IMG/VR virus record: IMGVR_UViG_3300020379_000218 | Coordinates: 32,001-96,000 of that record | DNA: 64,000 bases | Strand: one strand, 5' to 3' | Source: a virus | Lineage: Duplodnaviria; Caudoviricetes | In this document: one piece after another, positions 1-64,000 of the stretch | How positions within the stretch are numbered: the first letter of the stretch is position 1 | Layout: the number at the start of each line of letters is the position of its first letter | The notes under the pieces: model-generated | Told to the model about the DNA's origin: nothing | The model's input: only the letters and a program-made list of their open reading frames with translations | Database searches by the model: none | Translations under genes and position numbers: made by a program

Positions 1-2
1 AG

Positions 3-77
3 GCAAATGACATTATAAGAGTGATTGCTTCTCACGGAAATACTGATACATTTATTTCGGTATTAGAGAATACATAA
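3..77 (+). CDS. 3' end of an upstream gene (partial, ...DIIRVIASHGNTDTFISVLENT*), probably a small virion protein
   Basis: Open frame from the window edge to TAA at 75-77, followed by a late promoter. Confidence 0.5.
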   Translation, partial: ANDIIRVIASHGNTDTFISVLENT

Positions 78-89
78 GATTAAAATAGT

Positions 90-97
90 TATAAATA
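90..97 (+). promoter_or_regulatory. T4-type late promoter (TATAAATA)
   Basis: Exact gp55-dependent consensus in the intergenic gap before ORF 123. Confidence 0.75.
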
Positions 98-122
98 TAA
101 GAAAACGAAGAGGAAGAATTAG

Positions 123-620
123 ATGGCATTAGCATTACCAACAGGAGCTTCACAAGCAGTTGCCGTAGACGCAGCTGGTTTCCAAATCTCTAACGAATAT
201 GCTATGCACGCCCTTAACCGTGATGTTAATGGTCTTTTGATATACACAAAGACCAAATTAGATAGTAATGAGGAAGTGATTGTTAACAGCGGAGAAGGTT
301 TTGGATTTAATGGGTTTGAAGGACTTGCAATCGGTAAGGCAAGTGATGGAACAACCGTTCAGAATACACTACAAAGTGATTTTGACGAGAATACAGACGC
401 TCATTACCAAACTAACGCAAAGTTTAGAAAGTATCAACAGACAAGATTTGATCCGTTGAAACTTTTTTACTTTTTAAATGATGAAGGTAATCTTGTGGCA
501 AGGTATCAACAAGATTATACTTACGCCGCTAGTGAGACAGCAACTTCTACAACTGGAAGCAACTGGATCCCAAGTGGTGGAAACTATTATACCGCTAGTA
601 ATGTTAACAGGTACTTGTAA
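123..620 (+). CDS. Hypothetical virion/tail-associated protein
   Basis: 165 aa ORF with GAGGA SD, behind a late promoter, in the structural module. Confidence 0.7.
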   Translation: MALALPTGASQAVAVDAAGFQISNEYAMHALNRDVNGLLIYTKTKLDSNEEVIVNSGEGFGFNGFEGLAIGKASDGTTVQNTLQSDFDENTDAHYQTNAKFRKYQQTRFDPLKLFYFLNDEGNLVARYQQDYTYAASETATSTTGSNWIPSGGNYYTASNVNRYL

Positions 621-643
621 AAATTAAATAGAGAGAGATAAAA

Positions 644-3600
644 ATGGCAGATTTTATTTTAGGAAGACTTAAATTTCACTTTAAAGGAGATTGGGTTACA
701 GGAACGGCATATATTAAAGATGATGTCGTAAGATACGGAGGAAATAGCTTCGTAGCGATGGCGAACCATACAGGTTCAGCTGCGTTTGAAACAGATTTAA
801 CAGCAACCAAATGGAAAAAGATGGTTGCAGGACAAGAATGGAAAGGCGCTTGGCAAGCAACTACAGCTTATAAAGTTGATGATGTTGTACAATGGGGAGG
901 TTCTACTTTCGTATGTAATGAAGCGCACACTTCACAATCAGATTTATATGACGACACTAGTAAATGGACTTCTTTTGTTCCAGGATTTAACTGGACAGGA
1001 ACTTATACTGCTTCAACAGCATATAAAGTAAACGACTTAGCGAAATACGGTGCAAATGTTTATATTTGTTCAGTTGAACATACTGCCGCTTCAACAATAG
1101 ATACAACTAAATTTTCACTATTCGTTTCTGGATTAGAATTTGAAGATTCATACAACTCTGGTACTGCCTACCAAGCTGGTGATGTTGTAACCTACGGAGG
1201 TTATAACTATGTCGCAATTCAACAATCTACAGGTCAATCACCTTATAACAATGCAACATACTGGGAAGTACTTACAACTGGATTTAAAATGGTTGGTACT
1301 TATGCCGGTGCAACTGCTTATAAAACTGGTGATGTAGTTAGATATGGTGGTCATACATATGTTGCAAAAACAGACGCAACTGGTATTGTACCAACAACAA
1401 CTGCAACTTGGGATTTATTAAACGAAGGATTTAACTGGAGAGATAGTTGGGCAGACGCAACTGCTTATGCTCCTGGTGACGCAATCGGTTATGGTTCATC
1501 TTCTTACAGATGTAAACTTGCTCACACTTCTTCTGCTGTACAAGGTGACGCAAAAAGACCTGACTATGATACAGGCGGAGTTTACTGGGATTTAGTTGCT
1601 GAAGGTGATTCAAACTTTGTTACCACTAGTAGAGGTGACTTATTAACTAGAAACGCTACACAAAATATTAGACTACCAATTGGTACAGCTGGTTCAGTTG
1701 TACAATCAGACGGAACAGATGTTAGTTGGGGAATACCTGGGGTTACAACAAATGTATTCTTTGTTGCTAAACACGGTGCTGACAACGATCCATCTACTGA
1801 TACAGGTAGAGGTACTTCACTAGACAAACCTTGGTTAACACTTGCATACGCAATGGCTTGGATTAATTCAAATGTTGCTGCTAGTGCTTACAAAACGGTT
1901 TATGTAAAAACTGGAACTTACGAAGAGGCATTGCCTATCGTTCTTTCTGCTAATACACAATTAGTTGGAGACGGAGTAAGAAGTACAAGAATTACACCTG
2001 CTTCTGGAAATTCAGTAGTTGCAGGATTAACAAACACACCAAACAATCGTGCTGATATGTTTAGAGTACATAACGGTACAACGGTTACTGGTTTCACATT
2101 TAGTGGAATGGTTGGAACTATGGGAAGTGCTGACTCATATGGAGTTGCAAGACCTAATACTTCTGACGGTGCAACACGAAGTGGTGTTGTATTTGCATTA
2201 GACCCAGGAACTGGAGTTGGTGATACAACTACACACATTACAACTAAATCACCATTTATTCAGAATTGTACACACTTTGGTACAGGTTCTGTTGGTATTA
2301 AAATTGACGGTGCATTACACAACTCTGGAAACAGAAGTATACTTGCAAACGACTTTACACAGGTAACTTCTGGAGGTGTTGGAGTATGGGCACTTGCAAA
2401 TGCAAAATCAGAATTAGTATCTGTATTTACATATTACGCACATCACGGTTACTTATGTGATAGTGGTGCTGTTATGAGAAGTTTGAACTCAAACAACTCT
2501 TACGGTGAATACGGTTCAACAGCTGCTGGTATTGACGCAAACGAAACGCCATATACTGGTAATGTAGATTTAAGAGATAACGAAGCTCAAGTAGGAAGAG
2601 TATTAGTATCTGGTTCAGGTATCGGAAGATTAGAATTACAATATGCAGGACAATCATATTCTTCTGCTTCAATTGCAATTGCCGGTTCTGGTGCTTCAGG
2701 AACTGCGTCTGCTTCTTTTAGTGATGGCGCTGTAAACTTTATTAAAGTTAACACAACAGGTTCTACACACTTTACTACAACAGGATTTGCACAATCAGGA
2801 ACTGCAAGTACAATTAAACTTGCTGCTTCTGACTCACAACCTGATGACTTCTACAATGGTATGAGAATTACGGTTTACACAGGAACTGGTTATGGTAACA
2901 CAGGTGTTATCGCTGACTATGTTGCTTCTACAAAAACTTGTACGGTACAAAAAGAAAATGGTACTGCAGGATTTGATGTATTTGTAAACTCTGGATTATC
3001 AGCTGCAACATCTTTTGATACAACAACAGGTTACGAAATTGAACCTAGAGTTGCTTTAAGTGGTGGTGGTTCTCCTAGTAGAAACGCACTCGCAAGAGCA
3101 GTTGTAGAAAATCAACAAGTTTCAAAAATTCTTATATTAGACGGTGGTGCTGGTTATTCTTCTGCACCAACGGTAACAATTACAGACCCTAACGCAAGTA
3201 CGGTTGCTACTGCAACTTCACATATTGCTGACGGTGTAATATCACAAACAACAATAACAAGTGCTGGTTCTGGATACAAAACAGAAACTTCAACTGCTAC
3301 TATCACTGGTAACGGTTTTGCTGAAATTCAAAGTGAAGGTACTGCCTTTGTAAGATTAACAGGATTATCTAAATCGCCAACAGGTGGTGACATTGTTGAA
3401 TTTGCTGGAATAACAAACCAAGCATATTATGTTGTTGGTGTAACCGGTTATTCAAGTGGTGCTGGTTTAGTTAGAGTAAATCCTAAATTTACAACTTCTA
3501 ATCAACCAACTCACGCTGAAACTGCAACTTTAAGAAGTAATTACTCAAACATTAGATTGACTGGACACGACTTCTTGGATGTAGGTACTGGTGATTTTAC

Positions 3601-4360
3601 AACAACAAATTATCCTAACACACCAACTCAAGCGCCTGACGCAAATGATGAAATCTTTGAAGCAGATAGAGGAAGAGTATTCTACTCATCTACTGACCAA
3701 GACGGTAACTTTAGAGTTGGTAACTTGTTTAGAATTGAACAGGCAACTGGTAAAGCAACATTGAATGCTGAAGCATTTGACCTTTCAGGATTACAAGAAT
3801 TGAGTTTAGGCTCAAACGCACAAGGTAATTTCGGTGCTACAATTAATGAATTTAGTACTGACGGAACATTAGCAGATAATTCTGATAGTGCTCTAGTTAC
3901 CGAAAGAGCGATTAAGACTTATGTAGATGGTCAACTTGGTGGAGGACAGAATGATTTATCAGTTAACTCATTAACTGCTGGTTCAATTACTGCTTCTGGC
4001 ACAGCGATTTCTACAACAGGTGTTGCGGGAAGTGATGTAAACTTATCTATTGGAACACAAAACAATGGTATAATTTCATTTACTTCACAAACACAAACAG
4101 CAATCACTCCGACTGCGAATAATGATATAGTTAATAAATCTTATGTTGACGCACAAGGAACACCAACTTTACAAACACTTTCAATTGATGATGACACATT
4201 AGACTTGAAGAGAAGAGTTATCACAAACGCTAATGAGTTAATACAGAAAGAAAGTGCTTACTTTGATGGTACGGATGCTACTGAAGGATTTGAATTTATC
4301 AACGGAACAATGCAAATTAACATTGATAAATCTGGAGACTTGGTAATAGAAACAACATAA
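644..4360 (+). CDS. Large tail-fibre/baseplate-associated protein with N-terminal carbohydrate-binding-like repeats and a beta-helix-like region
   Basis: About 7 repeats of W/Y-x4-Y-x2-(G/D)D-x-V-x-YGG-x2-Y; YVKTGTYEE...LVGDG beta-helix start; Gly/Ser/Thr-rich repeats; KTYVD/KSYVD fibre motifs. Confidence 0.7.
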   Translation: MADFILGRLKFHFKGDWVTGTAYIKDDVVRYGGNSFVAMANHTGSAAFETDLTATKWKKMVAGQEWKGAWQATTAYKVDDVVQWGGSTFVCNEAHTSQSDLYDDTSKWTSFVPGFNWTGTYTASTAYKVNDLAKYGANVYICSVEHTAASTIDTTKFSLFVSGLEFEDSYNSGTAYQAGDVVTYGGYNYVAIQQSTGQSPYNNATYWEVLTTGFKMVGTYAGATAYKTGDVVRYGGHTYVAKTDATGIVPTTTATWDLLNEGFNWRDSWADATAYAPGDAIGYGSSSYRCKLAHTSSAVQGDAKRPDYDTGGVYWDLVAEGDSNFVTTSRGDLLTRNATQNIRLPIGTAGSVVQSDGTDVSWGIPGVTTNVFFVAKHGADNDPSTDTGRGTSLDKPWLTLAYAMAWINSNVAASAYKTVYVKTGTYEEALPIVLSANTQLVGDGVRSTRITPASGNSVVAGLTNTPNNRADMFRVHNGTTVTGFTFSGMVGTMGSADSYGVARPNTSDGATRSGVVFALDPGTGVGDTTTHITTKSPFIQNCTHFGTGSVGIKIDGALHNSGNRSILANDFTQVTSGGVGVWALANAKSELVSVFTYYAHHGYLCDSGAVMRSLNSNNSYGEYGSTAAGIDANETPYTGNVDLRDNEAQVGRVLVSGSGIGRLELQYAGQSYSSASIAIAGSGASGTASASFSDGAVNFIKVNTTGSTHFTTTGFAQSGTASTIKLAASDSQPDDFYNGMRITVYTGTGYGNTGVIADYVASTKTCTVQKENGTAGFDVFVNSGLSAATSFDTTTGYEIEPRVALSGGGSPSRNALARAVVENQQVSKILILDGGAGYSSAPTVTITDPNASTVATATSHIADGVISQTTITSAGSGYKTETSTATITGNGFAEIQSEGTAFVRLTGLSKSPTGGDIVEFAGITNQAYYVVGVTGYSSGAGLVRVNPKFTTSNQPTHAETATLRSNYSNIRLTGHDFLDVGTGDFTTTNYPNTPTQAPDANDEIFEADRGRVFYSSTDQDGNFRVGNLFRIEQATGKATLNAEAFDLSGLQELSLGSNAQGNFGATINEFSTDGTLADNSDSALVTERAIKTYVDGQLGGGQNDLSVNSLTAGSITASGTAISTTGVAGSDVNLSIGTQNNGIISFTSQTQTAITPTANNDIVNKSYVDAQGTPTLQTLSIDDDTLDLKRRVITNANELIQKESAYFDGTDATEGFEFINGTMQINIDKSGDLVIETT

Positions 4361-4387
4361 ATAATAGTTAAATAGGAAGATATAAAA

Positions 4388-7300
4388 ATGGCAACAACAA
4401 AAACTAGAATTGGTAATCTGTTCTTCAATTATCAAGGTGAATATTCTGCTACGAAGACTTATCATAAAGATGATGTTGTATTATACAACAATTCTGATTT
4501 TATCTGCGTAAAAAATTCATCTACGACAGGACAAGCACCTGACACAGGAACAGAAGCTCAACAAAAAAGATATGTAAGGGTAACTATTGCTACATCAGCA
4601 AGTACTGGTGGCAATGCCTTTAAATGGGACGGCGAAGCAGCTTGGCCTGCTACAGAAGTACAATACAAAATTGGTGATACTTTAGTATTATACCAAGACG
4701 GTAATGACTTTGATGATAACTCAATAGCATTTTCAACTTCGTCTACTTCAAAAGAAAACAATTTATACCACACAGATGTAACCTATATGTTAGACGGTAA
4801 ATCTGTTGGTGGTGGAACTGCAAGTGGTGAATACTTTAACTCTGGTACATTTAACAATGCTGCTAAAAGAGAAATAAGAATAGAAATTACTGCTGAAACA
4901 CCAAAAGAATTATACATTTTTAATTATCAAAATCCTTCTGCTACTTGGGGACCTAAATTAGTTGTTGCCGAGAACCAAGTATGGAAAGAAATTAGACAAT
5001 CATTTAAATGGAGAGGTGACCACGACAATACAAACGCAAGTGGTTCATATTTAACTTATCAACCAAATGATGTTGTAAGAATAAATGTACCTGTTGATAA
5101 TGACTTTTCAACAAACAATCAGTATTCTGGAAACCAAATACAAAAAATCAGAGCAACTTACATATGTTTAAAAACACATACTTGTGATGGTACTGACAAA
5201 TATTTACCTTGGGACCAAGATACAGATACAGACGAAAACAAATGGTGGGAAAGAATTTCAGAAGAACATCAATTTGATGAAGAAACAATAACAGATAGTG
5301 GTTCTGTTGTTTCTATCAATAACATTTCTGCTGCTTCTCCTGCAAGACAACAAGGATTTTATCCTTTCGTAAATACTAAAAACATAACTGCCGCTGCTGA
5401 AAACTCAAATGCTGGTAGAACTGGTGGATATAACCCACCTATGGTTAATGTAACCGTTGAAGGTTACCAATCTGTTAAATCAGTTGGAAACTTCTCTACT
5501 GCACATTACAAAAGAAAACCTGGTGTTTACAGAAACTTAACTCAATCTTCAACTTCAGGTGCTGGTTCAAACGCAAACTTTGATATTGAAGTAGACAACA
5601 ATGGTAAAGTAATTAGAGTAGAGGTTACGAAAAAATCACTTGGTGGTCAAATGGGTGGTTTAGGATACGCACAAAACGAAACGATTACAATAGGTGACTC
5701 ACTTCTAGGAAGTGGTGGTGCACCTGACTTTACTTTTGATGTATTAACAATTGGTACTTGGGGTGCTCTTAATATAGAAATCGCTAGAGACCAAAAAAGA
5801 GGAATGCAAAACGCACAATGGGAAAACAATGACGAAGCTGAAATGCTTGGTGGTGAGAACAATGCTGCTTCTGACCAACTAGGTATTGACGGACAAGTAT
5901 TCTATTCTTCTGCGAATGTAACCTTTGATGTTGTATCTACACAAAAGAAAGCAAGAGGTTATCAAAACTTCTATAGTGGAAACAGATTAGAATGTATGGC
6001 ATTATGTAATGAAAACGGACCTATCGGAGATGACCATCCGTTATACAGATTGCCTGGACAATTCCAACAAGCACAATGTGTTAACTGGCCGTGTTTTATT
6101 AATGGTCGTGGCGGAATTACAAGTTGGGGTTCAAACTCTAACGGTCAAAACGGACAAGACCAAGGTTCAATTTTAACTGGAGTTGGAATGGTATTTCCAT
6201 TCCTAGATTGGTACAGAAGTACAGACAATGGTGGTTCTGGAATTCACACTACTCCTGATGGAGAAGTACCAAAAGCAATTCAACTATTATCTGGATACGA
6301 AGTTGGTATGGCACTATTTAATAATGGTGAAGTATACCATTGGGGTTACGGAGGTCACGGACAAAATGGTGACGCTGCTACTTCAAACAGAGGATATCCA
6401 GTAAGATGTGGTGGAACATACCAAGAAATTTATCTTGCTGCTAATACTTCTACACACACTTTTAAAGATACTAGAATTAAAAGAATTTACATAACTAATT
6501 GGGGCGGAGACAATAACACAAGTACACATAGTTGTTATGCGTTAGATACTGACGGCGAACTATGGGCTTGGGGTTACAATGGTTACGGTCAATTAGGACA
6601 AAATAATACTTCTGATTTAAGTAGACCAACAAAAATTAATAAGACAGCTTACTTTAATGGTAATAAGATTGACGCTTTCTGGACTGCTGGTGCAGGATAC
6701 GCTTTCTGTTATGCTTTAGATGTAACCGGAAAACTTTATAGTTGGGGTTACAATGGATATGGTCAGTTAGGACAAACTAATACAACTAACTTATCAGTAC
6801 CTACAGAAGTTCCAGGTATCACTTGGGATAACGGTGCTTCAAATCCAGGTAAGATTAAAAAACTATTAGTAGACTCGCAACAATCATATGGAAGAACAGC
6901 AATCTTAACTGAAAAAGGTAAGATATACTGGTGTGGAAGAAATGAATACGGTTGGGCGATGATGGGTAATACTTCAGATGTAAGCACATTTACAATTATG
7001 TCTAATGGTCCAGGTTCTGGAACATATTCTGATTGTCAAAATATGTGGTTTACAGGAAACGGCAGATATGCAAGTTTCTGGACTAAAGATAGTATTGGTG
7101 ACATCAAGTGCTGTGGTTACAATGGTAACTATGAACTTGGTATTGGTAACTCAACTAACCAAACTGCTGCTGTATCACCTAAATGGCAAATTAACGGAAC
7201 AACAACTTCTGACTTACATAATATTAAAGACATAGGTTGTAATTCTGAATATGGTAACCAATGGATGTGTAATGTATGGGTATTAACATATGACGGATTT

Positions 7301-7621
7301 ATGTTTAATACAGGAAGAAACAACTACGGTTTAGGCGCTCAAGGTTGGTCTTCAAGTTATAATGATAGACAATCATCTAATGGTATTGAAGAAACAGATG
7401 ATTACTATTTCCAAATGCAAAGAATGCCTAATTACGCACACGGAAGAGTAGAAGATGTAAGAGGAAGAGGTTACTACTCTACAGACGGTAATAGATACCA
7501 CTTTAGAGAAATTAGAACTTTTGACAACAGATACCTAATGTGGGGTTACGGTGGAGACTATATGCAAGGTCAGAATGACTCAAACTATGTTTCTATGCCA
7601 CAACCCGCTGTGTTAGGATAG
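4388..7621 (+). CDS. Virion protein with C-terminal RCC1/BLIP-II-like beta-propeller repeats (putative adhesin)
   Basis: Repeated WGYNGYGQLG-type motifs; N-terminus shared with neighbouring proteins. Confidence 0.75.
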   Translation: MATTKTRIGNLFFNYQGEYSATKTYHKDDVVLYNNSDFICVKNSSTTGQAPDTGTEAQQKRYVRVTIATSASTGGNAFKWDGEAAWPATEVQYKIGDTLVLYQDGNDFDDNSIAFSTSSTSKENNLYHTDVTYMLDGKSVGGGTASGEYFNSGTFNNAAKREIRIEITAETPKELYIFNYQNPSATWGPKLVVAENQVWKEIRQSFKWRGDHDNTNASGSYLTYQPNDVVRINVPVDNDFSTNNQYSGNQIQKIRATYICLKTHTCDGTDKYLPWDQDTDTDENKWWERISEEHQFDEETITDSGSVVSINNISAASPARQQGFYPFVNTKNITAAAENSNAGRTGGYNPPMVNVTVEGYQSVKSVGNFSTAHYKRKPGVYRNLTQSSTSGAGSNANFDIEVDNNGKVIRVEVTKKSLGGQMGGLGYAQNETITIGDSLLGSGGAPDFTFDVLTIGTWGALNIEIARDQKRGMQNAQWENNDEAEMLGGENNAASDQLGIDGQVFYSSANVTFDVVSTQKKARGYQNFYSGNRLECMALCNENGPIGDDHPLYRLPGQFQQAQCVNWPCFINGRGGITSWGSNSNGQNGQDQGSILTGVGMVFPFLDWYRSTDNGGSGIHTTPDGEVPKAIQLLSGYEVGMALFNNGEVYHWGYGGHGQNGDAATSNRGYPVRCGGTYQEIYLAANTSTHTFKDTRIKRIYITNWGGDNNTSTHSCYALDTDGELWAWGYNGYGQLGQNNTSDLSRPTKINKTAYFNGNKIDAFWTAGAGYAFCYALDVTGKLYSWGYNGYGQLGQTNTTNLSVPTEVPGITWDNGASNPGKIKKLLVDSQQSYGRTAILTEKGKIYWCGRNEYGWAMMGNTSDVSTFTIMSNGPGSGTYSDCQNMWFTGNGRYASFWTKDSIGDIKCCGYNGNYELGIGNSTNQTAAVSPKWQINGTTTSDLHNIKDIGCNSEYGNQWMCNVWVLTYDGFMFNTGRNNYGLGAQGWSSSYNDRQSSNGIEETDDYYFQMQRMPNYAHGRVEDVRGRGYYSTDGNRYHFREIRTFDNRYLMWGYGGDYMQGQNDSNYVSMPQPAVLG

Positions 7622-7629
7622 TATAAATA
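7622..7629 (+). promoter_or_regulatory. T4-type late promoter (TATAAATA)
   Basis: Exact consensus immediately after the stop codon, upstream of ORF 7658. Confidence 0.75.
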
Positions 7630-7657
7630 TAAAGAACAATTAAGATAGGAAATAAAA

Positions 7658-10600
7658 ATGGCAAAAATTAATCTCGGAAGAATTAAATTACAATTCCAAG
7701 GAGAATATAATAAAGACCAACAATACAGACGAGACGATATTGTTTATCATAATAACGCTATGTGGATTATGAAACAAGAATACTTTGCTGATGGGTCTTC
7801 TGCGTATGCTCCTGGTACTAAAATCTTTGGATATAATCCAAAAGACTACACTGGTGACTTCTGGTCAAATGACCCGAACTACAATGGTGTAGATAGTGTT
7901 TTCAGATACACACAATATTGGACTGAAAACGAAAGAAGAGGCGAAACTCAAAGAACTGATAGAGACGGTAATCCTATCACTAAAAACTCTACATACGGTT
8001 CTAACGAGGACGGTGCAAACGAAATTAGACACGACTATATTGATTCATCTATGGGTACGGTTGTTCGCCATCAACAACACCTTATGAATGAATATGACGC
8101 AATGTTTCAAGCTTGCGAAGATGACTATGACCAGTTAGACACATATAATCATTACGAACAAAACTACTTTAAATACCACTATATGCCAGTACACAACTCT
8201 TTTGTTGTGGAAGTTAATGTATCAGGTGGTGTGCCAGATTTCAAAATTGATAACAGACTTGGTAACAATACTAAAGGTAGAGAGTTTGAAGGTTATAGAA
8301 ACTGGGAAAACTTTAAAGAAGGTCATACATACAGATTTTCACAAGACAAACCTAATAACAAATACTACCCATTAGGTTTCTCTTATACTGCTGACGGTAT
8401 TCACAATGCTGGCGATACAGGTAAGTCTTTAGGAATGGATCCTGATGGACCTTACTATGTAAAAGGTACTGCTTCAAATGGTGATAGTGGATTCTTTTCA
8501 CCTATGTACAAAACTGAAGCGGCTGCAATTGCTGAAGATACAAGAAGAGGTGGTGCTGGTGCTGCTCACAAATTAACTTTTGACCAAGGTGATGTACCTG
8601 GTTGGGAGACTGAAGCAAGTCCATCATTACAAGGACATTTACATACAGACGGAACTCAATTAAAAGATACCGTTGTATCACAATTAATAGACGATAGTGG
8701 AAATACATACTTACAAGTATCAAATGCTTGGGCAGGAACAACTGCTGGTGGTGTTTCTTCACACGCAAGAAAAACAATTTACATAAACACTGGTGATTCA
8801 ACAGAATTTCACGGACAAACAGGAAGCACATATTCATATGTTTATATTCAAGGTGCATTAAAAACTGGTTCTAATATTTCTGCTGTAATTACACAACAAA
8901 GAGATAATACAACAACTGCAAACGATAGTGCTGGAAGAAAAATCTTATTAGTAAACGGAAAACCTGTTTATCAATTAGTTGCTGAAGCTTCTACTACAAC
9001 GGTTGGTGGTATCTCTGGTGCTTATCAAGCAATTGATAAAACAGGAGCAGGTTCAACTACTGCATTAGGACTAAATCCAGTATCTAATGAAAATAAAGTT
9101 GACTTGTATATGCCGAAACTTACAGACCCAACAGCAAATGTTGAAAGAACAATGCAAGTTTCAGTTGCTAATCCTGGTTCAGGAAACAAATATTACATTG
9201 ATGGTGTTTTACCAACGGTAAACACAATGAAATTAGAAGAAGGAAAAACTTACAAGTTTGACCAATCAGATAGTACAAATGCAGGACACTGGTTAAAACT
9301 ATCAACTACAAGTGATGGTACACACGGTGGTGGATCCGAGTATACTGCTGGGGTAACTTATGTAGGTACTCCTGGTAATCCTGGTGCTTATACAGAAATT
9401 AAATTAAGAAGTGGTGTTGCAAAACTTTATATCTATTGTAATGCACACTCTGGTATGGGACAAGAAGCAGAAACTTATGATGTTTCTACTAATCTTGGAA
9501 AAACATACGCTCCTGGTAATATCAAAAAATGGCAAGGTTACAACAAAAACGGTTGGGTTAAATACTACTTAAACTCAATTCAAGTTGATGAAAACACTTA
9601 CATTGAAACATTTTTCAATGATAATAATACAAAAGATAGAAACTATCCTAGAACTATGCCTAATGGTAAAGTTAAAGGTGGAAACAAATTCACTTTTGAA
9701 CATCAAGCAGGTAGATATGTTGAGATAACAATTCCTTATCAAACAACACAATCAGACGCTGAATCAACAATTATATATCCATTCTGTTTAGAACCTACTA
9801 CAACTGCAAGACAAACTTCTGGAATGTACAACGATTTCGGTTGGACAATTGAGAAGTCTTGGAGAGGTTATAGACATTGGGATAAAGTACAATCTTCAAT
9901 GAGATTTAGAGGAGAATATTCTCCAAATACACAATACAACTACAATGATATTGTTTCATACAAACCAATTAAAAGAATATCAACTGGTGAGAAGTTTATG
10001 AAACACGGTACTGGATTGTACAGATGTTTAAGAGACAATAGAGGAAGACCACCTCAACACGGATTCCAAGAACCTACAAGGTCACCATTGATGACTAAAT
10101 CAACGGTTACTTCTGGAAGATTAACTGGAAGAGGTGAACACGAACAAAACAATGAGACAGGTAAGAATTATCCTGCACATATTCAATCGTACCACAACTG
10201 CTGGGAATCTTGGGCTGGAATGAACAACCAAGAACAAGGTGCTGGTGTTTGGTTCCCGAACAAAGGACCAATCGGATGGCCATATAAACACGGTCACTCT
10301 AGTGGTGCTAACATTTACAGATGTCATATGTACATTGATAAAAATGGTGCTGTATGGTCAATCGGACACGGTTCAGATAGTGCCAATATGGAACAAGGTC
10401 GTTCTTCTTCATACTTTAGAGAAGTAACCTTCAGATGGAGAGATTTCTACAATTCTGAAAACAGAAACGAAGGTGGTTACAATGAAAGAAGAAGTAGCAA
10501 ATGGACTCGTTATGATAGAATGAGAACACCAAGAGCTATTCAAATAGAAATGGGATATAGTTTCACAATGATATTATTTGATAACGGACAAGTATTCCAC

Positions 10601-11761
10601 GGTGGTTACGGTTCACACGGTCAACAAGGTACTGGTTATGACGGTGCTCCTGGTATGGCAATGACACCTGACGGACTAGAAGATGTACACTTTATCAAAA
10701 TCGCAATGAAAAATATGAATGAAGATTCAACTCATACTCCTTGCGGATTAACAGATGATGGAGATGTATATACTTGGGGTTACAATGGTTACGGTGAAGT
10801 CGGAGACGGTAGAACAGATAACGCATACGGTCCTAAGAGAATATCCAGAGAATTCTTTAATGACGAAAAAATTATTGATATTTTAGCAACTGGTGGAGAT
10901 AGTACTTCATTCTACGCTAGAACATCACAAGACAACATTTACGGTTGGGGAAGAAACAACATCGGTCAATTAGGTGATACAACTACTACTGACAAATACA
11001 GACCTGTATTAATGTCTGGCTTTAATGCTTCAGACAATGGTGGTATCGCTGTATGGCAAGGTGACGCTCACTCATCTAATTCTGCTTTCTATGTACTAGA
11101 CGGAAACGGATTTATTTGGGCGACTGGTTACAATGGATATGGTAACTTTGTAGATAACTCAACAACAAATAGAACACAATTAACTCAATCTACTGCTTCT
11201 CCTAATGGAGATATAGCAGACTTCTGGACAATGTTCTGGAATGGATATCATACAACATTTATGAGATTGAAAAATGGTGAAACTTGGACTGCTGGACATA
11301 GTGGTGGATACTACAACTCTGGTGATGGTGGAACTGGAACAAACCAGGCACCTGTACAAGTAGACAAGATAACTAACCTAAAAGAAGTTTGTATATGTAA
11401 TACATATTCAGACCAAGGTAGAAGTTATTGGTTAACAGATAATGGTGAATTCTTTAGTCAAGGCCGTGATGTATACGGTTCTATGCCTAATCCTGTTGCT
11501 GGAGATAACTGGAATGGTGAAGATGGAACATATAAACCTTTCCACGCTTTCGTACCTGCAGGAACTAGAATTAGAACAATGTGTATTCAAGGTATTGACC
11601 AATCAACTAACTATTACGGACTTCAACCAATGGTTGGAACAGAGGATGGCCAAGTATTACTTTGGGGCTATTCTAATAACAATAACCTAGGACACCACGC
11701 AACTGCAACTTGGTCAAGTACAGGAAGAGCAATGATGTGGAATGCTGGTATTGGTAGATAA
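7658..11761 (+). CDS. Virion protein with a cupredoxin-like domain and RCC1-like beta-propeller repeats (putative adhesin)
   Basis: WGYNGYGEVG and WGRNNIGQLG repeats; internal GH...YCNAHSGMG motif. Confidence 0.75.
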   Translation: MAKINLGRIKLQFQGEYNKDQQYRRDDIVYHNNAMWIMKQEYFADGSSAYAPGTKIFGYNPKDYTGDFWSNDPNYNGVDSVFRYTQYWTENERRGETQRTDRDGNPITKNSTYGSNEDGANEIRHDYIDSSMGTVVRHQQHLMNEYDAMFQACEDDYDQLDTYNHYEQNYFKYHYMPVHNSFVVEVNVSGGVPDFKIDNRLGNNTKGREFEGYRNWENFKEGHTYRFSQDKPNNKYYPLGFSYTADGIHNAGDTGKSLGMDPDGPYYVKGTASNGDSGFFSPMYKTEAAAIAEDTRRGGAGAAHKLTFDQGDVPGWETEASPSLQGHLHTDGTQLKDTVVSQLIDDSGNTYLQVSNAWAGTTAGGVSSHARKTIYINTGDSTEFHGQTGSTYSYVYIQGALKTGSNISAVITQQRDNTTTANDSAGRKILLVNGKPVYQLVAEASTTTVGGISGAYQAIDKTGAGSTTALGLNPVSNENKVDLYMPKLTDPTANVERTMQVSVANPGSGNKYYIDGVLPTVNTMKLEEGKTYKFDQSDSTNAGHWLKLSTTSDGTHGGGSEYTAGVTYVGTPGNPGAYTEIKLRSGVAKLYIYCNAHSGMGQEAETYDVSTNLGKTYAPGNIKKWQGYNKNGWVKYYLNSIQVDENTYIETFFNDNNTKDRNYPRTMPNGKVKGGNKFTFEHQAGRYVEITIPYQTTQSDAESTIIYPFCLEPTTTARQTSGMYNDFGWTIEKSWRGYRHWDKVQSSMRFRGEYSPNTQYNYNDIVSYKPIKRISTGEKFMKHGTGLYRCLRDNRGRPPQHGFQEPTRSPLMTKSTVTSGRLTGRGEHEQNNETGKNYPAHIQSYHNCWESWAGMNNQEQGAGVWFPNKGPIGWPYKHGHSSGANIYRCHMYIDKNGAVWSIGHGSDSANMEQGRSSSYFREVTFRWRDFYNSENRNEGGYNERRSSKWTRYDRMRTPRAIQIEMGYSFTMILFDNGQVFHGGYGSHGQQGTGYDGAPGMAMTPDGLEDVHFIKIAMKNMNEDSTHTPCGLTDDGDVYTWGYNGYGEVGDGRTDNAYGPKRISREFFNDEKIIDILATGGDSTSFYARTSQDNIYGWGRNNIGQLGDTTTTDKYRPVLMSGFNASDNGGIAVWQGDAHSSNSAFYVLDGNGFIWATGYNGYGNFVDNSTTNRTQLTQSTASPNGDIADFWTMFWNGYHTTFMRLKNGETWTAGHSGGYYNSGDGGTGTNQAPVQVDKITNLKEVCICNTYSDQGRSYWLTDNGEFFSQGRDVYGSMPNPVAGDNWNGEDGTYKPFHAFVPAGTRIRTMCIQGIDQSTNYYGLQPMVGTEDGQVLLWGYSNNNNLGHHATATWSSTGRAMMWNAGIGR

Positions 11762-11769
11762 TATAAATA
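11762..11769 (+). promoter_or_regulatory. T4-type late promoter (TATAAATA)
   Basis: Exact consensus in the intergenic gap. Confidence 0.75.
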
Positions 11770-11805
11770 GAAGTATAACTTAAAAGGAAAACGGAGAAAA
11801 AACAA

Positions 11806-12195
11806 ATGGCAAAAGTAATTTATTCAATGACAGCTGGCGTACCTCACGGTGACGACTATGTTGCTCCTACAGGTGATACGCCAATCAGTTTAGGTGAAGT
11901 AAGTGGAAAAACTTACTTTTCAATTGATGATGGTAATACTACTATCACAACTGATGGTGCAAATGATTCTGTATACGGAGTAAGTATCGTAACCGACGCT
12001 GACGAAAAAGCTGCGCTTAAGGCTTCTTCAAATTATGTTGAACAAGGTTTAAGTAATTTAGACAACGAATTTCTAACAGGAAAGTCAATGATAGACTTAT
12101 TAGCAGATGTGGCAGATGACACTTCAGCTACTAAAACTTCAATCGCTGACCATAAGACTGCAAAAGCTGCTTTCTTATCTAACTTAGGATTCTAA
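11806..12195 (+). CDS. Hypothetical protein, possibly a fibre assembly chaperone or small virion protein
   Basis: 129 aa acidic ORF with GGAG SD, lying between RCC1 genes. Confidence 0.65.
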   Translation: MAKVIYSMTAGVPHGDDYVAPTGDTPISLGEVSGKTYFSIDDGNTTITTDGANDSVYGVSIVTDADEKAALKASSNYVEQGLSNLDNEFLTGKSMIDLLADVADDTSATKTSIADHKTAKAAFLSNLGF

Positions 12196-12227
12196 AGAAA
12201 ATTTAACAAAAAGAAGGTAATAGCGAT

Positions 12228-14423
12228 ATGGCACTAGATATACAAAACTTTAAAGTAACCTGGAAAGGTAACTGGAAAGATAAAGAGAAGTATTATAAAA
12301 ATGATATAGTTTACTGGAGAGGAAAGTCTTACAGATGTATAGAAGAAACACCTGATAACTTTACTATCTCTTCTGAAGCTATGATTAATACGAACTCTTA
12401 TGGCCAATATCAGCCTACGGTTGTTAGACGGTCATATAGACCTGACAACAATAGATACTGGACGCTATTGCTTGCAGGTAACGATAACATTGAGACTTGG
12501 CAGTTTTGGAGACAATACGAAAGAGGCGAAATGGTTAAAGTTGCTGACAAGATTTATCTTTGTTTGAGAAAAACAAGATATTGTAATACTTGGGTAGAAG
12601 AACACGATGGAACTCCATCAAAATATTGGGTACTTGTTTACATAAACGAAAACAAGTGGTGTACAAGAAACGAAGTTGTATCTTTTAACAACCGTGCTCC
12701 GTTAGGTTGGAAATACAATATGGGTTCAGATACAGCACACAGCTGGGACCAAAACTATAGAACTTGTACATTATGCTCAGATGGTTCTGATATGTGGGTT
12801 GGTTCTTCTGATGGTACAGGTTCATCTGGATTAGGTGATGGTACTGCTGGAAATGACGAACCAGGAAAACACTTTTCTACAGGTTTCACATTTACTGATT
12901 GGATGGCTTCTACAGACAACCAATCTTGGAATATTAATGCTACAGGTAGAATGACTACACCTGATGGTAAAGCACCTAGAGTAATACAAGTTAGAAAAAA
13001 TCAAAATAGAACTTTCTGGTTAATGAACAATGGTGAAGTTTACGCCGCTGGTGAAAATGGAAACTACGGTTTAGGAAATTCAGAAACTTCTGACAGAAAT
13101 TATGCTGTAAGGGTTACTGCTAATGATACACAAGATTGGCAAGGTAACACTATAGGCAAAACATTCAATCAAACTAAAATGGTTAAAGTCGGTATGTCCG
13201 ACGCCGGACACGATAGTGGAACATCATCTTGTTTCTCACTAGGCGATGATGGTTCAGTATGGGTTTGGGGTTACAATAACAACGGTCAATTAGGACTAGG
13301 TAATCCAGGAATAAACAATTCAACAGACGCTTCTGGTGGTCCAACAAGTACTGCTTTCTATAGTGCCAATGTGACCAGACCAGTTAGATTACCTCAATCA
13401 TATTTTGACGGAAGACAAATTGTTGATATGTGGGTATCAGGTTCAGAAGAAGCTTGGTTCCATTGTTTAGACGAACAAGGTCAATTATGGGGTTGGGGAC
13501 ATAACCAACACGGTGAATTAGGAGTAGGTAACAGAAATGGCACTTACTACTACACATTCCCAACAAGAATTGGTATTAACTGGAACAGATACGGCGGAAT
13601 TAAAATGTATCAAACAACTCACTCAAATGGTGGACACTCTTGTACACACATTTTAGATGGTGAAGGATATATGTGGTTCACAGGTTATACAACTTCAGGC
13701 GCTTGGCCGATTGGTTCTCCTGGTTATACAGGAACACACCACATTGGTTCATTCAGAAGAGAAGGTCACTTCTTAAATGGTGATATTGATTACTTCTGGT
13801 GCGGTGGAGATGAAAACAAATGGTTATATATCAGACAGAAAACTACTGGTATGTTATGGGTCCACGATGGTAACTACGGAACAGATGGTGGTCGTGGTCA
13901 ATCAGTTGAGTCCAATGGATATTGGTATCAATCAGGTGGTCACCCAGGAAGTTTCTTACATATGAAAGGTCCTAAATGGGCAGTCAATGTATGTGATGTA
14001 GGTATGAGTAGAGCTGATGGTTCTTATATGTACTCTTTCCCAATGATACTTGATGACGAAGGTTTAATTTGGGGTGGTGCTCCATATTCAAACAATGAAC
14101 ACGGTTTAGGTGGAGATTCATCTAATAGTGACCAATGGACAAACGGTGGTAGAAACGATACACAAGGTGCAATGGAAGACAATGAAATGTTTAGAACAAG
14201 AAAAAGAATTGTATTCCAACCTGCCGGTGGACATAGATGGACAGATTTATTCTATTCAGGAACTGGTTCTTCAAATATACCAAGAGCTCTTAACCAAAGA
14301 GGTCAAGTATACTGGACTGGTTATGACGGAAGTACTTCGGTAACTCAACACTACGATTATTATTCAGAAGGTGCTGATAGTAACCAGGCACAATACTTCT
14401 TCCACTTGGGTCCTAGAGACTAA
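12228..14423 (+). CDS. Virion protein with RCC1-like beta-propeller repeats (putative adhesin)
   Basis: WGYNNNGQLG and WGHNQHGELG repeats; paralogous to 4388 and 7658. Confidence 0.75.
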   Translation: MALDIQNFKVTWKGNWKDKEKYYKNDIVYWRGKSYRCIEETPDNFTISSEAMINTNSYGQYQPTVVRRSYRPDNNRYWTLLLAGNDNIETWQFWRQYERGEMVKVADKIYLCLRKTRYCNTWVEEHDGTPSKYWVLVYINENKWCTRNEVVSFNNRAPLGWKYNMGSDTAHSWDQNYRTCTLCSDGSDMWVGSSDGTGSSGLGDGTAGNDEPGKHFSTGFTFTDWMASTDNQSWNINATGRMTTPDGKAPRVIQVRKNQNRTFWLMNNGEVYAAGENGNYGLGNSETSDRNYAVRVTANDTQDWQGNTIGKTFNQTKMVKVGMSDAGHDSGTSSCFSLGDDGSVWVWGYNNNGQLGLGNPGINNSTDASGGPTSTAFYSANVTRPVRLPQSYFDGRQIVDMWVSGSEEAWFHCLDEQGQLWGWGHNQHGELGVGNRNGTYYYTFPTRIGINWNRYGGIKMYQTTHSNGGHSCTHILDGEGYMWFTGYTTSGAWPIGSPGYTGTHHIGSFRREGHFLNGDIDYFWCGGDENKWLYIRQKTTGMLWVHDGNYGTDGGRGQSVESNGYWYQSGGHPGSFLHMKGPKWAVNVCDVGMSRADGSYMYSFPMILDDEGLIWGGAPYSNNEHGLGGDSSNSDQWTNGGRNDTQGAMEDNEMFRTRKRIVFQPAGGHRWTDLFYSGTGSSNIPRALNQRGQVYWTGYDGSTSVTQHYDYYSEGADSNQAQYFFHLGPRD

Positions 14424-14431
14424 TATAAATA
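14424..14431 (+). promoter_or_regulatory. T4-type late promoter heading the heme/bilin cassette
   Basis: Exact TATAAATA. Confidence 0.75.
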
Positions 14432-14476
14432 ATTATACAATAAGACTTAATAAGTCTTTTACATTAAACAATTGAG

Positions 14477-15262
14477 GTGAAAATGCAGGAAGTAGAAAAG
14501 TTTGTAGAACTGGCTCGTAAGAAGTTTGATTCACAACCATTCATAGAAGACTATCTAAATAAAAAACTTAAATACAAAGAACTTGTTGGTACATACTTGT
14601 ACAATCAATGGGTCTATACTTGTCAAATAGAAGGACTATGCAAAGACGCAGGTCTACTTGAAGACATAAAAGAAATTTGTATTAAAGAAAATCTAGCAGA
14701 AGCGTGGAAAGCAGAATGGCCTTATGACGCTGACGATATATCAAAACCTTGGGTAGAACCATCTGTAATGTACGCAACGCAAAGTTGGTGTGATGAGATA
14801 CACAAGATAAAAGAAAATAAAGATTTATTACTTGCACATTTATATGCTTCGCATAGTGAGATAATGGTTAATCAAGGCACTTCTGTCCTCAAAGAAAGAC
14901 TTACAAAAAAATTTGAAGAAGCATATAAGAATAACGCTGACGCAATGTTAGAAGTTGTTAAGTTATCTTGGGACTTTAAAATTAATCTCGCACACGATTT
15001 AGAAGCACACAAAGACCATATGGAAGAAGTCTTACCTAGAATTGCAATGTTTAAAATTGCAGCCAAAGAGATTAGTGAAGATAAAAGTGGTATCAATGAT
15101 TTATCTGCTGGCGCTAGAGACGAGGCAGAAGATAATAGAATAAGAGCTGAATTGATGGCAAACCAAGTGTGGGTTAAAGAAATGGATGTCAATGATGTAC
15201 CTGAAGAATATAAAGCAGATGTACAAGCAGAATTGAAAAAACGAGAAGTTGCTAATAAATGA
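14477..15262 (+). CDS. Heme-oxygenase-fold paralogue lacking catalytic motifs
   Basis: YLYNQ...IE and LLAHLY align with YLFNQ...LE and IAAHIY of the next gene; proximal His and GDLSGG are absent. Confidence 0.65.
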   Translation: MKMQEVEKFVELARKKFDSQPFIEDYLNKKLKYKELVGTYLYNQWVYTCQIEGLCKDAGLLEDIKEICIKENLAEAWKAEWPYDADDISKPWVEPSVMYATQSWCDEIHKIKENKDLLLAHLYASHSEIMVNQGTSVLKERLTKKFEEAYKNNADAMLEVVKLSWDFKINLAHDLEAHKDHMEEVLPRIAMFKIAAKEISEDKSGINDLSAGARDEAEDNRIRAELMANQVWVKEMDVNDVPEEYKADVQAELKKREVANK

Positions 15263-15918
15263 AAACATTAAAAGAACTTACTTGGGAACATCACAAAGAA
15301 GCAGAAAGACAACACTTTGTTAAAGTATTAATGTCAGGTAAAATATTAGAAGAAGTCTACGCTGTTTATCTATTCAATCAACATCAAGCATATAACATAT
15401 TAGAAGCGATAGCAATGTCGGAAGGTTTCTTTGATGATATGCCACAATTAAGAAGAGCACCTGAAATAAAAAAAGACTTTGATGAATTGTGGACTTGGAA
15501 TCATCAACCTTGGTTATGTGAAAGTACAAAGAGATATGTTTATCATTGTCAAAATGAATTGATGGACTCTCCTGAAAAAATAGCTGCACACATATATGTT
15601 AGACATATGGGAGACTTATCTGGTGGTCAAATGATTAAAAGAAAAACACCAGGTAGTAATAAATATTACGATTTCAATTTTAAAAAAATTGATGATGGAG
15701 TACAAAGATATAAAAGTGTACAAGAACTAAAAGACGCATTAAGATTAAAAGTGGATAGTTATCAAAAGTATTCAGACGCAAGTACACTAACAGAAAATGT
15801 AAATAATGTTGTATACGAAGCAAGAGTTTGTTTTAGTTTTGCAACAGAATTATTTAAAGAAATGATGAGTTTTATTAAAAATAATGAAAAGAGGTTTGGC
15901 GATGGAACGAAGAAGTAG
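15259..15918 (+). CDS. hemO: Heme oxygenase (HemO/Ho1)
   Basis: LKELTWEHHKEAE proximal-His helix; AHIYVRHMGDLSGGQ distal motif. Confidence 0.93.
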   Translation: MKTLKELTWEHHKEAERQHFVKVLMSGKILEEVYAVYLFNQHQAYNILEAIAMSEGFFDDMPQLRRAPEIKKDFDELWTWNHQPWLCESTKRYVYHCQNELMDSPEKIAAHIYVRHMGDLSGGQMIKRKTPGSNKYYDFNFKKIDDGVQRYKSVQELKDALRLKVDSYQKYSDASTLTENVNNVVYEARVCFSFATELFKEMMSFIKNNEKRFGDGTKK

Positions 15919-16603
15919 AATATGGGAAATGCTAGAGCAACACACTCATAGCATTATTGCAAATTTTGAAAGAGAAGGTGAAGAAATATTTGAACCTACA
16001 ATGAAGAAGTTTAATAGACCAGAAGAAGGTTGGGTCAATAGAGTATGGGCAACACCAGAGGCAAGAAGATGTCATTTAGATGTTGTTGACGCTAGAGACG
16101 AAAAAGGTTTATATATGTTTCATTGTTGTGTATTTCCTAAACTTACAAGTACTGCGCCAATATATGGATTAGATGTAATCGCTGGTGCAAAAAAGGTTAC
16201 AGGTTTCTTCCACGACTTTTCGCCACTTGCAAAGAAAGACCACTCAATGGTAGATTGGTTTGTAAAAGAAGCAAGTCTTTATACACCATCAAAACCTAGA
16301 CCATTACCTGATTGGGCAATGAAAATTTTTAGTCCAGGTATGATTGCAGCTGGTAATATTAATACAGAAAAAGAATTGACACAAGCATTAAGTATGGCAC
16401 AATCTAACTTAGGAGTTTATTTCACTTTATTAAGAAGAGAAAAAGAACAAGGAGATATACAGGAAATAAAAGACGCACAAAATAGATACGCAAAACATCA
16501 ACGAGAAAATCCTCATACTCCTAGAGTTATGTTAAGTTTAGGATTGCCAGAAGATGATGTTAAAGAGTTTTGTTCAGACGCCTTATTCCCATATGTAGAA
16601 TAA
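15902..16603 (+). CDS. pcyX: Ferredoxin-dependent bilin reductase, PcyX-like
   Basis: RRCHLDVVD, MFHCCVFP, PIYGLDVIAG, FHDFSP, RPLPDWAMKIFS, QRENPHT motifs; sits between hemO and hemA. Start placed at ATG 15902 (track start 15884). Confidence 0.82.
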   Translation: MERRSRIWEMLEQHTHSIIANFEREGEEIFEPTMKKFNRPEEGWVNRVWATPEARRCHLDVVDARDEKGLYMFHCCVFPKLTSTAPIYGLDVIAGAKKVTGFFHDFSPLAKKDHSMVDWFVKEASLYTPSKPRPLPDWAMKIFSPGMIAAGNINTEKELTQALSMAQSNLGVYFTLLRREKEQGDIQEIKDAQNRYAKHQRENPHTPRVMLSLGLPEDDVKEFCSDALFPYVE

Positions 16604-17796
16604 TGGAACATTTAGATAAATTTAAGGCAGTAATAAAAGATTTAAAAGATGACGGTAGATACCGTGTCTTCAATGATATTCTACGAACTAGAGGCGATTA
16701 TCCTAACGCAATCTGGTATTCAAAATACTCAATCAAAAAAATAGTTAACTGGTGTTCAAATGATTATCTAGGTATGGGACAACACTCTTATGTGCTAGAT
16801 AGTATGAAAACAGCACTGGAGACGAGCGGAGCGGGCGCTGGAGGGACGAGAAACATATCCGGCACTACTCACTATCACATTGCTTTAGAACACGAATTAA
16901 CTCAATTACACAAGAAAGAAAGTGCGTTATTATTCACTTCAGCATACAATGCTAATCAAACAACTTTAGAAACAATGGGCAAGATTATGCCTGACTTGTT
17001 GTTTATATCAGACGCACAAAATCACTCTTCAATCATACAAGGTTTAAGGCATAGTAAATGTAGAAAAGAAATATTTAAACATAATGATGTACAAGATTTA
17101 GAAAGTATATTAATGTCTAACCCAGGACCTAAATGTGTTGTATTTGAAAGTGTATATTCTATGGACGGTGATATTGCACCTGTAAAAGAAATTGTTGAAG
17201 TATGTAAAAAATATAATGCAATAACTTTTATAGATGAAGTACACGCTGTTGGTCTTTACGGTCCTACAGGTGCTGGTATTTGTGAGAGAGACGGTATTGA
17301 AGTAGATATTATTAACGGAACATTAGCCAAGGCCTACGGTGTACAAGGTGGATACATTGCAGGAAAGAGAGAGTTTATAGACGCAATAAGAAGTATGGCA
17401 AGTGCGTTTATATTTACAACTAGTTTATCTCCAGTATTATGCGCTGGTGCATTGACTAGTATAAAATATGTCAAAGACCATCCTGAATTAAGAATGAAAT
17501 TACAGGAGAGAGCATTAAAAACAAAAGAAGAACTTGAAAGAATAGGTATAGAAGTGATGAAAAACGATAGTCATATTGTACCTGTAATTATAGGTGACGC
17601 TAAAAAATGTAAAGCAGTTTCAGATGAATTACTTTACAAAAATGGTATCTATGTTCAACCAATTAATTATCCTACGGTTGCTGTTGGTACTGAAAGATTA
17701 AGATTTACTCCAACACCATTTCATACAGACGCAATGATATTTGATATGGTAGTTAAAGTAAAATCTGCTATGAGAAGATGTGGCAATAAGAAATGA
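16603..17796 (+). CDS. hemA: 5-aminolevulinate synthase (PLP-dependent, Shemin pathway)
   Basis: WCSNDYLGMG, GAGAGGTRNISGT, DEVHAVGLYG, GTLAKAYG; TAATG coupling to pcyX at 16601-16605. Confidence 0.95.
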   Translation: MEHLDKFKAVIKDLKDDGRYRVFNDILRTRGDYPNAIWYSKYSIKKIVNWCSNDYLGMGQHSYVLDSMKTALETSGAGAGGTRNISGTTHYHIALEHELTQLHKKESALLFTSAYNANQTTLETMGKIMPDLLFISDAQNHSSIIQGLRHSKCRKEIFKHNDVQDLESILMSNPGPKCVVFESVYSMDGDIAPVKEIVEVCKKYNAITFIDEVHAVGLYGPTGAGICERDGIEVDIINGTLAKAYGVQGGYIAGKREFIDAIRSMASAFIFTTSLSPVLCAGALTSIKYVKDHPELRMKLQERALKTKEELERIGIEVMKNDSHIVPVIIGDAKKCKAVSDELLYKNGIYVQPINYPTVAVGTERLRFTPTPFHTDAMIFDMVVKVKSAMRRCGNKK

Positions 17797-17987
17797 ATAT
17801 AACAGAAGAGATTGATTGGTTAATTGTTGATGGTGCAAACGGATTAGAAATCTTATGGTTTATGTTAAAACACGAACCATTTTTACAAGGACTCATAGTT
17901 TTCGGCATATTGTTAGTGATATTGTGTTGGTATTTAGATAAAAAAGACGATAAAGACACGAAATGGGATTGCGACCCTCACGGATAA
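17793..17987 (+). CDS. Small single-pass membrane protein
   Basis: 64 aa with hydrophobic GLIVFGILLVILCWYL; ATGA-type overlap with the hemA end region. Confidence 0.6.
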   Translation: MNITEEIDWLIVDGANGLEILWFMLKHEPFLQGLIVFGILLVILCWYLDKKDDKDTKWDCDPHG

Positions 17988-17988
17988 T

Positions 17989-17996
17989 TATAAATA
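17989..17996 (+). promoter_or_regulatory. T4-type late promoter (TATAAATA)
   Basis: Exact consensus upstream of gp13. Confidence 0.75.
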
Positions 17997-18021
17997 TTGC
18001 TAAAAGATAAAGGAAATAACT

Positions 18022-18828
18022 ATGGCTCAACCTAATACAAGACAGACACTTATCGCATATGCTAAACGAGCATTAGGGCATCCTGTTATTGAGATTAATG
18101 TAGATGATGACCAAATAGATGATAGAGTTGACGAAGCACTACAATACTATCAACAATATCACTATGACGGTATCAAAAGAGTATACTTAAAATACGAATA
18201 CACTCAAACAGACAAAACTAGAATACTAGCAGATAGCTCAGAAGGTGCAACAAAAAATTCTGTAACCACAACTTGGAAATCAGGCAACAACTATATCGTT
18301 GTACCTGAAAGTGTAATATCGGTTACAAACATATTTCCTTTTTCTAATAAAGGAAACTTAAACTTATTTGATGTAAGATACCAATTAAGATTAAATGACC
18401 TTTATGATTTTTCATCTACAAGTGTTATTAACTATGACATTGTGATGAGACAATTAGATTTCCTAGACCATATATTAGTTGGTGAAAAACCATTAAGATT
18501 TAATCAACACGACAATAGATTATACATTGATATGGACTGGGCAAACGATTTACAAGTCGGTGAGTATCTAGTAATTGACGCATATAGAAAATTAGACCCA
18601 GACACTTATACAGATGTATATGATGATATATGGTTGAAGAGATACACAACTGCATTAGTAAAAAAACAATGGGGTGCCAACCTATCAAAATTTAATGGAG
18701 TAGCAATGATTGGTGGAGTTACCTTGAACGGACAACAAATTTATTCTGAAGCATTACAAGATGTTGAAAAACTTGAAACTGAAATCAGAAATTCGTTTGA
18801 GTTAAACCCAGCAATGTTAATAGGATAA
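18022..18828 (+). CDS. gp13: Neck protein gp13
   Basis: RALGHPVIEINVDDDQ; KQWGANLSKFNG...GGVTLNG; T4 synteny. Confidence 0.92.
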   Translation: MAQPNTRQTLIAYAKRALGHPVIEINVDDDQIDDRVDEALQYYQQYHYDGIKRVYLKYEYTQTDKTRILADSSEGATKNSVTTTWKSGNNYIVVPESVISVTNIFPFSNKGNLNLFDVRYQLRLNDLYDFSSTSVINYDIVMRQLDFLDHILVGEKPLRFNQHDNRLYIDMDWANDLQVGEYLVIDAYRKLDPDTYTDVYDDIWLKRYTTALVKKQWGANLSKFNGVAMIGGVTLNGQQIYSEALQDVEKLETEIRNSFELNPAMLIG

Positions 18829-18835
18829 AAATACA

Positions 18836-19675
18836 ATGGCCGTTAATCATTACTTTCAAGGCGGCGATGGCATAGGTAGTCAAAATGAGAAAAGATTAAT
18901 AGAAGATTTAATCGTTGAAAATTTAAAAATCTATGGTCACGCTGTTTACTATTTACCTAGGACTCTAGTCAATAGAGATTTAATTTTAGGCGAAGATTCT
19001 GCGTCTAGGTTTGATGAGTCATATCTAGTTGAAATGTACTTTGAAACGGTTGAAGGATTCCAAGGCGAACAAGAAATAATTAGTAAGTTTGGTTTAGAAG
19101 TTAGAGACGATACAACTTTTGTAATTGCGAAGAGAAGATTCCAAGAACAAGTTGATGACCCAGCAAACTTAATGGTAGATGGTAGACCTAACGAAGGTGA
19201 TGTAATTTACTATCCTTTAATGAATAAGTTTTTTGAAGTTGCGTTTGTAGAAGACCAGGAACCTTTCTTTCAATTAGGAAACTTACCTGTATACAAATTA
19301 AGATGTAAAACTTTTGAATATTCTAGTGAAGAATTTAATACTGGTGTTTCTGATATTGATACTGCTGATGATAGAAAATCACTTGATACAAGTTTACAAC
19401 ATCAATTCAGACTTGAAGATGGTACATTAAATCAATCTTCATACAATGGTTTCTTATTATTAGAAACAGGAGACAAACACGGTAATCCACAATACTTAAT
19501 TAATGAAGACTATGACGACACTACTACAGACGGAGACGCCGCTACAAGTATACAAACTAAATCTGTATATGCTGATAATTTAGATTTAGATACTGAAGCA
19601 GGTTTTGATACTGCAACGGTTTCAGATGACATATTAGACTTTACAGAAAGCAACCCATTTGGAGATGTTAAATAA
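18836..19675 (+). CDS. gp14: Neck protein gp14
   Basis: YYLPRTLVN, SKFGLEVRD, RPNEGDVIYYP, PFFQLG, C-terminal NPFG. Confidence 0.92.
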   Translation: MAVNHYFQGGDGIGSQNEKRLIEDLIVENLKIYGHAVYYLPRTLVNRDLILGEDSASRFDESYLVEMYFETVEGFQGEQEIISKFGLEVRDDTTFVIAKRRFQEQVDDPANLMVDGRPNEGDVIYYPLMNKFFEVAFVEDQEPFFQLGNLPVYKLRCKTFEYSSEEFNTGVSDIDTADDRKSLDTSLQHQFRLEDGTLNQSSYNGFLLLETGDKHGNPQYLINEDYDDTTTDGDAATSIQTKSVYADNLDLDTEAGFDTATVSDDILDFTESNPFGDVK

Positions 19676-20487
19676 TGTTCGGTACACATTTTTATAACGA
19701 AGGATTAAGAAAGTTAACTATTGCGTTTGGTCAAATCTTTAATAAGATTGTAGTACAAACTAAAGACGCAAATGATAGTGTTGTAAAAAGATTTACGGTG
19801 CCTCTTGCATATGCACCAAAAGAAAAGTTTATTACAAGATTAACTCAACAACCAGATTTACAAGACCAACAATTTTCAACTATATTACCTCGTATGGGTT
19901 TTGAAATATCAGGTATACAATATGACCCTAGTAGAAAATTAAATAAACTACAAAAGACAAGAACACAAACAGATGAAGGTAATACATCTAATCAACAAAA
20001 CAAGATGAAGTTTAATTATACTCCTGTACCATATAATATAACTTACTCTTTGTTTATTTTTACTGCTACTGCTGAAAATGGTTTACAAATTTTAGAACAA
20101 ATAGTTCCGTACTTTCAACCTGATTATACGGTTACTATAAATATGATACCAGACTTAAATATCAAGCGTGATGTACCTATTGTTATAGGTGATATTAATT
20201 ACGAAGATAATTATGATGGTGACTTTAATACAAGAAGAGCAGTAATTTATACAATTAATTTTACTGCAAAAACTTATCTATATGGTCCGTCAACACATCA
20301 AGGTGTTGTAAGAAAAGTACAATCAGATTTAGGTTCGGATCCTGTAAATAAAGCAAGAGAAGAAAGAATTGTAATTACACCAAATCCATCTTCTGCAAAA
20401 CCAGGTGATGACTTTGGATTTACGACAACTATATCATTCTTTAATGATGGTAAGAAATATGACCCATCAACAGGAAGTGATACATAA
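19675..20487 (+). CDS. gp15: Tail sheath stabiliser/tail terminator gp15
   Basis: MFGTHFYN, VPLAYAPKEKF, LPRMGFE, QILEQIVPYFQP. Confidence 0.92.
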   Translation: MFGTHFYNEGLRKLTIAFGQIFNKIVVQTKDANDSVVKRFTVPLAYAPKEKFITRLTQQPDLQDQQFSTILPRMGFEISGIQYDPSRKLNKLQKTRTQTDEGNTSNQQNKMKFNYTPVPYNITYSLFIFTATAENGLQILEQIVPYFQPDYTVTINMIPDLNIKRDVPIVIGDINYEDNYDGDFNTRRAVIYTINFTAKTYLYGPSTHQGVVRKVQSDLGSDPVNKAREERIVITPNPSSAKPGDDFGFTTTISFFNDGKKYDPSTGSDT

Positions 20488-20499
20488 TGAGAGGCGAAA

Positions 20500-21132
20500 A
20501 TGAAACGAGAAGATGTATTAGTAATAGACAATGTTTTACCAGAAGTTGTAAATAATAGTTTCTGTCAAAACATTTATAGATTAGGTTATATTATATCAAT
20601 GGATATATTGCCTAGTCAAACAGACAATAAAGGTATTATGAAAGACGATAATACTTTTTCATCAATGCAAATGGTTCATAGAGTATACTTGCATAACGAA
20701 CCAGCAAATATGCCAAAAAATCCTGCAATGGAACCAGTAAAACATTCTTTATCTGAAATGGTTGGTAAAGCAGGTCTGTTAACTAAAGACTTTGATAAAG
20801 TAGAATTGTTAAGAGCAAAATTTAATTTAATGTTTCCACATCCTGACTTTAAAGATGGTCAGTATAATATGGCACATATTGATGATGAACAAGAAGAGCA
20901 TTTAGTTTGTATTTACTATCCTGAAGATACAGATGGTGATACAATATTGTTCAATGAGTTTTTTAATAAAGATAAGAAACCAGAAAAACTAACTATTCAT
21001 AAGAGGGTTACACCAAAAGCAAATCGTTGTGTAATATTTAATGGTTGGAGATTTCACGCAAGTAGTAATCCAGTTGCATATAATAAACGAATAGTTTTAA
21101 ATACAAATTTTAGGATAACAAACAATGGGTAA
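20500..21132 (+). CDS. 2OG-Fe(II) oxygenase-like protein
   Basis: HID...GDTILF...PKANRCVIFNGWRFHAS...R (HxD...H...R pattern). Confidence 0.75.
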   Translation: MKREDVLVIDNVLPEVVNNSFCQNIYRLGYIISMDILPSQTDNKGIMKDDNTFSSMQMVHRVYLHNEPANMPKNPAMEPVKHSLSEMVGKAGLLTKDFDKVELLRAKFNLMFPHPDFKDGQYNMAHIDDEQEEHLVCIYYPEDTDGDTILFNEFFNKDKKPEKLTIHKRVTPKANRCVIFNGWRFHASSNPVAYNKRIVLNTNFRITNNG

Positions 21133-21613
21133 ACTAGAAGACAAAGTAAATGATATTTTAGGTATCAAAGAAGAGAGTACTCCTGTATCAGATTTAATGA
21201 TACAAGAGAAACAAGTACCTGTGCCTAGAAATGAAGACCCAAAGAAAGACGATATAGATAACGATTACAAATATAGTAGAGAGAACTATTATAATTTAAT
21301 TGAAAGAGGACAAGACGCAATACAAGGCATTTTAGATGTTGCAAAAGAAGGGCAACACCCTAGAGCATACGAAGTCGCTGGTGCATTAATTAAAAATGTA
21401 GCCGACACCGTTGATAAATTACAAGACTTACAAAGTAAATTATCTAAACTAAAAGATGTACCAAATAAGACAACTAACAATATTAAAAATGCTTTGTTTG
21501 TAGGTTCTACAGCAGAATTACAAAAACATTTAAAAGATAAAAAGTTTGACGAAAACAATAGAGATACTAAAGACGACCCTTTCAAAGGTACTACTATTGA
21601 AGGCAAAGATTAA
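21125..21613 (+). CDS. gp16: Terminase small subunit gp16
   Basis: DYKYSRENYY, HPRAYEVAG, NALFVGSTAELQK. Confidence 0.9.
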   Translation: MGKLEDKVNDILGIKEESTPVSDLMIQEKQVPVPRNEDPKKDDIDNDYKYSRENYYNLIERGQDAIQGILDVAKEGQHPRAYEVAGALIKNVADTVDKLQDLQSKLSKLKDVPNKTTNNIKNALFVGSTAELQKHLKDKKFDENNRDTKDDPFKGTTIEGKD

Positions 21614-21615
21614 TT

Positions 21616-23247
21616 ATGAGTACAGACGCATATTTAGGCAACCCTAATCTAAAGAAAGTAAACACACCACAAGAGTTTACTGCTGAAGAGATTAGCGAAT
21701 TTAAAAAATGTGAAAAGGATCCGTTATACTTTATGATGAAGTATGTACAGATTGTTTCACTTGACGAAGGTTTAGTGCCTTTTAATATGTACGACTTTCA
21801 AAAGAAGATTGTAGAAACTATACATAATAATAGATTTACAATTTGCAAACTACCTAGACAATCAGGTAAATCAACAACAACGATTTCGTATCTATTACAT
21901 TATGCGTTATTTAATCCTAATTGTAATATTGCAATTCTTGCCAACAAATCTTCAACTGCAAGAGATATATTAGGTAGACTACAACTTGCATATGAGAACT
22001 TACCAAAGTGGTTACAACAAGGCGTATTAAACTGGAACAAAGGTAATATAGAATTAGAGAATGGAAGTAAAGTAGTAGCAGCCGCAACATCTTCAAGTGC
22101 TGTCCGAGGAGGTTCATATAACATTATCTTCCTTGACGAGTTTGCTTTCGTACCTACAACTATTGCCGAACAATTTTTTAGTTCCGTTTATCCTACAATT
22201 ACTTCTGGTAAATCAACTAAAGTAATTATTGTATCAACTCCACACGGAATGAATCAATTCTATAAATTGTGGGTTGACGCTGAAAACGGACAAAACGATT
22301 ATGTACCGATTGAAGTACACTGGTCAGAAGTACCAGGTAGAGACGCAAAGTGGAAAGAAGAGACAATAAGAAACACTAGTGAAAGTCAATTTGCTAGTGA
22401 GTTTGAGTGTGAATTTTTAGGTAGTATTGATACACTAATCAGTCCTGCTAAAATCAAAGCGACACCGTATAAAACACCACTTAAAACAAATGGACGATTG
22501 AGTATCTTTGAAGAACCTGTAAAAGGCCATACTTACTTATGTACGGTTGATGTTGCCAGAGGTACACTAAAAGATTTCTCAGCATTTATTATATTTGATG
22601 TAACCGAATTACCATATAGAGTTGTTGCAACATTTAGAGACAATGAGATTAAACCTATATTGTTTCCTGAAATGATTGCGAAAGTCTGTACACAATATAA
22701 CAAAGCACACATACTTGTTGAAGTTAACGATATTGGTGCTCAGATTTCAGATGGTTTACATTTTGAAATAGAGTATGACAATATATTAATGACTACACAA
22801 AAAGGTAGAGCAGGTCAAATACTAGGTGCTATGTTTAGTCAAAGAGGTTCACAATTAGGTGTTCGTATGACTAAACAAATTAAGAAGATGGGAACTGCAA
22901 ACATTAAAGCGATTATTGAGAGTGATAAACTCGTTATCAATGACTTTAATATTGTAGGTGAAATGTCTACTTACACAAGAAAAAATCAATCTTGGCAAGC
23001 AGAAGAAGGCTGTAATGACGACTATATGACTTGTTTAGTTATATTAGGTTGGGTTGCAAACCAAAGATATTTCAAAGAAATGACTGATAGAAATATCAGA
23101 GCAGAAATGTACAAAGAGCAAGAGAAGTTAATTGAGCAAGATATGGCACCATTTGGGTTCGTAGATGATGGTACTCCTGAAGAAGAAAAACCGTTTTCAG
23201 ACGAATATGGTCAGGTCTGGCATCCCGTGGTACGCAAAGGAAGTTAA
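21616..23247 (+). CDS. gp17: Terminase large subunit gp17
   Basis: YLGNPNLK, Walker A PRQSGKST, Walker B IIFLDEFAF, RNase H-like DVARG...NDD. Confidence 0.97.
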   Translation: MSTDAYLGNPNLKKVNTPQEFTAEEISEFKKCEKDPLYFMMKYVQIVSLDEGLVPFNMYDFQKKIVETIHNNRFTICKLPRQSGKSTTTISYLLHYALFNPNCNIAILANKSSTARDILGRLQLAYENLPKWLQQGVLNWNKGNIELENGSKVVAAATSSSAVRGGSYNIIFLDEFAFVPTTIAEQFFSSVYPTITSGKSTKVIIVSTPHGMNQFYKLWVDAENGQNDYVPIEVHWSEVPGRDAKWKEETIRNTSESQFASEFECEFLGSIDTLISPAKIKATPYKTPLKTNGRLSIFEEPVKGHTYLCTVDVARGTLKDFSAFIIFDVTELPYRVVATFRDNEIKPILFPEMIAKVCTQYNKAHILVEVNDIGAQISDGLHFEIEYDNILMTTQKGRAGQILGAMFSQRGSQLGVRMTKQIKKMGTANIKAIIESDKLVINDFNIVGEMSTYTRKNQSWQAEEGCNDDYMTCLVILGWVANQRYFKEMTDRNIRAEMYKEQEKLIEQDMAPFGFVDDGTPEEEKPFSDEYGQVWHPVVRKGS

Positions 23248-23383
23248 TGAAGATCCCCTATTTCATAAATATAAACGATTGAGAAATTTGAATATGGGCG
23301 TATGAATAATACGAATTTTGAACAAAGGTAAACATTATGTATTTTTATAAAAATACAAACAATAAAATAGAGGAGAAAACCTA

Positions 23384-25318
23384 ATGGCATTTCAAGTATC
23401 ACCAGGTGTTCTCGTACAAGAAAAGGATTTAACTAACATAATTCCTGCTGTTTCTACTAGTATCGGAGCATATGCTTTCAATTCTAGCAGAGGTCCAGTT
23501 GGAGAGGTAACGCTTATCTCTTCTGAACAAGAACTTGTTAGTATCTTTGGAAAACCAACTGCAAGCAACTTTGAAGAGTATTTTACTGCTTCATCTTTCC
23601 TTCAGTATTCCAATGCTCTGAAAGTTGTACGAACAGAAAACTCTGGAATTTTAAACGCTGTAACCAACGGTGGTTCAGCAGTATTGGTCAAAAATACTGA
23701 CCAGTATAACTCAACATACTTAGCAGATGGTTCATACACTGGTTTATCCGGTAGAGAGTTTGTCGCTAGATTTGCAGGTGCATATGGAAACGGTTTAGAA
23801 GTTTCTGTTTGTCCTTCATTACAAGCCTATGAAGTAGCGGTGGTAACAACCGTTAATGATAGTGCTGTATCTATCGGCGATACAACTATAACAATGACAA
23901 GTGGAACTAACATTAATGTTGGTGACATTTTAAGCTTTTCAACAACAGCAGCAACTTCAGATTATGATGACGGAATAGAGTACGAGGTAACAGCCGTATC
24001 TACTAATGATGTTACCATAAAGAAAAAAGTTGGTACTGGAGGTTTAACTAGAGTTATCGTAGATGGCGCTAATGTTAGACGAAGATGGAAATATTACGAC
24101 CAAGTAAGTGGTGCACCTGGAACATCTCCAGATGTAGCAGCTGCTGGTGGTAGTGATGACGAATTGCACATTGTAGTAGTAGATTCTGACGGAACAATTA
24201 GTGGAACTAAAGGTGAAGTTTTAGAAGTATACGAAAAAGTATCAAAAGCAAAAGACGCCAAAGACGCAGGTGGTTCAAATAATTTCTATCCAGAAGTTAT
24301 TTACAGAAAATCATCTTTCATCTATTGGGGTGACCATAACACAAACGGAACTAATTGGGGTGACGCAAAAGCAAATAAAGCATTCACTGCTGTTTCTGGT
24401 CCTATCGCATTATCATTTACAGGTGGTGCTGACGGAACGGTAACTGACGGTGTAAGAAAAACTGCATTTGAATTATTCCAAGATTCAGAATCCGTTGATG
24501 TTGGTTTGATTATGGCAGGTAATGCTAGTGCAAACTTAATCGGTGATTTAATTACAATCGCTGAAACAAGAAAAGATTGTGTAGTATTTGCTAGTCCACA
24601 AAGAAGTGATGTAGTTAATATTGCTTCTGCGATTACTCAAACTAATAATGTGCTTGGATTCTTTAATGCAATCCAATCATCTAGTTATGTTATCTTTGAT
24701 AGTGGTTACAAATATATGTACGACAGATACAATGATGTCTACAGATATGTACCATTAAACGGTGATATGGCTGGCTTGGCTGCAAGAACTGATTTAACTA
24801 ATGACGCTTGGTTTAGTCCTGCTGGATTAAATAGAGGTATTATTAGAGGAGCAGTTAAACTTGCTTATAATCCTAATCAAACACAAAGAGACGAATTGTA
24901 CAGAGCGAGAGTAAACCCAGTTGTTTCTTTCCCTGGACAAGGAATTATCTTGTTTGGTGATAAGACAGGATTATCAACACCAAGTGCATTTGATAGAATC
25001 AATGTAAGAAGATTGTTTATCGTTTTAGAAAAGGCGATTGCTACAGCTTCTAAATTCCAACTCTTTGAATTCAATGATGAGTTTACAAGAGCGAACTTTA
25101 GAAACCTAGTAGAACCTTTTTTAAGAGAAGTACAAGGTAGACGAGGTATCACAGACTTTTTAGTAGTGTGTGATGAAACTAACAACACAGGCGAAGTAAT
25201 TGATAGAAACGAATTTATTGCTGAAATCTATATCAAACCAGCAAGAAGTATCAACTTTATCACATTATCTTTCGTTGCAACAAGAACTGGCGTGGCTTTT
25301 GAAGAAGTCGCAGGTTAA
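23384..25318 (+). CDS. gp18: Tail sheath protein gp18
   Basis: SPGVLVQEKDLT, WFSPAGLNRG, FDRINVRRLF, KPARSINFITL. Confidence 0.97.
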   Translation: MAFQVSPGVLVQEKDLTNIIPAVSTSIGAYAFNSSRGPVGEVTLISSEQELVSIFGKPTASNFEEYFTASSFLQYSNALKVVRTENSGILNAVTNGGSAVLVKNTDQYNSTYLADGSYTGLSGREFVARFAGAYGNGLEVSVCPSLQAYEVAVVTTVNDSAVSIGDTTITMTSGTNINVGDILSFSTTAATSDYDDGIEYEVTAVSTNDVTIKKKVGTGGLTRVIVDGANVRRRWKYYDQVSGAPGTSPDVAAAGGSDDELHIVVVDSDGTISGTKGEVLEVYEKVSKAKDAKDAGGSNNFYPEVIYRKSSFIYWGDHNTNGTNWGDAKANKAFTAVSGPIALSFTGGADGTVTDGVRKTAFELFQDSESVDVGLIMAGNASANLIGDLITIAETRKDCVVFASPQRSDVVNIASAITQTNNVLGFFNAIQSSSYVIFDSGYKYMYDRYNDVYRYVPLNGDMAGLAARTDLTNDAWFSPAGLNRGIIRGAVKLAYNPNQTQRDELYRARVNPVVSFPGQGIILFGDKTGLSTPSAFDRINVRRLFIVLEKAIATASKFQLFEFNDEFTRANFRNLVEPFLREVQGRRGITDFLVVCDETNNTGEVIDRNEFIAEIYIKPARSINFITLSFVATRTGVAFEEVAG

Positions 25319-25337
25319 GGAAGAGGAGAAATAAAAA

Positions 25338-25865
25338 ATGGCAAACATTAATGACTTCAAAACTAAACTTGCTGGCGGCGGCGCTAGAGCGAACCAATTT
25401 AAGGTTACTATGCCTTTTCCTGGTTATGCACAAGTTGGTGGAGAAACAGAAGAGTTAGCATTCTTATGTAATGCTACATCTATTCCTGCAATGAGTATTG
25501 GAACTACAACGGTTAACTTCCGTGGTAGACCAGTGTATCTAGCAGCTGATAGAAATTTTGAACCTTGGAATATTACGGTACTTAACGATACTAACTTCAA
25601 ATTAAGAGACGCTTTTGAAAGATGGCAAAATGGTATCAATAATATGTCTGATAACGAAGGATTAGTTAATCCAGTAGATTATCAAGTAGACGCATTTATT
25701 GACCACCTTGACAGAAATGGCTCTACTATTAAATCATACACATTAAGAGGTTGTTTTCCAACTTCTATCGGTGCTATTGATTTGAATATGGAACCAACAG
25801 AAGCAGTTGAAACTTTTGAAGTATCGTTTAGATACTTATTCTTTGAAGCAAGAACGACTACTTAA
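25338..25865 (+). CDS. gp19: Tail tube protein gp19
   Basis: GGGARANQFKV, FRGR, WNITVLNDTNF; follows gp18. Confidence 0.94.
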   Translation: MANINDFKTKLAGGGARANQFKVTMPFPGYAQVGGETEELAFLCNATSIPAMSIGTTTVNFRGRPVYLAADRNFEPWNITVLNDTNFKLRDAFERWQNGINNMSDNEGLVNPVDYQVDAFIDHLDRNGSTIKSYTLRGCFPTSIGAIDLNMEPTEAVETFEVSFRYLFFEARTTT

Positions 25866-25912
25866 TAGTTGAATAAATATATAATAAAAAGTAAAATTGT
25901 GAGGAAATTATA

Positions 25913-27436
25913 ATGGCGGAACTTTTCGGTTTTCAAATTACTAGAGTTAAAGATACTCCAGACCCGAAGCAAAGTTTTACTCAACCGAAGGCAGATGACG
26001 GTACACAAACCGTCGCTGCCGGCGGTTATTTCGGTCAGTACCTTGATATGGAAGGTAATGCGAAAACTGAGCAAGACTTAATCAGAAGGTATAGAGAGAT
26101 TTCAATCCATCCTGAATGTGATATGGCTGTTGAAGATATTGTCAACGAGGCTATTGTCGCAAACGAGATTGATAAAGATCCGGTGCGAGTAGATTTATCT
26201 GACACAGACTTTAGCGATAAAGTCAAGCGTAAGGTAGAAGACGAGTTTAAAGAAATACTAAGGTTAATGAATTTTAGTACTAAAGGACACGACATATTCA
26301 GAAGATGGTATGTTGATGGAAGAATTTACTATCATAAAATTATTGATAGAGAATCACCTGTAAAAGGTATAACAGAATTAAGATATATTGATCCTCGTAA
26401 AATTAAAAAAATACGAGAGATTAAAAAAGGTCGTCCAGTTGCTATGGCAAACATACAAGTGATACACGACTATAACGAATATTTTTTATATAATGAAAAA
26501 GGTGTTGCAGGACCTGGTATGGCTGCTGGTGGTATTAAGATTGCCACAGACGCTATCTCATTTTGTCCAAGTGGATTAGTAGACTTGAACAAAAATATGG
26601 TTATGGGTTATATGCACAAGGCAATTAAACCAGTTAATCAATTAAGAATGATTGAAGACGCTGTTGTTATTTACAGAATTGCAAGAGCACCTGAAAGAAG
26701 AATATTTAAAATTGATGTAGGTAATTTACCTAAAGTAAAAGCAGAGCAATATCTCCGTGATGTAATGGCAAGATACAGAAATAAACTTGTCTATGACGCA
26801 AGTACAGGAGAGATTAGAGACGACAGAAATTATATGTCTATGCTTGAAGACTTTTGGTTACCAAGTAGAGAAGGTGGTAGAGGTACAGATATTTCTACAT
26901 TACCTGGTGGACAAAATCTTGGTGAAGTAGCAGATATTGAATACTTCCAAAAGAAACTCTACAGAAGTTTAAATGTACCAGTAAGTAGATTAGAAGGAAG
27001 TCAAGGTTTCAATCTAGGTAGAACAACTGAAATCACAAGAGACGAACTTAAATTTACAAAATTTGTACATAGATTAAGAAAGAAGTTTACAGATTTATTT
27101 AATGACTTGCTAAGAACTCAATTAGTTTTAAAAGCAGTTATAAATGAAGAAGATTGGCAATCTATTGCTCAAAAAATCAAATATGATTTTATAGCAGATG
27201 GTCATTTCTCGGAACTAAAAGACGCTGAACTATTAAGAGAAAGAATAGCATTAGCGAATGATGTTAGAGATTATGTTGGTAAATATTTTAGTGTTAACTT
27301 TGTTAGACGAAATATTTTAAAACAATCTGAAAGAGAAATTGTTATGATTGACAATGAAATTAAGAAAGAAATTGATGATGGTATTATCGCAGCTCCACAA
27401 ACAAATGTCGGTGCTGATGATGACGGCATTATGTAA
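25913..27436 (+). CDS. gp20: Portal vertex protein gp20
   Basis: FRRWYVDGRI, IYRIARAPERRIF, EDFWLPSREGGRGTDISTLPGG. Confidence 0.97.
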   Translation: MAELFGFQITRVKDTPDPKQSFTQPKADDGTQTVAAGGYFGQYLDMEGNAKTEQDLIRRYREISIHPECDMAVEDIVNEAIVANEIDKDPVRVDLSDTDFSDKVKRKVEDEFKEILRLMNFSTKGHDIFRRWYVDGRIYYHKIIDRESPVKGITELRYIDPRKIKKIREIKKGRPVAMANIQVIHDYNEYFLYNEKGVAGPGMAAGGIKIATDAISFCPSGLVDLNKNMVMGYMHKAIKPVNQLRMIEDAVVIYRIARAPERRIFKIDVGNLPKVKAEQYLRDVMARYRNKLVYDASTGEIRDDRNYMSMLEDFWLPSREGGRGTDISTLPGGQNLGEVADIEYFQKKLYRSLNVPVSRLEGSQGFNLGRTTEITRDELKFTKFVHRLRKKFTDLFNDLLRTQLVLKAVINEEDWQSIAQKIKYDFIADGHFSELKDAELLRERIALANDVRDYVGKYFSVNFVRRNILKQSEREIVMIDNEIKKEIDDGIIAAPQTNVGADDDGIM

Positions 27437-27456
27437 TAGTATATAGGAGATAAAAA

Positions 27457-27792
27457 ATGGCAGACAATGATAAACCTAATTATGTAGATACTTTTGTATC
27501 GCAATTGCAAAAAGGTAATAACACGGAAGCAGGAGACGCTTTCAAAGACGCATTAAGAGATAAAGTTGGAGACGCATTAGACACAAGTAGAAAAGAATAT
27601 GCTTCTTCATTATTTCAAAGTGCAGCTGATGTTATGACTGGCACAACTACTCCAGTAGCAGATACGACAGACGCAGCTGCTGAGCATAGTGATAGTAAAC
27701 CTGAAGTTGCGGATGCTTTACCACAAAGTGCTACACAAGACGAAGTACAACAAGCATTTAATCAGGCAACACCTGATAACACAGGAGAGTAA
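27457..27792 (+). CDS. Hypothetical acidic protein, possible prohead core protein (gp67 position)
   Basis: GGAG SD; directly after gp20. Confidence 0.6.
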   Translation: MADNDKPNYVDTFVSQLQKGNNTEAGDAFKDALRDKVGDALDTSRKEYASSLFQSAADVMTGTTTPVADTTDAAAEHSDSKPEVADALPQSATQDEVQQAFNQATPDNTGE

Positions 27793-27794
27793 AA

Positions 27795-28031
27795 ATGGCA
27801 TTAACGGTATCAAGTATTGTAGGTAATACATCTGGATTCATTAAGAACGATAGATACAATTCTCTATCGCCTGCAATGAAAACAGCGGTAGAATCTTTAG
27901 TCGCAGGACTAGACGCAATAGACTGGTCGCAACCACAAGATTTAGTAAACATTATTGAAACTAAAATTAGTGAAGTTGCAGCTGGTGACAGCGATGTAGA
28001 AACTGCTTTGACAACTTATTTTTCGGAGTAA
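27795..28031 (+). CDS. Hypothetical head-module protein
   Basis: 78 aa with AGGAG SD. Confidence 0.6.
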   Translation: MALTVSSIVGNTSGFIKNDRYNSLSPAMKTAVESLVAGLDAIDWSQPQDLVNIIETKISEVAAGDSDVETALTTYFSE

Positions 28032-28034
28032 TTT

Positions 28035-28376
28035 ATGGCATTAAGTATCTCAACAAAAGTTGACGATACCACAAAGGCTATAATTAACGCTAGTGGTGCG
28101 GACAACGAAAGCGGAACTTTATATTCTGCTGGGCAAAATGTATCGCTGGCAAATGTATATTATGAAATTAGAGGAACAGGCACAGCGACTCTTAAACTCG
28201 GAGACCATTCTTTAAGTTTAACTGGGTTTGGTAATTGGGGTTTAAAAGAAGGCGAACCTCGTAAAGTAATTGAACAAGATTTAAACTCTTCAACTACTTT
28301 AGAAATTACTACAGACGCTAATGTGTCAAAATTTAATATGGCTGTAGAAGTACAGAAAGAGACGGAGACAAAATAA
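28035..28376 (+). CDS. Hypothetical virion protein, paralogue of the next ORF
   Basis: LANVYYEI...LSLTGFG resembles IAKVWYSI...LLLSGQG in 28378. Confidence 0.6.
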   Translation: MALSISTKVDDTTKAIINASGADNESGTLYSAGQNVSLANVYYEIRGTGTATLKLGDHSLSLTGFGNWGLKEGEPRKVIEQDLNSSTTLEITTDANVSKFNMAVEVQKETETK

Positions 28377-28377
28377 A

Positions 28378-28773
28378 ATGGCAGATTTGGTTACACAACA
28401 AATTATATCAGATACGGCAGGAGTTAAGTATGTTGTAAAACAAACTAACTATTCAGACGGCACAGGTGAAACAAACACCGTGATTGCTAATCCTACTACT
28501 TCTAATTTTATGACAGCAGATGGAACAAAAGAGATTGCAAAAGTGTGGTATTCTATTAATACTGCAAACCGAAAATCAGCAGTAGAGATTGCTTGGGGAG
28601 GCGCTACTGAAAATACAACTGCATTGTTATTGTCTGGACAAGGGTATTTAGACTTTAGAACTGCGGGAAATGATATTACTAATAATGCAACAAGTCCTAA
28701 TGGATTTGTCTATTTGACAACAAAAGACTTTGCTTTAAACGATAATTACACGATTGTTGTTGAATTTAGATAA
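28378..28773 (+). CDS. Hypothetical virion protein
   Basis: 131 aa beta-rich ORF with GGAG SD. Confidence 0.65.
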   Translation: MADLVTQQIISDTAGVKYVVKQTNYSDGTGETNTVIANPTTSNFMTADGTKEIAKVWYSINTANRKSAVEIAWGGATENTTALLLSGQGYLDFRTAGNDITNNATSPNGFVYLTTKDFALNDNYTIVVEFR

Positions 28774-28780
28774 AAAATAT

Positions 28781-28788
28781 TATAAATA
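28781..28788 (+). promoter_or_regulatory. T4-type late promoter (TATAAATA)
   Basis: Exact consensus upstream of gp21. Confidence 0.75.
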
Positions 28789-28813
28789 TTAGGAAAGAGA
28801 GAGATAAACAACT

Positions 28814-29461
28814 ATGAAACTTATTACAGAAACTCTGGAAAATGTAGAGTACATTACAGAAGAAACTAATGGCAAAACGAATTATAAGATTCGTGGTGTA
28901 TTTCTACAATCTGAAATCAAAAACAGAAATGGAAGAGTTTATCCTAAAGATACATTAACACAAGAAGTTAATAGATACAATAGAGAATTTGTGGAACAGA
29001 AAAGAGCGTTTGGTGAATTAGGACATCCTGATGGACCAACGGTCAACTTGGAGAGAGTTAGTCATATGATTACAAAACTCTATCCAGATGGCAACAACTT
29101 TATCGGTGAAGCAAAAGTAATGGACACACCCTACGGAAAGATTGTAAAAAATCTTATAGATGAAGGCGCTAAATTAGGCGTTTCTTCTCGTGGTATGGGT
29201 TCATTAGAGAGAAGTAGAAGTGGTGAAGCTAGGGTCGGAAACGACTTCTATCTTGCTACTGCTGCCGACATTGTGGCGGATCCAAGTGCTCCTGACGCTT
29301 TCGTAGAAGGAATTATGGAAGGTAAAGAGTGGATTTGGGACAATGGTGTTATTAAAGAAAAAGATATAGAAGAATATAAACAATACATTAAGGAAGCAAA
29401 AAGACTAAAAATCGCTGAAGCGAAAGCTGAGGTATTTAGTAAGTTCCTTAAAGGATTGTAA
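28814..29461 (+). CDS. gp21: Prohead protease gp21
   Basis: NRNGRVYP, GELGHP, GVSSRGMGS, DIVADPSAPDAFV. Confidence 0.96.
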   Translation: MKLITETLENVEYITEETNGKTNYKIRGVFLQSEIKNRNGRVYPKDTLTQEVNRYNREFVEQKRAFGELGHPDGPTVNLERVSHMITKLYPDGNNFIGEAKVMDTPYGKIVKNLIDEGAKLGVSSRGMGSLERSRSGEARVGNDFYLATAADIVADPSAPDAFVEGIMEGKEWIWDNGVIKEKDIEEYKQYIKEAKRLKIAEAKAEVFSKFLKGL

Positions 29462-29464
29462 TAT

Positions 29465-29472
29465 TATAAATA
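29465..29472 (+). promoter_or_regulatory. T4-type late promoter (TATAAATA)
   Basis: Exact consensus upstream of gp22. Confidence 0.75.
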
Positions 29473-29531
29473 TCTTATAACAAAACAAGAAAATAATTAT
29501 TTTTTTTAAAAGAAATAAGGAGAACTTCAAT

Positions 29532-30710
29532 ATGGCCGAGACAGAAAAACAAGTTGCCGAAATGACAGCTCCAGACGCTCCTAAAAAGAACGCCGTAGCT
29601 GCTGAAACTTCACCGTTAAAAAATGACGCTGAAGATTTAGGTGCTGCTGTAGTAAAACCTACAGATAGCAATCCAGACGCAACAAAAAAAGTTAAAGAAG
29701 TTTCAGGTGACGCACAGCAAAAAAACGCTGGTTCTGCTGAACCAATGCCTTCTGTAAAGAAGGAAGAAACTGCTTCTGAAGGCGAGAAGATTTCCGAGGG
29801 AGAAATGCCTGACGGTCTGAAAAAATTCCTAGATAAAAAGAAAGAAAAAGAAGAAACTAAAAAAGAAGGCTATAAGATGAAAAAAGAATCTGAAGCTGAA
29901 AAAGTGGACTCTAAATCTGAAAAATCTGAGGAAACAGCTGACCAGAAAGCAAAAGATGTTGATGTAAAAGAACACATTGACGCTTTGACCTCTGGCGAAT
30001 CAGACTTGTCGGAAGAATTTAAAACGAAAGCTGCTACTATTTTTGAAGCTGCGATTAAATCTAAAGTAAAAGAAATCGCTGAAGAAATGGAAGTAGACTA
30101 CAATAAGAAATTTGAAGAAGAAAGTGCTAAAGCAAAATCTGAACTTGTTGAAAAAGTTGACAATTACTTAAACTATGTTGTAAACGAGTGGATGAAAGAA
30201 AACGAACTTGCTATTGAAAAAGGTATCAAGGGAGAAATTGCTGAGGACTTCATCAACGGTCTGAAAAAACTTTTTGAAGACCATTATATTGATGTACCTG
30301 ATGAAAAATATGATGTGTTAGAAGACCAAGCTTCAAAAATTGAGTCGTTAGAGAAAAAACTAAACGAACAGATTGCGAAGAATGTTGACTTGAATAGTAA
30401 GGCTAACTTACTTGAAAAATCTGACATTTTAGCTGATGTTGCTTCTGATTTAACAGATGTCTCTAAAGAGAAATTTGCTAAACTTACAGAAGAAGTTGAA
30501 TTTTCAACGGCTGAAGATTTTAGAAACAAGGTAACTACTATCAAAGAAAGTTATTTTGGTGCTAAAAAAGAAGCTAATTCTGACAGCGAAGTAGATAATG
30601 CGGTAGCTGATAATGCTGGTGTAGACAATACGCAAGACTTATCTAGTGCAATGGCTGCTTATACTACCGCTATTAGTAAAACAAAAGACATTAAATTGTC
30701 TATAAAATAA
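29532..30710 (+). CDS. gp22: Prohead scaffolding protein gp22
   Basis: LSEEFKTKAATIFEAA, YLNYVVNEWMKEN; acidic coiled coil between gp21 and gp23. Confidence 0.93.
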   Translation: MAETEKQVAEMTAPDAPKKNAVAAETSPLKNDAEDLGAAVVKPTDSNPDATKKVKEVSGDAQQKNAGSAEPMPSVKKEETASEGEKISEGEMPDGLKKFLDKKKEKEETKKEGYKMKKESEAEKVDSKSEKSEETADQKAKDVDVKEHIDALTSGESDLSEEFKTKAATIFEAAIKSKVKEIAEEMEVDYNKKFEEESAKAKSELVEKVDNYLNYVVNEWMKENELAIEKGIKGEIAEDFINGLKKLFEDHYIDVPDEKYDVLEDQASKIESLEKKLNEQIAKNVDLNSKANLLEKSDILADVASDLTDVSKEKFAKLTEEVEFSTAEDFRNKVTTIKESYFGAKKEANSDSEVDNAVADNAGVDNTQDLSSAMAAYTTAISKTKDIKLSIK

Positions 30711-30732
30711 TAATAGGAGAGAGGAACAAGAT

Positions 30733-32073
30733 ATGTACTTATCTGAAAACTACCAAAAAAAGTGGCAGCCAGTATTAGAGCATCCTGATTTACCAAAAAT
30801 CACGGATACTTATAAACGAGCTGTTACCAGTGTTATCCTTGAGAACCAAGAGAAAGCACTAAAAGAAGACGCTCAGTTTATGACTGAAACTGCGCCTACT
30901 AACTCAACAGGTTCTTCAATCGCTAACTGGGATCCAATTTTGATTTCATTAGTAAGAAGAGCAATGCCAAACCTTATCGCTTACGATATTGCTGGCGTTC
31001 AACCTATGAGCGGTCCTACTGGTCTTATATTTGCAATGAGAAGCAGATACAAAGCTCAGGACGGTACTGAAGCATTATTTGATGAAGCAGAATCACAATT
31101 CTCAGCTGCAGGAACTAAAGCAAACATTCCTGGTTCAGCTGGTACTTCTTCTGCTGGAGAAACTAACCCTGCTGTACTTAACGACTCATCACCTGGAGCA
31201 TACACTGCTGAAGGTGGAATGTCTACTGCTAACGCAGAAGCATTAGGAGACGGTTCAACATCTGGATACGAGCAATTTGCTGAAATGGCATTCTCAATTG
31301 AGAAGTCAACGGTAACTGCTAAGTCAAGAGCATTGAAAGCCGAGTACACAATGGAACTTGCACAAGACCTTAAAGCTATTCACGGTTTAGACGCTGAGTC
31401 TGAACTTGCGAATATTCTTTCTGCTGAAATCCTTGCTGAAATCAATAGAGAAGTTGTAAGAACTATCTATGTAAATTCAGAAAAAGGTGCTCAGACTGAC
31501 ACAACTACTGCTGGTATCTTTGATTTAGATACTGACTCAAACGGTAGATGGTCTGTTGAAAGATTTAAAGGACTTATGTTCCAATTAGAAAGAGACGCTA
31601 ACGCTATCGCACAAAGAACAAGAAGAGGAAAAGGTAACATAATTATCTGTTCTTCTGATGTTGCTAGTGCATTACAAATGGCTGGTGTTTTAGACTATAC
31701 ACCTGCATTAAACAACAATTTATCTGTTGATGACGCAGGAAACACTTTTGCTGGAGTATTAAACGGCAGATTTAAAGTGTACATTGATCCATATTCAGCG
31801 AACCAAGCTAGCAAACAATTCTATGTTGTTGGTTACAAAGGTACTTCACCTTATGACGCTGGTATGTTCTACTGCCCTTATGTACCATTACAAATGGTTA
31901 GAGCAGTTGGTCAGGACACTTTCCAACCGAAAATCGGTTTCAAAACTAGATACGGCCTACAAGCAAATCCTTTTGCTGAAGCTTCTTCTAGTACAGACGC
32001 TGTAATTGACGGTGCTGGTGCTGCTAACGCTAACAGATACTACAGAAAAGTACAAATCGTTAACCTTGCGTAA
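30733..32073 (+). CDS. gp23: Major capsid protein gp23
   Basis: LVRRAMPNLIAYDIAGVQPMSGPTGLIFA, KSRALKAEY, FQPKIGFKTRYG. Confidence 0.98.
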   Translation: MYLSENYQKKWQPVLEHPDLPKITDTYKRAVTSVILENQEKALKEDAQFMTETAPTNSTGSSIANWDPILISLVRRAMPNLIAYDIAGVQPMSGPTGLIFAMRSRYKAQDGTEALFDEAESQFSAAGTKANIPGSAGTSSAGETNPAVLNDSSPGAYTAEGGMSTANAEALGDGSTSGYEQFAEMAFSIEKSTVTAKSRALKAEYTMELAQDLKAIHGLDAESELANILSAEILAEINREVVRTIYVNSEKGAQTDTTTAGIFDLDTDSNGRWSVERFKGLMFQLERDANAIAQRTRRGKGNIIICSSDVASALQMAGVLDYTPALNNNLSVDDAGNTFAGVLNGRFKVYIDPYSANQASKQFYVVGYKGTSPYDAGMFYCPYVPLQMVRAVGQDTFQPKIGFKTRYGLQANPFAEASSSTDAVIDGAGAANANRYYRKVQIVNLA

Positions 32074-32108
32074 TTGCAAATAACGATTGTATAGTAGACA
32101 ATCTTACG

Positions 32109-32140
32109 AAAAAAGGCGATGTAAAAGTCGCCTTTTTTTT
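32109..32140 (+). terminator. Rho-independent terminator after gp23, potentially bidirectional
   Basis: AAAAAAGGCGA-tgtaaaag-TCGCCTTTTTTTT. Confidence 0.88.
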
Positions 32141-32192
32141 AGCCCAAATTATAATATTAGTATATTCAGATTTTATTATATACATCAAATGC

Positions 32193-32223
32193 TTGACACA
32201 AAAACATCTTTATGTTATAAATA
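32193..32223 (+). promoter_or_regulatory. Composite sigma70-type and late promoter of the alkB-like gene
   Basis: TTGACA-17 bp-TATAAA, where the -10 box is part of TATAAATA (32216-32223). Confidence 0.7.
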
Positions 32224-32282
32224 ATATTAATAAGATAAACGAGTTATCTTTGCAATTAATGTCTGAAAGGACAGGAGGCATT

Positions 32283-33347
32283 ATGTTAAAGTTATTAACT
32301 AATGTCCGTTATTTCATTGCACCAGTATTAATAATCACAACAGCAATATCAATATTGTATGGCGGTCTATTTGCGTGGACTGGCGTTGCGTTATTAGGTG
32401 TTGGAATAATACTAGATACATTAATCACAAAGCAGACGAAAGGTGCCGTTGATGAAAACGGAGAAACACTAGGTATTGCTTGGTTGCAAAACACGGTTAT
32501 GTATCTTATGTTACCTGTGTTTATATTTCTACAATGTGCTGTCGCATACAAAATTTTTAGCGGTATCACAGGACTAGAACTTGTAGGCACTACCTTATCA
32601 GCTGGTATCTTTTTAGGTATCGGTATCATCTACGGACACGAACTATCGCATACGAAAGGTTTTGCTTTTGTTATTAGTAGATGGATGATGGCGTTAAGTG
32701 GGTCAGCACATTTCTGTTATGCTCATTGTTATAATCATCATTTAGAACTTGCGACAGAAGACGACCCAGCGACTGCTCCTCGTGGTCGTACAATCTATGG
32801 ACATTATCTACTTTCATATCTTGGTCAATCAAAGTTTCTTTTTGAAATGGAGAAAGCAAGATTACAAAGACTAGATAAATCTTTTATCTGTTTTGATAAC
32901 AGATGGATTAGAGGTTATCTAATGTCCGTACCTACCGTAGCACTTTTCTTTATGGCAGGTGGTTGGGTAGGTATTACTTGTCTCGCTGTAATGTGGGTAA
33001 TTTCAAACTTTGAATTAGAAGCTTTGAACTATCTGGAACATTATGGTTTGATAAGAGTAAAATCTCAACCTATTGATTACAGACACAATTGGGACAATTC
33101 AACATTGTTTACTTCTTGGTTCTTTATTGAAATCGGAAGACAAGCAGACCACCACGATAGAGGGGAAACTCACTTCTGGGAACTTGATGATGTTGGCGCT
33201 CCTAATACAGGTGTTGGATATTTCACTCTATTTACAATTGCATTAATACCACCATTGTTTAGAAAGTTTATGAAGAAACATTTAGACAAATGGGATAGAG
33301 ATTATGCAAGTAAAGAAGAACAAGAAATCGCAAAACAACTAGTCTAA
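32283..33347 (+). CDS. alkB: AlkB/XylM-family integral-membrane di-iron hydrocarbon monooxygenase
   Basis: His boxes HELSH, HCYNHH, NYLEHYG, QADHH; DPATAPRG; LIPPL; multiple TM segments. Start placed at ATG 32283 after an AGGAGG SD. Confidence 0.88.
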   Translation: MLKLLTNVRYFIAPVLIITTAISILYGGLFAWTGVALLGVGIILDTLITKQTKGAVDENGETLGIAWLQNTVMYLMLPVFIFLQCAVAYKIFSGITGLELVGTTLSAGIFLGIGIIYGHELSHTKGFAFVISRWMMALSGSAHFCYAHCYNHHLELATEDDPATAPRGRTIYGHYLLSYLGQSKFLFEMEKARLQRLDKSFICFDNRWIRGYLMSVPTVALFFMAGGWVGITCLAVMWVISNFELEALNYLEHYGLIRVKSQPIDYRHNWDNSTLFTSWFFIEIGRQADHHDRGETHFWELDDVGAPNTGVGYFTLFTIALIPPLFRKFMKKHLDKWDRDYASKEEQEIAKQLV

Positions 33348-33353
33348 TATCGG

Positions 33354-33381
33354 TCCCCTAGTTTTTACTAGGGGATTATTA
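33354..33381 (+). terminator. Hairpin terminator after the alkB-like gene
   Basis: TCCCCTAGT-tttt-ACTAGGGGA followed by TTATTT-like tail. Confidence 0.7.
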
Positions 33382-33386
33382 GGTCG

Positions 33387-33394
33387 TATAAATA
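33387..33394 (+). promoter_or_regulatory. T4-type late promoter (TATAAATA)
   Basis: Exact consensus 5 nt before the ATG at 33400, implying a near-leaderless mRNA. Confidence 0.7.
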
Positions 33395-33399
33395 GTAGT

Positions 33400-34023
33400 A
33401 TGACTATTACAGATTCAATTAAGCGACAACCAACGCAACTTGACTATGCAAGTCCAACGCAATTCAAGTTTAGTATAAACAAACTTCCAAAGGTTGAATA
33501 CTTTTGTACAGAAGTTAATATCCCTAGTTTGCAAATGAGTAATGCTACACAGGTTACTCCTTTGAGAGATATACCTTTACCTGGTACAAAACTTGACTTT
33601 GGTGATTTAGTACTTACATTTATGGTAGACGAAAAGTTAGAGAACTATGAAGAAGTATTTGGTTGGTTAAGAGGTCTTGGTTTTCCTGAAGACCACAACG
33701 ATTATGGTGTATTAGTCAACGCAGGAAGAGATAGATTTCCTACTGCCGGCAAAGGTAACATTAATAAAAATGCTGGTAGAGAAGGTAGCGCAATACCTCA
33801 AGGACCTATATTATCAGACGCAACACTTACCATACTATCTGCAAAGAACAACCCAATCAAAGAAGTGAGATTTAAAGACATATTTCCTGTATCTATTACA
33901 GGTGTCAACTATAGTCAACAAGCAAGTGATGTACAATACTTGACTAGTAGTGTGTCATTTAAATATCAGACATATACTTTTGCTGAACCTGGCAAGGATC
34001 CAAAAGTAAACTTTACAGCATAG
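33400..34023 (+). CDS. gp3: Tail completion/tube terminator protein gp3-like
   Basis: FKFSINKLPKVEYFC...NIP, F.VDEKLENY, SDATLTIL, F.DIFP.S; usual position before uvsY. Confidence 0.8.
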   Translation: MTITDSIKRQPTQLDYASPTQFKFSINKLPKVEYFCTEVNIPSLQMSNATQVTPLRDIPLPGTKLDFGDLVLTFMVDEKLENYEEVFGWLRGLGFPEDHNDYGVLVNAGRDRFPTAGKGNINKNAGREGSAIPQGPILSDATLTILSAKNNPIKEVRFKDIFPVSITGVNYSQQASDVQYLTSSVSFKYQTYTFAEPGKDPKVNFTA

Positions 34024-34027
34024 AAGC

Positions 34028-34056
34028 TTGACAAATTACTAGATTTAGTATATACT
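34028..34056 (+). promoter_or_regulatory. Sigma70-type promoter for uvsY
   Basis: TTGACA-17 bp-TATACT. Confidence 0.75.
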
Positions 34057-34087
34057 TTATATAAATCTAACAAACGGATACTAGATT

Positions 34088-34516
34088 ATGACATTAGAAG
34101 AATTACAAGAATTAGCAGATAAAAAATTAAAAATCAATGATACTGAGCTTGATATTGAAGCTCTTAAAACACCACAATTACATAATGAATTTTTGAAACA
34201 CTACAATAAGTTTAATCTTTTACTTACTAAAACAGAAAGTGAGTTAAGGATTATTAAATTACATAAGTGGGAATATTACACAGGGAAAGCAGACCCAGCA
34301 GTTTATCAAACTAAACCATTCAATTTAAAAATTCTAAAGCAAGATGTTGATAAGTACATTGAAGCAGATGAAGATTACATTAAGATTAAACAAAAAGTTG
34401 ACTACTTAAAAACTATATGTGATTTTCTGGACAAAACAATCAAACAAATATCAAATCGTGGATTCCTAATCAAGGATGCTATTGAATGGCGTAAGTTTAC
34501 TTCTGGCGCTATTTAA
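34088..34516 (+). CDS. uvsY: Recombination mediator UvsY
   Basis: KWEYYTGKA, YIEADE, RGFLIKDAIEWRKF. Confidence 0.9.
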   Translation: MTLEELQELADKKLKINDTELDIEALKTPQLHNEFLKHYNKFNLLLTKTESELRIIKLHKWEYYTGKADPAVYQTKPFNLKILKQDVDKYIEADEDYIKIKQKVDYLKTICDFLDKTIKQISNRGFLIKDAIEWRKFTSGAI

Positions 34517-34519
34517 TAG

Positions 34520-36001
34520 ATGGTAGAAAATCGTTATATTATATTAGAAAAGAAAGACGAAGTATATCTTTCAATTGAAGCCGAGAGCGACATTCGTAGA
34601 GAACTATCGGAGTTTTTTACTTTTGAAGTACCTGGTTATAAGTTTATGCCTCAATATAGAAATAGATATTGGGACGGAAAGATAAGACTATTTAAGTATG
34701 CAAGTGGTGAGATATACTATGGTCTTTTACCTTATGTTAGAAAATTTTGTGAAGATAACAATATACAAGTTGTTTCTAAAATTAAAGAACAAAGTAAACC
34801 ATTAGATAAGATAGAGTGTGCTAAATTTTGTAAAGCATTAAACATACCTTTAACTATTAGAGATTATCAATTCAATGCTTTCTATCACGCTATACAAGAA
34901 GATAGATGTTTATTACTATCGCCAACTGCTAGTGGTAAATCACTTATTGCATATCTAATATTGCGATTTCAACTATTACGATTAAAAGAAAAGAAAGCAA
35001 ATAAGATATTAATTATTGTACCTACAACATCATTAGTAGAACAATTGTATAAAGACTTTGGCGACTATGGTTATAATACTAAACATATACATAGAATATA
35101 TCAAGGACACGATAAAGATACTACAAAGAAAGTTATCATATCTACTTGGCAGTCTATTTACAAACTACCTAAAAAGTGGTTTGCACAATTTGGTTGTATA
35201 CTTGGTGACGAAGCACATTTATTTAAATCCCAGTCCCTAACAAGTATAATGACAAAGATGACTAATTGTAAGTATAGAATAGGTATGACAGGTACACTTG
35301 ATGGTAGTAAGACACATAAACTAGTATTAGAAGGTTTATTTGGTGCTGTAAATAGAGTTGCAAGTACAACTGATTTAATAGAAAAGAAACAACTAGCAGA
35401 ATTTAAGATACATTGTTTAATACTTAAACACGGAAAGAATAGTAAAGACTTTTTAAAAGATAAGAACTACCAAGAAGAAATGGACTTCTTGTGTGCTAGT
35501 AAAGCAAGAAATAAATATATAACGAACTTGACAAATGGTCTACAAGGTAATACTTTATTGTTATTTCAATATGTAGAGAAACACGGAAGAGTATTACAAG
35601 AACTTATAGAAAAGAAAGTAGAAGATGGTCGTAAAGTCTTCTTTGTATTTGGAGGAGTATCAGCAGATGATAGAGAACAAATTAGGGCAATTACTGAAAA
35701 GTCGGATAACGCAATTATTATCGCCAGTTATGGAACATTTTCCACTGGTATTAATATACGAAACTTACATAATATTATTTTTTCTAGTCCTAGTAAGAGT
35801 AGGATAAGAAATCTACAATCTATTGGTCGTGGTTTACGACTAGGAGATAACAAAGTAAATGCGACACTATACGATATATCAGATGATGTATCATATGGAG
35901 AAAAAGAAAATTACACATTGCAACACTTCCGAGAAAGAATAAATATATACAATGAAGAGAACTTTGATTATGAAATTCACAATGTGGAACTAAAGGAGTA
36001 A
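34520..36001 (+). CDS. uvsW: SF2 DNA helicase UvsW
   Basis: RDYQ, SPTASGKS, DEAH, TGT, QSIGRGLR. Confidence 0.96.
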   Translation: MVENRYIILEKKDEVYLSIEAESDIRRELSEFFTFEVPGYKFMPQYRNRYWDGKIRLFKYASGEIYYGLLPYVRKFCEDNNIQVVSKIKEQSKPLDKIECAKFCKALNIPLTIRDYQFNAFYHAIQEDRCLLLSPTASGKSLIAYLILRFQLLRLKEKKANKILIIVPTTSLVEQLYKDFGDYGYNTKHIHRIYQGHDKDTTKKVIISTWQSIYKLPKKWFAQFGCILGDEAHLFKSQSLTSIMTKMTNCKYRIGMTGTLDGSKTHKLVLEGLFGAVNRVASTTDLIEKKQLAEFKIHCLILKHGKNSKDFLKDKNYQEEMDFLCASKARNKYITNLTNGLQGNTLLLFQYVEKHGRVLQELIEKKVEDGRKVFFVFGGVSADDREQIRAITEKSDNAIIIASYGTFSTGINIRNLHNIIFSSPSKSRIRNLQSIGRGLRLGDNKVNATLYDISDDVSYGEKENYTLQHFRERINIYNEENFDYEIHNVELKE

Positions 36002-36003
36002 GT

Positions 36004-36474
36004 ATGCCAGATAAAACAGACAGAAATCCTGACGGAACTACCTCAATCAAAATCGTAAAGATTATGAATGGCGCTGATATTGTATGCGTTATTCCTGCTA
36101 CGGTAGACCAGCAAAAATCGCCGTTGCTGACATTAGACAAACCATTAGAAATAAAATATGTTCCACAAATTACTAACATTGGTGTTAAAGATTATATAGC
36201 ACTAGTGAAGTGGGCAGCTTACACAAACGACCAACTGGTCACAATTCCCAAAGACAAGATATTGACGATTACTAACGCTAGTGAAGAAATGATTAAATCT
36301 TACAAGCAAGTGATACACGACTACACTAACCACGATAAAGTGATGAGACGAGAAGACAATCCGAGAACTGAAAGACTTATGGATAGAGAAATGATGAGAC
36401 AAGATGAACTTGACGAATATGAAGAGATATTTGAGGCCTTTAATGATGTTAAAAAGAAAAGTACAATTCACTAA
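36004..36474 (+). CDS. Conserved T4-like hypothetical protein between uvsW and gp55
   Basis: IVKIMNGADIVC motif; AAGGAG SD. Confidence 0.7.
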   Translation: MPDKTDRNPDGTTSIKIVKIMNGADIVCVIPATVDQQKSPLLTLDKPLEIKYVPQITNIGVKDYIALVKWAAYTNDQLVTIPKDKILTITNASEEMIKSYKQVIHDYTNHDKVMRREDNPRTERLMDREMMRQDELDEYEEIFEAFNDVKKKSTIH

Positions 36475-36515
36475 ACGCTACTCTATAGACTCTATCTCTC
36501 AGCGGCAACACGCTG

Positions 36516-36544
36516 ATAATAACATAGGAAATTTAATCTGTCAA
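36516..36544 (-). promoter_or_regulatory. Antisense sigma70-type promoter, divergent from the gp55 promoter
   Basis: Minus strand reads TTGACA-gattaaatttcctatgt(17)-TATTAT with an extended TG. Confidence 0.6.
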
Positions 36545-36580
36545 GCGCCTATGCCAGAAACTGGAAATTTTCACAGGTGC

Positions 36581-36609
36581 TTGACCTTTGAAACAAAATA
36601 TAGTATAGT
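36581..36609 (+). promoter_or_regulatory. Sigma70-type promoter for gp55
   Basis: TTGACC-17 bp-TATAGT, 9 nt before the ATG. Confidence 0.65.
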
Positions 36610-36618
36610 GAGAACATA

Positions 36619-37206
36619 ATGACAACTACAGAAACAAAAAAGAAAAGAGTACGAATCCCTGCCAAAAAAGAGCACTATGTAAATAACAAAGAGTTTCTTC
36701 AGGCGATGATTGAGTACAAAGAGAAATGCAAAAAAGCAGAAGCGAGAGGACGAAAGAATCCTCCGGTTACGAATTACATAGGTGAATGTTTTTTAAAGAT
36801 TGCAAACCATTTATCATACAGACCTAACTTTATTAATTATACATTTAGAGACGATATGATTTCTGATGGCATAGAGAATTGTTTACAATATCTAGGTAAC
36901 TTTAATCCAGAAAAATCAAACAATCCTTTTGCCTATTTTACACAAATTATCTATTATGCGTTTGTTAGAAGAATACAGAAAGAGAAAAAACAAACAACAA
37001 TCAAACACAAACTTATTCAGGATGCCAACTATGATGATATGACATTGCAACCTGGAGACGATAGAGATTTTAAAAATCAGTTTACAGAATTCTTACAAAA
37101 GAACTTACCTGTACAAGAACCAACAAGTGAACCAGCACCCACGAAACCAAAAGGTGCAAAACTAAAGAGAACTAGAAAAGCAAAGATTAATTTAGAGAAC
37201 TTTTAA
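36619..37206 (+). CDS. gp55: Late-transcription sigma factor gp55
   Basis: HYVNNKEF, YRPNFINYT, DGIENC, NPFAYFTQI. Confidence 0.95.
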   Translation: MTTTETKKKRVRIPAKKEHYVNNKEFLQAMIEYKEKCKKAEARGRKNPPVTNYIGECFLKIANHLSYRPNFINYTFRDDMISDGIENCLQYLGNFNPEKSNNPFAYFTQIIYYAFVRRIQKEKKQTTIKHKLIQDANYDDMTLQPGDDRDFKNQFTEFLQKNLPVQEPTSEPAPTKPKGAKLKRTRKAKINLENF

Positions 37207-37208
37207 TT

Positions 37209-38270
37209 ATGAAGATAGCGTTATTGAATGATACTCACTTCGGTGCGAGAAGTGATAGTCCTGCATTTATCAAATATTTTAACCGGTTTTATGACGAGAT
37301 ATTTTTCCCATACCTAGAAGAACACAAGATAACAACACTTATTCATTTAGGTGATGTTGTTGATAGAAGAAAGTTTATTAACTTTAATACAGCACATAAC
37401 TTTCAAAATAAATTCTGGAAAAGACTATGGGATATGAAAATAGATACTCATATTATACTTGGCAACCACGATACTTATTATAAGAATACAAACTCTATTA
37501 ATAGTATGCAACAATTGATTACTACTTTTGATGGTATCAATGAACCATTTATATATGAGAAACCAAAGACGGTTGAGTTTGATGGTCTACCTATACTATT
37601 CGTTCCTTGGATATGTCCAGAGAATGAAGAAGAAAGTCTATACGAAATAGAAAATTCACAAGCACAAATTTGTATGGGTCACCTTGAAGTTAAAGGTTTT
37701 GAAATGCACAAAGGACACTTCCAAGAACACGGACTAGAGATAGACTTATTTAAAAGATTTGACAAAGTATTATCTGGTCACTATCATAGAAAATCAGATA
37801 ATGGTACTATCTACTATCTAGGTACACAATACGAAATTACTTGGTCAGATTATCAATGCCCTAAAGGTTTTCATATATTTGATACAGATACTAGAGAACT
37901 TACAAGAGTGCCTAATCCTATTAATATGTTTAAGAAGATAACATATAACGATAAGAAAAATAACTATGCAAATATGGATATATCTGAATACGAAGATTGT
38001 TTTGTAAAAGTTATAGTAGAAGAAAAACAAGATGTAAATATGTTTGGTGAGTTTATAGACAGATTACATAATGAGATACATACACACGAAGTTAATGTCA
38101 TAGAAGATAGTTATAATATAAATTCAACTGCCAATATTAATATTGTAGACCAAGGTGAAGATACTTTAACCTTCTTACAAAATTATATTAATAGTTTAGA
38201 TACTGAACTAGATAAGCACAAGATGAATACAATAGTTAAAGACTTATATAATGAGGTGCAAGATAAGTGA
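37209..38270 (+). CDS. gp47: Recombination endonuclease subunit gp47 (Mre11/SbcD-like)
   Basis: DTHFG, HLGDVVDRR, GNHD, SGHYH. Confidence 0.95.
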   Translation: MKIALLNDTHFGARSDSPAFIKYFNRFYDEIFFPYLEEHKITTLIHLGDVVDRRKFINFNTAHNFQNKFWKRLWDMKIDTHIILGNHDTYYKNTNSINSMQQLITTFDGINEPFIYEKPKTVEFDGLPILFVPWICPENEEESLYEIENSQAQICMGHLEVKGFEMHKGHFQEHGLEIDLFKRFDKVLSGHYHRKSDNGTIYYLGTQYEITWSDYQCPKGFHIFDTDTRELTRVPNPINMFKKITYNDKKNNYANMDISEYEDCFVKVIVEEKQDVNMFGEFIDRLHNEIHTHEVNVIEDSYNINSTANINIVDQGEDTLTFLQNYINSLDTELDKHKMNTIVKDLYNEVQDK

Positions 38271-39982
38271 TAATTTTTCATAATATAACCTGGAAGAATT
38301 TTCTTTCAACAGGCAATACACCAATCAGCGTAAATTTAAGAGAAGCACCTACGACATTAATCATAGGTAGTAATGGGTCAGGTAAATCAACTTTACTAGA
38401 CGCATTGTGTTTTGCTCTCTTCAATAAACCTTTTAGAATTATTAAGAAAGACCAGATGGTAAATACTATCAACAATGCTGATACACTTGTTGAAGTTTAT
38501 TTTAGTATAGGTCCTAAAAAGTATAAAGTACGAAGAGGTATTAAACCTAACATATTTGAAATATACCAAGACGGCATTTTATTAAATCAGGATGCCTCTT
38601 CTATAGATTATCAAAAGTACCTAGAACAAAATATAATGAAACTAAATTACAGGTCATTTTGTCAAGTTGTAATTTTAGGTTCTTCTTCATATGAACCATT
38701 TATGAAGATGAGAGCAAGTTATAGGCGTGATGTTATTGAAGAGATACTTGATATTAAAGTATTTGCAAGTATGAACTTATTATTAAGAAGTAAACAACAA
38801 GACTTAACAAAAGAGATTACTACATTAAGACACCAAGTAGACTTGATTGAAAACAAAGTTGACTTACAAGAGAAACATTATAATGAATTACAAGGTAGAG
38901 ATACAGACGCTATATCTAAAAAGAAAGAAGACATAGAGAAAGCACAAGAACATAAAAGAGATTATATGTTGCGTATCAGTAGTCTTAATGAAGAGATTAC
39001 AAAGAACAAACTAAAACTAGAAGGCACAGAAGAAACTAAAAGTAAATTTCTTCAATTACAGAAACTAGAAAGTAAGATTGATACAAACTTAAAGACACAT
39101 AAAAAGGCACTTAAATTCTTTGAAGAGAATACTAATTGTCCTGTTTGTACACAAGAACTTGAACCTGGTTTCAAACAAGAGAAAGTAAACGAAGAGAAGG
39201 CTGCTGTAGATAAGTTAAACGAAGGTTATAAAAAACTATTAACTGAAATTACTAATACAGAAGAGAAGATATTAAATATAGACAAAGTATCTGAAACTAT
39301 TAGAAGTATAGAAACTAATGTTGCAAAACTAAACACAAGTGTTGATGAACTTAAAAGACATAGTGATAGAATACAAAACGAGATTGACTTGTTATCTGTA
39401 GAGGATGCTTCAGGCCTAAATATAAAAGAAGAGATTGTTAGACTAAAACAAGAGTTAGTCAAAACAAAAGAAGATAGAGACAAAGTTATTGATGAGAAAA
39501 AATATGTTGATGTATTAAGACAGATTGTAGACGATAGTGGTGCTAGAGCACAGATTATTAAGAAGTATATACCAGTTATGAATACACTTATTAATCAGTA
39601 TCTACAATCAATGGACTTCTTTATATCTTTCCATTTAGATGAAGAGTTTAAAGAAACGGTTAAGAGTAGACATATGGATTCTTTTAACTACAATAATTTT
39701 AGTGAAGGTGAAAAGATGAGAATAGACTTGTCATTACTATTCACTTGGAGAAGTATTGCGAAGATGAAGAACTCCGTCAATACTAACTTATTAATACTTG
39801 ATGAGATATTTGATAGTAGTTTAGATGGTCAAGGAACAGATGATTTCTTTAAGATTATCAAAACACTTACAAAAGAAAATATCTTTATCATATCGCATAA
39901 AGGAGATATAATGTTTGACAAGTTTACAAATATAATTAAATTTGAGAAATACCAAAACTTTACGAGGTTAGAAAATGTCTAA
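38267..39982 (+). CDS. gp46: Recombination endonuclease ATPase gp46 (Rad50/SbcC-like)
   Basis: GSNGSGKST, CPVC zinc hook, FSEGEK, LILDEIFD. Confidence 0.96.
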   Translation: MIIFHNITWKNFLSTGNTPISVNLREAPTTLIIGSNGSGKSTLLDALCFALFNKPFRIIKKDQMVNTINNADTLVEVYFSIGPKKYKVRRGIKPNIFEIYQDGILLNQDASSIDYQKYLEQNIMKLNYRSFCQVVILGSSSYEPFMKMRASYRRDVIEEILDIKVFASMNLLLRSKQQDLTKEITTLRHQVDLIENKVDLQEKHYNELQGRDTDAISKKKEDIEKAQEHKRDYMLRISSLNEEITKNKLKLEGTEETKSKFLQLQKLESKIDTNLKTHKKALKFFEENTNCPVCTQELEPGFKQEKVNEEKAAVDKLNEGYKKLLTEITNTEEKILNIDKVSETIRSIETNVAKLNTSVDELKRHSDRIQNEIDLLSVEDASGLNIKEEIVRLKQELVKTKEDRDKVIDEKKYVDVLRQIVDDSGARAQIIKKYIPVMNTLINQYLQSMDFFISFHLDEEFKETVKSRHMDSFNYNNFSEGEKMRIDLSLLFTWRSIAKMKNSVNTNLLILDEIFDSSLDGQGTDDFFKIIKTLTKENIFIISHKGDIMFDKFTNIIKFEKYQNFTRLENV

Positions 39983-40865
39983 AGATTTAAAAGATAATCC
40001 TACTACTGCTGTTCATACAGGCGACAGACAAAGAATGACGGTTGCTGAAGAAGAAAAATTTAAAGATGATATAATGAAACAAGCAGAAGAACAGATTAAA
40101 GCAGGTGATGTTGAAATTGCAAAAGAAGGTGAGTGGGTTGACCACGCCAACATCAAAGAAAAACTAGAAAAGATGAGAGACGAAGATAAGGCAAAAGAAG
40201 GTGTCGTAGAGGATATGACAGATAAGAATAAGTCTGTTGAAATCAGAAAAGGCATTGACCCTAAATCGTTTCAGTACGAATTATTACCACCACAGGATCC
40301 TAGAGTTAGACAACCTGTAGCACCTTTCAAAGATGAAATGCTAGAAGAGTATGGTCTAAAAAGTAGACAAGAACTTGTTGATGGTATGTTTGCTCTTATG
40401 CACAAATATGGTGGTATCGGTTTGAGTGCGATACAAATAGGTTTACCATTTAATATGTTTGTTGCAGGAGACCACGAATCAATAGAAAAGGGGTTAAAGA
40501 TAGCGGCCTTTAATCCTGTTATTATACAAGCAAGTGAAGAAGAAGTACTAATGAAAGAGGGATGCTTGACTTTTCCTTTCTTATTTGTTAGTATTAAAAG
40601 ACCTCGTAAATGTGTTATGAAATACGAAGATGAGAACAAAGATTTAAAAGAAGCACATTTAGATGGAATGATGAGTAGAGTTTGTCAACACGAATACGAC
40701 CATCAAACAGGTACATTGATGGTACAGAAAGTTAGTAAACTAAAACTAGACTTAGCATATAAAAAAGCAGAAAAGGAGATGAAGAAGTGGAGACGCTATC
40801 AGGAAGCAATCAAGTCCAGTCAGCCAGTGAAAATATCAAACCCTGGCAAAAAGGATTTGAGTTAA
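39975..40865 (+). CDS. def: Peptide deformylase with a roughly 100-aa charged N-terminal extension
   Basis: GIGLSAIQIG, EGCLT, QHEYDH motifs. Confidence 0.92.
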   Translation: MSKDLKDNPTTAVHTGDRQRMTVAEEEKFKDDIMKQAEEQIKAGDVEIAKEGEWVDHANIKEKLEKMRDEDKAKEGVVEDMTDKNKSVEIRKGIDPKSFQYELLPPQDPRVRQPVAPFKDEMLEEYGLKSRQELVDGMFALMHKYGGIGLSAIQIGLPFNMFVAGDHESIEKGLKIAAFNPVIIQASEEEVLMKEGCLTFPFLFVSIKRPRKCVMKYEDENKDLKEAHLDGMMSRVCQHEYDHQTGTLMVQKVSKLKLDLAYKKAEKEMKKWRRYQEAIKSSQPVKISNPGKKDLS

Positions 40866-41989
40866 GTTATTTAAAAGATTTAGAAAAGAGATTTAATTCT
40901 TACAACGAATATGCTCAGCACGAAATGAGCAAGTTTAAAAAGAATAATATAGCAGACGCCTTGTCAAAAGATGAGATACAACTTCTAGGCAAAGGTTTAA
41001 TACACTTCTCAAAAGTAAAAGTAAAATCAAACATCTTTATGTTCCCAGGTGTACTAATCGGTACTAAACTACCTGGCGATATTCATATTAAACATTTAGG
41101 TTATACAGAAGAATTTGATAAAAGAAATATTATCACTACATTAATGGAAGACGCTCAATACACTAATAACAATGTGTGGTTGTTTATTAACGAAGAGAGT
41201 GGACCTGATAAACATATTGCAACAGAAACAGGATTTGAGAAAGTCGGTACGAAGTATAATTCAGTTGCAGATATTATAGGTGTTTATTTTAGACACGCTA
41301 GTAATGTATTAGAAGATAGACAACACCCTAAAGTACCTGTCTATGAGAACTATACATTGAAACCTATGAATGTATCATTTAAAGATATTACAACACAACT
41401 TGCAAAACAACTACACGAAATGGAAGTTGAGTTTACTAATCACTATTCAAACTACAATAAAGCAAAGTCTTGGAGTGCAATCTCATTAAGAGGTTATAAA
41501 CCAGACTATAAGTTTATTACAAAACCTGTAGAAATGAATAAGAAGTGGAAAGAAGAAAACAAAGATGAACATTTTGAATTACAAGATACAGACTGGAGAC
41601 AGAAGTTTCCTTTAGTAGAAAAGATATTAGATGTATTTGAAACAGAAATACATAGAGTTAGATTTATGAATTTGAAACCAGGTGGTGGAGAATTACAAAG
41701 ACATACAGACCAAGTAGACCCAGACATAGGAATTGCAGATGGTAGATTAATGAGAATACATATACCTATCAAAACAAATCCAGATGTAGAGTTTACAAGT
41801 TGGTCTATATCAGGTTCTAAAGTGATGACTAATATGGAAGAAGGAAGTTGCTGGTACCTAGATATTAGAAAACCACATATGGCAATTAACAATGGTGAAG
41901 ACTGGAGAACACATTTAGTTATTGATGTAGTTGCTAATGATAAAGTGAGAAGTTTATTTAATGCTGACGCCCATAGAAAAATACGATAA
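40787..41989 (+). CDS. Fusion of a GNAT-like N-terminal domain and an Asp/Asn beta-hydroxylase-family 2OG-Fe(II) oxygenase
   Basis: C-terminal W.AISL, RVRFMNLKPG, HTD, RIHIPIKTN, KPHMAINNG...RTHLVID; N-terminal GFEKVG GNAT-like motif (weaker). Confidence 0.72.
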   Translation: METLSGSNQVQSASENIKPWQKGFELSYLKDLEKRFNSYNEYAQHEMSKFKKNNIADALSKDEIQLLGKGLIHFSKVKVKSNIFMFPGVLIGTKLPGDIHIKHLGYTEEFDKRNIITTLMEDAQYTNNNVWLFINEESGPDKHIATETGFEKVGTKYNSVADIIGVYFRHASNVLEDRQHPKVPVYENYTLKPMNVSFKDITTQLAKQLHEMEVEFTNHYSNYNKAKSWSAISLRGYKPDYKFITKPVEMNKKWKEENKDEHFELQDTDWRQKFPLVEKILDVFETEIHRVRFMNLKPGGGELQRHTDQVDPDIGIADGRLMRIHIPIKTNPDVEFTSWSISGSKVMTNMEEGSCWYLDIRKPHMAINNGEDWRTHLVIDVVANDKVRSLFNADAHRKIR

Positions 41990-42860
41990 TATATATTACA
42001 AACGAGACGATTTGTTTGCACCATATGGAGATGTCAATGGTGGTAAAATGCGACAGACAATTGCCTTGTTTGAAAAGTATAAAGATAAGATAAGAAATGA
42101 ACACAATAACGGAGTTATACAATCTGTTTCAGTACATAGTCCTACCGCTAGTGTTATCAGTAGAGTTGCGAAAGAGTATGGTTTTAAATCTATATTTGCA
42201 GTTGGTGGTACTAAACCTGAAACATTACAGAAACGCCATATAATGCACCTTGCACAATACTATGGTGGCGAGATAAGAATAGTTGCAGGACACGGTATCA
42301 ATAGTGTACTTGCAAAGAGAACTAAAGATATTATAGAAAAAGAAAAATATTTCTATACTTCTTTTGATAAATGGATTATGGAAGAACCTGAATTAATGTT
42401 AGAAACAAATGGCGAACAAGTGCAAAATCTACCAGATGAAATAGACAATTTAGTTATGAGTTGTGGTGTAGGTATTCAGATGTCTGCTGTTATGTATGGA
42501 TTAAAGAAGTATAATAAGAAAGTAAAAAGAGTTATCGGTGTCGGTGTAGGACCTGATAGAACAAAGAATATAAGAAGTTATTTTGGATTAGAACAGAATG
42601 ATTATCCTTTTGAATTTCACACACCAAAAACAAGTTATAGTACTCCTCTGAAAACTACAATAACAAATCCTAACTACACGGATTCAGAAGAGTACTATCC
42701 ATCAGAAAAATCATTTATGTTAGATGACTTATACGAAGCAAAAGCACATAAATGGATGTGTGAGAATATAAACATTTACGAAGGTACAAATGTCTTCTGG
42801 TGTGTCGGTAGAAGATTAAATCAAAACGAAGTACACGATATAACTGGAGGTATACAATGA
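41961..42860 (+). CDS. Fold-type II PLP enzyme (ACC deaminase/D-cysteine desulfhydrase-like)
   Basis: YYKRDDL...NGGKMRQ PLP lysine; SCGVG phosphate loop; LDDLYEAKA. Confidence 0.8.
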   Translation: MLTPIEKYDNIYYKRDDLFAPYGDVNGGKMRQTIALFEKYKDKIRNEHNNGVIQSVSVHSPTASVISRVAKEYGFKSIFAVGGTKPETLQKRHIMHLAQYYGGEIRIVAGHGINSVLAKRTKDIIEKEKYFYTSFDKWIMEEPELMLETNGEQVQNLPDEIDNLVMSCGVGIQMSAVMYGLKKYNKKVKRVIGVGVGPDRTKNIRSYFGLEQNDYPFEFHTPKTSYSTPLKTTITNPNYTDSEEYYPSEKSFMLDDLYEAKAHKWMCENINIYEGTNVFWCVGRRLNQNEVHDITGGIQ

Positions 42861-43396
42861 AATACGATATGACAACTTTCTTTAAAGATGGTTTCTATAC
42901 TGGTGATGTAGATATAAATGTACAACTATTTGATGATATAAAGTTTCCTAATATAGACTACAATCCTGAAGACTTAAAACTACCTGATAATGTAAAACAA
43001 GAGATTAAGAAAGTACAAGAACAACTAGAAGAAGTTATATCAGAAACATATCCTAAATTTGAACTTACAGAAGAACCTGGTTTATGGAACGGAGTAACCA
43101 AAGAGAATAATGAATTTCACAATGACTTTGTTGCAGGAGATAAATTCAATTCAAACATATTAGTATACCTAGATGAAGGTAACGATATGAATGAAAACTA
43201 TATTGAGATTGCAGGTGAAGACATTTTAGATAAAGATGGCACACCATATGGTGTAAGTAAGTGTAGAATATTCTGTAGACCAGGACAATTTGTCTGGTTA
43301 AATCAATCACCTCAATTTGAACATAGAGCAAACAACGGAAGTGGGAATAGAAGATTGATACACTTTGCATACTATATACCGGAGATTAAAAAATGA
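42857..43396 (+). CDS. 2OG-Fe(II) oxygenase-like protein
   Basis: FHND...ILVYLD...FEHRA...RR (HxD...H...R). Confidence 0.7.
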   Translation: MKYDMTTFFKDGFYTGDVDINVQLFDDIKFPNIDYNPEDLKLPDNVKQEIKKVQEQLEEVISETYPKFELTEEPGLWNGVTKENNEFHNDFVAGDKFNSNILVYLDEGNDMNENYIEIAGEDILDKDGTPYGVSKCRIFCRPGQFVWLNQSPQFEHRANNGSGNRRLIHFAYYIPEIKK

Positions 43397-44088
43397 AAGA
43401 TGTAATTAATAAGTTTCATCACGGTGACGCTTTTGATATATTTCCTAAAGTACCAGATAGAAGTATTGACTTAACATTTACAAGTCTACCTGATATATCA
43501 CAAGGTCCGTGGGGCAAAGACATAGAACAATACCAAGAGTTTCAAAATAGAAGTTGCGACCAGATGGCAAGAATTACGAAAGATGAAGGCTTCGTAGTTA
43601 TATCGCAAACAGATAGAAAGATTAACGGAGAGATATTACCTAATCATATAACATATTACAATGCAATGTTAAGAAATGGTTTTGCATTGAAAGACTATAA
43701 GATTATGGTAAGAAATCATCCTGTTGATAAAAGAGATATGTATTACTTCAACTATCAACACACACTTGTATTTACTAAAAAAGGTACAATCAAAAGAAGT
43801 GGTGATTGGTTAAAGAACATATTAGTATATGATACAAAGAGATTAGGAAATGTAAAAGGTCCTTTTAATCTCTATGTATGGAACGATAACTTTATTAAAC
43901 TTGTGGTTGATTATCTATCAAAAGAGAATGAAATAGTATTTGACCCATTTGCAGGTAGTGGAATAGTACCTTGGATTGCAAAAGAAATGAGAAGACGATA
44001 TATAGGTATTGAACTAGATAAAGAGGTTTTTGATAAATCTTACTTTAATCGTTTAGACCTGCTTGACAAGTTTGGGAAAGTAGTATAG
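43393..44088 (+). CDS. Amino (N4/N6) DNA methyltransferase, beta class, atypical catalytic motif
   Basis: IDLTFTSLPD (variant of TSPPY) N-terminal; VFDPFAGSG SAM motif; YIGIEL. Confidence 0.8.
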   Translation: MKDVINKFHHGDAFDIFPKVPDRSIDLTFTSLPDISQGPWGKDIEQYQEFQNRSCDQMARITKDEGFVVISQTDRKINGEILPNHITYYNAMLRNGFALKDYKIMVRNHPVDKRDMYYFNYQHTLVFTKKGTIKRSGDWLKNILVYDTKRLGNVKGPFNLYVWNDNFIKLVVDYLSKENEIVFDPFAGSGIVPWIAKEMRRRYIGIELDKEVFDKSYFNRLDLLDKFGKVV

Positions 44089-44091
44089 AAT
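44063..44091 (+). promoter_or_regulatory. Sigma70-type promoter
   Basis: TTGACA-17 bp-TAGAAT, 7 nt before ATG 44099. Confidence 0.7.
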
Positions 44092-44098
44092 GTCTATT

Positions 44099-44254
44099 AT
44101 GAATAAAAAAGAAAAAATATACGAAAGGAATCCGAACACAGGTGTTATTCGTTGGCGTTATGTAGGCGAGAGTCCTGATAAGTTTGGGTGGCCGAACTAT
44201 GGCAGAATATTGCGAGAAGGAAAAAAGAAGAAGAACACTAATAACATTAAGTAA
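44099..44254 (+). CDS. Small hypothetical protein (51 aa, MNKKEKIYERNPNTGVIRWR...), not in the ORF track
   Basis: Open frame filling the gap, directly behind a promoter (likely leaderless). Confidence 0.6.
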   Translation: MNKKEKIYERNPNTGVIRWRYVGESPDKFGWPNYGRILREGKKKKNTNNIK

Positions 44255-44255
44255 G

Positions 44256-44405
44256 ATGAAAATGAAAACACAACACAAAGTAGATAGAACAGATTATCAG
44301 GATGTAGCAGATTGTATAAGAAGTGACCAAGTACCTGCTAGTGCTATTGCAGAATACTTTACTGATAAAAGATTTTACAAGTGGTACAAAAAGAAATACT
44401 TATGA
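44256..44405 (+). CDS. Small hypothetical protein (MKMKTQHKVDRTDYQDVADCIRSDQVP...)
   Basis: Start 1 nt after the previous stop; ATGA coupling to the next ORF. Confidence 0.6.
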   Translation: MKMKTQHKVDRTDYQDVADCIRSDQVPASAIAEYFTDKRFYKWYKKKYL

Positions 44406-44686
44406 AAAAAGAGAGCATAGAAGACTTTTTAAAAAGAGGTGGTAAAGTAGAGAAGTTAAGACCTGGGTTTCCATTAGATGTCGGAAGTTTAGACAAGTCA
44501 AAGAAACCTAGATTTAATAAACAAGAAGTTGAGAGTGGCAAAGATAAAGGCACAGCGCCTATGCCAGACTTAACAAGTATCAGAAAACAGGAAGCATACA
44601 ATGGCAACACGGTTACATATTCAGATAGTGTGCCTGTAAATGAACCTGGTAAAGGTACTGGTAAATCAGATATGAGTGGTAAATAA
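44402..44686 (+). CDS. Hypothetical protein (IEDFLKRGGKVEKL motif)
   Basis: ATGA overlap; abuts the methyltransferase start. Confidence 0.65.
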   Translation: MKKESIEDFLKRGGKVEKLRPGFPLDVGSLDKSKKPRFNKQEVESGKDKGTAPMPDLTSIRKQEAYNGNTVTYSDSVPVNEPGKGTGKSDMSGK

Positions 44687-45871
44687 ATGAAGAAATTAAC
44701 AGATGTAAAAGGTAGTGCTAGTTTAGAAGATATAATGTCTGCCCAAGGCGTAGAAGTCAAAGGCGAAGAGAACATTACTAGTAAAGGAAATCTAAAAGGT
44801 TTTACAGAAGATGAAACTCAACTAGAAGAGAACATAAACGAAGTTTATAACTTCTGGCAAGAAAGAGGTTTTCCTTACTACAATACAGACCCAACTTGGC
44901 GAAAAGAAAAGATGGCGAAACTACAGGCTGTTAATTGTAAAGATTTATTAACTAAAGATAATGTAATTAAACCACACCAAGAAGGTCTATCACTTGCTTG
45001 GTCTTATATGCCACATAGTTTTGGTATCAGATGTGGTAAGATGAGAACTCCTATGGAGATATATGAAGATGAAGAACACTTTAAGAAAGGTATCAAAAAA
45101 CTATTAACTGGTTCTTTCTTTGGTAAGTATTCAGTAAGTGATTTAAAACCTGCCTCAAAGACAAAGAATGTATTAGAAATGTTTAAAGAAGGTATCACAA
45201 CATACAGGTCAGAGGAATCAAAACATAAAGCAGAAAGTGTAATGAGAAGTCTATTAAGAAGATATACAGGAACTCAATGTGTATCTAATTTCAGACCTAC
45301 AGCAGCTGCTTGTTTATATCAGAATTTTATGAAACCAGGCGAACTAGTCTGGGATATGTCAATGGGTTATGGTGGTCGTATACTAGGTGCGATTATATCA
45401 GATGTTAATTATGTAGGTACTGACCCAGCAACATTAACATTTAAAGGACTATGTGAGATTAAAGAAGACCACGCTAGACCTAATAGACAATACTTCTTAA
45501 ATAAGAAAGGTAGTGAAGTCTTTATACCTAAAGAAAATAGTTTAGACTTTGCCTTTACAAGTCCACCTTATTTCAATTGGGAACAATATTCAGATGACGC
45601 TGAACAATCATTTAAAAACTTTAGTACTAATGAAGACTGGAATAATGGCTTCTTACGAAAGACTATACAGAATGTTTTTACTGGTTTGAAACCAGGTAAG
45701 TATATGGGTCTTAATGTAGCGAACATTAAATCACATAAAACCTTTGAAGATGATACCGTGCGAATCGCCGTTGAGGAAGGCTTTGAACATACTGATACAT
45801 ACAAGTTGCAGTTGTCTTCACAAGAGAGTGGCGCTAAATACGAACCAGTGTTTATATTCAGAAAACCCTAA
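44687..45871 (+). CDS. SAM-dependent DNA methyltransferase, alpha order, SPPY (N4-cytosine-like)
   Basis: WDMSMGYGGR SAM motif preceding FTSPPYF. Confidence 0.85.
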   Translation: MKKLTDVKGSASLEDIMSAQGVEVKGEENITSKGNLKGFTEDETQLEENINEVYNFWQERGFPYYNTDPTWRKEKMAKLQAVNCKDLLTKDNVIKPHQEGLSLAWSYMPHSFGIRCGKMRTPMEIYEDEEHFKKGIKKLLTGSFFGKYSVSDLKPASKTKNVLEMFKEGITTYRSEESKHKAESVMRSLLRRYTGTQCVSNFRPTAAACLYQNFMKPGELVWDMSMGYGGRILGAIISDVNYVGTDPATLTFKGLCEIKEDHARPNRQYFLNKKGSEVFIPKENSLDFAFTSPPYFNWEQYSDDAEQSFKNFSTNEDWNNGFLRKTIQNVFTGLKPGKYMGLNVANIKSHKTFEDDTVRIAVEEGFEHTDTYKLQLSSQESGAKYEPVFIFRKP

Positions 45872-46028
45872 AATCCCGACATACAAACATACACGGGACT
45901 ACCGGAAACCCTATCCTCCGCCCTCCTAGCCCCTCGTTTTTTTAACATTTAGGGCATATTAGTACAGATATATCAAAAACCCTCATATTTACACGCTAAA
46001 AAAAATTTAAAAAATGCTCGGAAAGTGC

Positions 46029-46057
46029 TTGACATATGTATTGGTCTATGGTATTAT
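46029..46057 (+). promoter_or_regulatory. Strong sigma70-type early promoter, copy 1
   Basis: A-tract UP element, TTGACA-17 bp-TATTAT with extended TG. Confidence 0.8.
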
Positions 46058-46088
46058 GTATGTATAAATGAAAAAGGACACTAACATT

Positions 46089-48404
46089 ATGAATAAATCA
46101 ACTATCAATTTTGACCAGAAGTCATCATTAGCAAAATTACTTGCTACAGAAAATCTACAAGTACAACACGACAATGTAAAAACTGCTTCTTTTAATTTAG
46201 AAGACAGGATACTTACAATACCAGTTTTCAAAAAACCTGAAGGTGCTGTATATGATATGTTGATTGCACACGAAGTTGCTCACGCTTTACATACGCCAAC
46301 TAAAGAATGGCAGACTTCTGTAGTTGTGAATAAAGAATTAAGAGATTATATTAATGTCCTAGAAGATTGCAGAATTGATAAGATAATCAAAAAACAATAT
46401 CCTGGTGTAGTACAAGACTATAAAGATGGTTTCAAAATATTATGGTCAGATAACTTCTTTGGTTGTAATGATAAAGATTTAGATACTGAATTAATGTTGA
46501 TTGATAAAATCAACCTATTCTATAAGTCTTCTGAAACTTTACCATTTGATTTAAATAATGTTGAAAAGTTATGGTTCAATGAAGTTGAGAAAGTTGTTAC
46601 CTTTGATGATGTTGTTGAACTTGCAAAAAAGATTGCTGACTTTCAGAAAAAAGAAAACGAAAAATTACAAAAGTTACCAGACTTTGATAGTCATCCTTTG
46701 ACTTTAATGTATGGTGAAAAAGAAGAAAAGGACGAAGAAGAAAAAAATGATAATCAATCCTCAAATTCGCAACCTCAATCGTCTGAACAATCTAACGAAG
46801 AACAGACGGAGAGTGGAGAAGATACACAAAACAAACCAGAACAATCTGAAAACTCCGAAGAAAAAAACGGAGAAGGAAACGATAAATCAGACGACAAAAA
46901 AGAAGACGATAAATCTGGTGATTTAGAAAAGGTTACTGGTAATCCTGACGGTGCCGGTGCTGATAAAAAGATTAATATGCCTTTGAAGTCTATTACTACT
47001 GAAAAGGCTGAAGAGAATACTCAAAAAGATTATGTGAATACCGAACATAGAGGTTATTCATATATGAATTTACCAGAAGCAAATTTAGATGATATTATTG
47101 TTTCTCCTAAAAAATGGTTAAAAGAAAACATCAAAAATGCTAATCAGTATAAATCAACTTATGTTGACAATATGGCAAGATTTAAAACTTTCCATAGAGA
47201 TAGTAAAAAGACTATTCAGTATCTTGTAAAAGAATTTGAAATGAAGAAGTCTGCTGATGGTTATAAAAGAATGACTACTGATAAAACTGGTATCATTGAC
47301 CCATTGAAATTAAAAGACTACAAATTTTCAGAAGACATTTTCAAAAGAATGTCTGTTATTCCTGACGCTAAAAACCACGGTATGATTTTATTACTTGATT
47401 GGTCAGGTAGTATGGCAAATGTAATTGATAAAACAACTGAACAATTATGTCAGTTAGTTTGGTTCGTAAAACAAATTAATATACCTTTCAAAGTATATTT
47501 CTTTTCAGATAAGATTGACTTTTCAGATGAGCAAGTATACGGTAGAGACAGATGGTCTACTATGAGAGAAAGAAGAAAACTAATGAAGTCATTTAAATAC
47601 AAAGCAGGTGACGCTCATTTTGATGATTTTAATTTAGTTGAAGTTGCAAACCACACTATGAAAAAAGGTGAACTTGAACAATCTCTAATGTTCTTGTGGT
47701 CATATTCAAAATACTACAATGACGGAAGAAGATGGACTAGAGACGGTGAGTATATTGAGTATCTTTATCCACCATCTGCTTTTCACTTATGTTCAACACC
47801 TTTGAATGAAGCACTTGCTACAATGTATAGAATTATACCAGTGTTCAAACAAAAATATCAAGTTGACAAAATGTCATTAATTACTTTGACAGATGGTCAC
47901 TCTAATAATGATAACAAGTCTACTTACAAAACTTGTGAAGAAGGTCTTGGAATTAAAAGAGACGGTTATGGTAAGAAAGCATTATTAAAGATTGGTACAA
48001 AGTATATTCAATCAAAAGGTAATACAACTTCTTTATTACTTCAAGGACTTAAAAAGAAATTCAATATTACAACTATCGGTTTCTTCATTGTTAAAACTAG
48101 AAGAAGTTGGGAGTTTGAAAGATACCTTGGAGTTGACCATATAAAAGACTACTCTTTAAGAGAACAAAAGATTATGACTTTGAAAAAAGAGTTTAGTAAG
48201 AATAAATCTTGTTCTACAATGCAAGAAGGATATAATGAATTTTATCTTATTAATGGTAAGGATATGTCAGTACAAAATGCTAACCTTAATGAGTTAAAAG
48301 AAGACGCTAAGAAAGGTGATATTAAGAGAATATTCACTAAATCAATGAAATCCAGAACGGTATCCAGAGTGCTGTTAAGTAAATTTATCAGACAGGTTGC
48401 CTAA
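46089..48404 (+). CDS. Metallopeptidase-like (HExxH) plus vWA-domain protein, CobT-like partner of the AAA ATPase
   Basis: HEVAH; N.LED.RI; acidic linker; MIDAS DWSGS, STPL, LTDG. Track start is 46068. Confidence 0.82.
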   Translation: MNKSTINFDQKSSLAKLLATENLQVQHDNVKTASFNLEDRILTIPVFKKPEGAVYDMLIAHEVAHALHTPTKEWQTSVVVNKELRDYINVLEDCRIDKIIKKQYPGVVQDYKDGFKILWSDNFFGCNDKDLDTELMLIDKINLFYKSSETLPFDLNNVEKLWFNEVEKVVTFDDVVELAKKIADFQKKENEKLQKLPDFDSHPLTLMYGEKEEKDEEEKNDNQSSNSQPQSSEQSNEEQTESGEDTQNKPEQSENSEEKNGEGNDKSDDKKEDDKSGDLEKVTGNPDGAGADKKINMPLKSITTEKAEENTQKDYVNTEHRGYSYMNLPEANLDDIIVSPKKWLKENIKNANQYKSTYVDNMARFKTFHRDSKKTIQYLVKEFEMKKSADGYKRMTTDKTGIIDPLKLKDYKFSEDIFKRMSVIPDAKNHGMILLLDWSGSMANVIDKTTEQLCQLVWFVKQINIPFKVYFFSDKIDFSDEQVYGRDRWSTMRERRKLMKSFKYKAGDAHFDDFNLVEVANHTMKKGELEQSLMFLWSYSKYYNDGRRWTRDGEYIEYLYPPSAFHLCSTPLNEALATMYRIIPVFKQKYQVDKMSLITLTDGHSNNDNKSTYKTCEEGLGIKRDGYGKKALLKIGTKYIQSKGNTTSLLLQGLKKKFNITTIGFFIVKTRRSWEFERYLGVDHIKDYSLREQKIMTLKKEFSKNKSCSTMQEGYNEFYLINGKDMSVQNANLNELKEDAKKGDIKRIFTKSMKSRTVSRVLLSKFIRQVA

Positions 48405-48463
48405 TGGGGGAGAAATCGTTGAAAAATATGATGAAAAAAAATGAAAAAATGCTCACTTTTTGC

Positions 48464-48492
48464 TTGACATATGCTAAAAAGTGTGGTATTAT
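48464..48492 (+). promoter_or_regulatory. Strong sigma70-type early promoter, copy 2
   Basis: TTGACA-17 bp-TATTAT; flanks nearly duplicate copy 1. Confidence 0.8.
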
Positions 48493-48524
48493 GTATGTAT
48501 AAAATGAAGAAAGGACAAAACACT

Positions 48525-49772
48525 ATGTTAAAACTAAATGATAAACAACTTGAATTCGTAAATGAGTGTTCAAAGTTGTTCCCTAATAAAGATACTTTAG
48601 ATAATGCTGAATTATTGTCAGTATCTAAATCTCTTGGAATGAATTTCAAACCACAATGGTTGGTTAGAAATCCAGATTTAAGAGTTGGTAGAGGTCAATA
48701 CAAAATCCCGATGAACGGTGAGATTACTTCTACTGCCAAAGTTATTCCTAATATCTTAAATGATGATAAGAAGGCACCTGCTGATGATACTGAAAAGGTT
48801 GTTGCTACTGATACTAAATCAGAAGCTGCATATGTTGTATCTTCACTAGTTGACAATCTTGTTCCTAAAAAAGATGAGACTTTTGTTTCATTTGGAAATC
48901 ATCCTGATGTTAGAAATATCATAAAATCAAAACAATTTTATCCGATATTCATTACTGGTCTTTCTGGTAACGGTAAGACTTTTTCAGTTGTTCAGGCTGC
49001 TGCCGAAGCAAAAAGAGAACTGATAAGAGTTAACATTACAATTGAGACCGATGAAGATGATTTACTCGGAGGATACAGATTAAGAGACGGTCAAACCGTT
49101 TGGCAAAATGGTCCTGTTATTGAAGCAATGGAAAGAGGTGCAATCCTTTTACTTGATGAAGTTGACCTTGCTTCTAATAAGATTATGTGTCTACAACCAA
49201 TCCTTGAAGGTAACGGAGTTTATGTTAAGAAGATTAACAAATTCGTTAAACCAAATATTGGTTTCAATGTAGTCGCTACTGCCAACACTAAAGGTCAAGG
49301 AAGTGATGATGGTAAGTTTATCGGTACTAACATACTGAACGAAGCTTTCCTAGAAAGATTTCCTGTAACCTTTGAACAGCAGTATCCTGCTGCCAAAACT
49401 GAACAAAAGATACTTAACAATACTCTTGCTCAAACTGGTAAGAAAGATGAAAAGTATGTTGAGAAGTTATCTACTTGGGCAGATGTAATCAGAAAAACCT
49501 ACTTTGACGGTGGGGTTGATGAGATTATATCAACAAGAAGATTAGTCCACATTGTTCAAGCATATTCAATCTTTGGTAATAAGATGAAGGCTATTGAATT
49601 GTGTACTAACAGATTTGATAACGATACAAAAGCTTCTTTTGTTGACTTATACACCAAAGTGGACGCTGGGGCAACTGCTGAAAGCATTGCCGAAATGCAG
49701 AAACAAGAGGCGTTAAAGGAACAAATGATGTCCAATGATAGTGAGGAAGAAGACGAGGAAGACCTTGTCTAA
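48525..49772 (+). CDS. cobS: MoxR/CobS-like AAA+ ATPase
   Basis: GLSGNGKT, LLLDEVD, ATANTKG, AFLERF, ISTRRL. Start placed after the AAGGA SD (track start 48471). Confidence 0.88.
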   Translation: MLKLNDKQLEFVNECSKLFPNKDTLDNAELLSVSKSLGMNFKPQWLVRNPDLRVGRGQYKIPMNGEITSTAKVIPNILNDDKKAPADDTEKVVATDTKSEAAYVVSSLVDNLVPKKDETFVSFGNHPDVRNIIKSKQFYPIFITGLSGNGKTFSVVQAAAEAKRELIRVNITIETDEDDLLGGYRLRDGQTVWQNGPVIEAMERGAILLLDEVDLASNKIMCLQPILEGNGVYVKKINKFVKPNIGFNVVATANTKGQGSDDGKFIGTNILNEAFLERFPVTFEQQYPAAKTEQKILNNTLAQTGKKDEKYVEKLSTWADVIRKTYFDGGVDEIISTRRLVHIVQAYSIFGNKMKAIELCTNRFDNDTKASFVDLYTKVDAGATAESIAEMQKQEALKEQMMSNDSEEEDEEDLV

Positions 49773-49796
49773 AAAATCTATCCATAGTGTGGTCCT

Positions 49797-49830
49797 TGGA
49801 GAGAGGTGTAGTGGCCTCTCTCCACTTTTT
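49797..49830 (+). terminator. Rho-independent terminator
   Basis: TGGAGAGAGG-tgtagtgg-CCTCTCTCCA-CTTTTT. Confidence 0.85.
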
Positions 49831-49858
49831 CACACTAGAATAAATATGAAGGATAACT

Positions 49859-50131
49859 ATGAAATATAATGAAGATAAAATAATTAAAGAAATAAAAGAC
49901 TATGTTGAAGGTACATATGGTGAACACTATAGTACTACAAAAGATGGTTTTCAAGTCCAAGATATGTTAAGGCACTTGAATATAGATAAAGACTTTTGCC
50001 AGGCTAATGCAATTAAATATTTGTGTAGATATGGTAAGAAGGCAGGTAGAAATAGAAAGGATTTGTTAAAAGCAATCCACTATGTTATTCTATTGATGTC
50101 TAGTGAAGACAACGATAAAGGTAAAAAATGA
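49859..50131 (+). CDS. DUF3310-like conserved phage protein
   Basis: HY...FCQANAIKYLCRYGKK.G...DLLKAIHY. Confidence 0.8.
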   Translation: MKYNEDKIIKEIKDYVEGTYGEHYSTTKDGFQVQDMLRHLNIDKDFCQANAIKYLCRYGKKAGRNRKDLLKAIHYVILLMSSEDNDKGKK

Positions 50132-50340
50132 GTACAGATGTTTTAGGATACAGCTCACACGATTGGCGTAAACATACAGATGACGCTGTTATTGAAGATG
50201 GTGAACACATTTTAAAAGTAAATGATAGTAGGGTATTATTTAAAAACCCAAAAACATTGAAAGAGGAAAATGTTGATGTGTCCAGATTGATTAGAGTTTT
50301 TGTAAATAATAGAGACGACTTGAAAAGGAGTGTTAAATGA
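50128..50340 (+). CDS. Hypothetical protein
   Basis: 70 aa with ATGA coupling at both ends. Confidence 0.65.
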   Translation: MSTDVLGYSSHDWRKHTDDAVIEDGEHILKVNDSRVLFKNPKTLKEENVDVSRLIRVFVNNRDDLKRSVK

Positions 50341-50987
50341 TGAGTATGAAATTTAAAGTACAAGTGAAAACTCAAACTTTGAGGTATAGTTTAAATCAAG
50401 GTTATGAGATTGTTGCCTTTCCTATGAAAGATAGTCAGATACAAAATTTATTACAGACCAAGTTTTGTTATTTTTTCGGTACAGGAGATTATAATTTACC
50501 ACCTACAATAGGTCATAGACGAGAAGGTGAGGTTGTTCGTGCCAACTCAAAAGACTTACACAAATGGTTAACAGAAGATATGGGAAAGTACTTTCCTAAT
50601 AATGAAATGCTTATGAATAAAATGAGTAAGAACGGATTTAAGAGAGGGTTTGATATGAGAGACCCTTGGGTAAACATACCTATCAACCATCAAGGTACTA
50701 AAGGTTGGTTGAAGAAGACAGGTCAGATTACCGATAAAACTGAATTAGAACACCTACGACATATGGGTACTTCTAAATACTCTTCTAATGTAGCAGATAC
50801 GGTATATAGAGATAACAAAAATAAAATAGATACAAATGTTATGGGTAAAAAAGGTACCGTTGGTGAGAATGTAATTACAAATTACTTTAAAAAACAACCA
50901 GGTGTTATATCAGTTGTACCAAGTGGTGATGTATATGCCAAGTGGGATTTAGAAATAGAGTATGAAAAGATGAAGGAGGTAATATAA
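50337..50987 (+). CDS. Hypothetical protein
   Basis: 216 aa with AGGAG SD. Confidence 0.65.
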   Translation: MMSMKFKVQVKTQTLRYSLNQGYEIVAFPMKDSQIQNLLQTKFCYFFGTGDYNLPPTIGHRREGEVVRANSKDLHKWLTEDMGKYFPNNEMLMNKMSKNGFKRGFDMRDPWVNIPINHQGTKGWLKKTGQITDKTELEHLRHMGTSKYSSNVADTVYRDNKNKIDTNVMGKKGTVGENVITNYFKKQPGVISVVPSGDVYAKWDLEIEYEKMKEVI

Positions 50988-51197
50988 GTGGGTATACTAG
51001 TAACCGTTCGTAATGGTAACTTGGAACAAGCAATGAGAGTGCTTAAGAAAAAAGTTGCTAAAGAAGGTTTAGTTAAAGAGCTGCGTCAACGACAATACTA
51101 TGAGAAACCTAGTGATAAGAAAATCCGTAAAAAGAAAGAAAACACTAGAGCGTGGATGAAAAAGCAGAAAAAACTAAAAGCACAAAGAGGATATTAA
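50988..51197 (+). CDS. rpsU: Ribosomal protein bS21
   Basis: V.VRNGNLEQAMRVLKKKV..EG...ELR.RQYYEKPS; perfect AAGGAGGT SD; GTG start. Confidence 0.93.
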   Translation: MGILVTVRNGNLEQAMRVLKKKVAKEGLVKELRQRQYYEKPSDKKIRKKKENTRAWMKKQKKLKAQRGY

Positions 51198-51201
51198 AGA
51201 A

Positions 51202-51414
51202 TTTGTCCTCCTCTCTTATGAGAGTGTATATATAATATGTTAGGCTATTCGTAAGACCTAATGAGGACAAAGGGTGCCGTAATTACCCAATACAGATAGA
51301 GTATTAAATACGGTGTCGCTAGAGTTTTTTTGGGGTGTCCCTGTGGTTCTTCTCTTTAAAAAAGAACCTAAAGCGCTGAGAGTTTTGGCAGTATACTCTT
51401 TAAAGAAACTGCCA
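51202..51414 (+). ncRNA. Candidate structured RNA: three-way junction, stem-loop and two tandem H-type pseudoknots
   Basis: Multiple perfect helices found by eye (see findings); no ORF in the region. Confidence 0.5.
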
Positions 51415-51421
51415 CTTTAAT

Positions 51422-51643
51422 ATGAGACGAGAAAAGAAGTTGAATGAATTTGATATTGAGGCAAAGACTTCAGGTGGTGCAGTATTTGAGTTAGGTGTAA
51501 AAACCTCTAAAGAAAGCACAGCGATTAGAAGACTTGCTGAACCTTTAATGAATAAACATTGGAAAGGTCAGGTAACTAATTTACATAGAATATATAAAGT
51601 TGCCGCCTATCTATTAAAAAGAAGTAAAAGGCTTGACAAATGA
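51422..51643 (+). CDS. Hypothetical basic protein
   Basis: 73 aa ORF. Confidence 0.55.
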   Translation: MRREKKLNEFDIEAKTSGGAVFELGVKTSKESTAIRRLAEPLMNKHWKGQVTNLHRIYKVAAYLLKRSKRLDK

Positions 51644-51664
51644 GATATAATGATTATATAAATA
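51633..51664 (+). promoter_or_regulatory. Composite TTGACA and late (TATAAATA 51657-51664) promoter of hsp20
   Basis: TTGACA at 51633 followed by an exact late consensus. Confidence 0.65.
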
Positions 51665-51726
51665 ACTATGAGAACGCCATAATGGGTTCTCTAAACATTA
51701 ACTTTGCTTAACAATAGGAGGTTACA

Positions 51727-52173
51727 ATGACCAATCACAGAGCAATTTCATTTTTTAACAATTTAAGACCTATGACCGTAGGGTTTGATGATGTATTTAA
51801 TAGTTTTGAAACTATGTTAGATACTACAGACTTCGGTAATAGAGTCCCTAACTTTCCACCTTACAATATCGTAAAGACTGGAGACTTTACTTACGACATA
51901 GAGTTGGCATTAGCAGGATACTCAAAAGCAGATGTATCTGTTGATTATGCCGATAGTGTTTTATCTATCAAATCTTTACATAAAGACGAAGATAGTAAAA
52001 AAGGTCCTGAGGTTATACACAAAGGTATTGCGAAAAGACATTTTAGTAGGTCTTTCACAATCGCTGATGATGTAGAAATCAAAGGTGCCGAACTCAAAGA
52101 CGGACTTTTAAAAGTCAGTTTAGAGAAGATTGTTCCAGATAGTAAGAAACCTAGAACAATCAAAATCAAATAG
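51727..52173 (+). CDS. hsp20: Small heat-shock protein Hsp20 (IbpA-like)
   Basis: FPPYNI, IELALAGY, HKGIAKRHFSRSF, A.LKDGLL. Confidence 0.95.
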   Translation: MTNHRAISFFNNLRPMTVGFDDVFNSFETMLDTTDFGNRVPNFPPYNIVKTGDFTYDIELALAGYSKADVSVDYADSVLSIKSLHKDEDSKKGPEVIHKGIAKRHFSRSFTIADDVEIKGAELKDGLLKVSLEKIVPDSKKPRTIKIK

Positions 52174-52272
52174 TGGTTGAATAAGATTCACACATATTTG
52201 GTTATAACAACACAGACAGGAGAATAGGATTTAGGCGATGGGAAGCGCCAGATAGAATTCAACCATCGCCTA

Positions 52273-52301
52273 TTGACTTGTTTCTCGTATTATGTTATAT
52301 T
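52273..52301 (+). promoter_or_regulatory. Sigma70-type promoter for peroxiredoxin
   Basis: TTGACT-17 bp-TATATT with extended TG. Confidence 0.6.
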
Positions 52302-52332
52302 AACTGAATTGAATTAACACATAAGGATAATT

Positions 52333-52878
52333 ATGATAAATGGAATGAAAATACCAAAGGTCACTTTTAGAGTAAGAGAAGGTGACGAAGTTGAAACAGA
52401 TGGCGGTTGTGCTATCGGCGGTCAATGGCTGAACAAGACAACAGACGATTACTTCAAAGGTAAGAGAGTTGTGTTATTCAGTTTACCAGGTGCATTTACA
52501 CCTACTTGTTCTTCACAGCAATTGCCTGGGTTTGAAGAACACTATGATACAATCACAAAATTTTCAGTAGACGAAGTTTATTGTATTTCAGTAAACGATA
52601 GTTTTGTAATGAATGCTTGGGCAGACCATATGGGTATTGAAAAAGTAAAAATGATACCAGATGGTTCAGGCAATCTTACACGATTTATGGGAATGCTAAT
52701 TGGCAAAAACCATTTAGGTTTCGGTAATAGAAGTTGGAGATATATGGCAGTTATCAATGACGGAGTTGTTGAGAAATGGTTCCAAGAACCAGGTATCAAT
52801 AATGAAGGAACAGATGATGACCCATATGTGGAATCAACACCTGAAAAAATGTTAGACTACTTACGACATAGTGAGTAG
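52333..52878 (+). CDS. Peroxiredoxin, Prx5-type redoxin
   Basis: FSLPGAFTPTCS, SVNDSFVMNAW, RSWRY. Confidence 0.93.
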   Translation: MINGMKIPKVTFRVREGDEVETDGGCAIGGQWLNKTTDDYFKGKRVVLFSLPGAFTPTCSSQQLPGFEEHYDTITKFSVDEVYCISVNDSFVMNAWADHMGIEKVKMIPDGSGNLTRFMGMLIGKNHLGFGNRSWRYMAVINDGVVEKWFQEPGINNEGTDDDPYVESTPEKMLDYLRHSE

Positions 52879-52882
52879 GCTA

Positions 52883-52911
52883 TTGACAAAGACGACCCTA
52901 TGATATATAAT
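52883..52911 (+). promoter_or_regulatory. Consensus sigma70-type promoter for gp45
   Basis: TTGACA-17 bp-TATAAT. Confidence 0.85.
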
Positions 52912-52937
52912 GTTTATAATTTAATGAAGGAGAATAT

Positions 52938-53606
52938 ATGATGAACTTATCAAACGATACACTTGCATTGTTAAAAAACTTTGCAAACATTAATCAAAAT
53001 ATTTTAATTAAACCAGGTAAGAAATTAAATACAATTTCTACTATGAAAAATATTTTGGCAACAGCAGATATTAAAGAAGACTTTGAACAGCAGTTTGCTA
53101 TCTATGACTTACCAGAGTTTTTAAGAACGGTTGATTTATTTGAACAACCTAACTTAAAATTCAATGGTGGTTCTAGTGTAGGAATCTCTGGTAAAGACGG
53201 AAGGTCAGCAAGTAAATATACTTTCGCTGATGAATCTGTTATCGTTGCACCTACCAAAACTATATCAATGCCTGATACAGAAGTTTCTTTTGTATTTAAG
53301 AAAGCAGATATGGAAAGACTTATGAAAGGTGTGGTTACTCTTAACTTACCTGACATATCAGTTATTGGTGATGGTAAGAATATGACACTTGTTGCAGAAG
53401 ATAGAAAGAACAAAGCTTCTAACAAGTTTGATATCCAAGTTGGTACTACTGACAAAACATTTAAGGCATTTTTCAAAGCAGAAAACTTTAAAATGTTAAC
53501 AGATGATTATGATGTTGCAATCTCAAAACAAAAGATTTCACATTTTGTTAATAGAACAAGACCAGTACAATATTGGATTGCATTAGAGCCAGAAAGTGAA
53601 TTCTAA
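52938..53606 (+). CDS. gp45: Sliding clamp gp45
   Basis: LKNFANINQNI, FAIYDL.EFL, YWIALE. Confidence 0.94.
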   Translation: MMNLSNDTLALLKNFANINQNILIKPGKKLNTISTMKNILATADIKEDFEQQFAIYDLPEFLRTVDLFEQPNLKFNGGSSVGISGKDGRSASKYTFADESVIVAPTKTISMPDTEVSFVFKKADMERLMKGVVTLNLPDISVIGDGKNMTLVAEDRKNKASNKFDIQVGTTDKTFKAFFKAENFKMLTDDYDVAISKQKISHFVNRTRPVQYWIALEPESEF

Positions 53607-53697
53607 TAAACACTATAAATTTGTTGAGAAATATAAACTTGACACTTGGGCGTTTATTATATTCATTGCAGTATTGGCTATTATTGCATTGATTTAA
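53596..53697 (+). CDS. Putative 33-aa membrane peptide (…WAFIIFIAVLAIIALI*), not in the ORF track
   Basis: GTG start overlapping the gp45 end; strongly hydrophobic C-terminal half fills the gap. Confidence 0.35.
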   Translation: MNSNKHYKFVEKYKLDTWAFIIFIAVLAIIALI

Positions 53698-53719
53698 ATT
53701 AAATTATGAGGTATATATT

Positions 53720-54664
53720 ATGGCAGACTTTTTGTGGGTTGAGAAATACCGACCGAAAACAATTGAAGAGTGTATCTTACCAGAAGATATAAAATCAACT
53801 TTTCAAAACTTTTTAAAACAAGGCGAGATTAGTAATCTACTCTTATCAGGTACAGCAGGTACAGGTAAGACAACGGTTGCTCGTGCCTTGTGTGAAGAGT
53901 TAAAATGTGATTATATGATTATCAATGGGTCAGACGAAGGTAGACAAATTGATACATTAAGAACTAAAATTCAACAATTCGCTAGTACGGTGTCTTTAAC
54001 AGAAGACGCTAATCATAAAGTTGTGATTGTTGATGAAGCAGATTATATGAATGCTGATAGTGTTCAACCTGCTTTGAGAAACTTTATAGAAACCTTTTAC
54101 AAGAATTGTAGATTTATCTTCACTTGTAATTTCAAAAACAAAATCATACCAGCATTACATAGTCGTTGTACGGTAGTAGACTTCAAAATTGTCAATGGGC
54201 AGAAGAAGAAGTGTGCTGACGCTATGATGTTAAGACTAGGTAAGGTACTGAATGATGAGAATATACCATACGATAAGAAAGTTTTGGCAGAATTAATTAT
54301 CAAATATTTTCCTGATTTCAGAAGAACTATCAACGAACTTCAAAGATATTCAGTTAGAGGTAAGATTGATAGTGGTATATTATTCACATTATCAGAAGCA
54401 AATAACAAAGAACTAGTCGCTACATTAAAAGAAAAAAGATTTAATGATATGCGAAAGTGGGTTATTCAGAATATAGATAAAGAACCTACAAGTATGTTCC
54501 GTAATATTTACGAGGTATTACAGAAAGCACTTGACCCTAAATCTATCCCACAGGCAGTTTTAGTTATTGCAGGTTATCAGTACAAGGCGGCTTTTGTCGC
54601 AGACCAAGAAATCAATATGGTCGCTTGTCTTACCGAGATAATGGCAAATTGTAAGTTTAAATAA
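53720..54664 (+). CDS. gp44: Clamp loader large subunit gp44
   Basis: LWVEKYRP, GTAGTGKTT, DEAD, SRC, FPDFRR. Confidence 0.96.
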   Translation: MADFLWVEKYRPKTIEECILPEDIKSTFQNFLKQGEISNLLLSGTAGTGKTTVARALCEELKCDYMIINGSDEGRQIDTLRTKIQQFASTVSLTEDANHKVVIVDEADYMNADSVQPALRNFIETFYKNCRFIFTCNFKNKIIPALHSRCTVVDFKIVNGQKKKCADAMMLRLGKVLNDENIPYDKKVLAELIIKYFPDFRRTINELQRYSVRGKIDSGILFTLSEANNKELVATLKEKRFNDMRKWVIQNIDKEPTSMFRNIYEVLQKALDPKSIPQAVLVIAGYQYKAAFVADQEINMVACLTEIMANCKFK

Positions 54665-55059
54665 TGGCTTACGAACTCAAAGATTACCTGAATAGTATTA
54701 ATTTTACTAAACAGGATGTGATGAAGACAGACGATATTACCTGGGAAAAGAAGTATCCTGCGTTTATCGTAAACAAGTGTTTATCATACCATTACGATAC
54801 CTTAATCGCTGCCAACGAAATGAATGGGTATCATTTTCTTCCCAATAATATGCAATATCAATTTTTACTAAATATAGTAAGAAAGAAAAAGCGTTTTGCG
54901 AAATGGATGAAAGCAGAAAAGCTTAAAGATATAGAGTATGTAAAAGAGTATTATGGCTATAGTAATGAGAAAGCTAAAACCGCTCTAAGCATATTGACTA
55001 AAAACGATATTGAACATATAAAAAAATCCTTGAATAAGGGTGGGAGAAAAAGAAAATGA
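54664..55059 (+). CDS. gp62: Clamp loader small subunit gp62
   Basis: YLNSINFTK, ANEMN, VKEYYGYSNEKA. Confidence 0.92.
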   Translation: MAYELKDYLNSINFTKQDVMKTDDITWEKKYPAFIVNKCLSYHYDTLIAANEMNGYHFLPNNMQYQFLLNIVRKKKRFAKWMKAEKLKDIEYVKEYYGYSNEKAKTALSILTKNDIEHIKKSLNKGGRKRK

Positions 55060-55502
55060 CAGACAATGTAAAATGGTCACCGGAAGATATGCTAGAGGTC
55101 ACAATCAAGCAACCTGACGATTTCCTAAAAGTAAGAGAGACATTAACAAGAATAGGTGTTGCTAGTCGTAAAGACAAAACACTATTTCAAAGTTGCCACA
55201 TATTACACAAACAAGGCAAGTATTACATAGTACACTTCAAAGAACTATTTGCTTTAGATGGTAAGAAAGCAACCTTAACAGACAATGATATTCAGCGTAG
55301 AAATACTATTGCAGTATTACTAACAGATTGGAACTTAATTACGATAGTAAAACCAGAGGCTGCTGAAAACAAAGCACCACTATCACAAATTAAAGTGCTA
55401 CCTTTCAAAGAAAAGAAAGAATGGAATCTTTCTGCCAAGTATAATATTGGTAAGAAGTTAGACGAAAAAACCGAAGACAAAGTTTCAAATGAAGGTAAAT
55501 AA
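55056..55502 (+). CDS. regA: Translational repressor RegA
   Basis: DDFLKVRETLTRIG, QSCHILHKQG.YYIVHFKELF. Confidence 0.96.
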   Translation: MTDNVKWSPEDMLEVTIKQPDDFLKVRETLTRIGVASRKDKTLFQSCHILHKQGKYYIVHFKELFALDGKKATLTDNDIQRRNTIAVLLTDWNLITIVKPEAAENKAPLSQIKVLPFKEKKEWNLSAKYNIGKKLDEKTEDKVSNEGK

Positions 55503-56995
55503 TGCAAGTAAAACAATTCAGCGACTTCCTATCTGAACAAACATTAGATAGAGAAAACAAACCAATAACTATTGCAGTTATCACAAAGACAAATCCTAAT
55601 CTCAAAAAGAGAAAGGTTGGTGGTAAAGAAAGTAAAGAGTTAACGGTTAAGTTGATTGATGAAGCTTGCCAAGCAGTAAATCTAAAGTGTGTAGTTATTG
55701 AAACTAGACACGCAATTATCACAGGTAAAGACGAAGAAAAGAATACTTTGACCGTATATAACTATGACGGCAAAGATAACGAACATACATTTATAGGTAA
55801 AGATACCGTTTGTATTACTAGAGCAGGTTCTGTAGAAGACGAAAGTGGTTTATCAATCGTTTCTGCTTTTCAAAACTCTGGTTCATTTATGTGTAATACA
55901 AGAAATGCAATGTTAACTTGTAATAACAAATTGACTACTGCTTTATTATTTGAAAAGTTTGGTATACCAACACCGAAGACAGCGTTTGTATCTAACGAGA
56001 AAAACATAGATGACGCTTTAGAACTAATTGGTGGTGTAGATAAGTTTCCAGTAATATTAAAAACACTAACAGGTACACAAGGTATCGGAGTTGTAAAGGT
56101 AGAGAGTTATGATTCTCTAGTTTCAACTATTCAAGCATTGTGGAAACATAATGCAGAATTACTAATACAAGAATTTATGCCTAGTGATTTTGATATTAGA
56201 ACTTTCGTAGTAGATAACAAGATATTTGCAAGTACAAAAAGAATTCAAGGCTCAGACGATTTTAGAACTAATACTCATAGAGGTGCTGAAGCAGTACCAT
56301 ATAAGTTAAAAGACGAGGAAATAGAGGTCATACTCCGTGCTAGCAGGGCGTCAAAGGCGTATCTTTGTGGAGTTGACCATATCATACATAAAGGCAAACC
56401 TTATGTATTAGAAGTAAATGGTTCACCAGGAACTGGTGCAGAATATGAAGGATATATCTATAAAGACTTCTATTCGGATCCAGAAACAAAAGGTTCAATT
56501 AAAGGTGCTCAACTTGTAAAGAATTTAATCAAGTGGGTATCAGATAGAAAGAATTGGGATAGACAATCTATTGCTGAAGTAGGTTGGTTAGAAACAATAG
56601 AAGTCGGCGACATTGGTAAAATGAGAGCGAAGATGGACACTGGTAACGGTGCTCACGCTTGTTCAATGCACGCTGAGAATATTAAAGTAGAAGGTAAAAA
56701 GGTAACCTGGAAGTACAACGGCAAGACATATTCGGCACCGAAGTACGGGGAATCAAAAGTCTTTCGTGCTAACGCAGAAGGTGAAGAACCATCAGAAGTT
56801 AGAACAACGGTACTACTTGACCTTACCTTTAACGGTTTCACATATCCTGATATTGAATTCGGACTTGACCAAAGACCAAGGTCTGGTTCCGATGTTCTAC
56901 TTAATAGAGAAGTAATCAGAATGTTCAATGCGTCTGTTAATCCTAATAGAACATTTGTACTATCAAAAAGATTACCGCCTATTGACAAAGACTAA
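55502..56995 (+). CDS. rimK: RimK-family ATP-grasp ligase fused to a C-terminal RimB-like retropepsin-type protease
   Basis: NKL.T, P.ILK...GTQGIGV, QEF, DIR, FRTNTHRG, GVD, EVNGSPG; C-terminal VGWLE...AKMDTG...VLL.R. Confidence 0.85.
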   Translation: MQVKQFSDFLSEQTLDRENKPITIAVITKTNPNLKKRKVGGKESKELTVKLIDEACQAVNLKCVVIETRHAIITGKDEEKNTLTVYNYDGKDNEHTFIGKDTVCITRAGSVEDESGLSIVSAFQNSGSFMCNTRNAMLTCNNKLTTALLFEKFGIPTPKTAFVSNEKNIDDALELIGGVDKFPVILKTLTGTQGIGVVKVESYDSLVSTIQALWKHNAELLIQEFMPSDFDIRTFVVDNKIFASTKRIQGSDDFRTNTHRGAEAVPYKLKDEEIEVILRASRASKAYLCGVDHIIHKGKPYVLEVNGSPGTGAEYEGYIYKDFYSDPETKGSIKGAQLVKNLIKWVSDRKNWDRQSIAEVGWLETIEVGDIGKMRAKMDTGNGAHACSMHAENIKVEGKKVTWKYNGKTYSAPKYGESKVFRANAEGEEPSEVRTTVLLDLTFNGFTYPDIEFGLDQRPRSGSDVLLNREVIRMFNASVNPNRTFVLSKRLPPIDKD

Positions 56996-57010
56996 CAATT
57001 AACATATAAT
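56982..57010 (+). promoter_or_regulatory. Consensus sigma70-type promoter
   Basis: TTGACA-17 bp-TATAAT. Confidence 0.8.
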
Positions 57011-57019
57011 GGAGATATT

Positions 57020-57319
57020 ATGAAAAAAGATATAAAAATTGTAAGAATAATTACAGGTGAGGATATCATTGGCGATTTTAGTCAAGGTAACGGTGAGGTC
57101 AAAGTCAAACAACCATACATCATTTATCCAACATCAGCGCCTAAACCAGGCGAAGCAATTAAATTTGGTATGTTCACATATATTCCATATGCTGAAACAG
57201 AAGAAATAACTTTTAAAGACGATAAGATTATAACGGTAGTAGAACCTAAACAGGATTTACTTGCGTCATATGAGCAATCAGTTTCTAAAATAATTCAAGG
57301 ACCAGGTTTAATAACTTAA
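57020..57319 (+). CDS. Conserved T4-like hypothetical protein (Sm-like fold suspected)
   Basis: IVRIITGEDIIG motif; typical position upstream of gp43. Confidence 0.7.
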   Translation: MKKDIKIVRIITGEDIIGDFSQGNGEVKVKQPYIIYPTSAPKPGEAIKFGMFTYIPYAETEEITFKDDKIITVVEPKQDLLASYEQSVSKIIQGPGLIT

Positions 57320-57684
57320 TGAGTGATAGTGTCCAAACAAAGGATACTATAACAATTCATTTCATTAGTAAAGACGGAAATAAACAAGAAGTTATAGTAC
57401 CACCAGGTTATACAATTATGGAGGCAGCAAGGACTTTTGCTGAACCATCAATTGATGAAATACCAGGCGATTGTGGTGGGTGTACTGCTTGTGGAACTTG
57501 CCATATTAATATTAAAGAGGACATTGACAAAGTGGGTCGGGTAGAGTATAATAGTTTAGAAAATGAGATATTAGAAACAAATATGGAATATGATAGAATG
57601 TATTCCAGATTAGGTTGTAATGTTATGTTAGAGAAAAAACATAATGGTTTAAAAATATATTTGAGAAGTATGGAGTCCGTATAG
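57319..57684 (+). CDS. fdx: [2Fe-2S] ferredoxin, adrenodoxin/putidaredoxin type
   Basis: CGGCTACGTCH...SRLGC. Confidence 0.9.
   Translation: MSDSVQTKDTITIHFISKDGNKQEVIVPPGYTIMEAARTFAEPSIDEIPGDCGGCTACGTCHINIKEDIDKVGRVEYNSLENEILETNMEYDRMYSRLGCNVMLEKKHNGLKIYLRSMESV
57524..57552 (+). promoter_or_regulatory. Consensus sigma70 promoter inside fdx, upstream of gp43
   Basis: TTGACA-17 bp-TATAAT. Confidence 0.65.
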
Positions 57685-60176
57685 TGAATTTTTATAAAGA
57701 TGTAATTGAACATAGAGGTAAGTTATTAGTCCGTGGTATACTAGACGGCAAAGAATTTAAAGAGAAGGTAGCATTTAGACCAACTCTATATGCACAAACA
57801 CAAGAGAATACAAATCATAGAACTTTACAAGGTAACAATCTAAAACCTATTACCTTTGATAGTATCAGGTCAGCAAGAGATTTCAGAAGAAACTATGCAA
57901 CTTCTAATAGTCCGTTGTATGGTAATGATAGATGGCACTTTCAATATATCAGTAAAGAATATCCAGAGAATATTGAGTTTGATAAGAACTTAATTAAAAT
58001 CTTTACTATTGATATTGAGACAACTGCTGATGGTGGTTTTCCTGATGTAGAAAATCCGACAGAAGAGATACTATGTTTGACTATTAAAAATCAATCTAAC
58101 AAACAAATTATTACTTGGGGTACAAGACCATATCTTGCAAAACAAGAAAATGTAACCTATATAGAATGTAAATCAGAAAAACAATTACTGATGGAGTTTT
58201 TTAAATTCTGGATGAAGAATTATCCTGATGTTATTACAGGTTGGAATACTAAATTTTTTGATATACCATATCTATGTAATAGAACTAAAAGACTTGTAGG
58301 TGACAAAGTTATTAATAAGTTATCGCCTTGGGGTTTGATTGAAGAAGAGAAACTAACCGTAAGAGGTAGACAACAAACTATATTTAAGATTATGGGTATA
58401 TCTAATTTAGATTACCTAGACTTATATGTAAAATTTATTCCGACTAGACAAGAAAGTTATAAACTTGATTATATCGCAAAGGTAGAATTAGGTAGTGATG
58501 GTAAAGATAATAACCCATACGATACTTTTAGAGAATGGTATACGAATGACTTTCAATCTTTTGTTGATTACAATATCAAAGATGTTGAACTCGTTGACCA
58601 ACTAGAAGATAAGTTAAGATTGATTGAACTTATCTTAACAATGGCCTATGAGGCAAAGATTAATTATACAGATGTATTTTCAGAAGTTAGACTTTGGGAT
58701 ACATTGATTTACAATCATCTATTAAAAGAGAATATACATATCCCACCTCGTACTGATAATGTTAAAGAAGAAAAATATGTCGGTGCATATGTTAAACCAC
58801 CACAAGTCGGTCAACATAAATGGATTGTATCTTTTGATATTAACTCACTATATCCTCACTTGATTATGCAGTATAATATTAGTCCTGAAAAGATGATTGG
58901 TGTTAAACCTAATGGTATATCTGTAGACAAGTTATTGAAACACGCTACACCTCTTACACATTTACAAACACAAGGTGCAACTATCACACCTAATGGTGCA
59001 ATGTTTAAAACAGATAGTCAAGGTTTCTTACCGAAGATTATGGAAAGTATGTACAATGATAGAGTGCATTACAAACAATTAGAATTTAAAGCAAAACAAG
59101 AATATCAAAAAACAAAAGACCCAATCTATGAAAAAGAAATATCTCGTTGTCATAATATTCAATGGGCGAAAAAGATTTCTTTGAATAGTGCCTATGGTGC
59201 AATCGGTAATCAGTATTTTAGATTTTACAATGTCAATCAAGCGTCAGCGATTACAACTGCTGGGCAGTTTATTATTCAGTATGTTGAACAAAAAGTAAAT
59301 GAATTGATGAATGATATACTACAGACAAAAGGTAAGAAAGATTATATTGTTGCGTCTGATACAGATTCAATTTACCTTTGTTTAGATAGATTAGTAGAAA
59401 AGGTATGTAAAGATAAAACAAAAGAACAGAAGTTAAACTTTGTTGATAAGGTTGCAAAACAAAAGATAGAACCATTTATTGAAAAATGTTTTGAAGAAGT
59501 ATCTAGTTATACAAATGCCTTTCAACAGAAGATGGTTATGAAACGAGAAGTTATCGCAGACAAAGGTATCTGGACTGCCAAGAAAAGATATATGTTGAAT
59601 GTGTTAGACGAAGAAGGTTTTAGATATGAAGAACCTAAACTAAAGATTATGGGTATTGAGGCAGTAAAATCTTCAACACCAGAAGTCTGTAGAAAAGGTA
59701 TTAAAGAAGCAATCAGAATTATTATGAACAAAGATGAAGACGCATTACATAATTATATTTCAAACTTTAAAGAAGAGTATTTGAAATATGAACCTGAACA
59801 GATTGCGTTTCCTAGAAGTTGTAATAATTTAAGAAAGTATTTTAGTCCTAGTGATATATTCATTAAAGGCACACCTATACATATTAAAGGTAGTCTGATA
59901 TATAACTGGCACTTAAAAAATCAAAACCTAGACCAGAAGTATCCTTTGATACAAGAAGGTGATAAAATTAAATTTATATTGTTGAAAGAACCTAATCCTT
60001 TCAAGTTTAATGTATGTGCTTATCTATCTACATTACCTAGAGAGTTTAATCTGAAAGACTATATAGATTACGAGGTTCAATTTGAAAAGACTTTCCTTGA
60101 CCCAATGAGATTTATACTTGGTGCGATAGGTTGGAATGCAGAACCTCAAGCAAGTCTGGAGGCTTTCTTCGGATAA
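57684..60176 (+). CDS. gp43: Family B DNA polymerase gp43
   Basis: DIET exonuclease, SFDINSLYP, KISLNSAYG, SDTDS, KKRY. Confidence 0.98.
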   Translation: MNFYKDVIEHRGKLLVRGILDGKEFKEKVAFRPTLYAQTQENTNHRTLQGNNLKPITFDSIRSARDFRRNYATSNSPLYGNDRWHFQYISKEYPENIEFDKNLIKIFTIDIETTADGGFPDVENPTEEILCLTIKNQSNKQIITWGTRPYLAKQENVTYIECKSEKQLLMEFFKFWMKNYPDVITGWNTKFFDIPYLCNRTKRLVGDKVINKLSPWGLIEEEKLTVRGRQQTIFKIMGISNLDYLDLYVKFIPTRQESYKLDYIAKVELGSDGKDNNPYDTFREWYTNDFQSFVDYNIKDVELVDQLEDKLRLIELILTMAYEAKINYTDVFSEVRLWDTLIYNHLLKENIHIPPRTDNVKEEKYVGAYVKPPQVGQHKWIVSFDINSLYPHLIMQYNISPEKMIGVKPNGISVDKLLKHATPLTHLQTQGATITPNGAMFKTDSQGFLPKIMESMYNDRVHYKQLEFKAKQEYQKTKDPIYEKEISRCHNIQWAKKISLNSAYGAIGNQYFRFYNVNQASAITTAGQFIIQYVEQKVNELMNDILQTKGKKDYIVASDTDSIYLCLDRLVEKVCKDKTKEQKLNFVDKVAKQKIEPFIEKCFEEVSSYTNAFQQKMVMKREVIADKGIWTAKKRYMLNVLDEEGFRYEEPKLKIMGIEAVKSSTPEVCRKGIKEAIRIIMNKDEDALHNYISNFKEEYLKYEPEQIAFPRSCNNLRKYFSPSDIFIKGTPIHIKGSLIYNWHLKNQNLDQKYPLIQEGDKIKFILLKEPNPFKFNVCAYLSTLPREFNLKDYIDYEVQFEKTFLDPMRFILGAIGWNAEPQASLEAFFG

Positions 60177-60316
60177 TGACGACATACGATTTATTTACAA
60201 TCTGGTTGTTATGTCTGATAGGTTTTCAGATAGGAGAAAGGATAGCACACACAAGAATATCTTTGGCGACTTTCTTATTATGTGTTATATTAACTAAAAT
60301 ATTATTGATGAGTTAA
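60176..60316 (+). CDS. Small hydrophobic protein
   Basis: TAATG coupling to gp43; two hydrophobic stretches. Confidence 0.5.
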   Translation: MTTYDLFTIWLLCLIGFQIGERIAHTRISLATFLLCVILTKILLMS

Positions 60317-60319
60317 CAT

Positions 60320-60811
60320 ATGAAATTATTTAAAGACAAGACAGATGACTTTTTTAGATGGTTAAAAGGAACCGAACTAGTTGAACTAGATGATATAGAT
60401 GTATCAGAGGATCCTGTAAGACCAGAGTTAACATTAGGTTGGCGTATCTCTAAAGGTAGAAAAATATTTGGATTAAAGTACGAAGAAAATATAGAAGGTA
60501 TAATTTGTATTGCGTTTACAAATGACATACCATCAAATGTAAAAGAATTAGATATGATGTCTGAACTTGCAGACCTAAAGAACGAGAAACGAATTGCAAT
60601 TGCATATACGGTATGGTCTCGTAAGAGAGGTGCAGGTAAAGAGATTATCAGTAAGGTATTAGAATATGCAAAAGCAAACTATATTGAAAGAGTGATTACA
60701 TTATCACCTCTTACACCTATGGCAACACACTTTCATATTCGTAATGGTGCAAAACAAATATCAATCAATAAGGAAACGCAGAACTTTGAGTATAAACTTT
60801 CCAGTAAATAA
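60320..60811 (+). CDS. Conserved phage protein, GNAT-like
   Basis: DPVRPEL, AYTVWS..RGAGK, TLSP.T.MA..FH.RNGA (acetyl-CoA-binding-like motifs). Confidence 0.6.
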   Translation: MKLFKDKTDDFFRWLKGTELVELDDIDVSEDPVRPELTLGWRISKGRKIFGLKYEENIEGIICIAFTNDIPSNVKELDMMSELADLKNEKRIAIAYTVWSRKRGAGKEIISKVLEYAKANYIERVITLSPLTPMATHFHIRNGAKQISINKETQNFEYKLSSK

Positions 60812-61334
60812 AAAGTATAAGGTAATATATGCTGACCCACCTTGGTCATTTAAATCATTTAGTCCTAAAGGTGATGACAGAAATCCTAATCAGCATTATC
60901 AAACATTAGAACTTAAAGATATAACAGACTTACCTGTAAAACAAATTGCAGATGACAATTGTACTTTATTAATGTGGGTTGTAGACCATAGTTTAGATTT
61001 AGCGTTTGATGTTATAGACGCCTGGGGTTTCCAATACAAGACGGTAGGATTTACTTGGGCAAAAACAAATAAGAATAAACTAGGTTTCTTCACAGGTTTA
61101 GGATACTGGACAAGAGGTAATCCTGAAATGTGTTTACTTGCAACAAAAGGTAAACCTAAAAGAAAATCAAAATCAGTACCACAATTAGTCGTATCAAATA
61201 GAGAACGACATAGTAAAAAACCAGATATTATGTATCAACACATAGAAAATTTATTATCAGGTCCTTACATTGAACTTTTTGCTAGACAAAGAAGAGAAGG
61301 TTGGGATGCCTGGGGAAATCAAATAGAGGCTTGA
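60744..61334 (+). CDS. MT-A70-family adenine methyltransferase
   Basis: IYADPPW, LLMWV, WGF.Y, F.W.K, HSKKP, IELFAR, WGNQ; true start may be TTG 60786. Confidence 0.9.
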   Translation: MVQNKYQSIRKRRTLSINFPVNKKYKVIYADPPWSFKSFSPKGDDRNPNQHYQTLELKDITDLPVKQIADDNCTLLMWVVDHSLDLAFDVIDAWGFQYKTVGFTWAKTNKNKLGFFTGLGYWTRGNPEMCLLATKGKPKRKSKSVPQLVVSNRERHSKKPDIMYQHIENLLSGPYIELFARQRREGWDAWGNQIEA

Positions 61335-61359
61335 CAATGGCGATATTTTATAGTATATT
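61331..61359 (+). promoter_or_regulatory. Sigma70-type promoter
   Basis: TTGACA-17 bp-TATATT. Confidence 0.6.
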
Positions 61360-61409
61360 ACTCTTAACAATTATATTTTTAATACCAATAAGTTTACTAA
61401 TAATGTGGA

Positions 61410-62645
61410 ATGATGAAGACCCTAAACCTTAAAGATTACGCAGATGAAAATGGTTTGCCTATTATGGACACTATCCAGTTTGATAGATGGACAGAAGAAC
61501 TAGGTAAAGAAAAATTTAGAGAATTACTAGCAGAATATATTGCTACTGAAAGACCAAAGTTTCCTCTCAAACAAATATCATATGAAGATATGAGAAAAAG
61601 TATTATTGACTTATCAAAGTTTGATACTTCAAAGATATGTACGCCTAAAGAACAGATTGAAAAGAAAGTATTTGAGAAGTATGATGATTACGAATATGGT
61701 TTTGATAAGTATGGTCTAGGATTGATTGACGCTCCTAGTACATATAATATATCATCTAATTATTTTCATCAACATTTAAGATTAAATTGTAGTAGTTATG
61801 GTTTCAAAGCACCTATAGATGTATGGCAAAATGGTAATGCAAAAGATGTATGGCGTTGTCTAGGTCCTATATGGCGTGGTATTAATAGTGAAAGACATTT
61901 AAAAGAAGGTACTTATATTAGTGCATTTAGATTAGGTACATATATTGCAACACAATTTAAACCTGTTGTTGCGAAAACTTTATATGATATGACAAATGCA
62001 AGAACGGTATTAGATACCTCTTGTGGTTGGGGTGATAGACTTGCAGGTTTCTTTTCTAGTAGTGCAGAAGAATATTATGGTTGCGACCCAAACCCTAACA
62101 CATATAAACAATATATGAAACAGATTGAAGAGTATAGTAAATTCTTTCCTAATAAAAAAGTTAAGATATATAATTGTGGTGCAGAAGATTTACCTTATGA
62201 TGAATTACCAGATATAGATTGTGCCTTTACAAGTCCACCATACTTTAGTACTGAACAATATAATAAAGGTGGTGATAAAGAAGAAAATCAATCGTGGTTT
62301 AAATTCAACGAATACGAGAAGTGGAGAGACGACTTCTATTTACCTGTTGCAGAAAAGACTATGAGTAAATCAAAGTTTATGTTAGTCAACATTATGGATC
62401 CAAAGATTAAGAATGTTAGATATAGGTCAAGTGATGAATTGATAAATAGTCATAGAGAAAAGTTTTTAGGTCAAATTGGTATGGTTATTATGCAAAGACC
62501 TCAAGGTAATGCTAAGTTTAAAACTAAAGAAGAACTGAACGAATTTATGGCAATGAAATATATTGAGAATGTTTGGTGTTTCGGTCCTAAAGATTATGAT
62601 TTCTTCTCTTCTAGTAGAAAAGGTACATTAGAAAACTTTTTATGA
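61410..62645 (+). CDS. SAM-dependent DNA methyltransferase, alpha order, SPPY; paralogue of 44687
   Basis: TQFKP, LDTSCGWGDR, FTSPPYF. Confidence 0.85.
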   Translation: MMKTLNLKDYADENGLPIMDTIQFDRWTEELGKEKFRELLAEYIATERPKFPLKQISYEDMRKSIIDLSKFDTSKICTPKEQIEKKVFEKYDDYEYGFDKYGLGLIDAPSTYNISSNYFHQHLRLNCSSYGFKAPIDVWQNGNAKDVWRCLGPIWRGINSERHLKEGTYISAFRLGTYIATQFKPVVAKTLYDMTNARTVLDTSCGWGDRLAGFFSSSAEEYYGCDPNPNTYKQYMKQIEEYSKFFPNKKVKIYNCGAEDLPYDELPDIDCAFTSPPYFSTEQYNKGGDKEENQSWFKFNEYEKWRDDFYLPVAEKTMSKSKFMLVNIMDPKIKNVRYRSSDELINSHREKFLGQIGMVIMQRPQGNAKFKTKEELNEFMAMKYIENVWCFGPKDYDFFSSSRKGTLENFL

Positions 62646-62959
62646 TAGGAATGATAAAAGAAAAAGAATATAACGATTTAAAACCATACTGGGATTATCA
62701 AAGAAAAGTTGCATACAATAAAGAACAAGTGTTCAAAATGGTTGCAGGCTTTGAAGGTAGAGTATTATCCCACGATGGACCTGTTTCATTAGACGAGTTT
62801 AGAACAAACTTGTGGAACAAGATACCATCAGAAGAGTATGAAGACCCACCGAAAGATTGGGTACCGGAAGATGAGAATTTACGATTAGAAAACGAAGTAT
62901 ACAAGCCTGGTCGTAAAGTTATTCTCAAAGCAAAACAAGCACAGGCTGTTGACAAATAA
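62642..62959 (+). CDS. Hypothetical protein
   Basis: 105 aa with ATGA coupling. Confidence 0.65.
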   Translation: MIGMIKEKEYNDLKPYWDYQRKVAYNKEQVFKMVAGFEGRVLSHDGPVSLDEFRTNLWNKIPSEEYEDPPKDWVPEDENLRLENEVYKPGRKVILKAKQAQAVDK

Positions 62960-62986
62960 GCAACATTAGTATAATATGGAGTAATT

Positions 62987-64000
62987 ATGAGTGATTTTTT
63001 AAAAGATATAATTAAAGAGACTGGCAACGAATATGCCACACTTGCAAGTGAAGGTGTGGATGCTGGTGATGTATCAAACTTTGTTGATACAGGTTGTTAT
63101 TCATTAAACGCCTTATTATCTGGTACCATTCACGGTGGTATGCCTGGTAATAAAATTACAGCAATCGCTGGCGAGGCTGCAACAGGAAAGACTTTCTTTG
63201 CATTAGGTATCTGTAAACATTTTTTAGATAACGATAAAGACGCAGGTGTTATTTACTTTGAAAGTGAAAGTGCCGTATCTAAAAATATGATTGAAGATAG
63301 AGGTGTAGATAGTAAAAGATTTGTCGTAGTACCTGTAGCAACCGTACAAGAATTTAGAGCTCAAGCAATCAAAGTTGTAGACAAGTATCTGGAACAACCA
63401 GAAGATAAAAGAAAACCTATTATGTTTGTATTAGATAGTTTAGGTATGTTATCTACTACAAAAGAAATGCAAGACACAGCAGAAGGTAAAGAGACTAGAG
63501 ATATGACAAGGTCTCAAATTGTGAAGTCTACATTTAGAGTATTAACTTTGAAACTTGGTAAAGCAAACATTCCTATGATTATGACCAATCACACCTATGA
63601 TGTTATTGGTTCAATGTTCCCTCAAAAAGAAATGGGTGGTGGTAGTGGTCTTAAATATGCTGCCTCATCTATCATCTATCTTGGTAAGAGAAAAGTAAAA
63701 GACGGCACAGAAGTTGTCGGTAATATTATTCATTGTAAAAATTACAAGTCAAGGTTGACAAAAGAAAATGCACAAATTGATGTTATGTTAACTTATGAAA
63801 AAGGCCTTGACAAATATTATGGTCTATTAGATATTGCAGTTGAAGAAGGTATCTTCAAAAAAGTATCTACTAGAATTGAAACGCCTGATGGTAAAAAAGT
63901 ATTCGGTAAGAATATAATTGAAAATCCTGAAGAGTATTTTACAAAAGAAGTATTAGAGAAGATAGATGAAGCAACAAAACGAAAATTCCTCTACGGATAA
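62987..64000 (+). CDS. uvsX: RecA-like recombinase UvsX
   Basis: [38 protein letters not shown]; ends with TAA at 64000. Confidence 0.95.

Follow-up and report, generated by a model that had tools for sequence, protein, structure and literature searches.

The 64,000-nt stretch of DNA analysed here, referred to as the window, spans positions 32,001 to 96,000 of IMG/VR record IMGVR_UViG_3300020379_000218, a 109,563-bp (109.6-kb) contig that is ~59% complete and on which all whole-contig counts were made (G000). By sequence comparison the phage is a marine T4-like virus placed among the pelagiphage-like T4 myoviruses (Kyanoviridae), with capsid and core genes nearest to those of Mosig, Melnitz and HTVC008M (gp23 identity 78.9%, 74.6% and 71.5%, respectively); a complete relative, G001, was used beside it for gene searches. 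Two SPPY amino-methyltransferase genes, M44 and M61, lie among replication genes and small unknown ORFs in two exchangeable modification slots: slot A, between gp46/peptide deformylase and a 778-aa peptidase, and slot B, between DNA polymerase and uvsX (Table 1). RNA contigs over 44-64 kb are patchy and too sparse to show expression of either gene.

Table 1. Features of the window, with the evidence for each assignment
Feature	Position	Strand	Basis
Restriction-type sites only where CC/GG overlaps (extends across whole contig)	1..64000		counts, shuffles, rule scan
gp46, left marker of slot A	38267..39982	+	gene assignment, slot map
AspH-type hydroxylase, PLP enzyme, 179-aa ORF; lineage-restricted cluster	40787..43396	+	profile matches, relatives table
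N6_N4 MTase-like protein, TSLPD replacing SPPY	43393..44088	+	PF01555, E 1.6e-19
SPPY amino-methyltransferase M44, 394 aa, slot A, candidate	44687..45871	+	motifs, AF2 model, fold searches
DNA polymerase, left marker of slot B	57684..60176	+	matches annotated polymerases of Mosig, HTVC008M
DPPW adenine-methyltransferase-like ORF beside M61; patchy among relatives	60744..61334	+	sequence, presence table
SPPY amino-methyltransferase M61, 411 aa, slot B, candidate CC writer	61410..62645	+	intact motif I, TSPPY; slot map
uvsX recombinase, right marker of slot B	62987..64000	+	gene assignment

A first-pass annotation of the window had claimed that GTNAC, GATC, GATGC/GCATC and ACNGT are confined to a CC/GG context and that CATG is absent. 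All 12 coordinates it cited match the sequence as described, and the confinement holds without exception in the window (140, 18, 12 and 145 copies, respectively, all overlapping CC/GG) and in the contig (GTNAC 249/249, GATC 28/28, GATGC plus GCATC 18/18, ACNGT 262/262). TCNNGA (144/145) and GATATC (4/4), which were not on the original list, show the same overlap in the contig. CATG has no copy in the window, and it is missing from the whole contig together with ACGT, TCGA and CGCG. The codon habits read from the sequence at the outset were also borne out: His before a G-initial codon is CAC 117 times and never CAT, Thr-Val is written with ACG or ACC only, and GAT-GC is found solely after G.

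Shuffles that preserve protein and codon usage, a control that the first-pass annotation had called for, served as the null for the contig. Unprotected copies numbered zero for every shuffled motif, a single TCAAGA aside, against ~128-204 expected per motif (GTNAC 179, GATC 148, GATGC plus GCATC 128, ACNGT 184, TCNNGA 170, CATG 204, ACGT 201, TCGA 175). A lone "unprotected" GTNAC in the shuffle tally is an ORF-edge artefact, and a separate flank count found none. Protected copies were retained or enriched for GTNAC (237 versus 153 expected), ACNGT (253 versus 149) and TCNNGA (139 versus 120), whereas protected GATC is itself depleted (27 versus 104). The control motifs GTAC, CTAG, TGCA, TCNGA and GTNNAC show no purge. 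The depletion of type II palindromes thus exceeds codon and protein constraints, the shuffles rule out codon or amino-acid bias as its cause, and the rule is exact under two null models. We found no earlier description of this conditional purge in the literature searched, coverage of which is incomplete.

As first proposed, a single CC/GG rule accounts for all five of the original motifs, and it extends to further ones, so that roughly ten types of restriction target have been purged while copies overlapping CC/GG remain. A blind scan of 16 dinucleotide rules placed CC, with the first C marked, at the top with 6 motifs. Synechococcus phage S-B43 carries a nanopore-mapped GC mark (PMC12783734), and the same scan applied to its genome returned a GpC rule, with 5 protected and 0 unprotected copies of CCGG against 146 expected; the method therefore has a positive control, since an experimentally mapped mark is recovered. 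For Melnitz, whose slot B holds a related C5 enzyme, the scan likewise gave a GpC rule (8 motifs).

Rescue by CC does not depend on which base follows it on the 3′ side. Longer targets such as CCD, CCW or CCNGG are ruled out because the rescuing CC precedes all four bases. Assignment to the 5′ C rests on the absence of cCATG and cCGCG even with an outside C, because motifs that start with G can hold only the 5′ C of CC inside the site. An outside C is tolerated in cCAGTG, cCAGAG and some cCTNAG, and a methyl group on the 5′ C alone fits the rescue of CAGTG and CAGAG less well. Taken by itself, ACNGT is fitted as well by a CG rule as by CC. The marked position may be the 5′ C, its paired G, which sequence alone cannot separate from it, or the entire CC/GG step. 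A minor GpC-type rule is seen for CTNAG (39 protected copies; 9 unprotected versus 162 expected) and is stronger in G001 (1 unprotected versus 188 expected). RGCY was rejected as the form of this second rule, as the base before rescued GCTNAG is mostly T or C, and GCGC was not counted as evidence, as Melnitz has the same flank pattern. CC steps occur at ~56 per kb on both strands, which, if all were marked, would amount to ~1 C in 6.

Relatives differ in the sets of sites that they have purged but retain the CC condition. Those keeping the rule share only 76-89% DNA identity, and GTNAC is maintained among them by exchange of a G flank for a C flank at 4 sites, as compared with 1/89 for control motifs. 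G001, which has both M44 and M61, is nearly without CCGG (2 versus 135). Self-protected GGATCC is retained (38 versus 12 expected), whereas RB49, RB43 and phiM12 have none. In the rule scan, the CC rule was not seen in these three phages, T4, 44RR or four cyanophages; it is weak in Aeh1, and contigs G007 and G008, with pairs of C5 enzymes, give weak CC signals only. It is obeyed by several phages lacking an SPPY homologue, namely HTVC008M, Mosig, G009/G010, G006 and KVP40.

Within this contig, M44 and M61 appear to be the best candidates for the writer. They are 26% identical, both conserve motif I (D-x-S-x-G-x-G), and TSPPYF (motif IV) is invariant across 18 aligned sequences. SPPY is the usual signature of m4C enzymes. 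The two motifs lie ~65 residues apart with an extra N-terminal domain, an arrangement in neither alpha nor beta order; PF01555 matches at 17-23 bits, below the cut-off of 26.7, and sequence searches returned no homologue of solved structure. The AF2 model of M44 (pLDDT 78) has a class I SAM-binding fold. Atlas clusters of M61, mostly viral, and Atlas neighbours of M44 carry the name N4-cytosine methyltransferase, in both cases assigned automatically. M61 is our preferred candidate for the CC writer, by inference, and M44 a second candidate that possibly writes the minor GpC-type mark; distribution does not separate them, because both occur in every testable close relative. Homologues of M44 (43% identical) are present on SAR11 and Thioglobus single-cell contigs, and the contigs with M44 only have neither phage markers nor purged sites. 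More distant genes of the M44 family (28-40% identity; Vibrio 2.058.O, DAC16, G014, G015) reside in phages that do not follow the rule.

Relatives carry other enzymes in these two slots: a Mom-like GNAT (DruA) or C5 enzymes in the pelagiphage-like ones and, among relatives in general, also glycosyltransferases, CmoX-like C5 enzymes and SPPC C5 enzymes with CmoA/CmoY-like neighbours. DruA/DUF4338 genes are present in HTVC008M, Mosig, G009 and G010 and absent from both G000 and the complete G001; the Mosig record lacks the uvsX region, leaving its slot B unread. Because SPPY-less phages obey the rule and distant M44 homologues occur without it, either writers have been swapped with the target kept or a shared factor acts. 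Two further candidates of the first-pass annotation did not survive comparison with rule-keeping relatives: the TSLPD gene is missing from L009-L011 and L026-L044, all of which keep the rule, and the hydroxylase/PLP cluster at 40.8-44 kb is likewise missing from relatives that keep it. The DPPW gene, which shares 62% identity with the annotated adenine methyltransferase of Mosig, was rejected on the same grounds, and PF00145 C5 methyltransferases (PC motif) gave no match in G000, at its 59% completeness, or in G001.

We give about even weight to the proposal that the phage itself makes a CC/GG mark, most likely m4C on the first C, through an SPPY enzyme, and that targets without protection are purged. 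After replication, M61, or alternatively M44, would mark the CC/GG step genome-wide, with a second mark of GpC type perhaps made by M44. Modification of a single strand would suffice to block many host type II enzymes, and selection would then remove targets beyond its reach and spare those that it covers, often through synonymous codons. Methylation of the first C of CC by viral enzymes is known (PMC9636781), and SMRT sequencing of marine myovirus-like genomes has detected the m4C motifs CCNGG, CCWGG, GGWCC, GGHCC and RGCY without a matched enzyme (PMC8919816). The phages that follow the rule without an SPPY homologue count against the proposal, because independent writers would need to have converged on one step. 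The distant M44-family genes in phages without the rule, the near-absence of CCGG from G001 despite its two enzymes, the rescue of CAGTG and CAGAG by an outside C, the joint occurrence of M44 and M61 in close relatives, the incompleteness of the contig and the resemblance of the M44 fold to m2G RNA methyltransferases also weigh against it.

Alternatively, a real CC/GG mark would be written by a factor common to these T4-like phages, for example through guanine or backbone modification, with the slot enzymes writing other marks such as GpC. The same rule is found in lineages with SPPY, DruA-like, C5 or no such enzymes (KVP40 and, weakly, Aeh1), slot C5 enzymes are mostly GpC-specific (PMC8256090), and ~40% of this genome is missing; in G009/G010 and Aeh1, forms with the outer base doubled, gG... 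and cC..., both rescue, which fits a step-level mark. We nevertheless consider a shared factor somewhat unlikely. Among HTVC008M, G001, Mosig, KVP40 and Aeh1, tblastn found no gene exclusive to rule-followers: phrog_2086 also occurs in three phages without the CC rule (phiM12, RB43 and Melnitz), and the QueC-like ORF of KVP40/Aeh1 is not common to the genomes that follow it. PF01702 (TGT/DpdA) has no match in G000, G001, G009, HTVC008M or Mosig, although divergent DpdA3/4 could escape the search, and DpdA2 of KVP40-like phages is reported to modify <0.1% of G (PMC10516641).

It is improbable that the phage makes no mark and that host nucleases simply spare sites beside GG/CC, or that a host enzyme marks CC on phage DNA. 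The M44 homologues on bacterial single-cell contigs and the span of the rule across unrelated gene contents would suit such an origin, but many unrelated specificities would need identical flank blindness, the motifs in Pelagibacter methylomes are of GANTC type, nine phages scanned are without the rule, and the rule becomes GpC where the phage has a GpC-type enzyme (Melnitz, S-B43). A slim chance attaches to N2-methyl-G at the 3′ G of GG, written by M44 or M61. The C/G ambiguity noted above permits it, and structure searches with the M44 model rank the m2G RNA methyltransferases TrmN (Z 18.0) and Trm11 (Z 17.9; 15-17% identity) highest. This fold match is generic, with hundreds of SAM enzymes at Z ≥ 8, and the SPPY motif, the Atlas names and the m4C detected by SMRT in marine myoviruses all point to cytosine. 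We consider it least probable that the rule is left over from an ancestor whose mark the present phage has ceased to make; such an origin would account for the indifference of the rule to present gene content, but zero exceptions against hundreds of expected sites, maintenance at 76-89% DNA identity and compensatory swaps argue for selection acting now.

More broadly, and tentatively, a CC/GG mark may be common to marine T4-like phages, including the cultured HTVC008M. Either three unrelated families (SPPY amino-methyltransferases, Mom-like GNATs and C5 enzymes) would have been swapped in two fixed slots with the target kept, or an uncharacterised chemistry would reach as far as KVP40, and the target would be readable from sequence either way. 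The approach offers a sequence-only route to predicting the target of an uncharacterised phage DNA modifier, with which one measured mark (S-B43) agrees. Protection by dinucleotide marks has been doubted in published work (10.1101/2023.12.21.572611; PMC8919816); our results argue that such marks do protect from restriction once site purging is counted. They also single out enzymes to examine, namely DruA-like GNATs and what may be an m4C methyltransferase specific for CC, of use in chromatin mapping, and they predict that HTVC008M and KVP40 DNA will resist cutting at GGATC/GATCC-type sites.

The predicted mark resembles those of phage GpC writers (C5-MT/TET, PMC8256090; S-B43 CmoX, which blocks HhaI, PMC12783734) in being a phage-encoded, post-replicative, dinucleotide-level cytosine mark, and S-B43 and Melnitz show the same type of conditional purge; their target, however, is GC rather than mainly CC/GG, and the candidates here are SPPY amino-methyltransferases without a PF00145 match. 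Restriction-site avoidance in phages shares the loss of the short palindromes CATG, ACGT, TCGA and CGCG, whereas in this phage a single dinucleotide step decides, for many motifs, which copies are lost. Mom of phage Mu, a GNAT DNA acyltransferase, is the top match of models of the DruA/DUF4338 proteins that replace M44/M61 in HTVC008M-like phages (Z 8.0, rmsd 4.1 with 169 aligned, FemA lying within 1 Z), but Mom modifies adenine, the present rule is not adenine-centred, and this contig encodes no DruA. The 7-deazaguanine DpdA systems (PMC10516641) also block restriction by marking G:C pairs in particular sequence contexts, and differ in belonging to a TGT family without a match in this contig or complete relatives. 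Marine Myoviridae-like genomes described by Hiraoka in 2022 (PMC8919816) carry several orphan m4C methyltransferases per genome with CC- or GC-core motifs, although these motifs are 4-5 bases long, no enzyme was assigned and self-defence was judged a minor role. Chlorovirus M.CviPII/M.CviQIX (PMC9636781), from a family with both GC- and CC-specific relatives, act on the base predicted here, the first C of CC, but they do so by C5 chemistry and belong to a eukaryotic virus, a nicking enzyme accompanies M.CviPII, and they are not homologous to M44 or M61.

A set of restriction-type sites persists in this phage only where the site overlaps CC or GG, that is, where a site C is followed by another C or a site G directly follows another G. 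The first-pass annotation had seen this pattern by eye, and every site it cited was confirmed; contig-wide, all copies of GTNAC (249), GATC (28), GATGC/GCATC (18) and ACNGT (262) are protected in this way, CATG, in which C never precedes another C, has zero copies, and histidine before G is encoded by CAC 117 times and never by CAT. Motifs absent from its list behave alike: TCNNGA (144 of 145) and GATATC (4 of 4) fit the rule across the contig, where ACGT, TCGA and CGCG, with no C able to precede C, are missing altogether. Shuffles preserving proteins and codon usage predict ∼130–200 unprotected copies per main motif, and protected GTNAC, ACNGT and TCNNGA exceed expectation; by shuffles of the same type, GTAC, CTAG, TGCA, TCNGA and GTNNAC are not purged.

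Any of the four bases may lie 3′ of the rescuing CC, so the protective context is two letters long. Since A or T always precedes the site C in G-starting motifs, the first C of CC is the sole position they can test, and a 5′-C reading hinges on the absence of cCATG and cCGCG. An outside C rescues other C-starting sites (CAGTG in 17 of 19 copies, CAGAG, some CTNAG), and the most cautious reading is that protection comes from the CC/GG step as such. A smaller second rule retains CTNAG chiefly as gCTNAG and is near absolute in G001, a complete relative (1 unprotected copy vs 188 expected). Across the window, CTNAG always has a G or C at one end, a weaker rule; CAGTG and CAGAG are chiefly preceded by C, and GANTC and AGCT are cut to about one third by no clear rule.

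The window belongs to a 109,563-bp contig (completeness ∼59%) found in marine runs of several studies. By capsid protein identity its nearest relative is Pelagibacter phage Mosig (78.9%), followed by Methylophilales phage Melnitz (74.6%) and HTVC008M (71.5%). The Mosig record, titled complete, has partial genes at both ends, lacks uvsX and helicase, and is probably not a whole genome. Among ∼130 related loci scored, many hold the CC condition, though the purged site sets differ, and more distant loci hold it partially. In relatives, which are not independent in these counts, GTNAC was saved at four positions by losing the flanking G and gaining a flanking C on the opposite side, a trade seen in 1 of 89 cases for control motifs; at three further positions the flank was lost, two in a subclade with relaxed GTNAC and one probably misaligned. 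The CC rule is under selection throughout a lineage.

A blind scan scored 16 dinucleotide rules over a fixed panel of restriction-type motifs. CC ranked first in this phage (6 motifs), HTVC008M (6), the comparison genome G009 (7) and KVP40 (5), joint first in G001, G010, G006 and Mosig, and was weak in Aeh1; RB49, RB43, T4, 44RR, phiM12, S-PM2, P-SSM2, S-CAM8 and P-TIM40 showed no CC rule. Mosig retains GATC solely as GGATCC; GGATCC and GGTACC are kept by CC-rule phages and lost from RB49, RB43 and phiM12. Nanopore data and an in vitro assay show that CmoX of S-B43 marks GC (PMC12783734), and S-B43 yields a GpC rule (CCGG: 5 protected, 0 unprotected vs 146 expected), so one measured case stands behind inferring a dinucleotide mark from a conditional purge. 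It also has one stray CC-type motif, GCATGC, which makes single motifs weak evidence. Melnitz, encoding a related SPPC C5 methyltransferase, yields the GpC rule for eight motifs, and its DNA is predicted from sequence to carry a GpC mark.

Loci discussed in the text
Feature	Location	Observation
M44, SPPY methyltransferase (slot A)	44687	downstream of gp46
M61, SPPY methyltransferase (slot B)	61410	flanked by polymerase and uvsX
TSLPD protein	43393
Hydroxylase/PLP cluster	40787-43396
DPPW protein	60744
Additional N6_N4 methyltransferase	G001:C1:143996-144949	adjoins M61; G001, unlike this phage, lacks CCGG
M44 homologues (43-44%)	L426, L427, L428 (G011-G013)	SAR11 and Thioglobus single-cell genome contigs without phage markers
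HTVC008M DruA/DUF4338 (AGE60440, AGE60456)	L142:21117-22259, L142:34536-35660
Mosig DruA/DUF4338	L141:14385-15683
CmoX-like C5 enzymes next to CmoA-like and asparagine-synthase-like genes	L253:27-3525, L257:2451-3931, L211:2980-4173, L211:18922-20755	pelagiphage-like contigs; putative carboxymethylcytosine-type systems outside cyanophages
Mosig record MT647606	L141/L313
Melnitz MZ577097	L329, L143, L392-L394	CCGG, CCNGG, GGNCC and five more motifs almost only overlapping GC; slot B: SPPC enzyme and 328-aa neighbour
Staphylococcus phage Alsa_2	L007, 1-50000	GANNTC and CANTG kept almost only with AA/TT (adenine-centred purge); two methyltransferases and a Mom-like gene
Lineage-specific block	L002:2716-11505 (genome 18716-27505, outside window)	several CxxxCxxC radical-SAM-like ORFs; zero tblastn matches in G001 and HTVC008M

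The CANTG pattern of Alsa_2, shared by G001, HTVC008M and Mosig, may be mere loss of CASTG.

M44 and M61 share 26% identity; both are conserved, with motif I and TSPPY intact, and their families are large and almost wholly viral. M44 models as a class I SAM fold (pLDDT 78). The TSLPD protein, hydroxylase/PLP cluster and DPPW protein were rejected as writers, being missing from rule-keeping loci. HTVC008M has neither M44 nor M61 and carries DruA/DUF4338 proteins in both slots. Their modelled folds are GNATs, best matched, if modestly, by Mu Mom, which makes these proteins candidate new DNA acyltransferases and hints at the function of Druantia DruA. Other relatives' slots hold either C5 enzyme pairs adjoined by CmoA- and asparagine-synthase-like genes or one DruA protein together with a glycosyltransferase. 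Between polymerase and uvsX, T4 has its hydroxymethylase and beta-glucosyltransferase genes.

The rule is real and lineage-wide; its mechanism is probable, as judged from sequence. Very probably CC/GG carries a phage-made mark, and the likeliest form, to which we give an even chance overall, would be m4C written by an SPPY enzyme in this phage. The main rule is best tracked by slot B, where M61 or a DruA protein accompanies CC and the Melnitz C5 enzyme accompanies GC; this is a weak argument for preferring M61 over M44. Lineages with SPPY or DruA enzymes obey the rule, as do at least one with C5 enzymes and KVP40, which has none of these families; phages bearing distant M44-family genes do not show it. 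A putative writer common to rule-following phages is a tentative alternative, clearly behind an SPPY enzyme; genome comparison found no gene exclusive to rule-following genomes, and no TGT-family gene was found in pelagiphage-like genomes. Host-side or relic explanations are jointly improbable, and a guanine mark made by M44/M61 is the least likely of the phage-made options, a very slim prospect.

The literature searched describes neither a CC/GG shield in T4-like phages, nor a possible dinucleotide-specific m4C enzyme, nor three modifier families replacing one another in two slots. Both site avoidance and viral writers with dinucleotide specificity were known before. As external support for the proposed mark, SMRT sequencing of marine myovirus-like genomes found m4C at CCNGG, CCWGG, GGWCC, GGHCC and RGCY, matched to no enzyme, its authors cautioning that motif calling is weak in small genomes (PMC8919816), and the first C of CC is a methylation target of chlorovirus enzymes (PMC9636781).

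Follow-up and report, generated by a model that had tools for sequence, protein, structure and literature searches.

A methyltransferase-led enzyme cluster of a marine T4-like phage, probably a module for DNA base hypermodification

An uncultured marine T4-like phage (record G000, 109.5 kb, 59% complete) is the source of a cluster of five enzyme genes, here called A, B, C, D and F, which in our judgement is probably a hypermodification module, led by a methyltransferase and acting on DNA bases after replication, in which F and A form the core and B, C and D are accessory. Most likely the bases of the phage DNA receive from this enzyme set a decoration that is larger than methyl and has not been described before, because the enzymes are found fused to each other elsewhere in phages and because one studied relative trims amino acids that are attached to DNA. 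Its product probably serves to shield this DNA from restriction.

The five enzyme genes that had been claimed to follow gp46 and def from the sequence alone were all found in the window (the whole stretch of 64,000 nucleotides that was analysed), with coordinates (Table 1) and overlaps as proposed. Genes A to D overlap each other downstream of gp47/gp46/def: A and B by 29 nt, B and C as well as C and D by 4 nt each (ATGA type), and a 54-aa ORF begins 1 nt after D. The protein-processing gene def overlaps A by 79 nt; A starts with GTG at 40787 and has the sequence AAGGAG 8 nt upstream. A sigma-70-like promoter match precedes the 54-aa ORF, the 101-aa ORF and F. Early/middle genes of DNA metabolism surround the cluster, and the late promoter (TATAAATA) is absent from 33.4 to 51.6 kb. 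Since the gene arrangement is kept in many relatives, it is not due to chance. The weak SutA RNAP-binding-domain match of the 101-aa ORF has a faint precomputed counterpart in L063.

Table 1. Genes and other features of the cluster (positions in the window)
Feature	Coordinates	Strand	Evidence and remarks
A: predicted GNAT-fold domain + AspH/proline-hydroxylase-type Fe/2OG oxygenase	40787..41989	+	PF05118, predicted structure, invariant ligands; core gene
B: fold-type II PLP enzyme, ViI gp226 family	41961..42860	+	phrog_3650, BLASTP to gp226, PALP; accessory gene
C: small stand-alone Fe/2OG oxygenase	42857..43396	+	predicted fold, conserved HxD...H; sporadic accessory gene
D: beta-class N6/N4 methylase-fold protein, variant motif IV TSLPD	43393..44088	+	PF01555; accessory gene, mostly alongside B
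Sigma-70-like promoter match (TTGACA, 17 nt, TAGAAT)	44063..44091	+	consensus scan only, 11/12 positions
54-aa ORF, module membership uncertain	44090..44254	+	kept in close relatives at 75-100% (tblastn)
101-aa ORF, module membership uncertain	44381..44686	+	kept in close relatives; weak SutA RNAP-binding-domain match
F: amino-methylase-fold enzyme	44687..45871	+	motif I + TSPPY, phrog_12517; core partner of A

Profile and structure searches bore out the gene identities given in the sequence-only reading (a GNAT/AspH fusion, a PLP enzyme, a second oxygenase and methylases). Protein A matches Pfam Asp_Arg_Hydrox (PF05118) with 47.2 bits (cut-off 22.6), and its AlphaFold model has a pLDDT of 90. 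In this model residues 24-175 (approx.) have a GNAT fold (VIA Z 11-12), with 2pc1 (Z 11.9, rmsd 3.4, 144 aligned), 2fia (Z 11.0) and N-terminal acetyltransferases, e.g., Ard1 and Naa60, among the matches. There is no Pfam GNAT match for A, no conserved acyl-CoA pyrophosphate-binding loop Q/RxxGxG/A is evident in our alignment of A (A1), and one fused relative shows a weak Acetyltransf_10 match. Residues 185-386 (approx.) are a 2OG oxygenase (4p7x, Z 15.4; 7v4p, Z 15.2; AspH 8re5, Z 14.7), namely a double-stranded beta-helix in which H306-x-D308...H364, R374 and H376 are invariant in the same alignment; the nearest structures are hydroxylases of free amino acids or proteins. An EGF-domain Asp/Asn hydroxylase with a TPR substrate-binding domain was considered for A and rejected, the N-terminal domain having the GNAT fold rather than TPR. 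A search with the A profile yielded 384 representative clusters at E ≤ 1e-30, and full-length A was found in no cultured phage of the collection searched.

The Asp_Arg_Hydrox family includes LpxO, and in one relative (L012) a KDO8P/DAHP-synthase-like gene lies two genes downstream. It is nevertheless highly improbable that A is an LpxO-like lipid A/LPS hydroxylase, i.e., an auxiliary metabolic gene with unrelated neighbours: LpxO-type enzymes have a transmembrane anchor, whereas the model of A contains no helix above about 14 residues, too short to cross a membrane, and a lipid target does not agree with the domains joined to A in the fusions described below (methylase, PLP, ParB) or with its conserved partner F.

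Protein B has phrog_3650 as its best family (E = 3.4e-35), to which ViI gp226 (2.5e-241) and gp2 of mycobacteriophage Vincenzo (2.7e-106) also match. To gp226, which has been demonstrated to decarboxylate O-serinyl-thymidine in DNA (PMC8989533), B is 29% identical over 217 aa (BLASTP, E = 6e-27), and its Lys29 aligns with gp226 Lys92, the residue named as PLP (Schiff-base) lysine (PMC8989533). The PALP match of B (E = 2e-8, 34.2 bits) is just below the cut-off of 35. The plain D-cysteine desulfhydrase that had been put forward as the counter-identity for B was not what was found: the D-cysteine desulfhydrase/ACC deaminase model TIGR01275 scores 21.4 bits versus a cut-off of 289, and cysteine synthase (cysK, TIGR01139) was likewise rejected with 21.7 bits versus 351. 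Judged from these comparisons, B is a relative of the DNA-acting gp226 family and not of metabolic PLP enzymes.

For C there is no Pfam match. Its model (pLDDT 79.5) is over the whole protein a 2OG/Fe double-stranded beta-helix (Z 11-12) with PHD2 (2y33) as top match (Z 11.8, rmsd 3.8, 164 aligned, residues 1-179; Foldseek E = 1.6e-5), and H88-x-D90...H156 is kept in active copies. By fold match C resembles prolyl hydroxylases whose substrates are EF-Tu and ribosomal proteins.

The two methylase-fold proteins differ in motif IV. D is recognized as N6_N4_Mtase (PF01555) with 71.2 bits versus a cut-off of 26.7 and matches DpnA (5hek) with E = 8e-8; its motif I DPFAGSG is invariant. Its motif IV, however, reads TSLPD, and throughout the family, where TS(L/P/V)PD is found, Asp replaces the aromatic residue of the canonical (S/D/N)PP(Y/F/W), which was not found in the D family; the HPxxKP motif is degenerate. 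In F, motif I at about residue 223 lies upstream of motif IV TSPPY at 291-295, and D223-x-S-x-G and FTSPPY..E.Y are invariant among F relatives (alignment A4). The PF01555 score of F is 17.3 bits, below the cut-off of 26.7, with larger F orthologs reaching up to 28.6 bits; F also matches phrog_12517 (E = 1.8e-13), and in the Atlas it neighbours viral clusters of cytosine-N4 methylases (score 0.99). Since F retains the canonical TSPPY, it may simply methylate.

That the genes work together, as had been proposed, is supported by natural fusions and by gene neighbourhood. For example, the A-profile search returned a protein (P0268) with the domain order ParB_N, N6_N4_Mtase, PALP and GNAT-AspH, besides methylase-PALP-A fusions (P0251, P0257, P0271, P0275), ParB_N-methylase-A fusions (P0250, P0252, P0289, P0300) and methylase-A fusions (P0262, with TSPPY, P0269 and P0302). 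The methylase in these proteins is of the F type (motif I DPFAGG, motif IV F[ST]CPPY..E.YSDD), and in four of them the B and A domains sit between methylase motifs I and IV. The synteny check proposed earlier showed co-occurrence of F and A in relatives: an F-like gene is located ≤4.6 kb from A in 26 of the 29 contigs with enough flank, the adjacency still holds on an Acidobacteriota contig at 37% identity, and G008, a complete phage of 40.9 kb, has F and A in translational coupling. Most relatives have F and A without B; an amino-acid adduct is therefore not needed for the function of A. The conserved core is thus the pair A and F, to which B, C and D are accessory; of the unit A-D that had been proposed the overlaps stand, but not the unit itself.

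DNA is the likely substrate of the module, as had been suggested, because B is kin to gp226, because ParB_N and DNA methylases occur in the fusions and because A-like and B-like genes are found in DNA-modification clusters of mycobacteriophages. In LilMcDreamy the A-like oxygenase gp4 adjoins gp3, an amino acid:DNA transferase (AADT; PF18724, E = 2.7e-12), with a weak TET/JBP-like gene nearby, and in Vincenzo the ParB-methylase gp1 is followed by gp2, the PLP enzyme of phrog_3650. It could be argued instead that F and D are ordinary m4C/m6A DNA methylases and that A, B and C separately modify proteins (e.g., of the translation apparatus) or small metabolites, their adjacency reflecting a shared early-gene region. 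The overlap of A with the deformylase gene, the amino-acid/protein hydroxylases and N-terminal acetyltransferases among the fold matches of A, the likeness of C to EF-Tu/ribosomal-protein hydroxylases, the canonical TSPPY of F, a RimK-like ATP-grasp protein encoded in the window and ribosomal protein S21 encoded in relatives all point this way. We consider this rather unlikely, however: A-like and B-like domains are covalently joined to F-type methylases and ParB_N, some even inside the methylase; at 40-47% identity the adjacency to def is lost and that to F retained; and B groups with gp226.

Kinship of B to gp226 could also mean that the cluster does the tailoring in the known hmU thymidine pathway, the hydroxymethylase, 5-hmdU kinase and AADT being encoded in the unsequenced 41% of this 59%-complete genome. 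The LilMcDreamy neighbourhood, with AADT and TET/JBP-like genes beside the A-like oxygenase, would be in line with this. Yet it is very unlikely. Neither AADT (PF18724/aGPT-Pplase) nor a source of hmU (ThyA-like, PF00303; TET/JBP, PF12851) gave a match in G000 or in the complete G008, and G000 also lacks homologs of ViI gp243 and gp247; G008 has the F-A pair and no hmU-pathway genes; in the fusions found, A and B are joined to a methylase, never to a kinase or AADT; and the near-total avoidance of many restriction sites in the genome speaks against genome-wide base replacement. The sequence-only reading, which had matched the cluster to no named pathway, agrees with the lack of hmU source, AADT and TET here and in the complete relative.

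Sites in GG/CC context escape this avoidance (GTNAC, 249/249; GATC, 28/28). The rule is real and very strong, and the genome carries the sequence-context signature of a phage-made mark. The CC/GG mark claimed earlier holds up in this respect, but not in its link to the cluster: the signature is not assignable to the cluster because the rule does not track with D, persisting in relatives without it, and because the window encodes two further methylases, an MT-A70 and a paralog of F, either of which could make the mark. The product of the cluster may be the mark behind the exemption.

For the preferred reading, a hypermodification module led by F, we infer the following order of steps and chemistry. 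F would bind DNA, flip the target base and add a first group to its exocyclic amine. A, the obligate partner of F, would then tailor this group, with acylation of an amine or hydroxyl by the GNAT domain and hydroxylation of a side-chain carbon by the AspH/proline-hydroxylase-type oxygenase; precedents are Mom, a GNAT enzyme active on DNA bases (PMC13219725), and PaMx11 gp48, an acetyltransferase within a thymidine hypermodification pathway (PMC8989533). Where present, B would act in the manner of ViI gp226, by PLP-dependent decarboxylation of an alpha-amino-acid-type adduct, and lineage-specific steps would come from D, with its variant methylase fold, and from C, the second oxygenase. The chemistry that appears most coherent is transfer, by a methylase-fold enzyme, of the 3-amino-3-carboxypropyl arm instead of the methyl group of SAM; this would provide an amino-acid-like DNA substrate for B, for the GNAT domain and for the amino-acid-type hydroxylase. 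Spelled out in full, F and/or the Tyr-to-Asp variant D would put this arm on an exocyclic amine of a DNA base, the required context being as short as the 5' C of CpC, B would decarboxylate it on the DNA, and A would N-acylate and hydroxylate it. In this detail the scheme is a tentative possibility. If true, DNA hypermodifications of a new class, SAM-derived and amino-acid-like, would be widespread among marine phages.

Among known systems, the closest to B are ViI gp226 and M6 gp52, which use PLP to decarboxylate amino-acid:thymidine conjugates in DNA (PMC8989533, PMC5889632); B shares with them phrog_3650, the PLP lysine and a location within a phage DNA-metabolism region. B is shorter than gp226 (299 versus 424 aa), however, and instead of a 5-hmdU kinase, AADT and hmU source it has methylase folds and a GNAT-oxygenase as partners. 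Thymidine hypermodification clusters, in which a 5-HMUDK plus AADT core is joined by tailoring enzymes (PLP, radical SAM, FAD, acetyltransferase), are likewise modular, post-replicative and phage-encoded, with PLP and acetyltransferase-fold enzymes in combinatorial gene sets. The core of the present cluster is, in contrast, an amino-methylase fold plus an AspH-type oxygenase and independent of hmU, and it probably targets an exocyclic amine, not C5 of uracil. Phage Mu Mom, a GNAT enzyme that moves glycine from Gly-tRNA to N6 of adenine in dsDNA (PMC13219725), resembles A in having a GNAT fold and a role in phage DNA modification (putative for A), but in A an oxygenase is part of the same protein, the coupled partner is a methylase, and the donor may be acyl-CoA or aminoacyl-tRNA. 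The fused relatives resemble ParB-fused N6/N4 phage methylases and ParB-dependent DNA-modifying enzymes (PMC13229309) in having ParB_N before an F-type methylase, as in Vincenzo gp1. The F described here differs in being without ParB_N and in that PLP, GNAT and oxygenase steps are added. We know of no such steps for ParB-fused N6/N4 methylases. Finally, with AspH, bacterial proline hydroxylases and the beta-hydroxylase 7v4f of a nucleoside-antibiotic pathway A has the oxygenase fold (Z about 15) and the HxD...H/RxH ligands in common; unlike them it is without TPR or EGF-substrate apparatus, is fused to a GNAT domain and is genetically coupled to DNA methylase folds.

The first gene of the cluster, A, encodes a protein with a match to Asp_Arg_Hydrox, for which the structure model (pLDDT 90) has two domains: residues 24-175 form a GNAT fold (Z 11.9 versus 2pc1), and the second domain is a 2OG oxygenase (Z 14.5-15.4) whose nearest structures are proline hydroxylases, a beta-hydroxylase from a nucleoside-antibiotic pathway and AspH. 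Across 30 homologs, the residues that bind the metal and 2OG do not vary. A role in LpxO-like lipid hydroxylation is scarcely credible, since the model contains no membrane helix. A has no family in PHROGs, and none of the phage records in the collection (GenBank records, INPHARED) has the full-length protein; the sole match, from Mycobacterium phage LilMcDreamy, covers the oxygenase part only. B is a fold-II PLP enzyme with phrog_3650 as best family (E=3.4e-35), which is also matched by the DNA amino-acid decarboxylase gp226 of phage ViI (2.5e-241). The two proteins are 29% identical (E=6e-27), and Lys29 of B aligns with Lys92 of gp226, which the literature names as the probable PLP lysine for the decarboxylation of O-serinyl-thymidine in DNA (PMC8989533). 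In PHROGs, phrog_3650 and phrog_12517 both bear the label 'unknown function'. Assignments of B to cysteine synthase and to the D-cysteine desulfhydrase/ACC-deaminase family were rejected, each being more than 260 bits below the curated cut-off.

C has no Pfam match and in BLASTP no similarity to a 2OG-FeII_Oxy_3 gene in a related locus (L013), and its fold was therefore settled via structure: the modelled protein folds entirely as a 2OG/Fe double-stranded beta-helix (Z 11.8 versus PHD2) and has a conserved HxD...H. In two relatives (L033 and L034) C is adjoined or replaced by shorter paralogs that have lost the HxD and the distal His and are probably inactive oxygenase-fold proteins. In the methylase D, motif IV reads TSLPD (TS(P/V)PD in relatives at 48-60% identity); family-wide, an Asp takes the place of the stacking aromatic residue and the HPxxKP motif is degenerate. 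In F, motif I precedes an invariant FTSPPY..E.Y, and the protein is similar to viral clusters named cytosine-N4 methylases. A sequence-only reading had described a GNAT-oxygenase fusion, a PLP enzyme, a second oxygenase and two methyltransferases; domain, family, motif and structure-model evidence bears out all of its parts.

The window belongs to an IMG/VR virus record of 109.5 kb (59% complete) with the T4-type genes gp23, UvsY, UvsW, gp47/gp46, gp45, gp44, family-B polymerase and UvsX. Every junction from A through D is an overlap, and AAGGAG lies 8 nt 5' of the GTG start of A. A motif scan found no late promoter TATAAATA in 33.4-51.6 kb and ten copies in the structural region, which suggests that the cluster is expressed early or in the middle of infection, alongside the DNA-metabolism genes. 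A conserved 101-aa protein, encoded by the ORF that separates D from F, weakly matches the SutA RNA-polymerase-binding domain (E=8e-4); its ortholog in L063, another related locus, has the same faint match. Further downstream, a RimK-like ATP-grasp protein (E=3.6e-37) is encoded amid replication genes; in relatives, ribosomal protein S21 and Hsp20 genes are also found near this region.

Features of the window and of related loci
Sequence	Feature	Position	Strand	Remark
Window	gp47	37209-38270		upstream of cluster
Window	gp46	38267-39982		upstream of cluster
Window	peptide deformylase (def)	39975-40865		directly before cluster
Window	A	40787-41989	+	first of seven ORFs after def
Window	B	41961-42860	+	PLP enzyme
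Window	C	42857-43396	+	2OG oxygenase
Window	D	43393-44088	+	small beta-class N6/N4 methylase
Window	54-aa ORF	after D	+
Window	101-aa ORF	44381-44686	+	conserved, between D and F
Window	F	44687-45871	+	last of seven ORFs
Window	RimK-like gene	55502-56995
Window	MT-A70 family methylase	60744-61334		E=1e-28; between DNA polymerase and UvsX
Window	F paralog	61410-62645		30% identical to F, same AFTSPPYF motif; between DNA polymerase and UvsX
L001, Mycobacterium phage LilMcDreamy	gp1-gp4	1-3759		gp1 ParB-like, gp2 weak TET/JBP match, gp3, gp4
L042, Mycobacterium phage Vincenzo	gp1-gp2	1-2275		gp1 ParB-like with weak N6_N4 methylase C-terminal part, then gp2
L012	A, F and two further genes	10267-12236
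L033	shorter C paralog	9142-9549
L034	shorter C paralog	8894-9301

Of 29 distinct contigs that carry A and extend far enough on its flanks, 26 have an F-like gene within 4.6 kb of it. This linkage is kept from 90% down to 37% identity, the lowest value being that of an Acidobacteriota contig in which F abuts A. The two genes are translationally coupled in G008, a complete phage of 40.9 kb with terminal repeats. B adjoins A in about half of the contigs and D mostly comes after B, with exceptions in both directions (L022 has D without B, L009 and L064 have B without D); C is sporadic, with degenerate copies in some relatives. The core of the module is therefore F plus A, and B, D and C are accessories. 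The earlier proposal that the four genes A to D form the unit thus gives way to an F-A core. A contig from a Verrucomicrobiales MAG (L072) carries A, B and D as a cassette; identity to the products of the window is 78% for D but only 55% for A and 62% for B, which suggests that accessory genes move between lineages. In another locus (L012), A and F are followed by genes for a KDO8P/DAHP-synthase-family protein and a serine hydroxymethyltransferase.

By A-profile counts the module is very common: 3,235 representative clusters match at E<=1e-3, 384 of them even at E<=1e-30, and many come from abundant ocean T4-like phages. Among the best 150 of the 3,235 matches, natural fusions were found with the orders ParB_N, methylase (N6_N4_Mtase), PLP (PALP) and A (P0268), methylase-PLP-A (P0251, P0257, P0271, P0275), ParB_N-methylase-A (P0250, P0252, P0289, P0300) and methylase-A (P0262, with TSPPY present, P0269, P0302). 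By BLAST, the PLP parts are B-like across nearly the whole of B and the methylase parts are F-type (motif I DPFAGG...RRY.G..L, motif IV F[ST]CPPY..E.YSDD); in four of the proteins the B-like and A-like parts sit between methylase motifs I and IV. The contigs encoding them resemble phage early regions. These natural fusions strongly favour one pathway and one substrate shared by F, B and A. They also contradict the view that A, B and C modify a protein or a metabolite, a view for which the overlap of A with def and the fold neighbours could be cited and which we consider unlikely.

The best-supported statement on mechanism is that a methylase-fold enzyme would pick the base, flip it and add a first group, which A would then tailor on the base, B, D and C extending the chemistry in some lineages. 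Three components agree in pointing to an amino-acid-like side chain: B is of the decarboxylase type, which needs a free alpha-amino acid moiety, the GNAT domain of A is of the amine acylase type and its oxygenase domain of the amino-acid hydroxylase type. For a methylase-fold enzyme, such a side chain could most simply come from the 3-amino-3-carboxypropyl arm of SAM. Precedents are known among class-I-fold enzymes, e.g., TYW2 and spermidine synthase. The loss of the stacking tyrosine and of HPxxKP in D fits an altered transfer reaction. It should be noted, however, that the canonical TSPPY retained in F and the common occurrence of F and A without B weaken the proposal; an alternative chemistry, in which plain methylation precedes oxidation and acylation, is therefore possible.

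The evidence for DNA as the substrate is indirect but convergent. Gp226, the only studied relative of any component, acts on DNA; the fused or adjacent partner has a DNA-methylase fold, often with ParB_N; and GNAT or acetyltransferase enzymes have precedents in phage DNA modification, namely Mom (PMC13219725) and gp48 of PaMx11 (PMC8989533). In addition, cultured mycobacteriophages hold the same parts in DNA-modification contexts. For example, LilMcDreamy encodes an amino acid:DNA transferase (gp3; PF18724, E=2.7e-12) and an A-like oxygenase (gp4), and its genes gp1 to gp4 resemble a ParB-linked cluster for thymidine hypermodification that has gone unannotated. Its gp2 is annotated as queuine tRNA-ribosyltransferase; Pfam gave no TGT match, only a weak Tet_JBP one, and the 7-deazaguanine link prompted by the annotation was dropped. 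In Vincenzo, gp2, annotated as 'carboxylate deaminase', is a strong phrog_3650 PLP enzyme, and gp1-gp2 is a cultured-phage case of the methylase-PLP pair. Mycobacteriophage AlanGrant likewise combines a ParB-methylase with a phrog_3650 PLP enzyme.

The module differs from the known thymidine pathway. Homologs of the ViI kinase and transferase, gp243 and gp247 (tblastn, phmmer), and the families PF18724 (AADT), PF12851 (TET/JBP) and PF00303 (ThyA-like) were not found in the 109.5-kb, 59% complete record. An hmU pathway with its missing genes off the contig is very improbable, since the complete phage G008, which has only the F-A pair of the module, is likewise without ThyA-like, AADT or TET/JBP genes. 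The earlier remark that the cluster matches no nameable pathway thus agrees with the lack of core hmU-pathway genes in both genomes.

The whole record also bears a sequence-context signature. CATG, ACGT, TCGA, CGCG and ACWGT are each absent (50-325 expected), and GATC occurs 28 times (303 expected), in 28/28 cases as GGATC or GATCC, 19 of them GGATCC. A flanking G or C is likewise present at GTNAC (249/249) and GATGC/GCATC (18/18), where the chance per site is 0.31 and, by our own arithmetic, the joint chance for GTNAC about 1e-127; ACNGT is present solely as ACSGT. CCATG is not rescued, which places the protection on the 5' C of CpC or on its paired G; with the base 3' of CC unconstrained, two bases can suffice as context. 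The pattern is the genuine signature of a mark that is phage-made and sequence-context-specific, and it argues against genome-wide base replacement. In the first loci compared, GTNAC stood in GG/CC context without exception (100%) in all relatives with D, unlike in those lacking D. D was rejected as the maker of the mark when L066, with D, had only 17/30 GTNAC in context and L064, without D, 5/5 GATC (10/10 for pooled contigs without D); lineage-specific avoidance, rather than D, accounts for the difference in GTNAC. The window encodes two further methylases, an MT-A70 family enzyme and an F paralog, either of which could make the mark, and no C5 methylase. With the link to D dissolved, the mark cannot be assigned to the cluster, a connection that the sequence-only reading had put forward as possible; the signature itself is real. 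That F makes it, with or without A, we consider somewhat short of an even chance. K-mer analysis of G008 gave no strong site avoidance and so carries no information on specificity. In the 109.5-kb record, restriction avoidance is extreme and extends to many sites, with numerous 6-mers nearly missing (TCTAGA, ATGCAT, CTTAAG, TCAAGA, ACTAAG, CACTGA and others; 0-2 versus 30-110 expected). AGCT occurs 118 times versus 214 expected, and 27 of the 118 are CAGCTG (about 6 expected), which points to a further, independent protection of PvuII type.

No description of the module was found in the full-text literature searched. If the proposed pathway is true, it would bring new enzymology to DNA, an AspH-type hydroxylase with a GNAT domain and possibly a non-methyl transfer from SAM, and new restriction-resistant bases of relevance to sequencing and phage-host ecology. 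The GG/CC-context signature makes this genome a rare handle on sequence specificity. In the literature searched, the reconstituted amino-acid-type hypermodifications of phage DNA all start from 5-hydroxymethyl-pyrimidines or, in the case of Mom, from aminoacyl-tRNA; the module would be a third entry route, headed by a methylase-fold enzyme.
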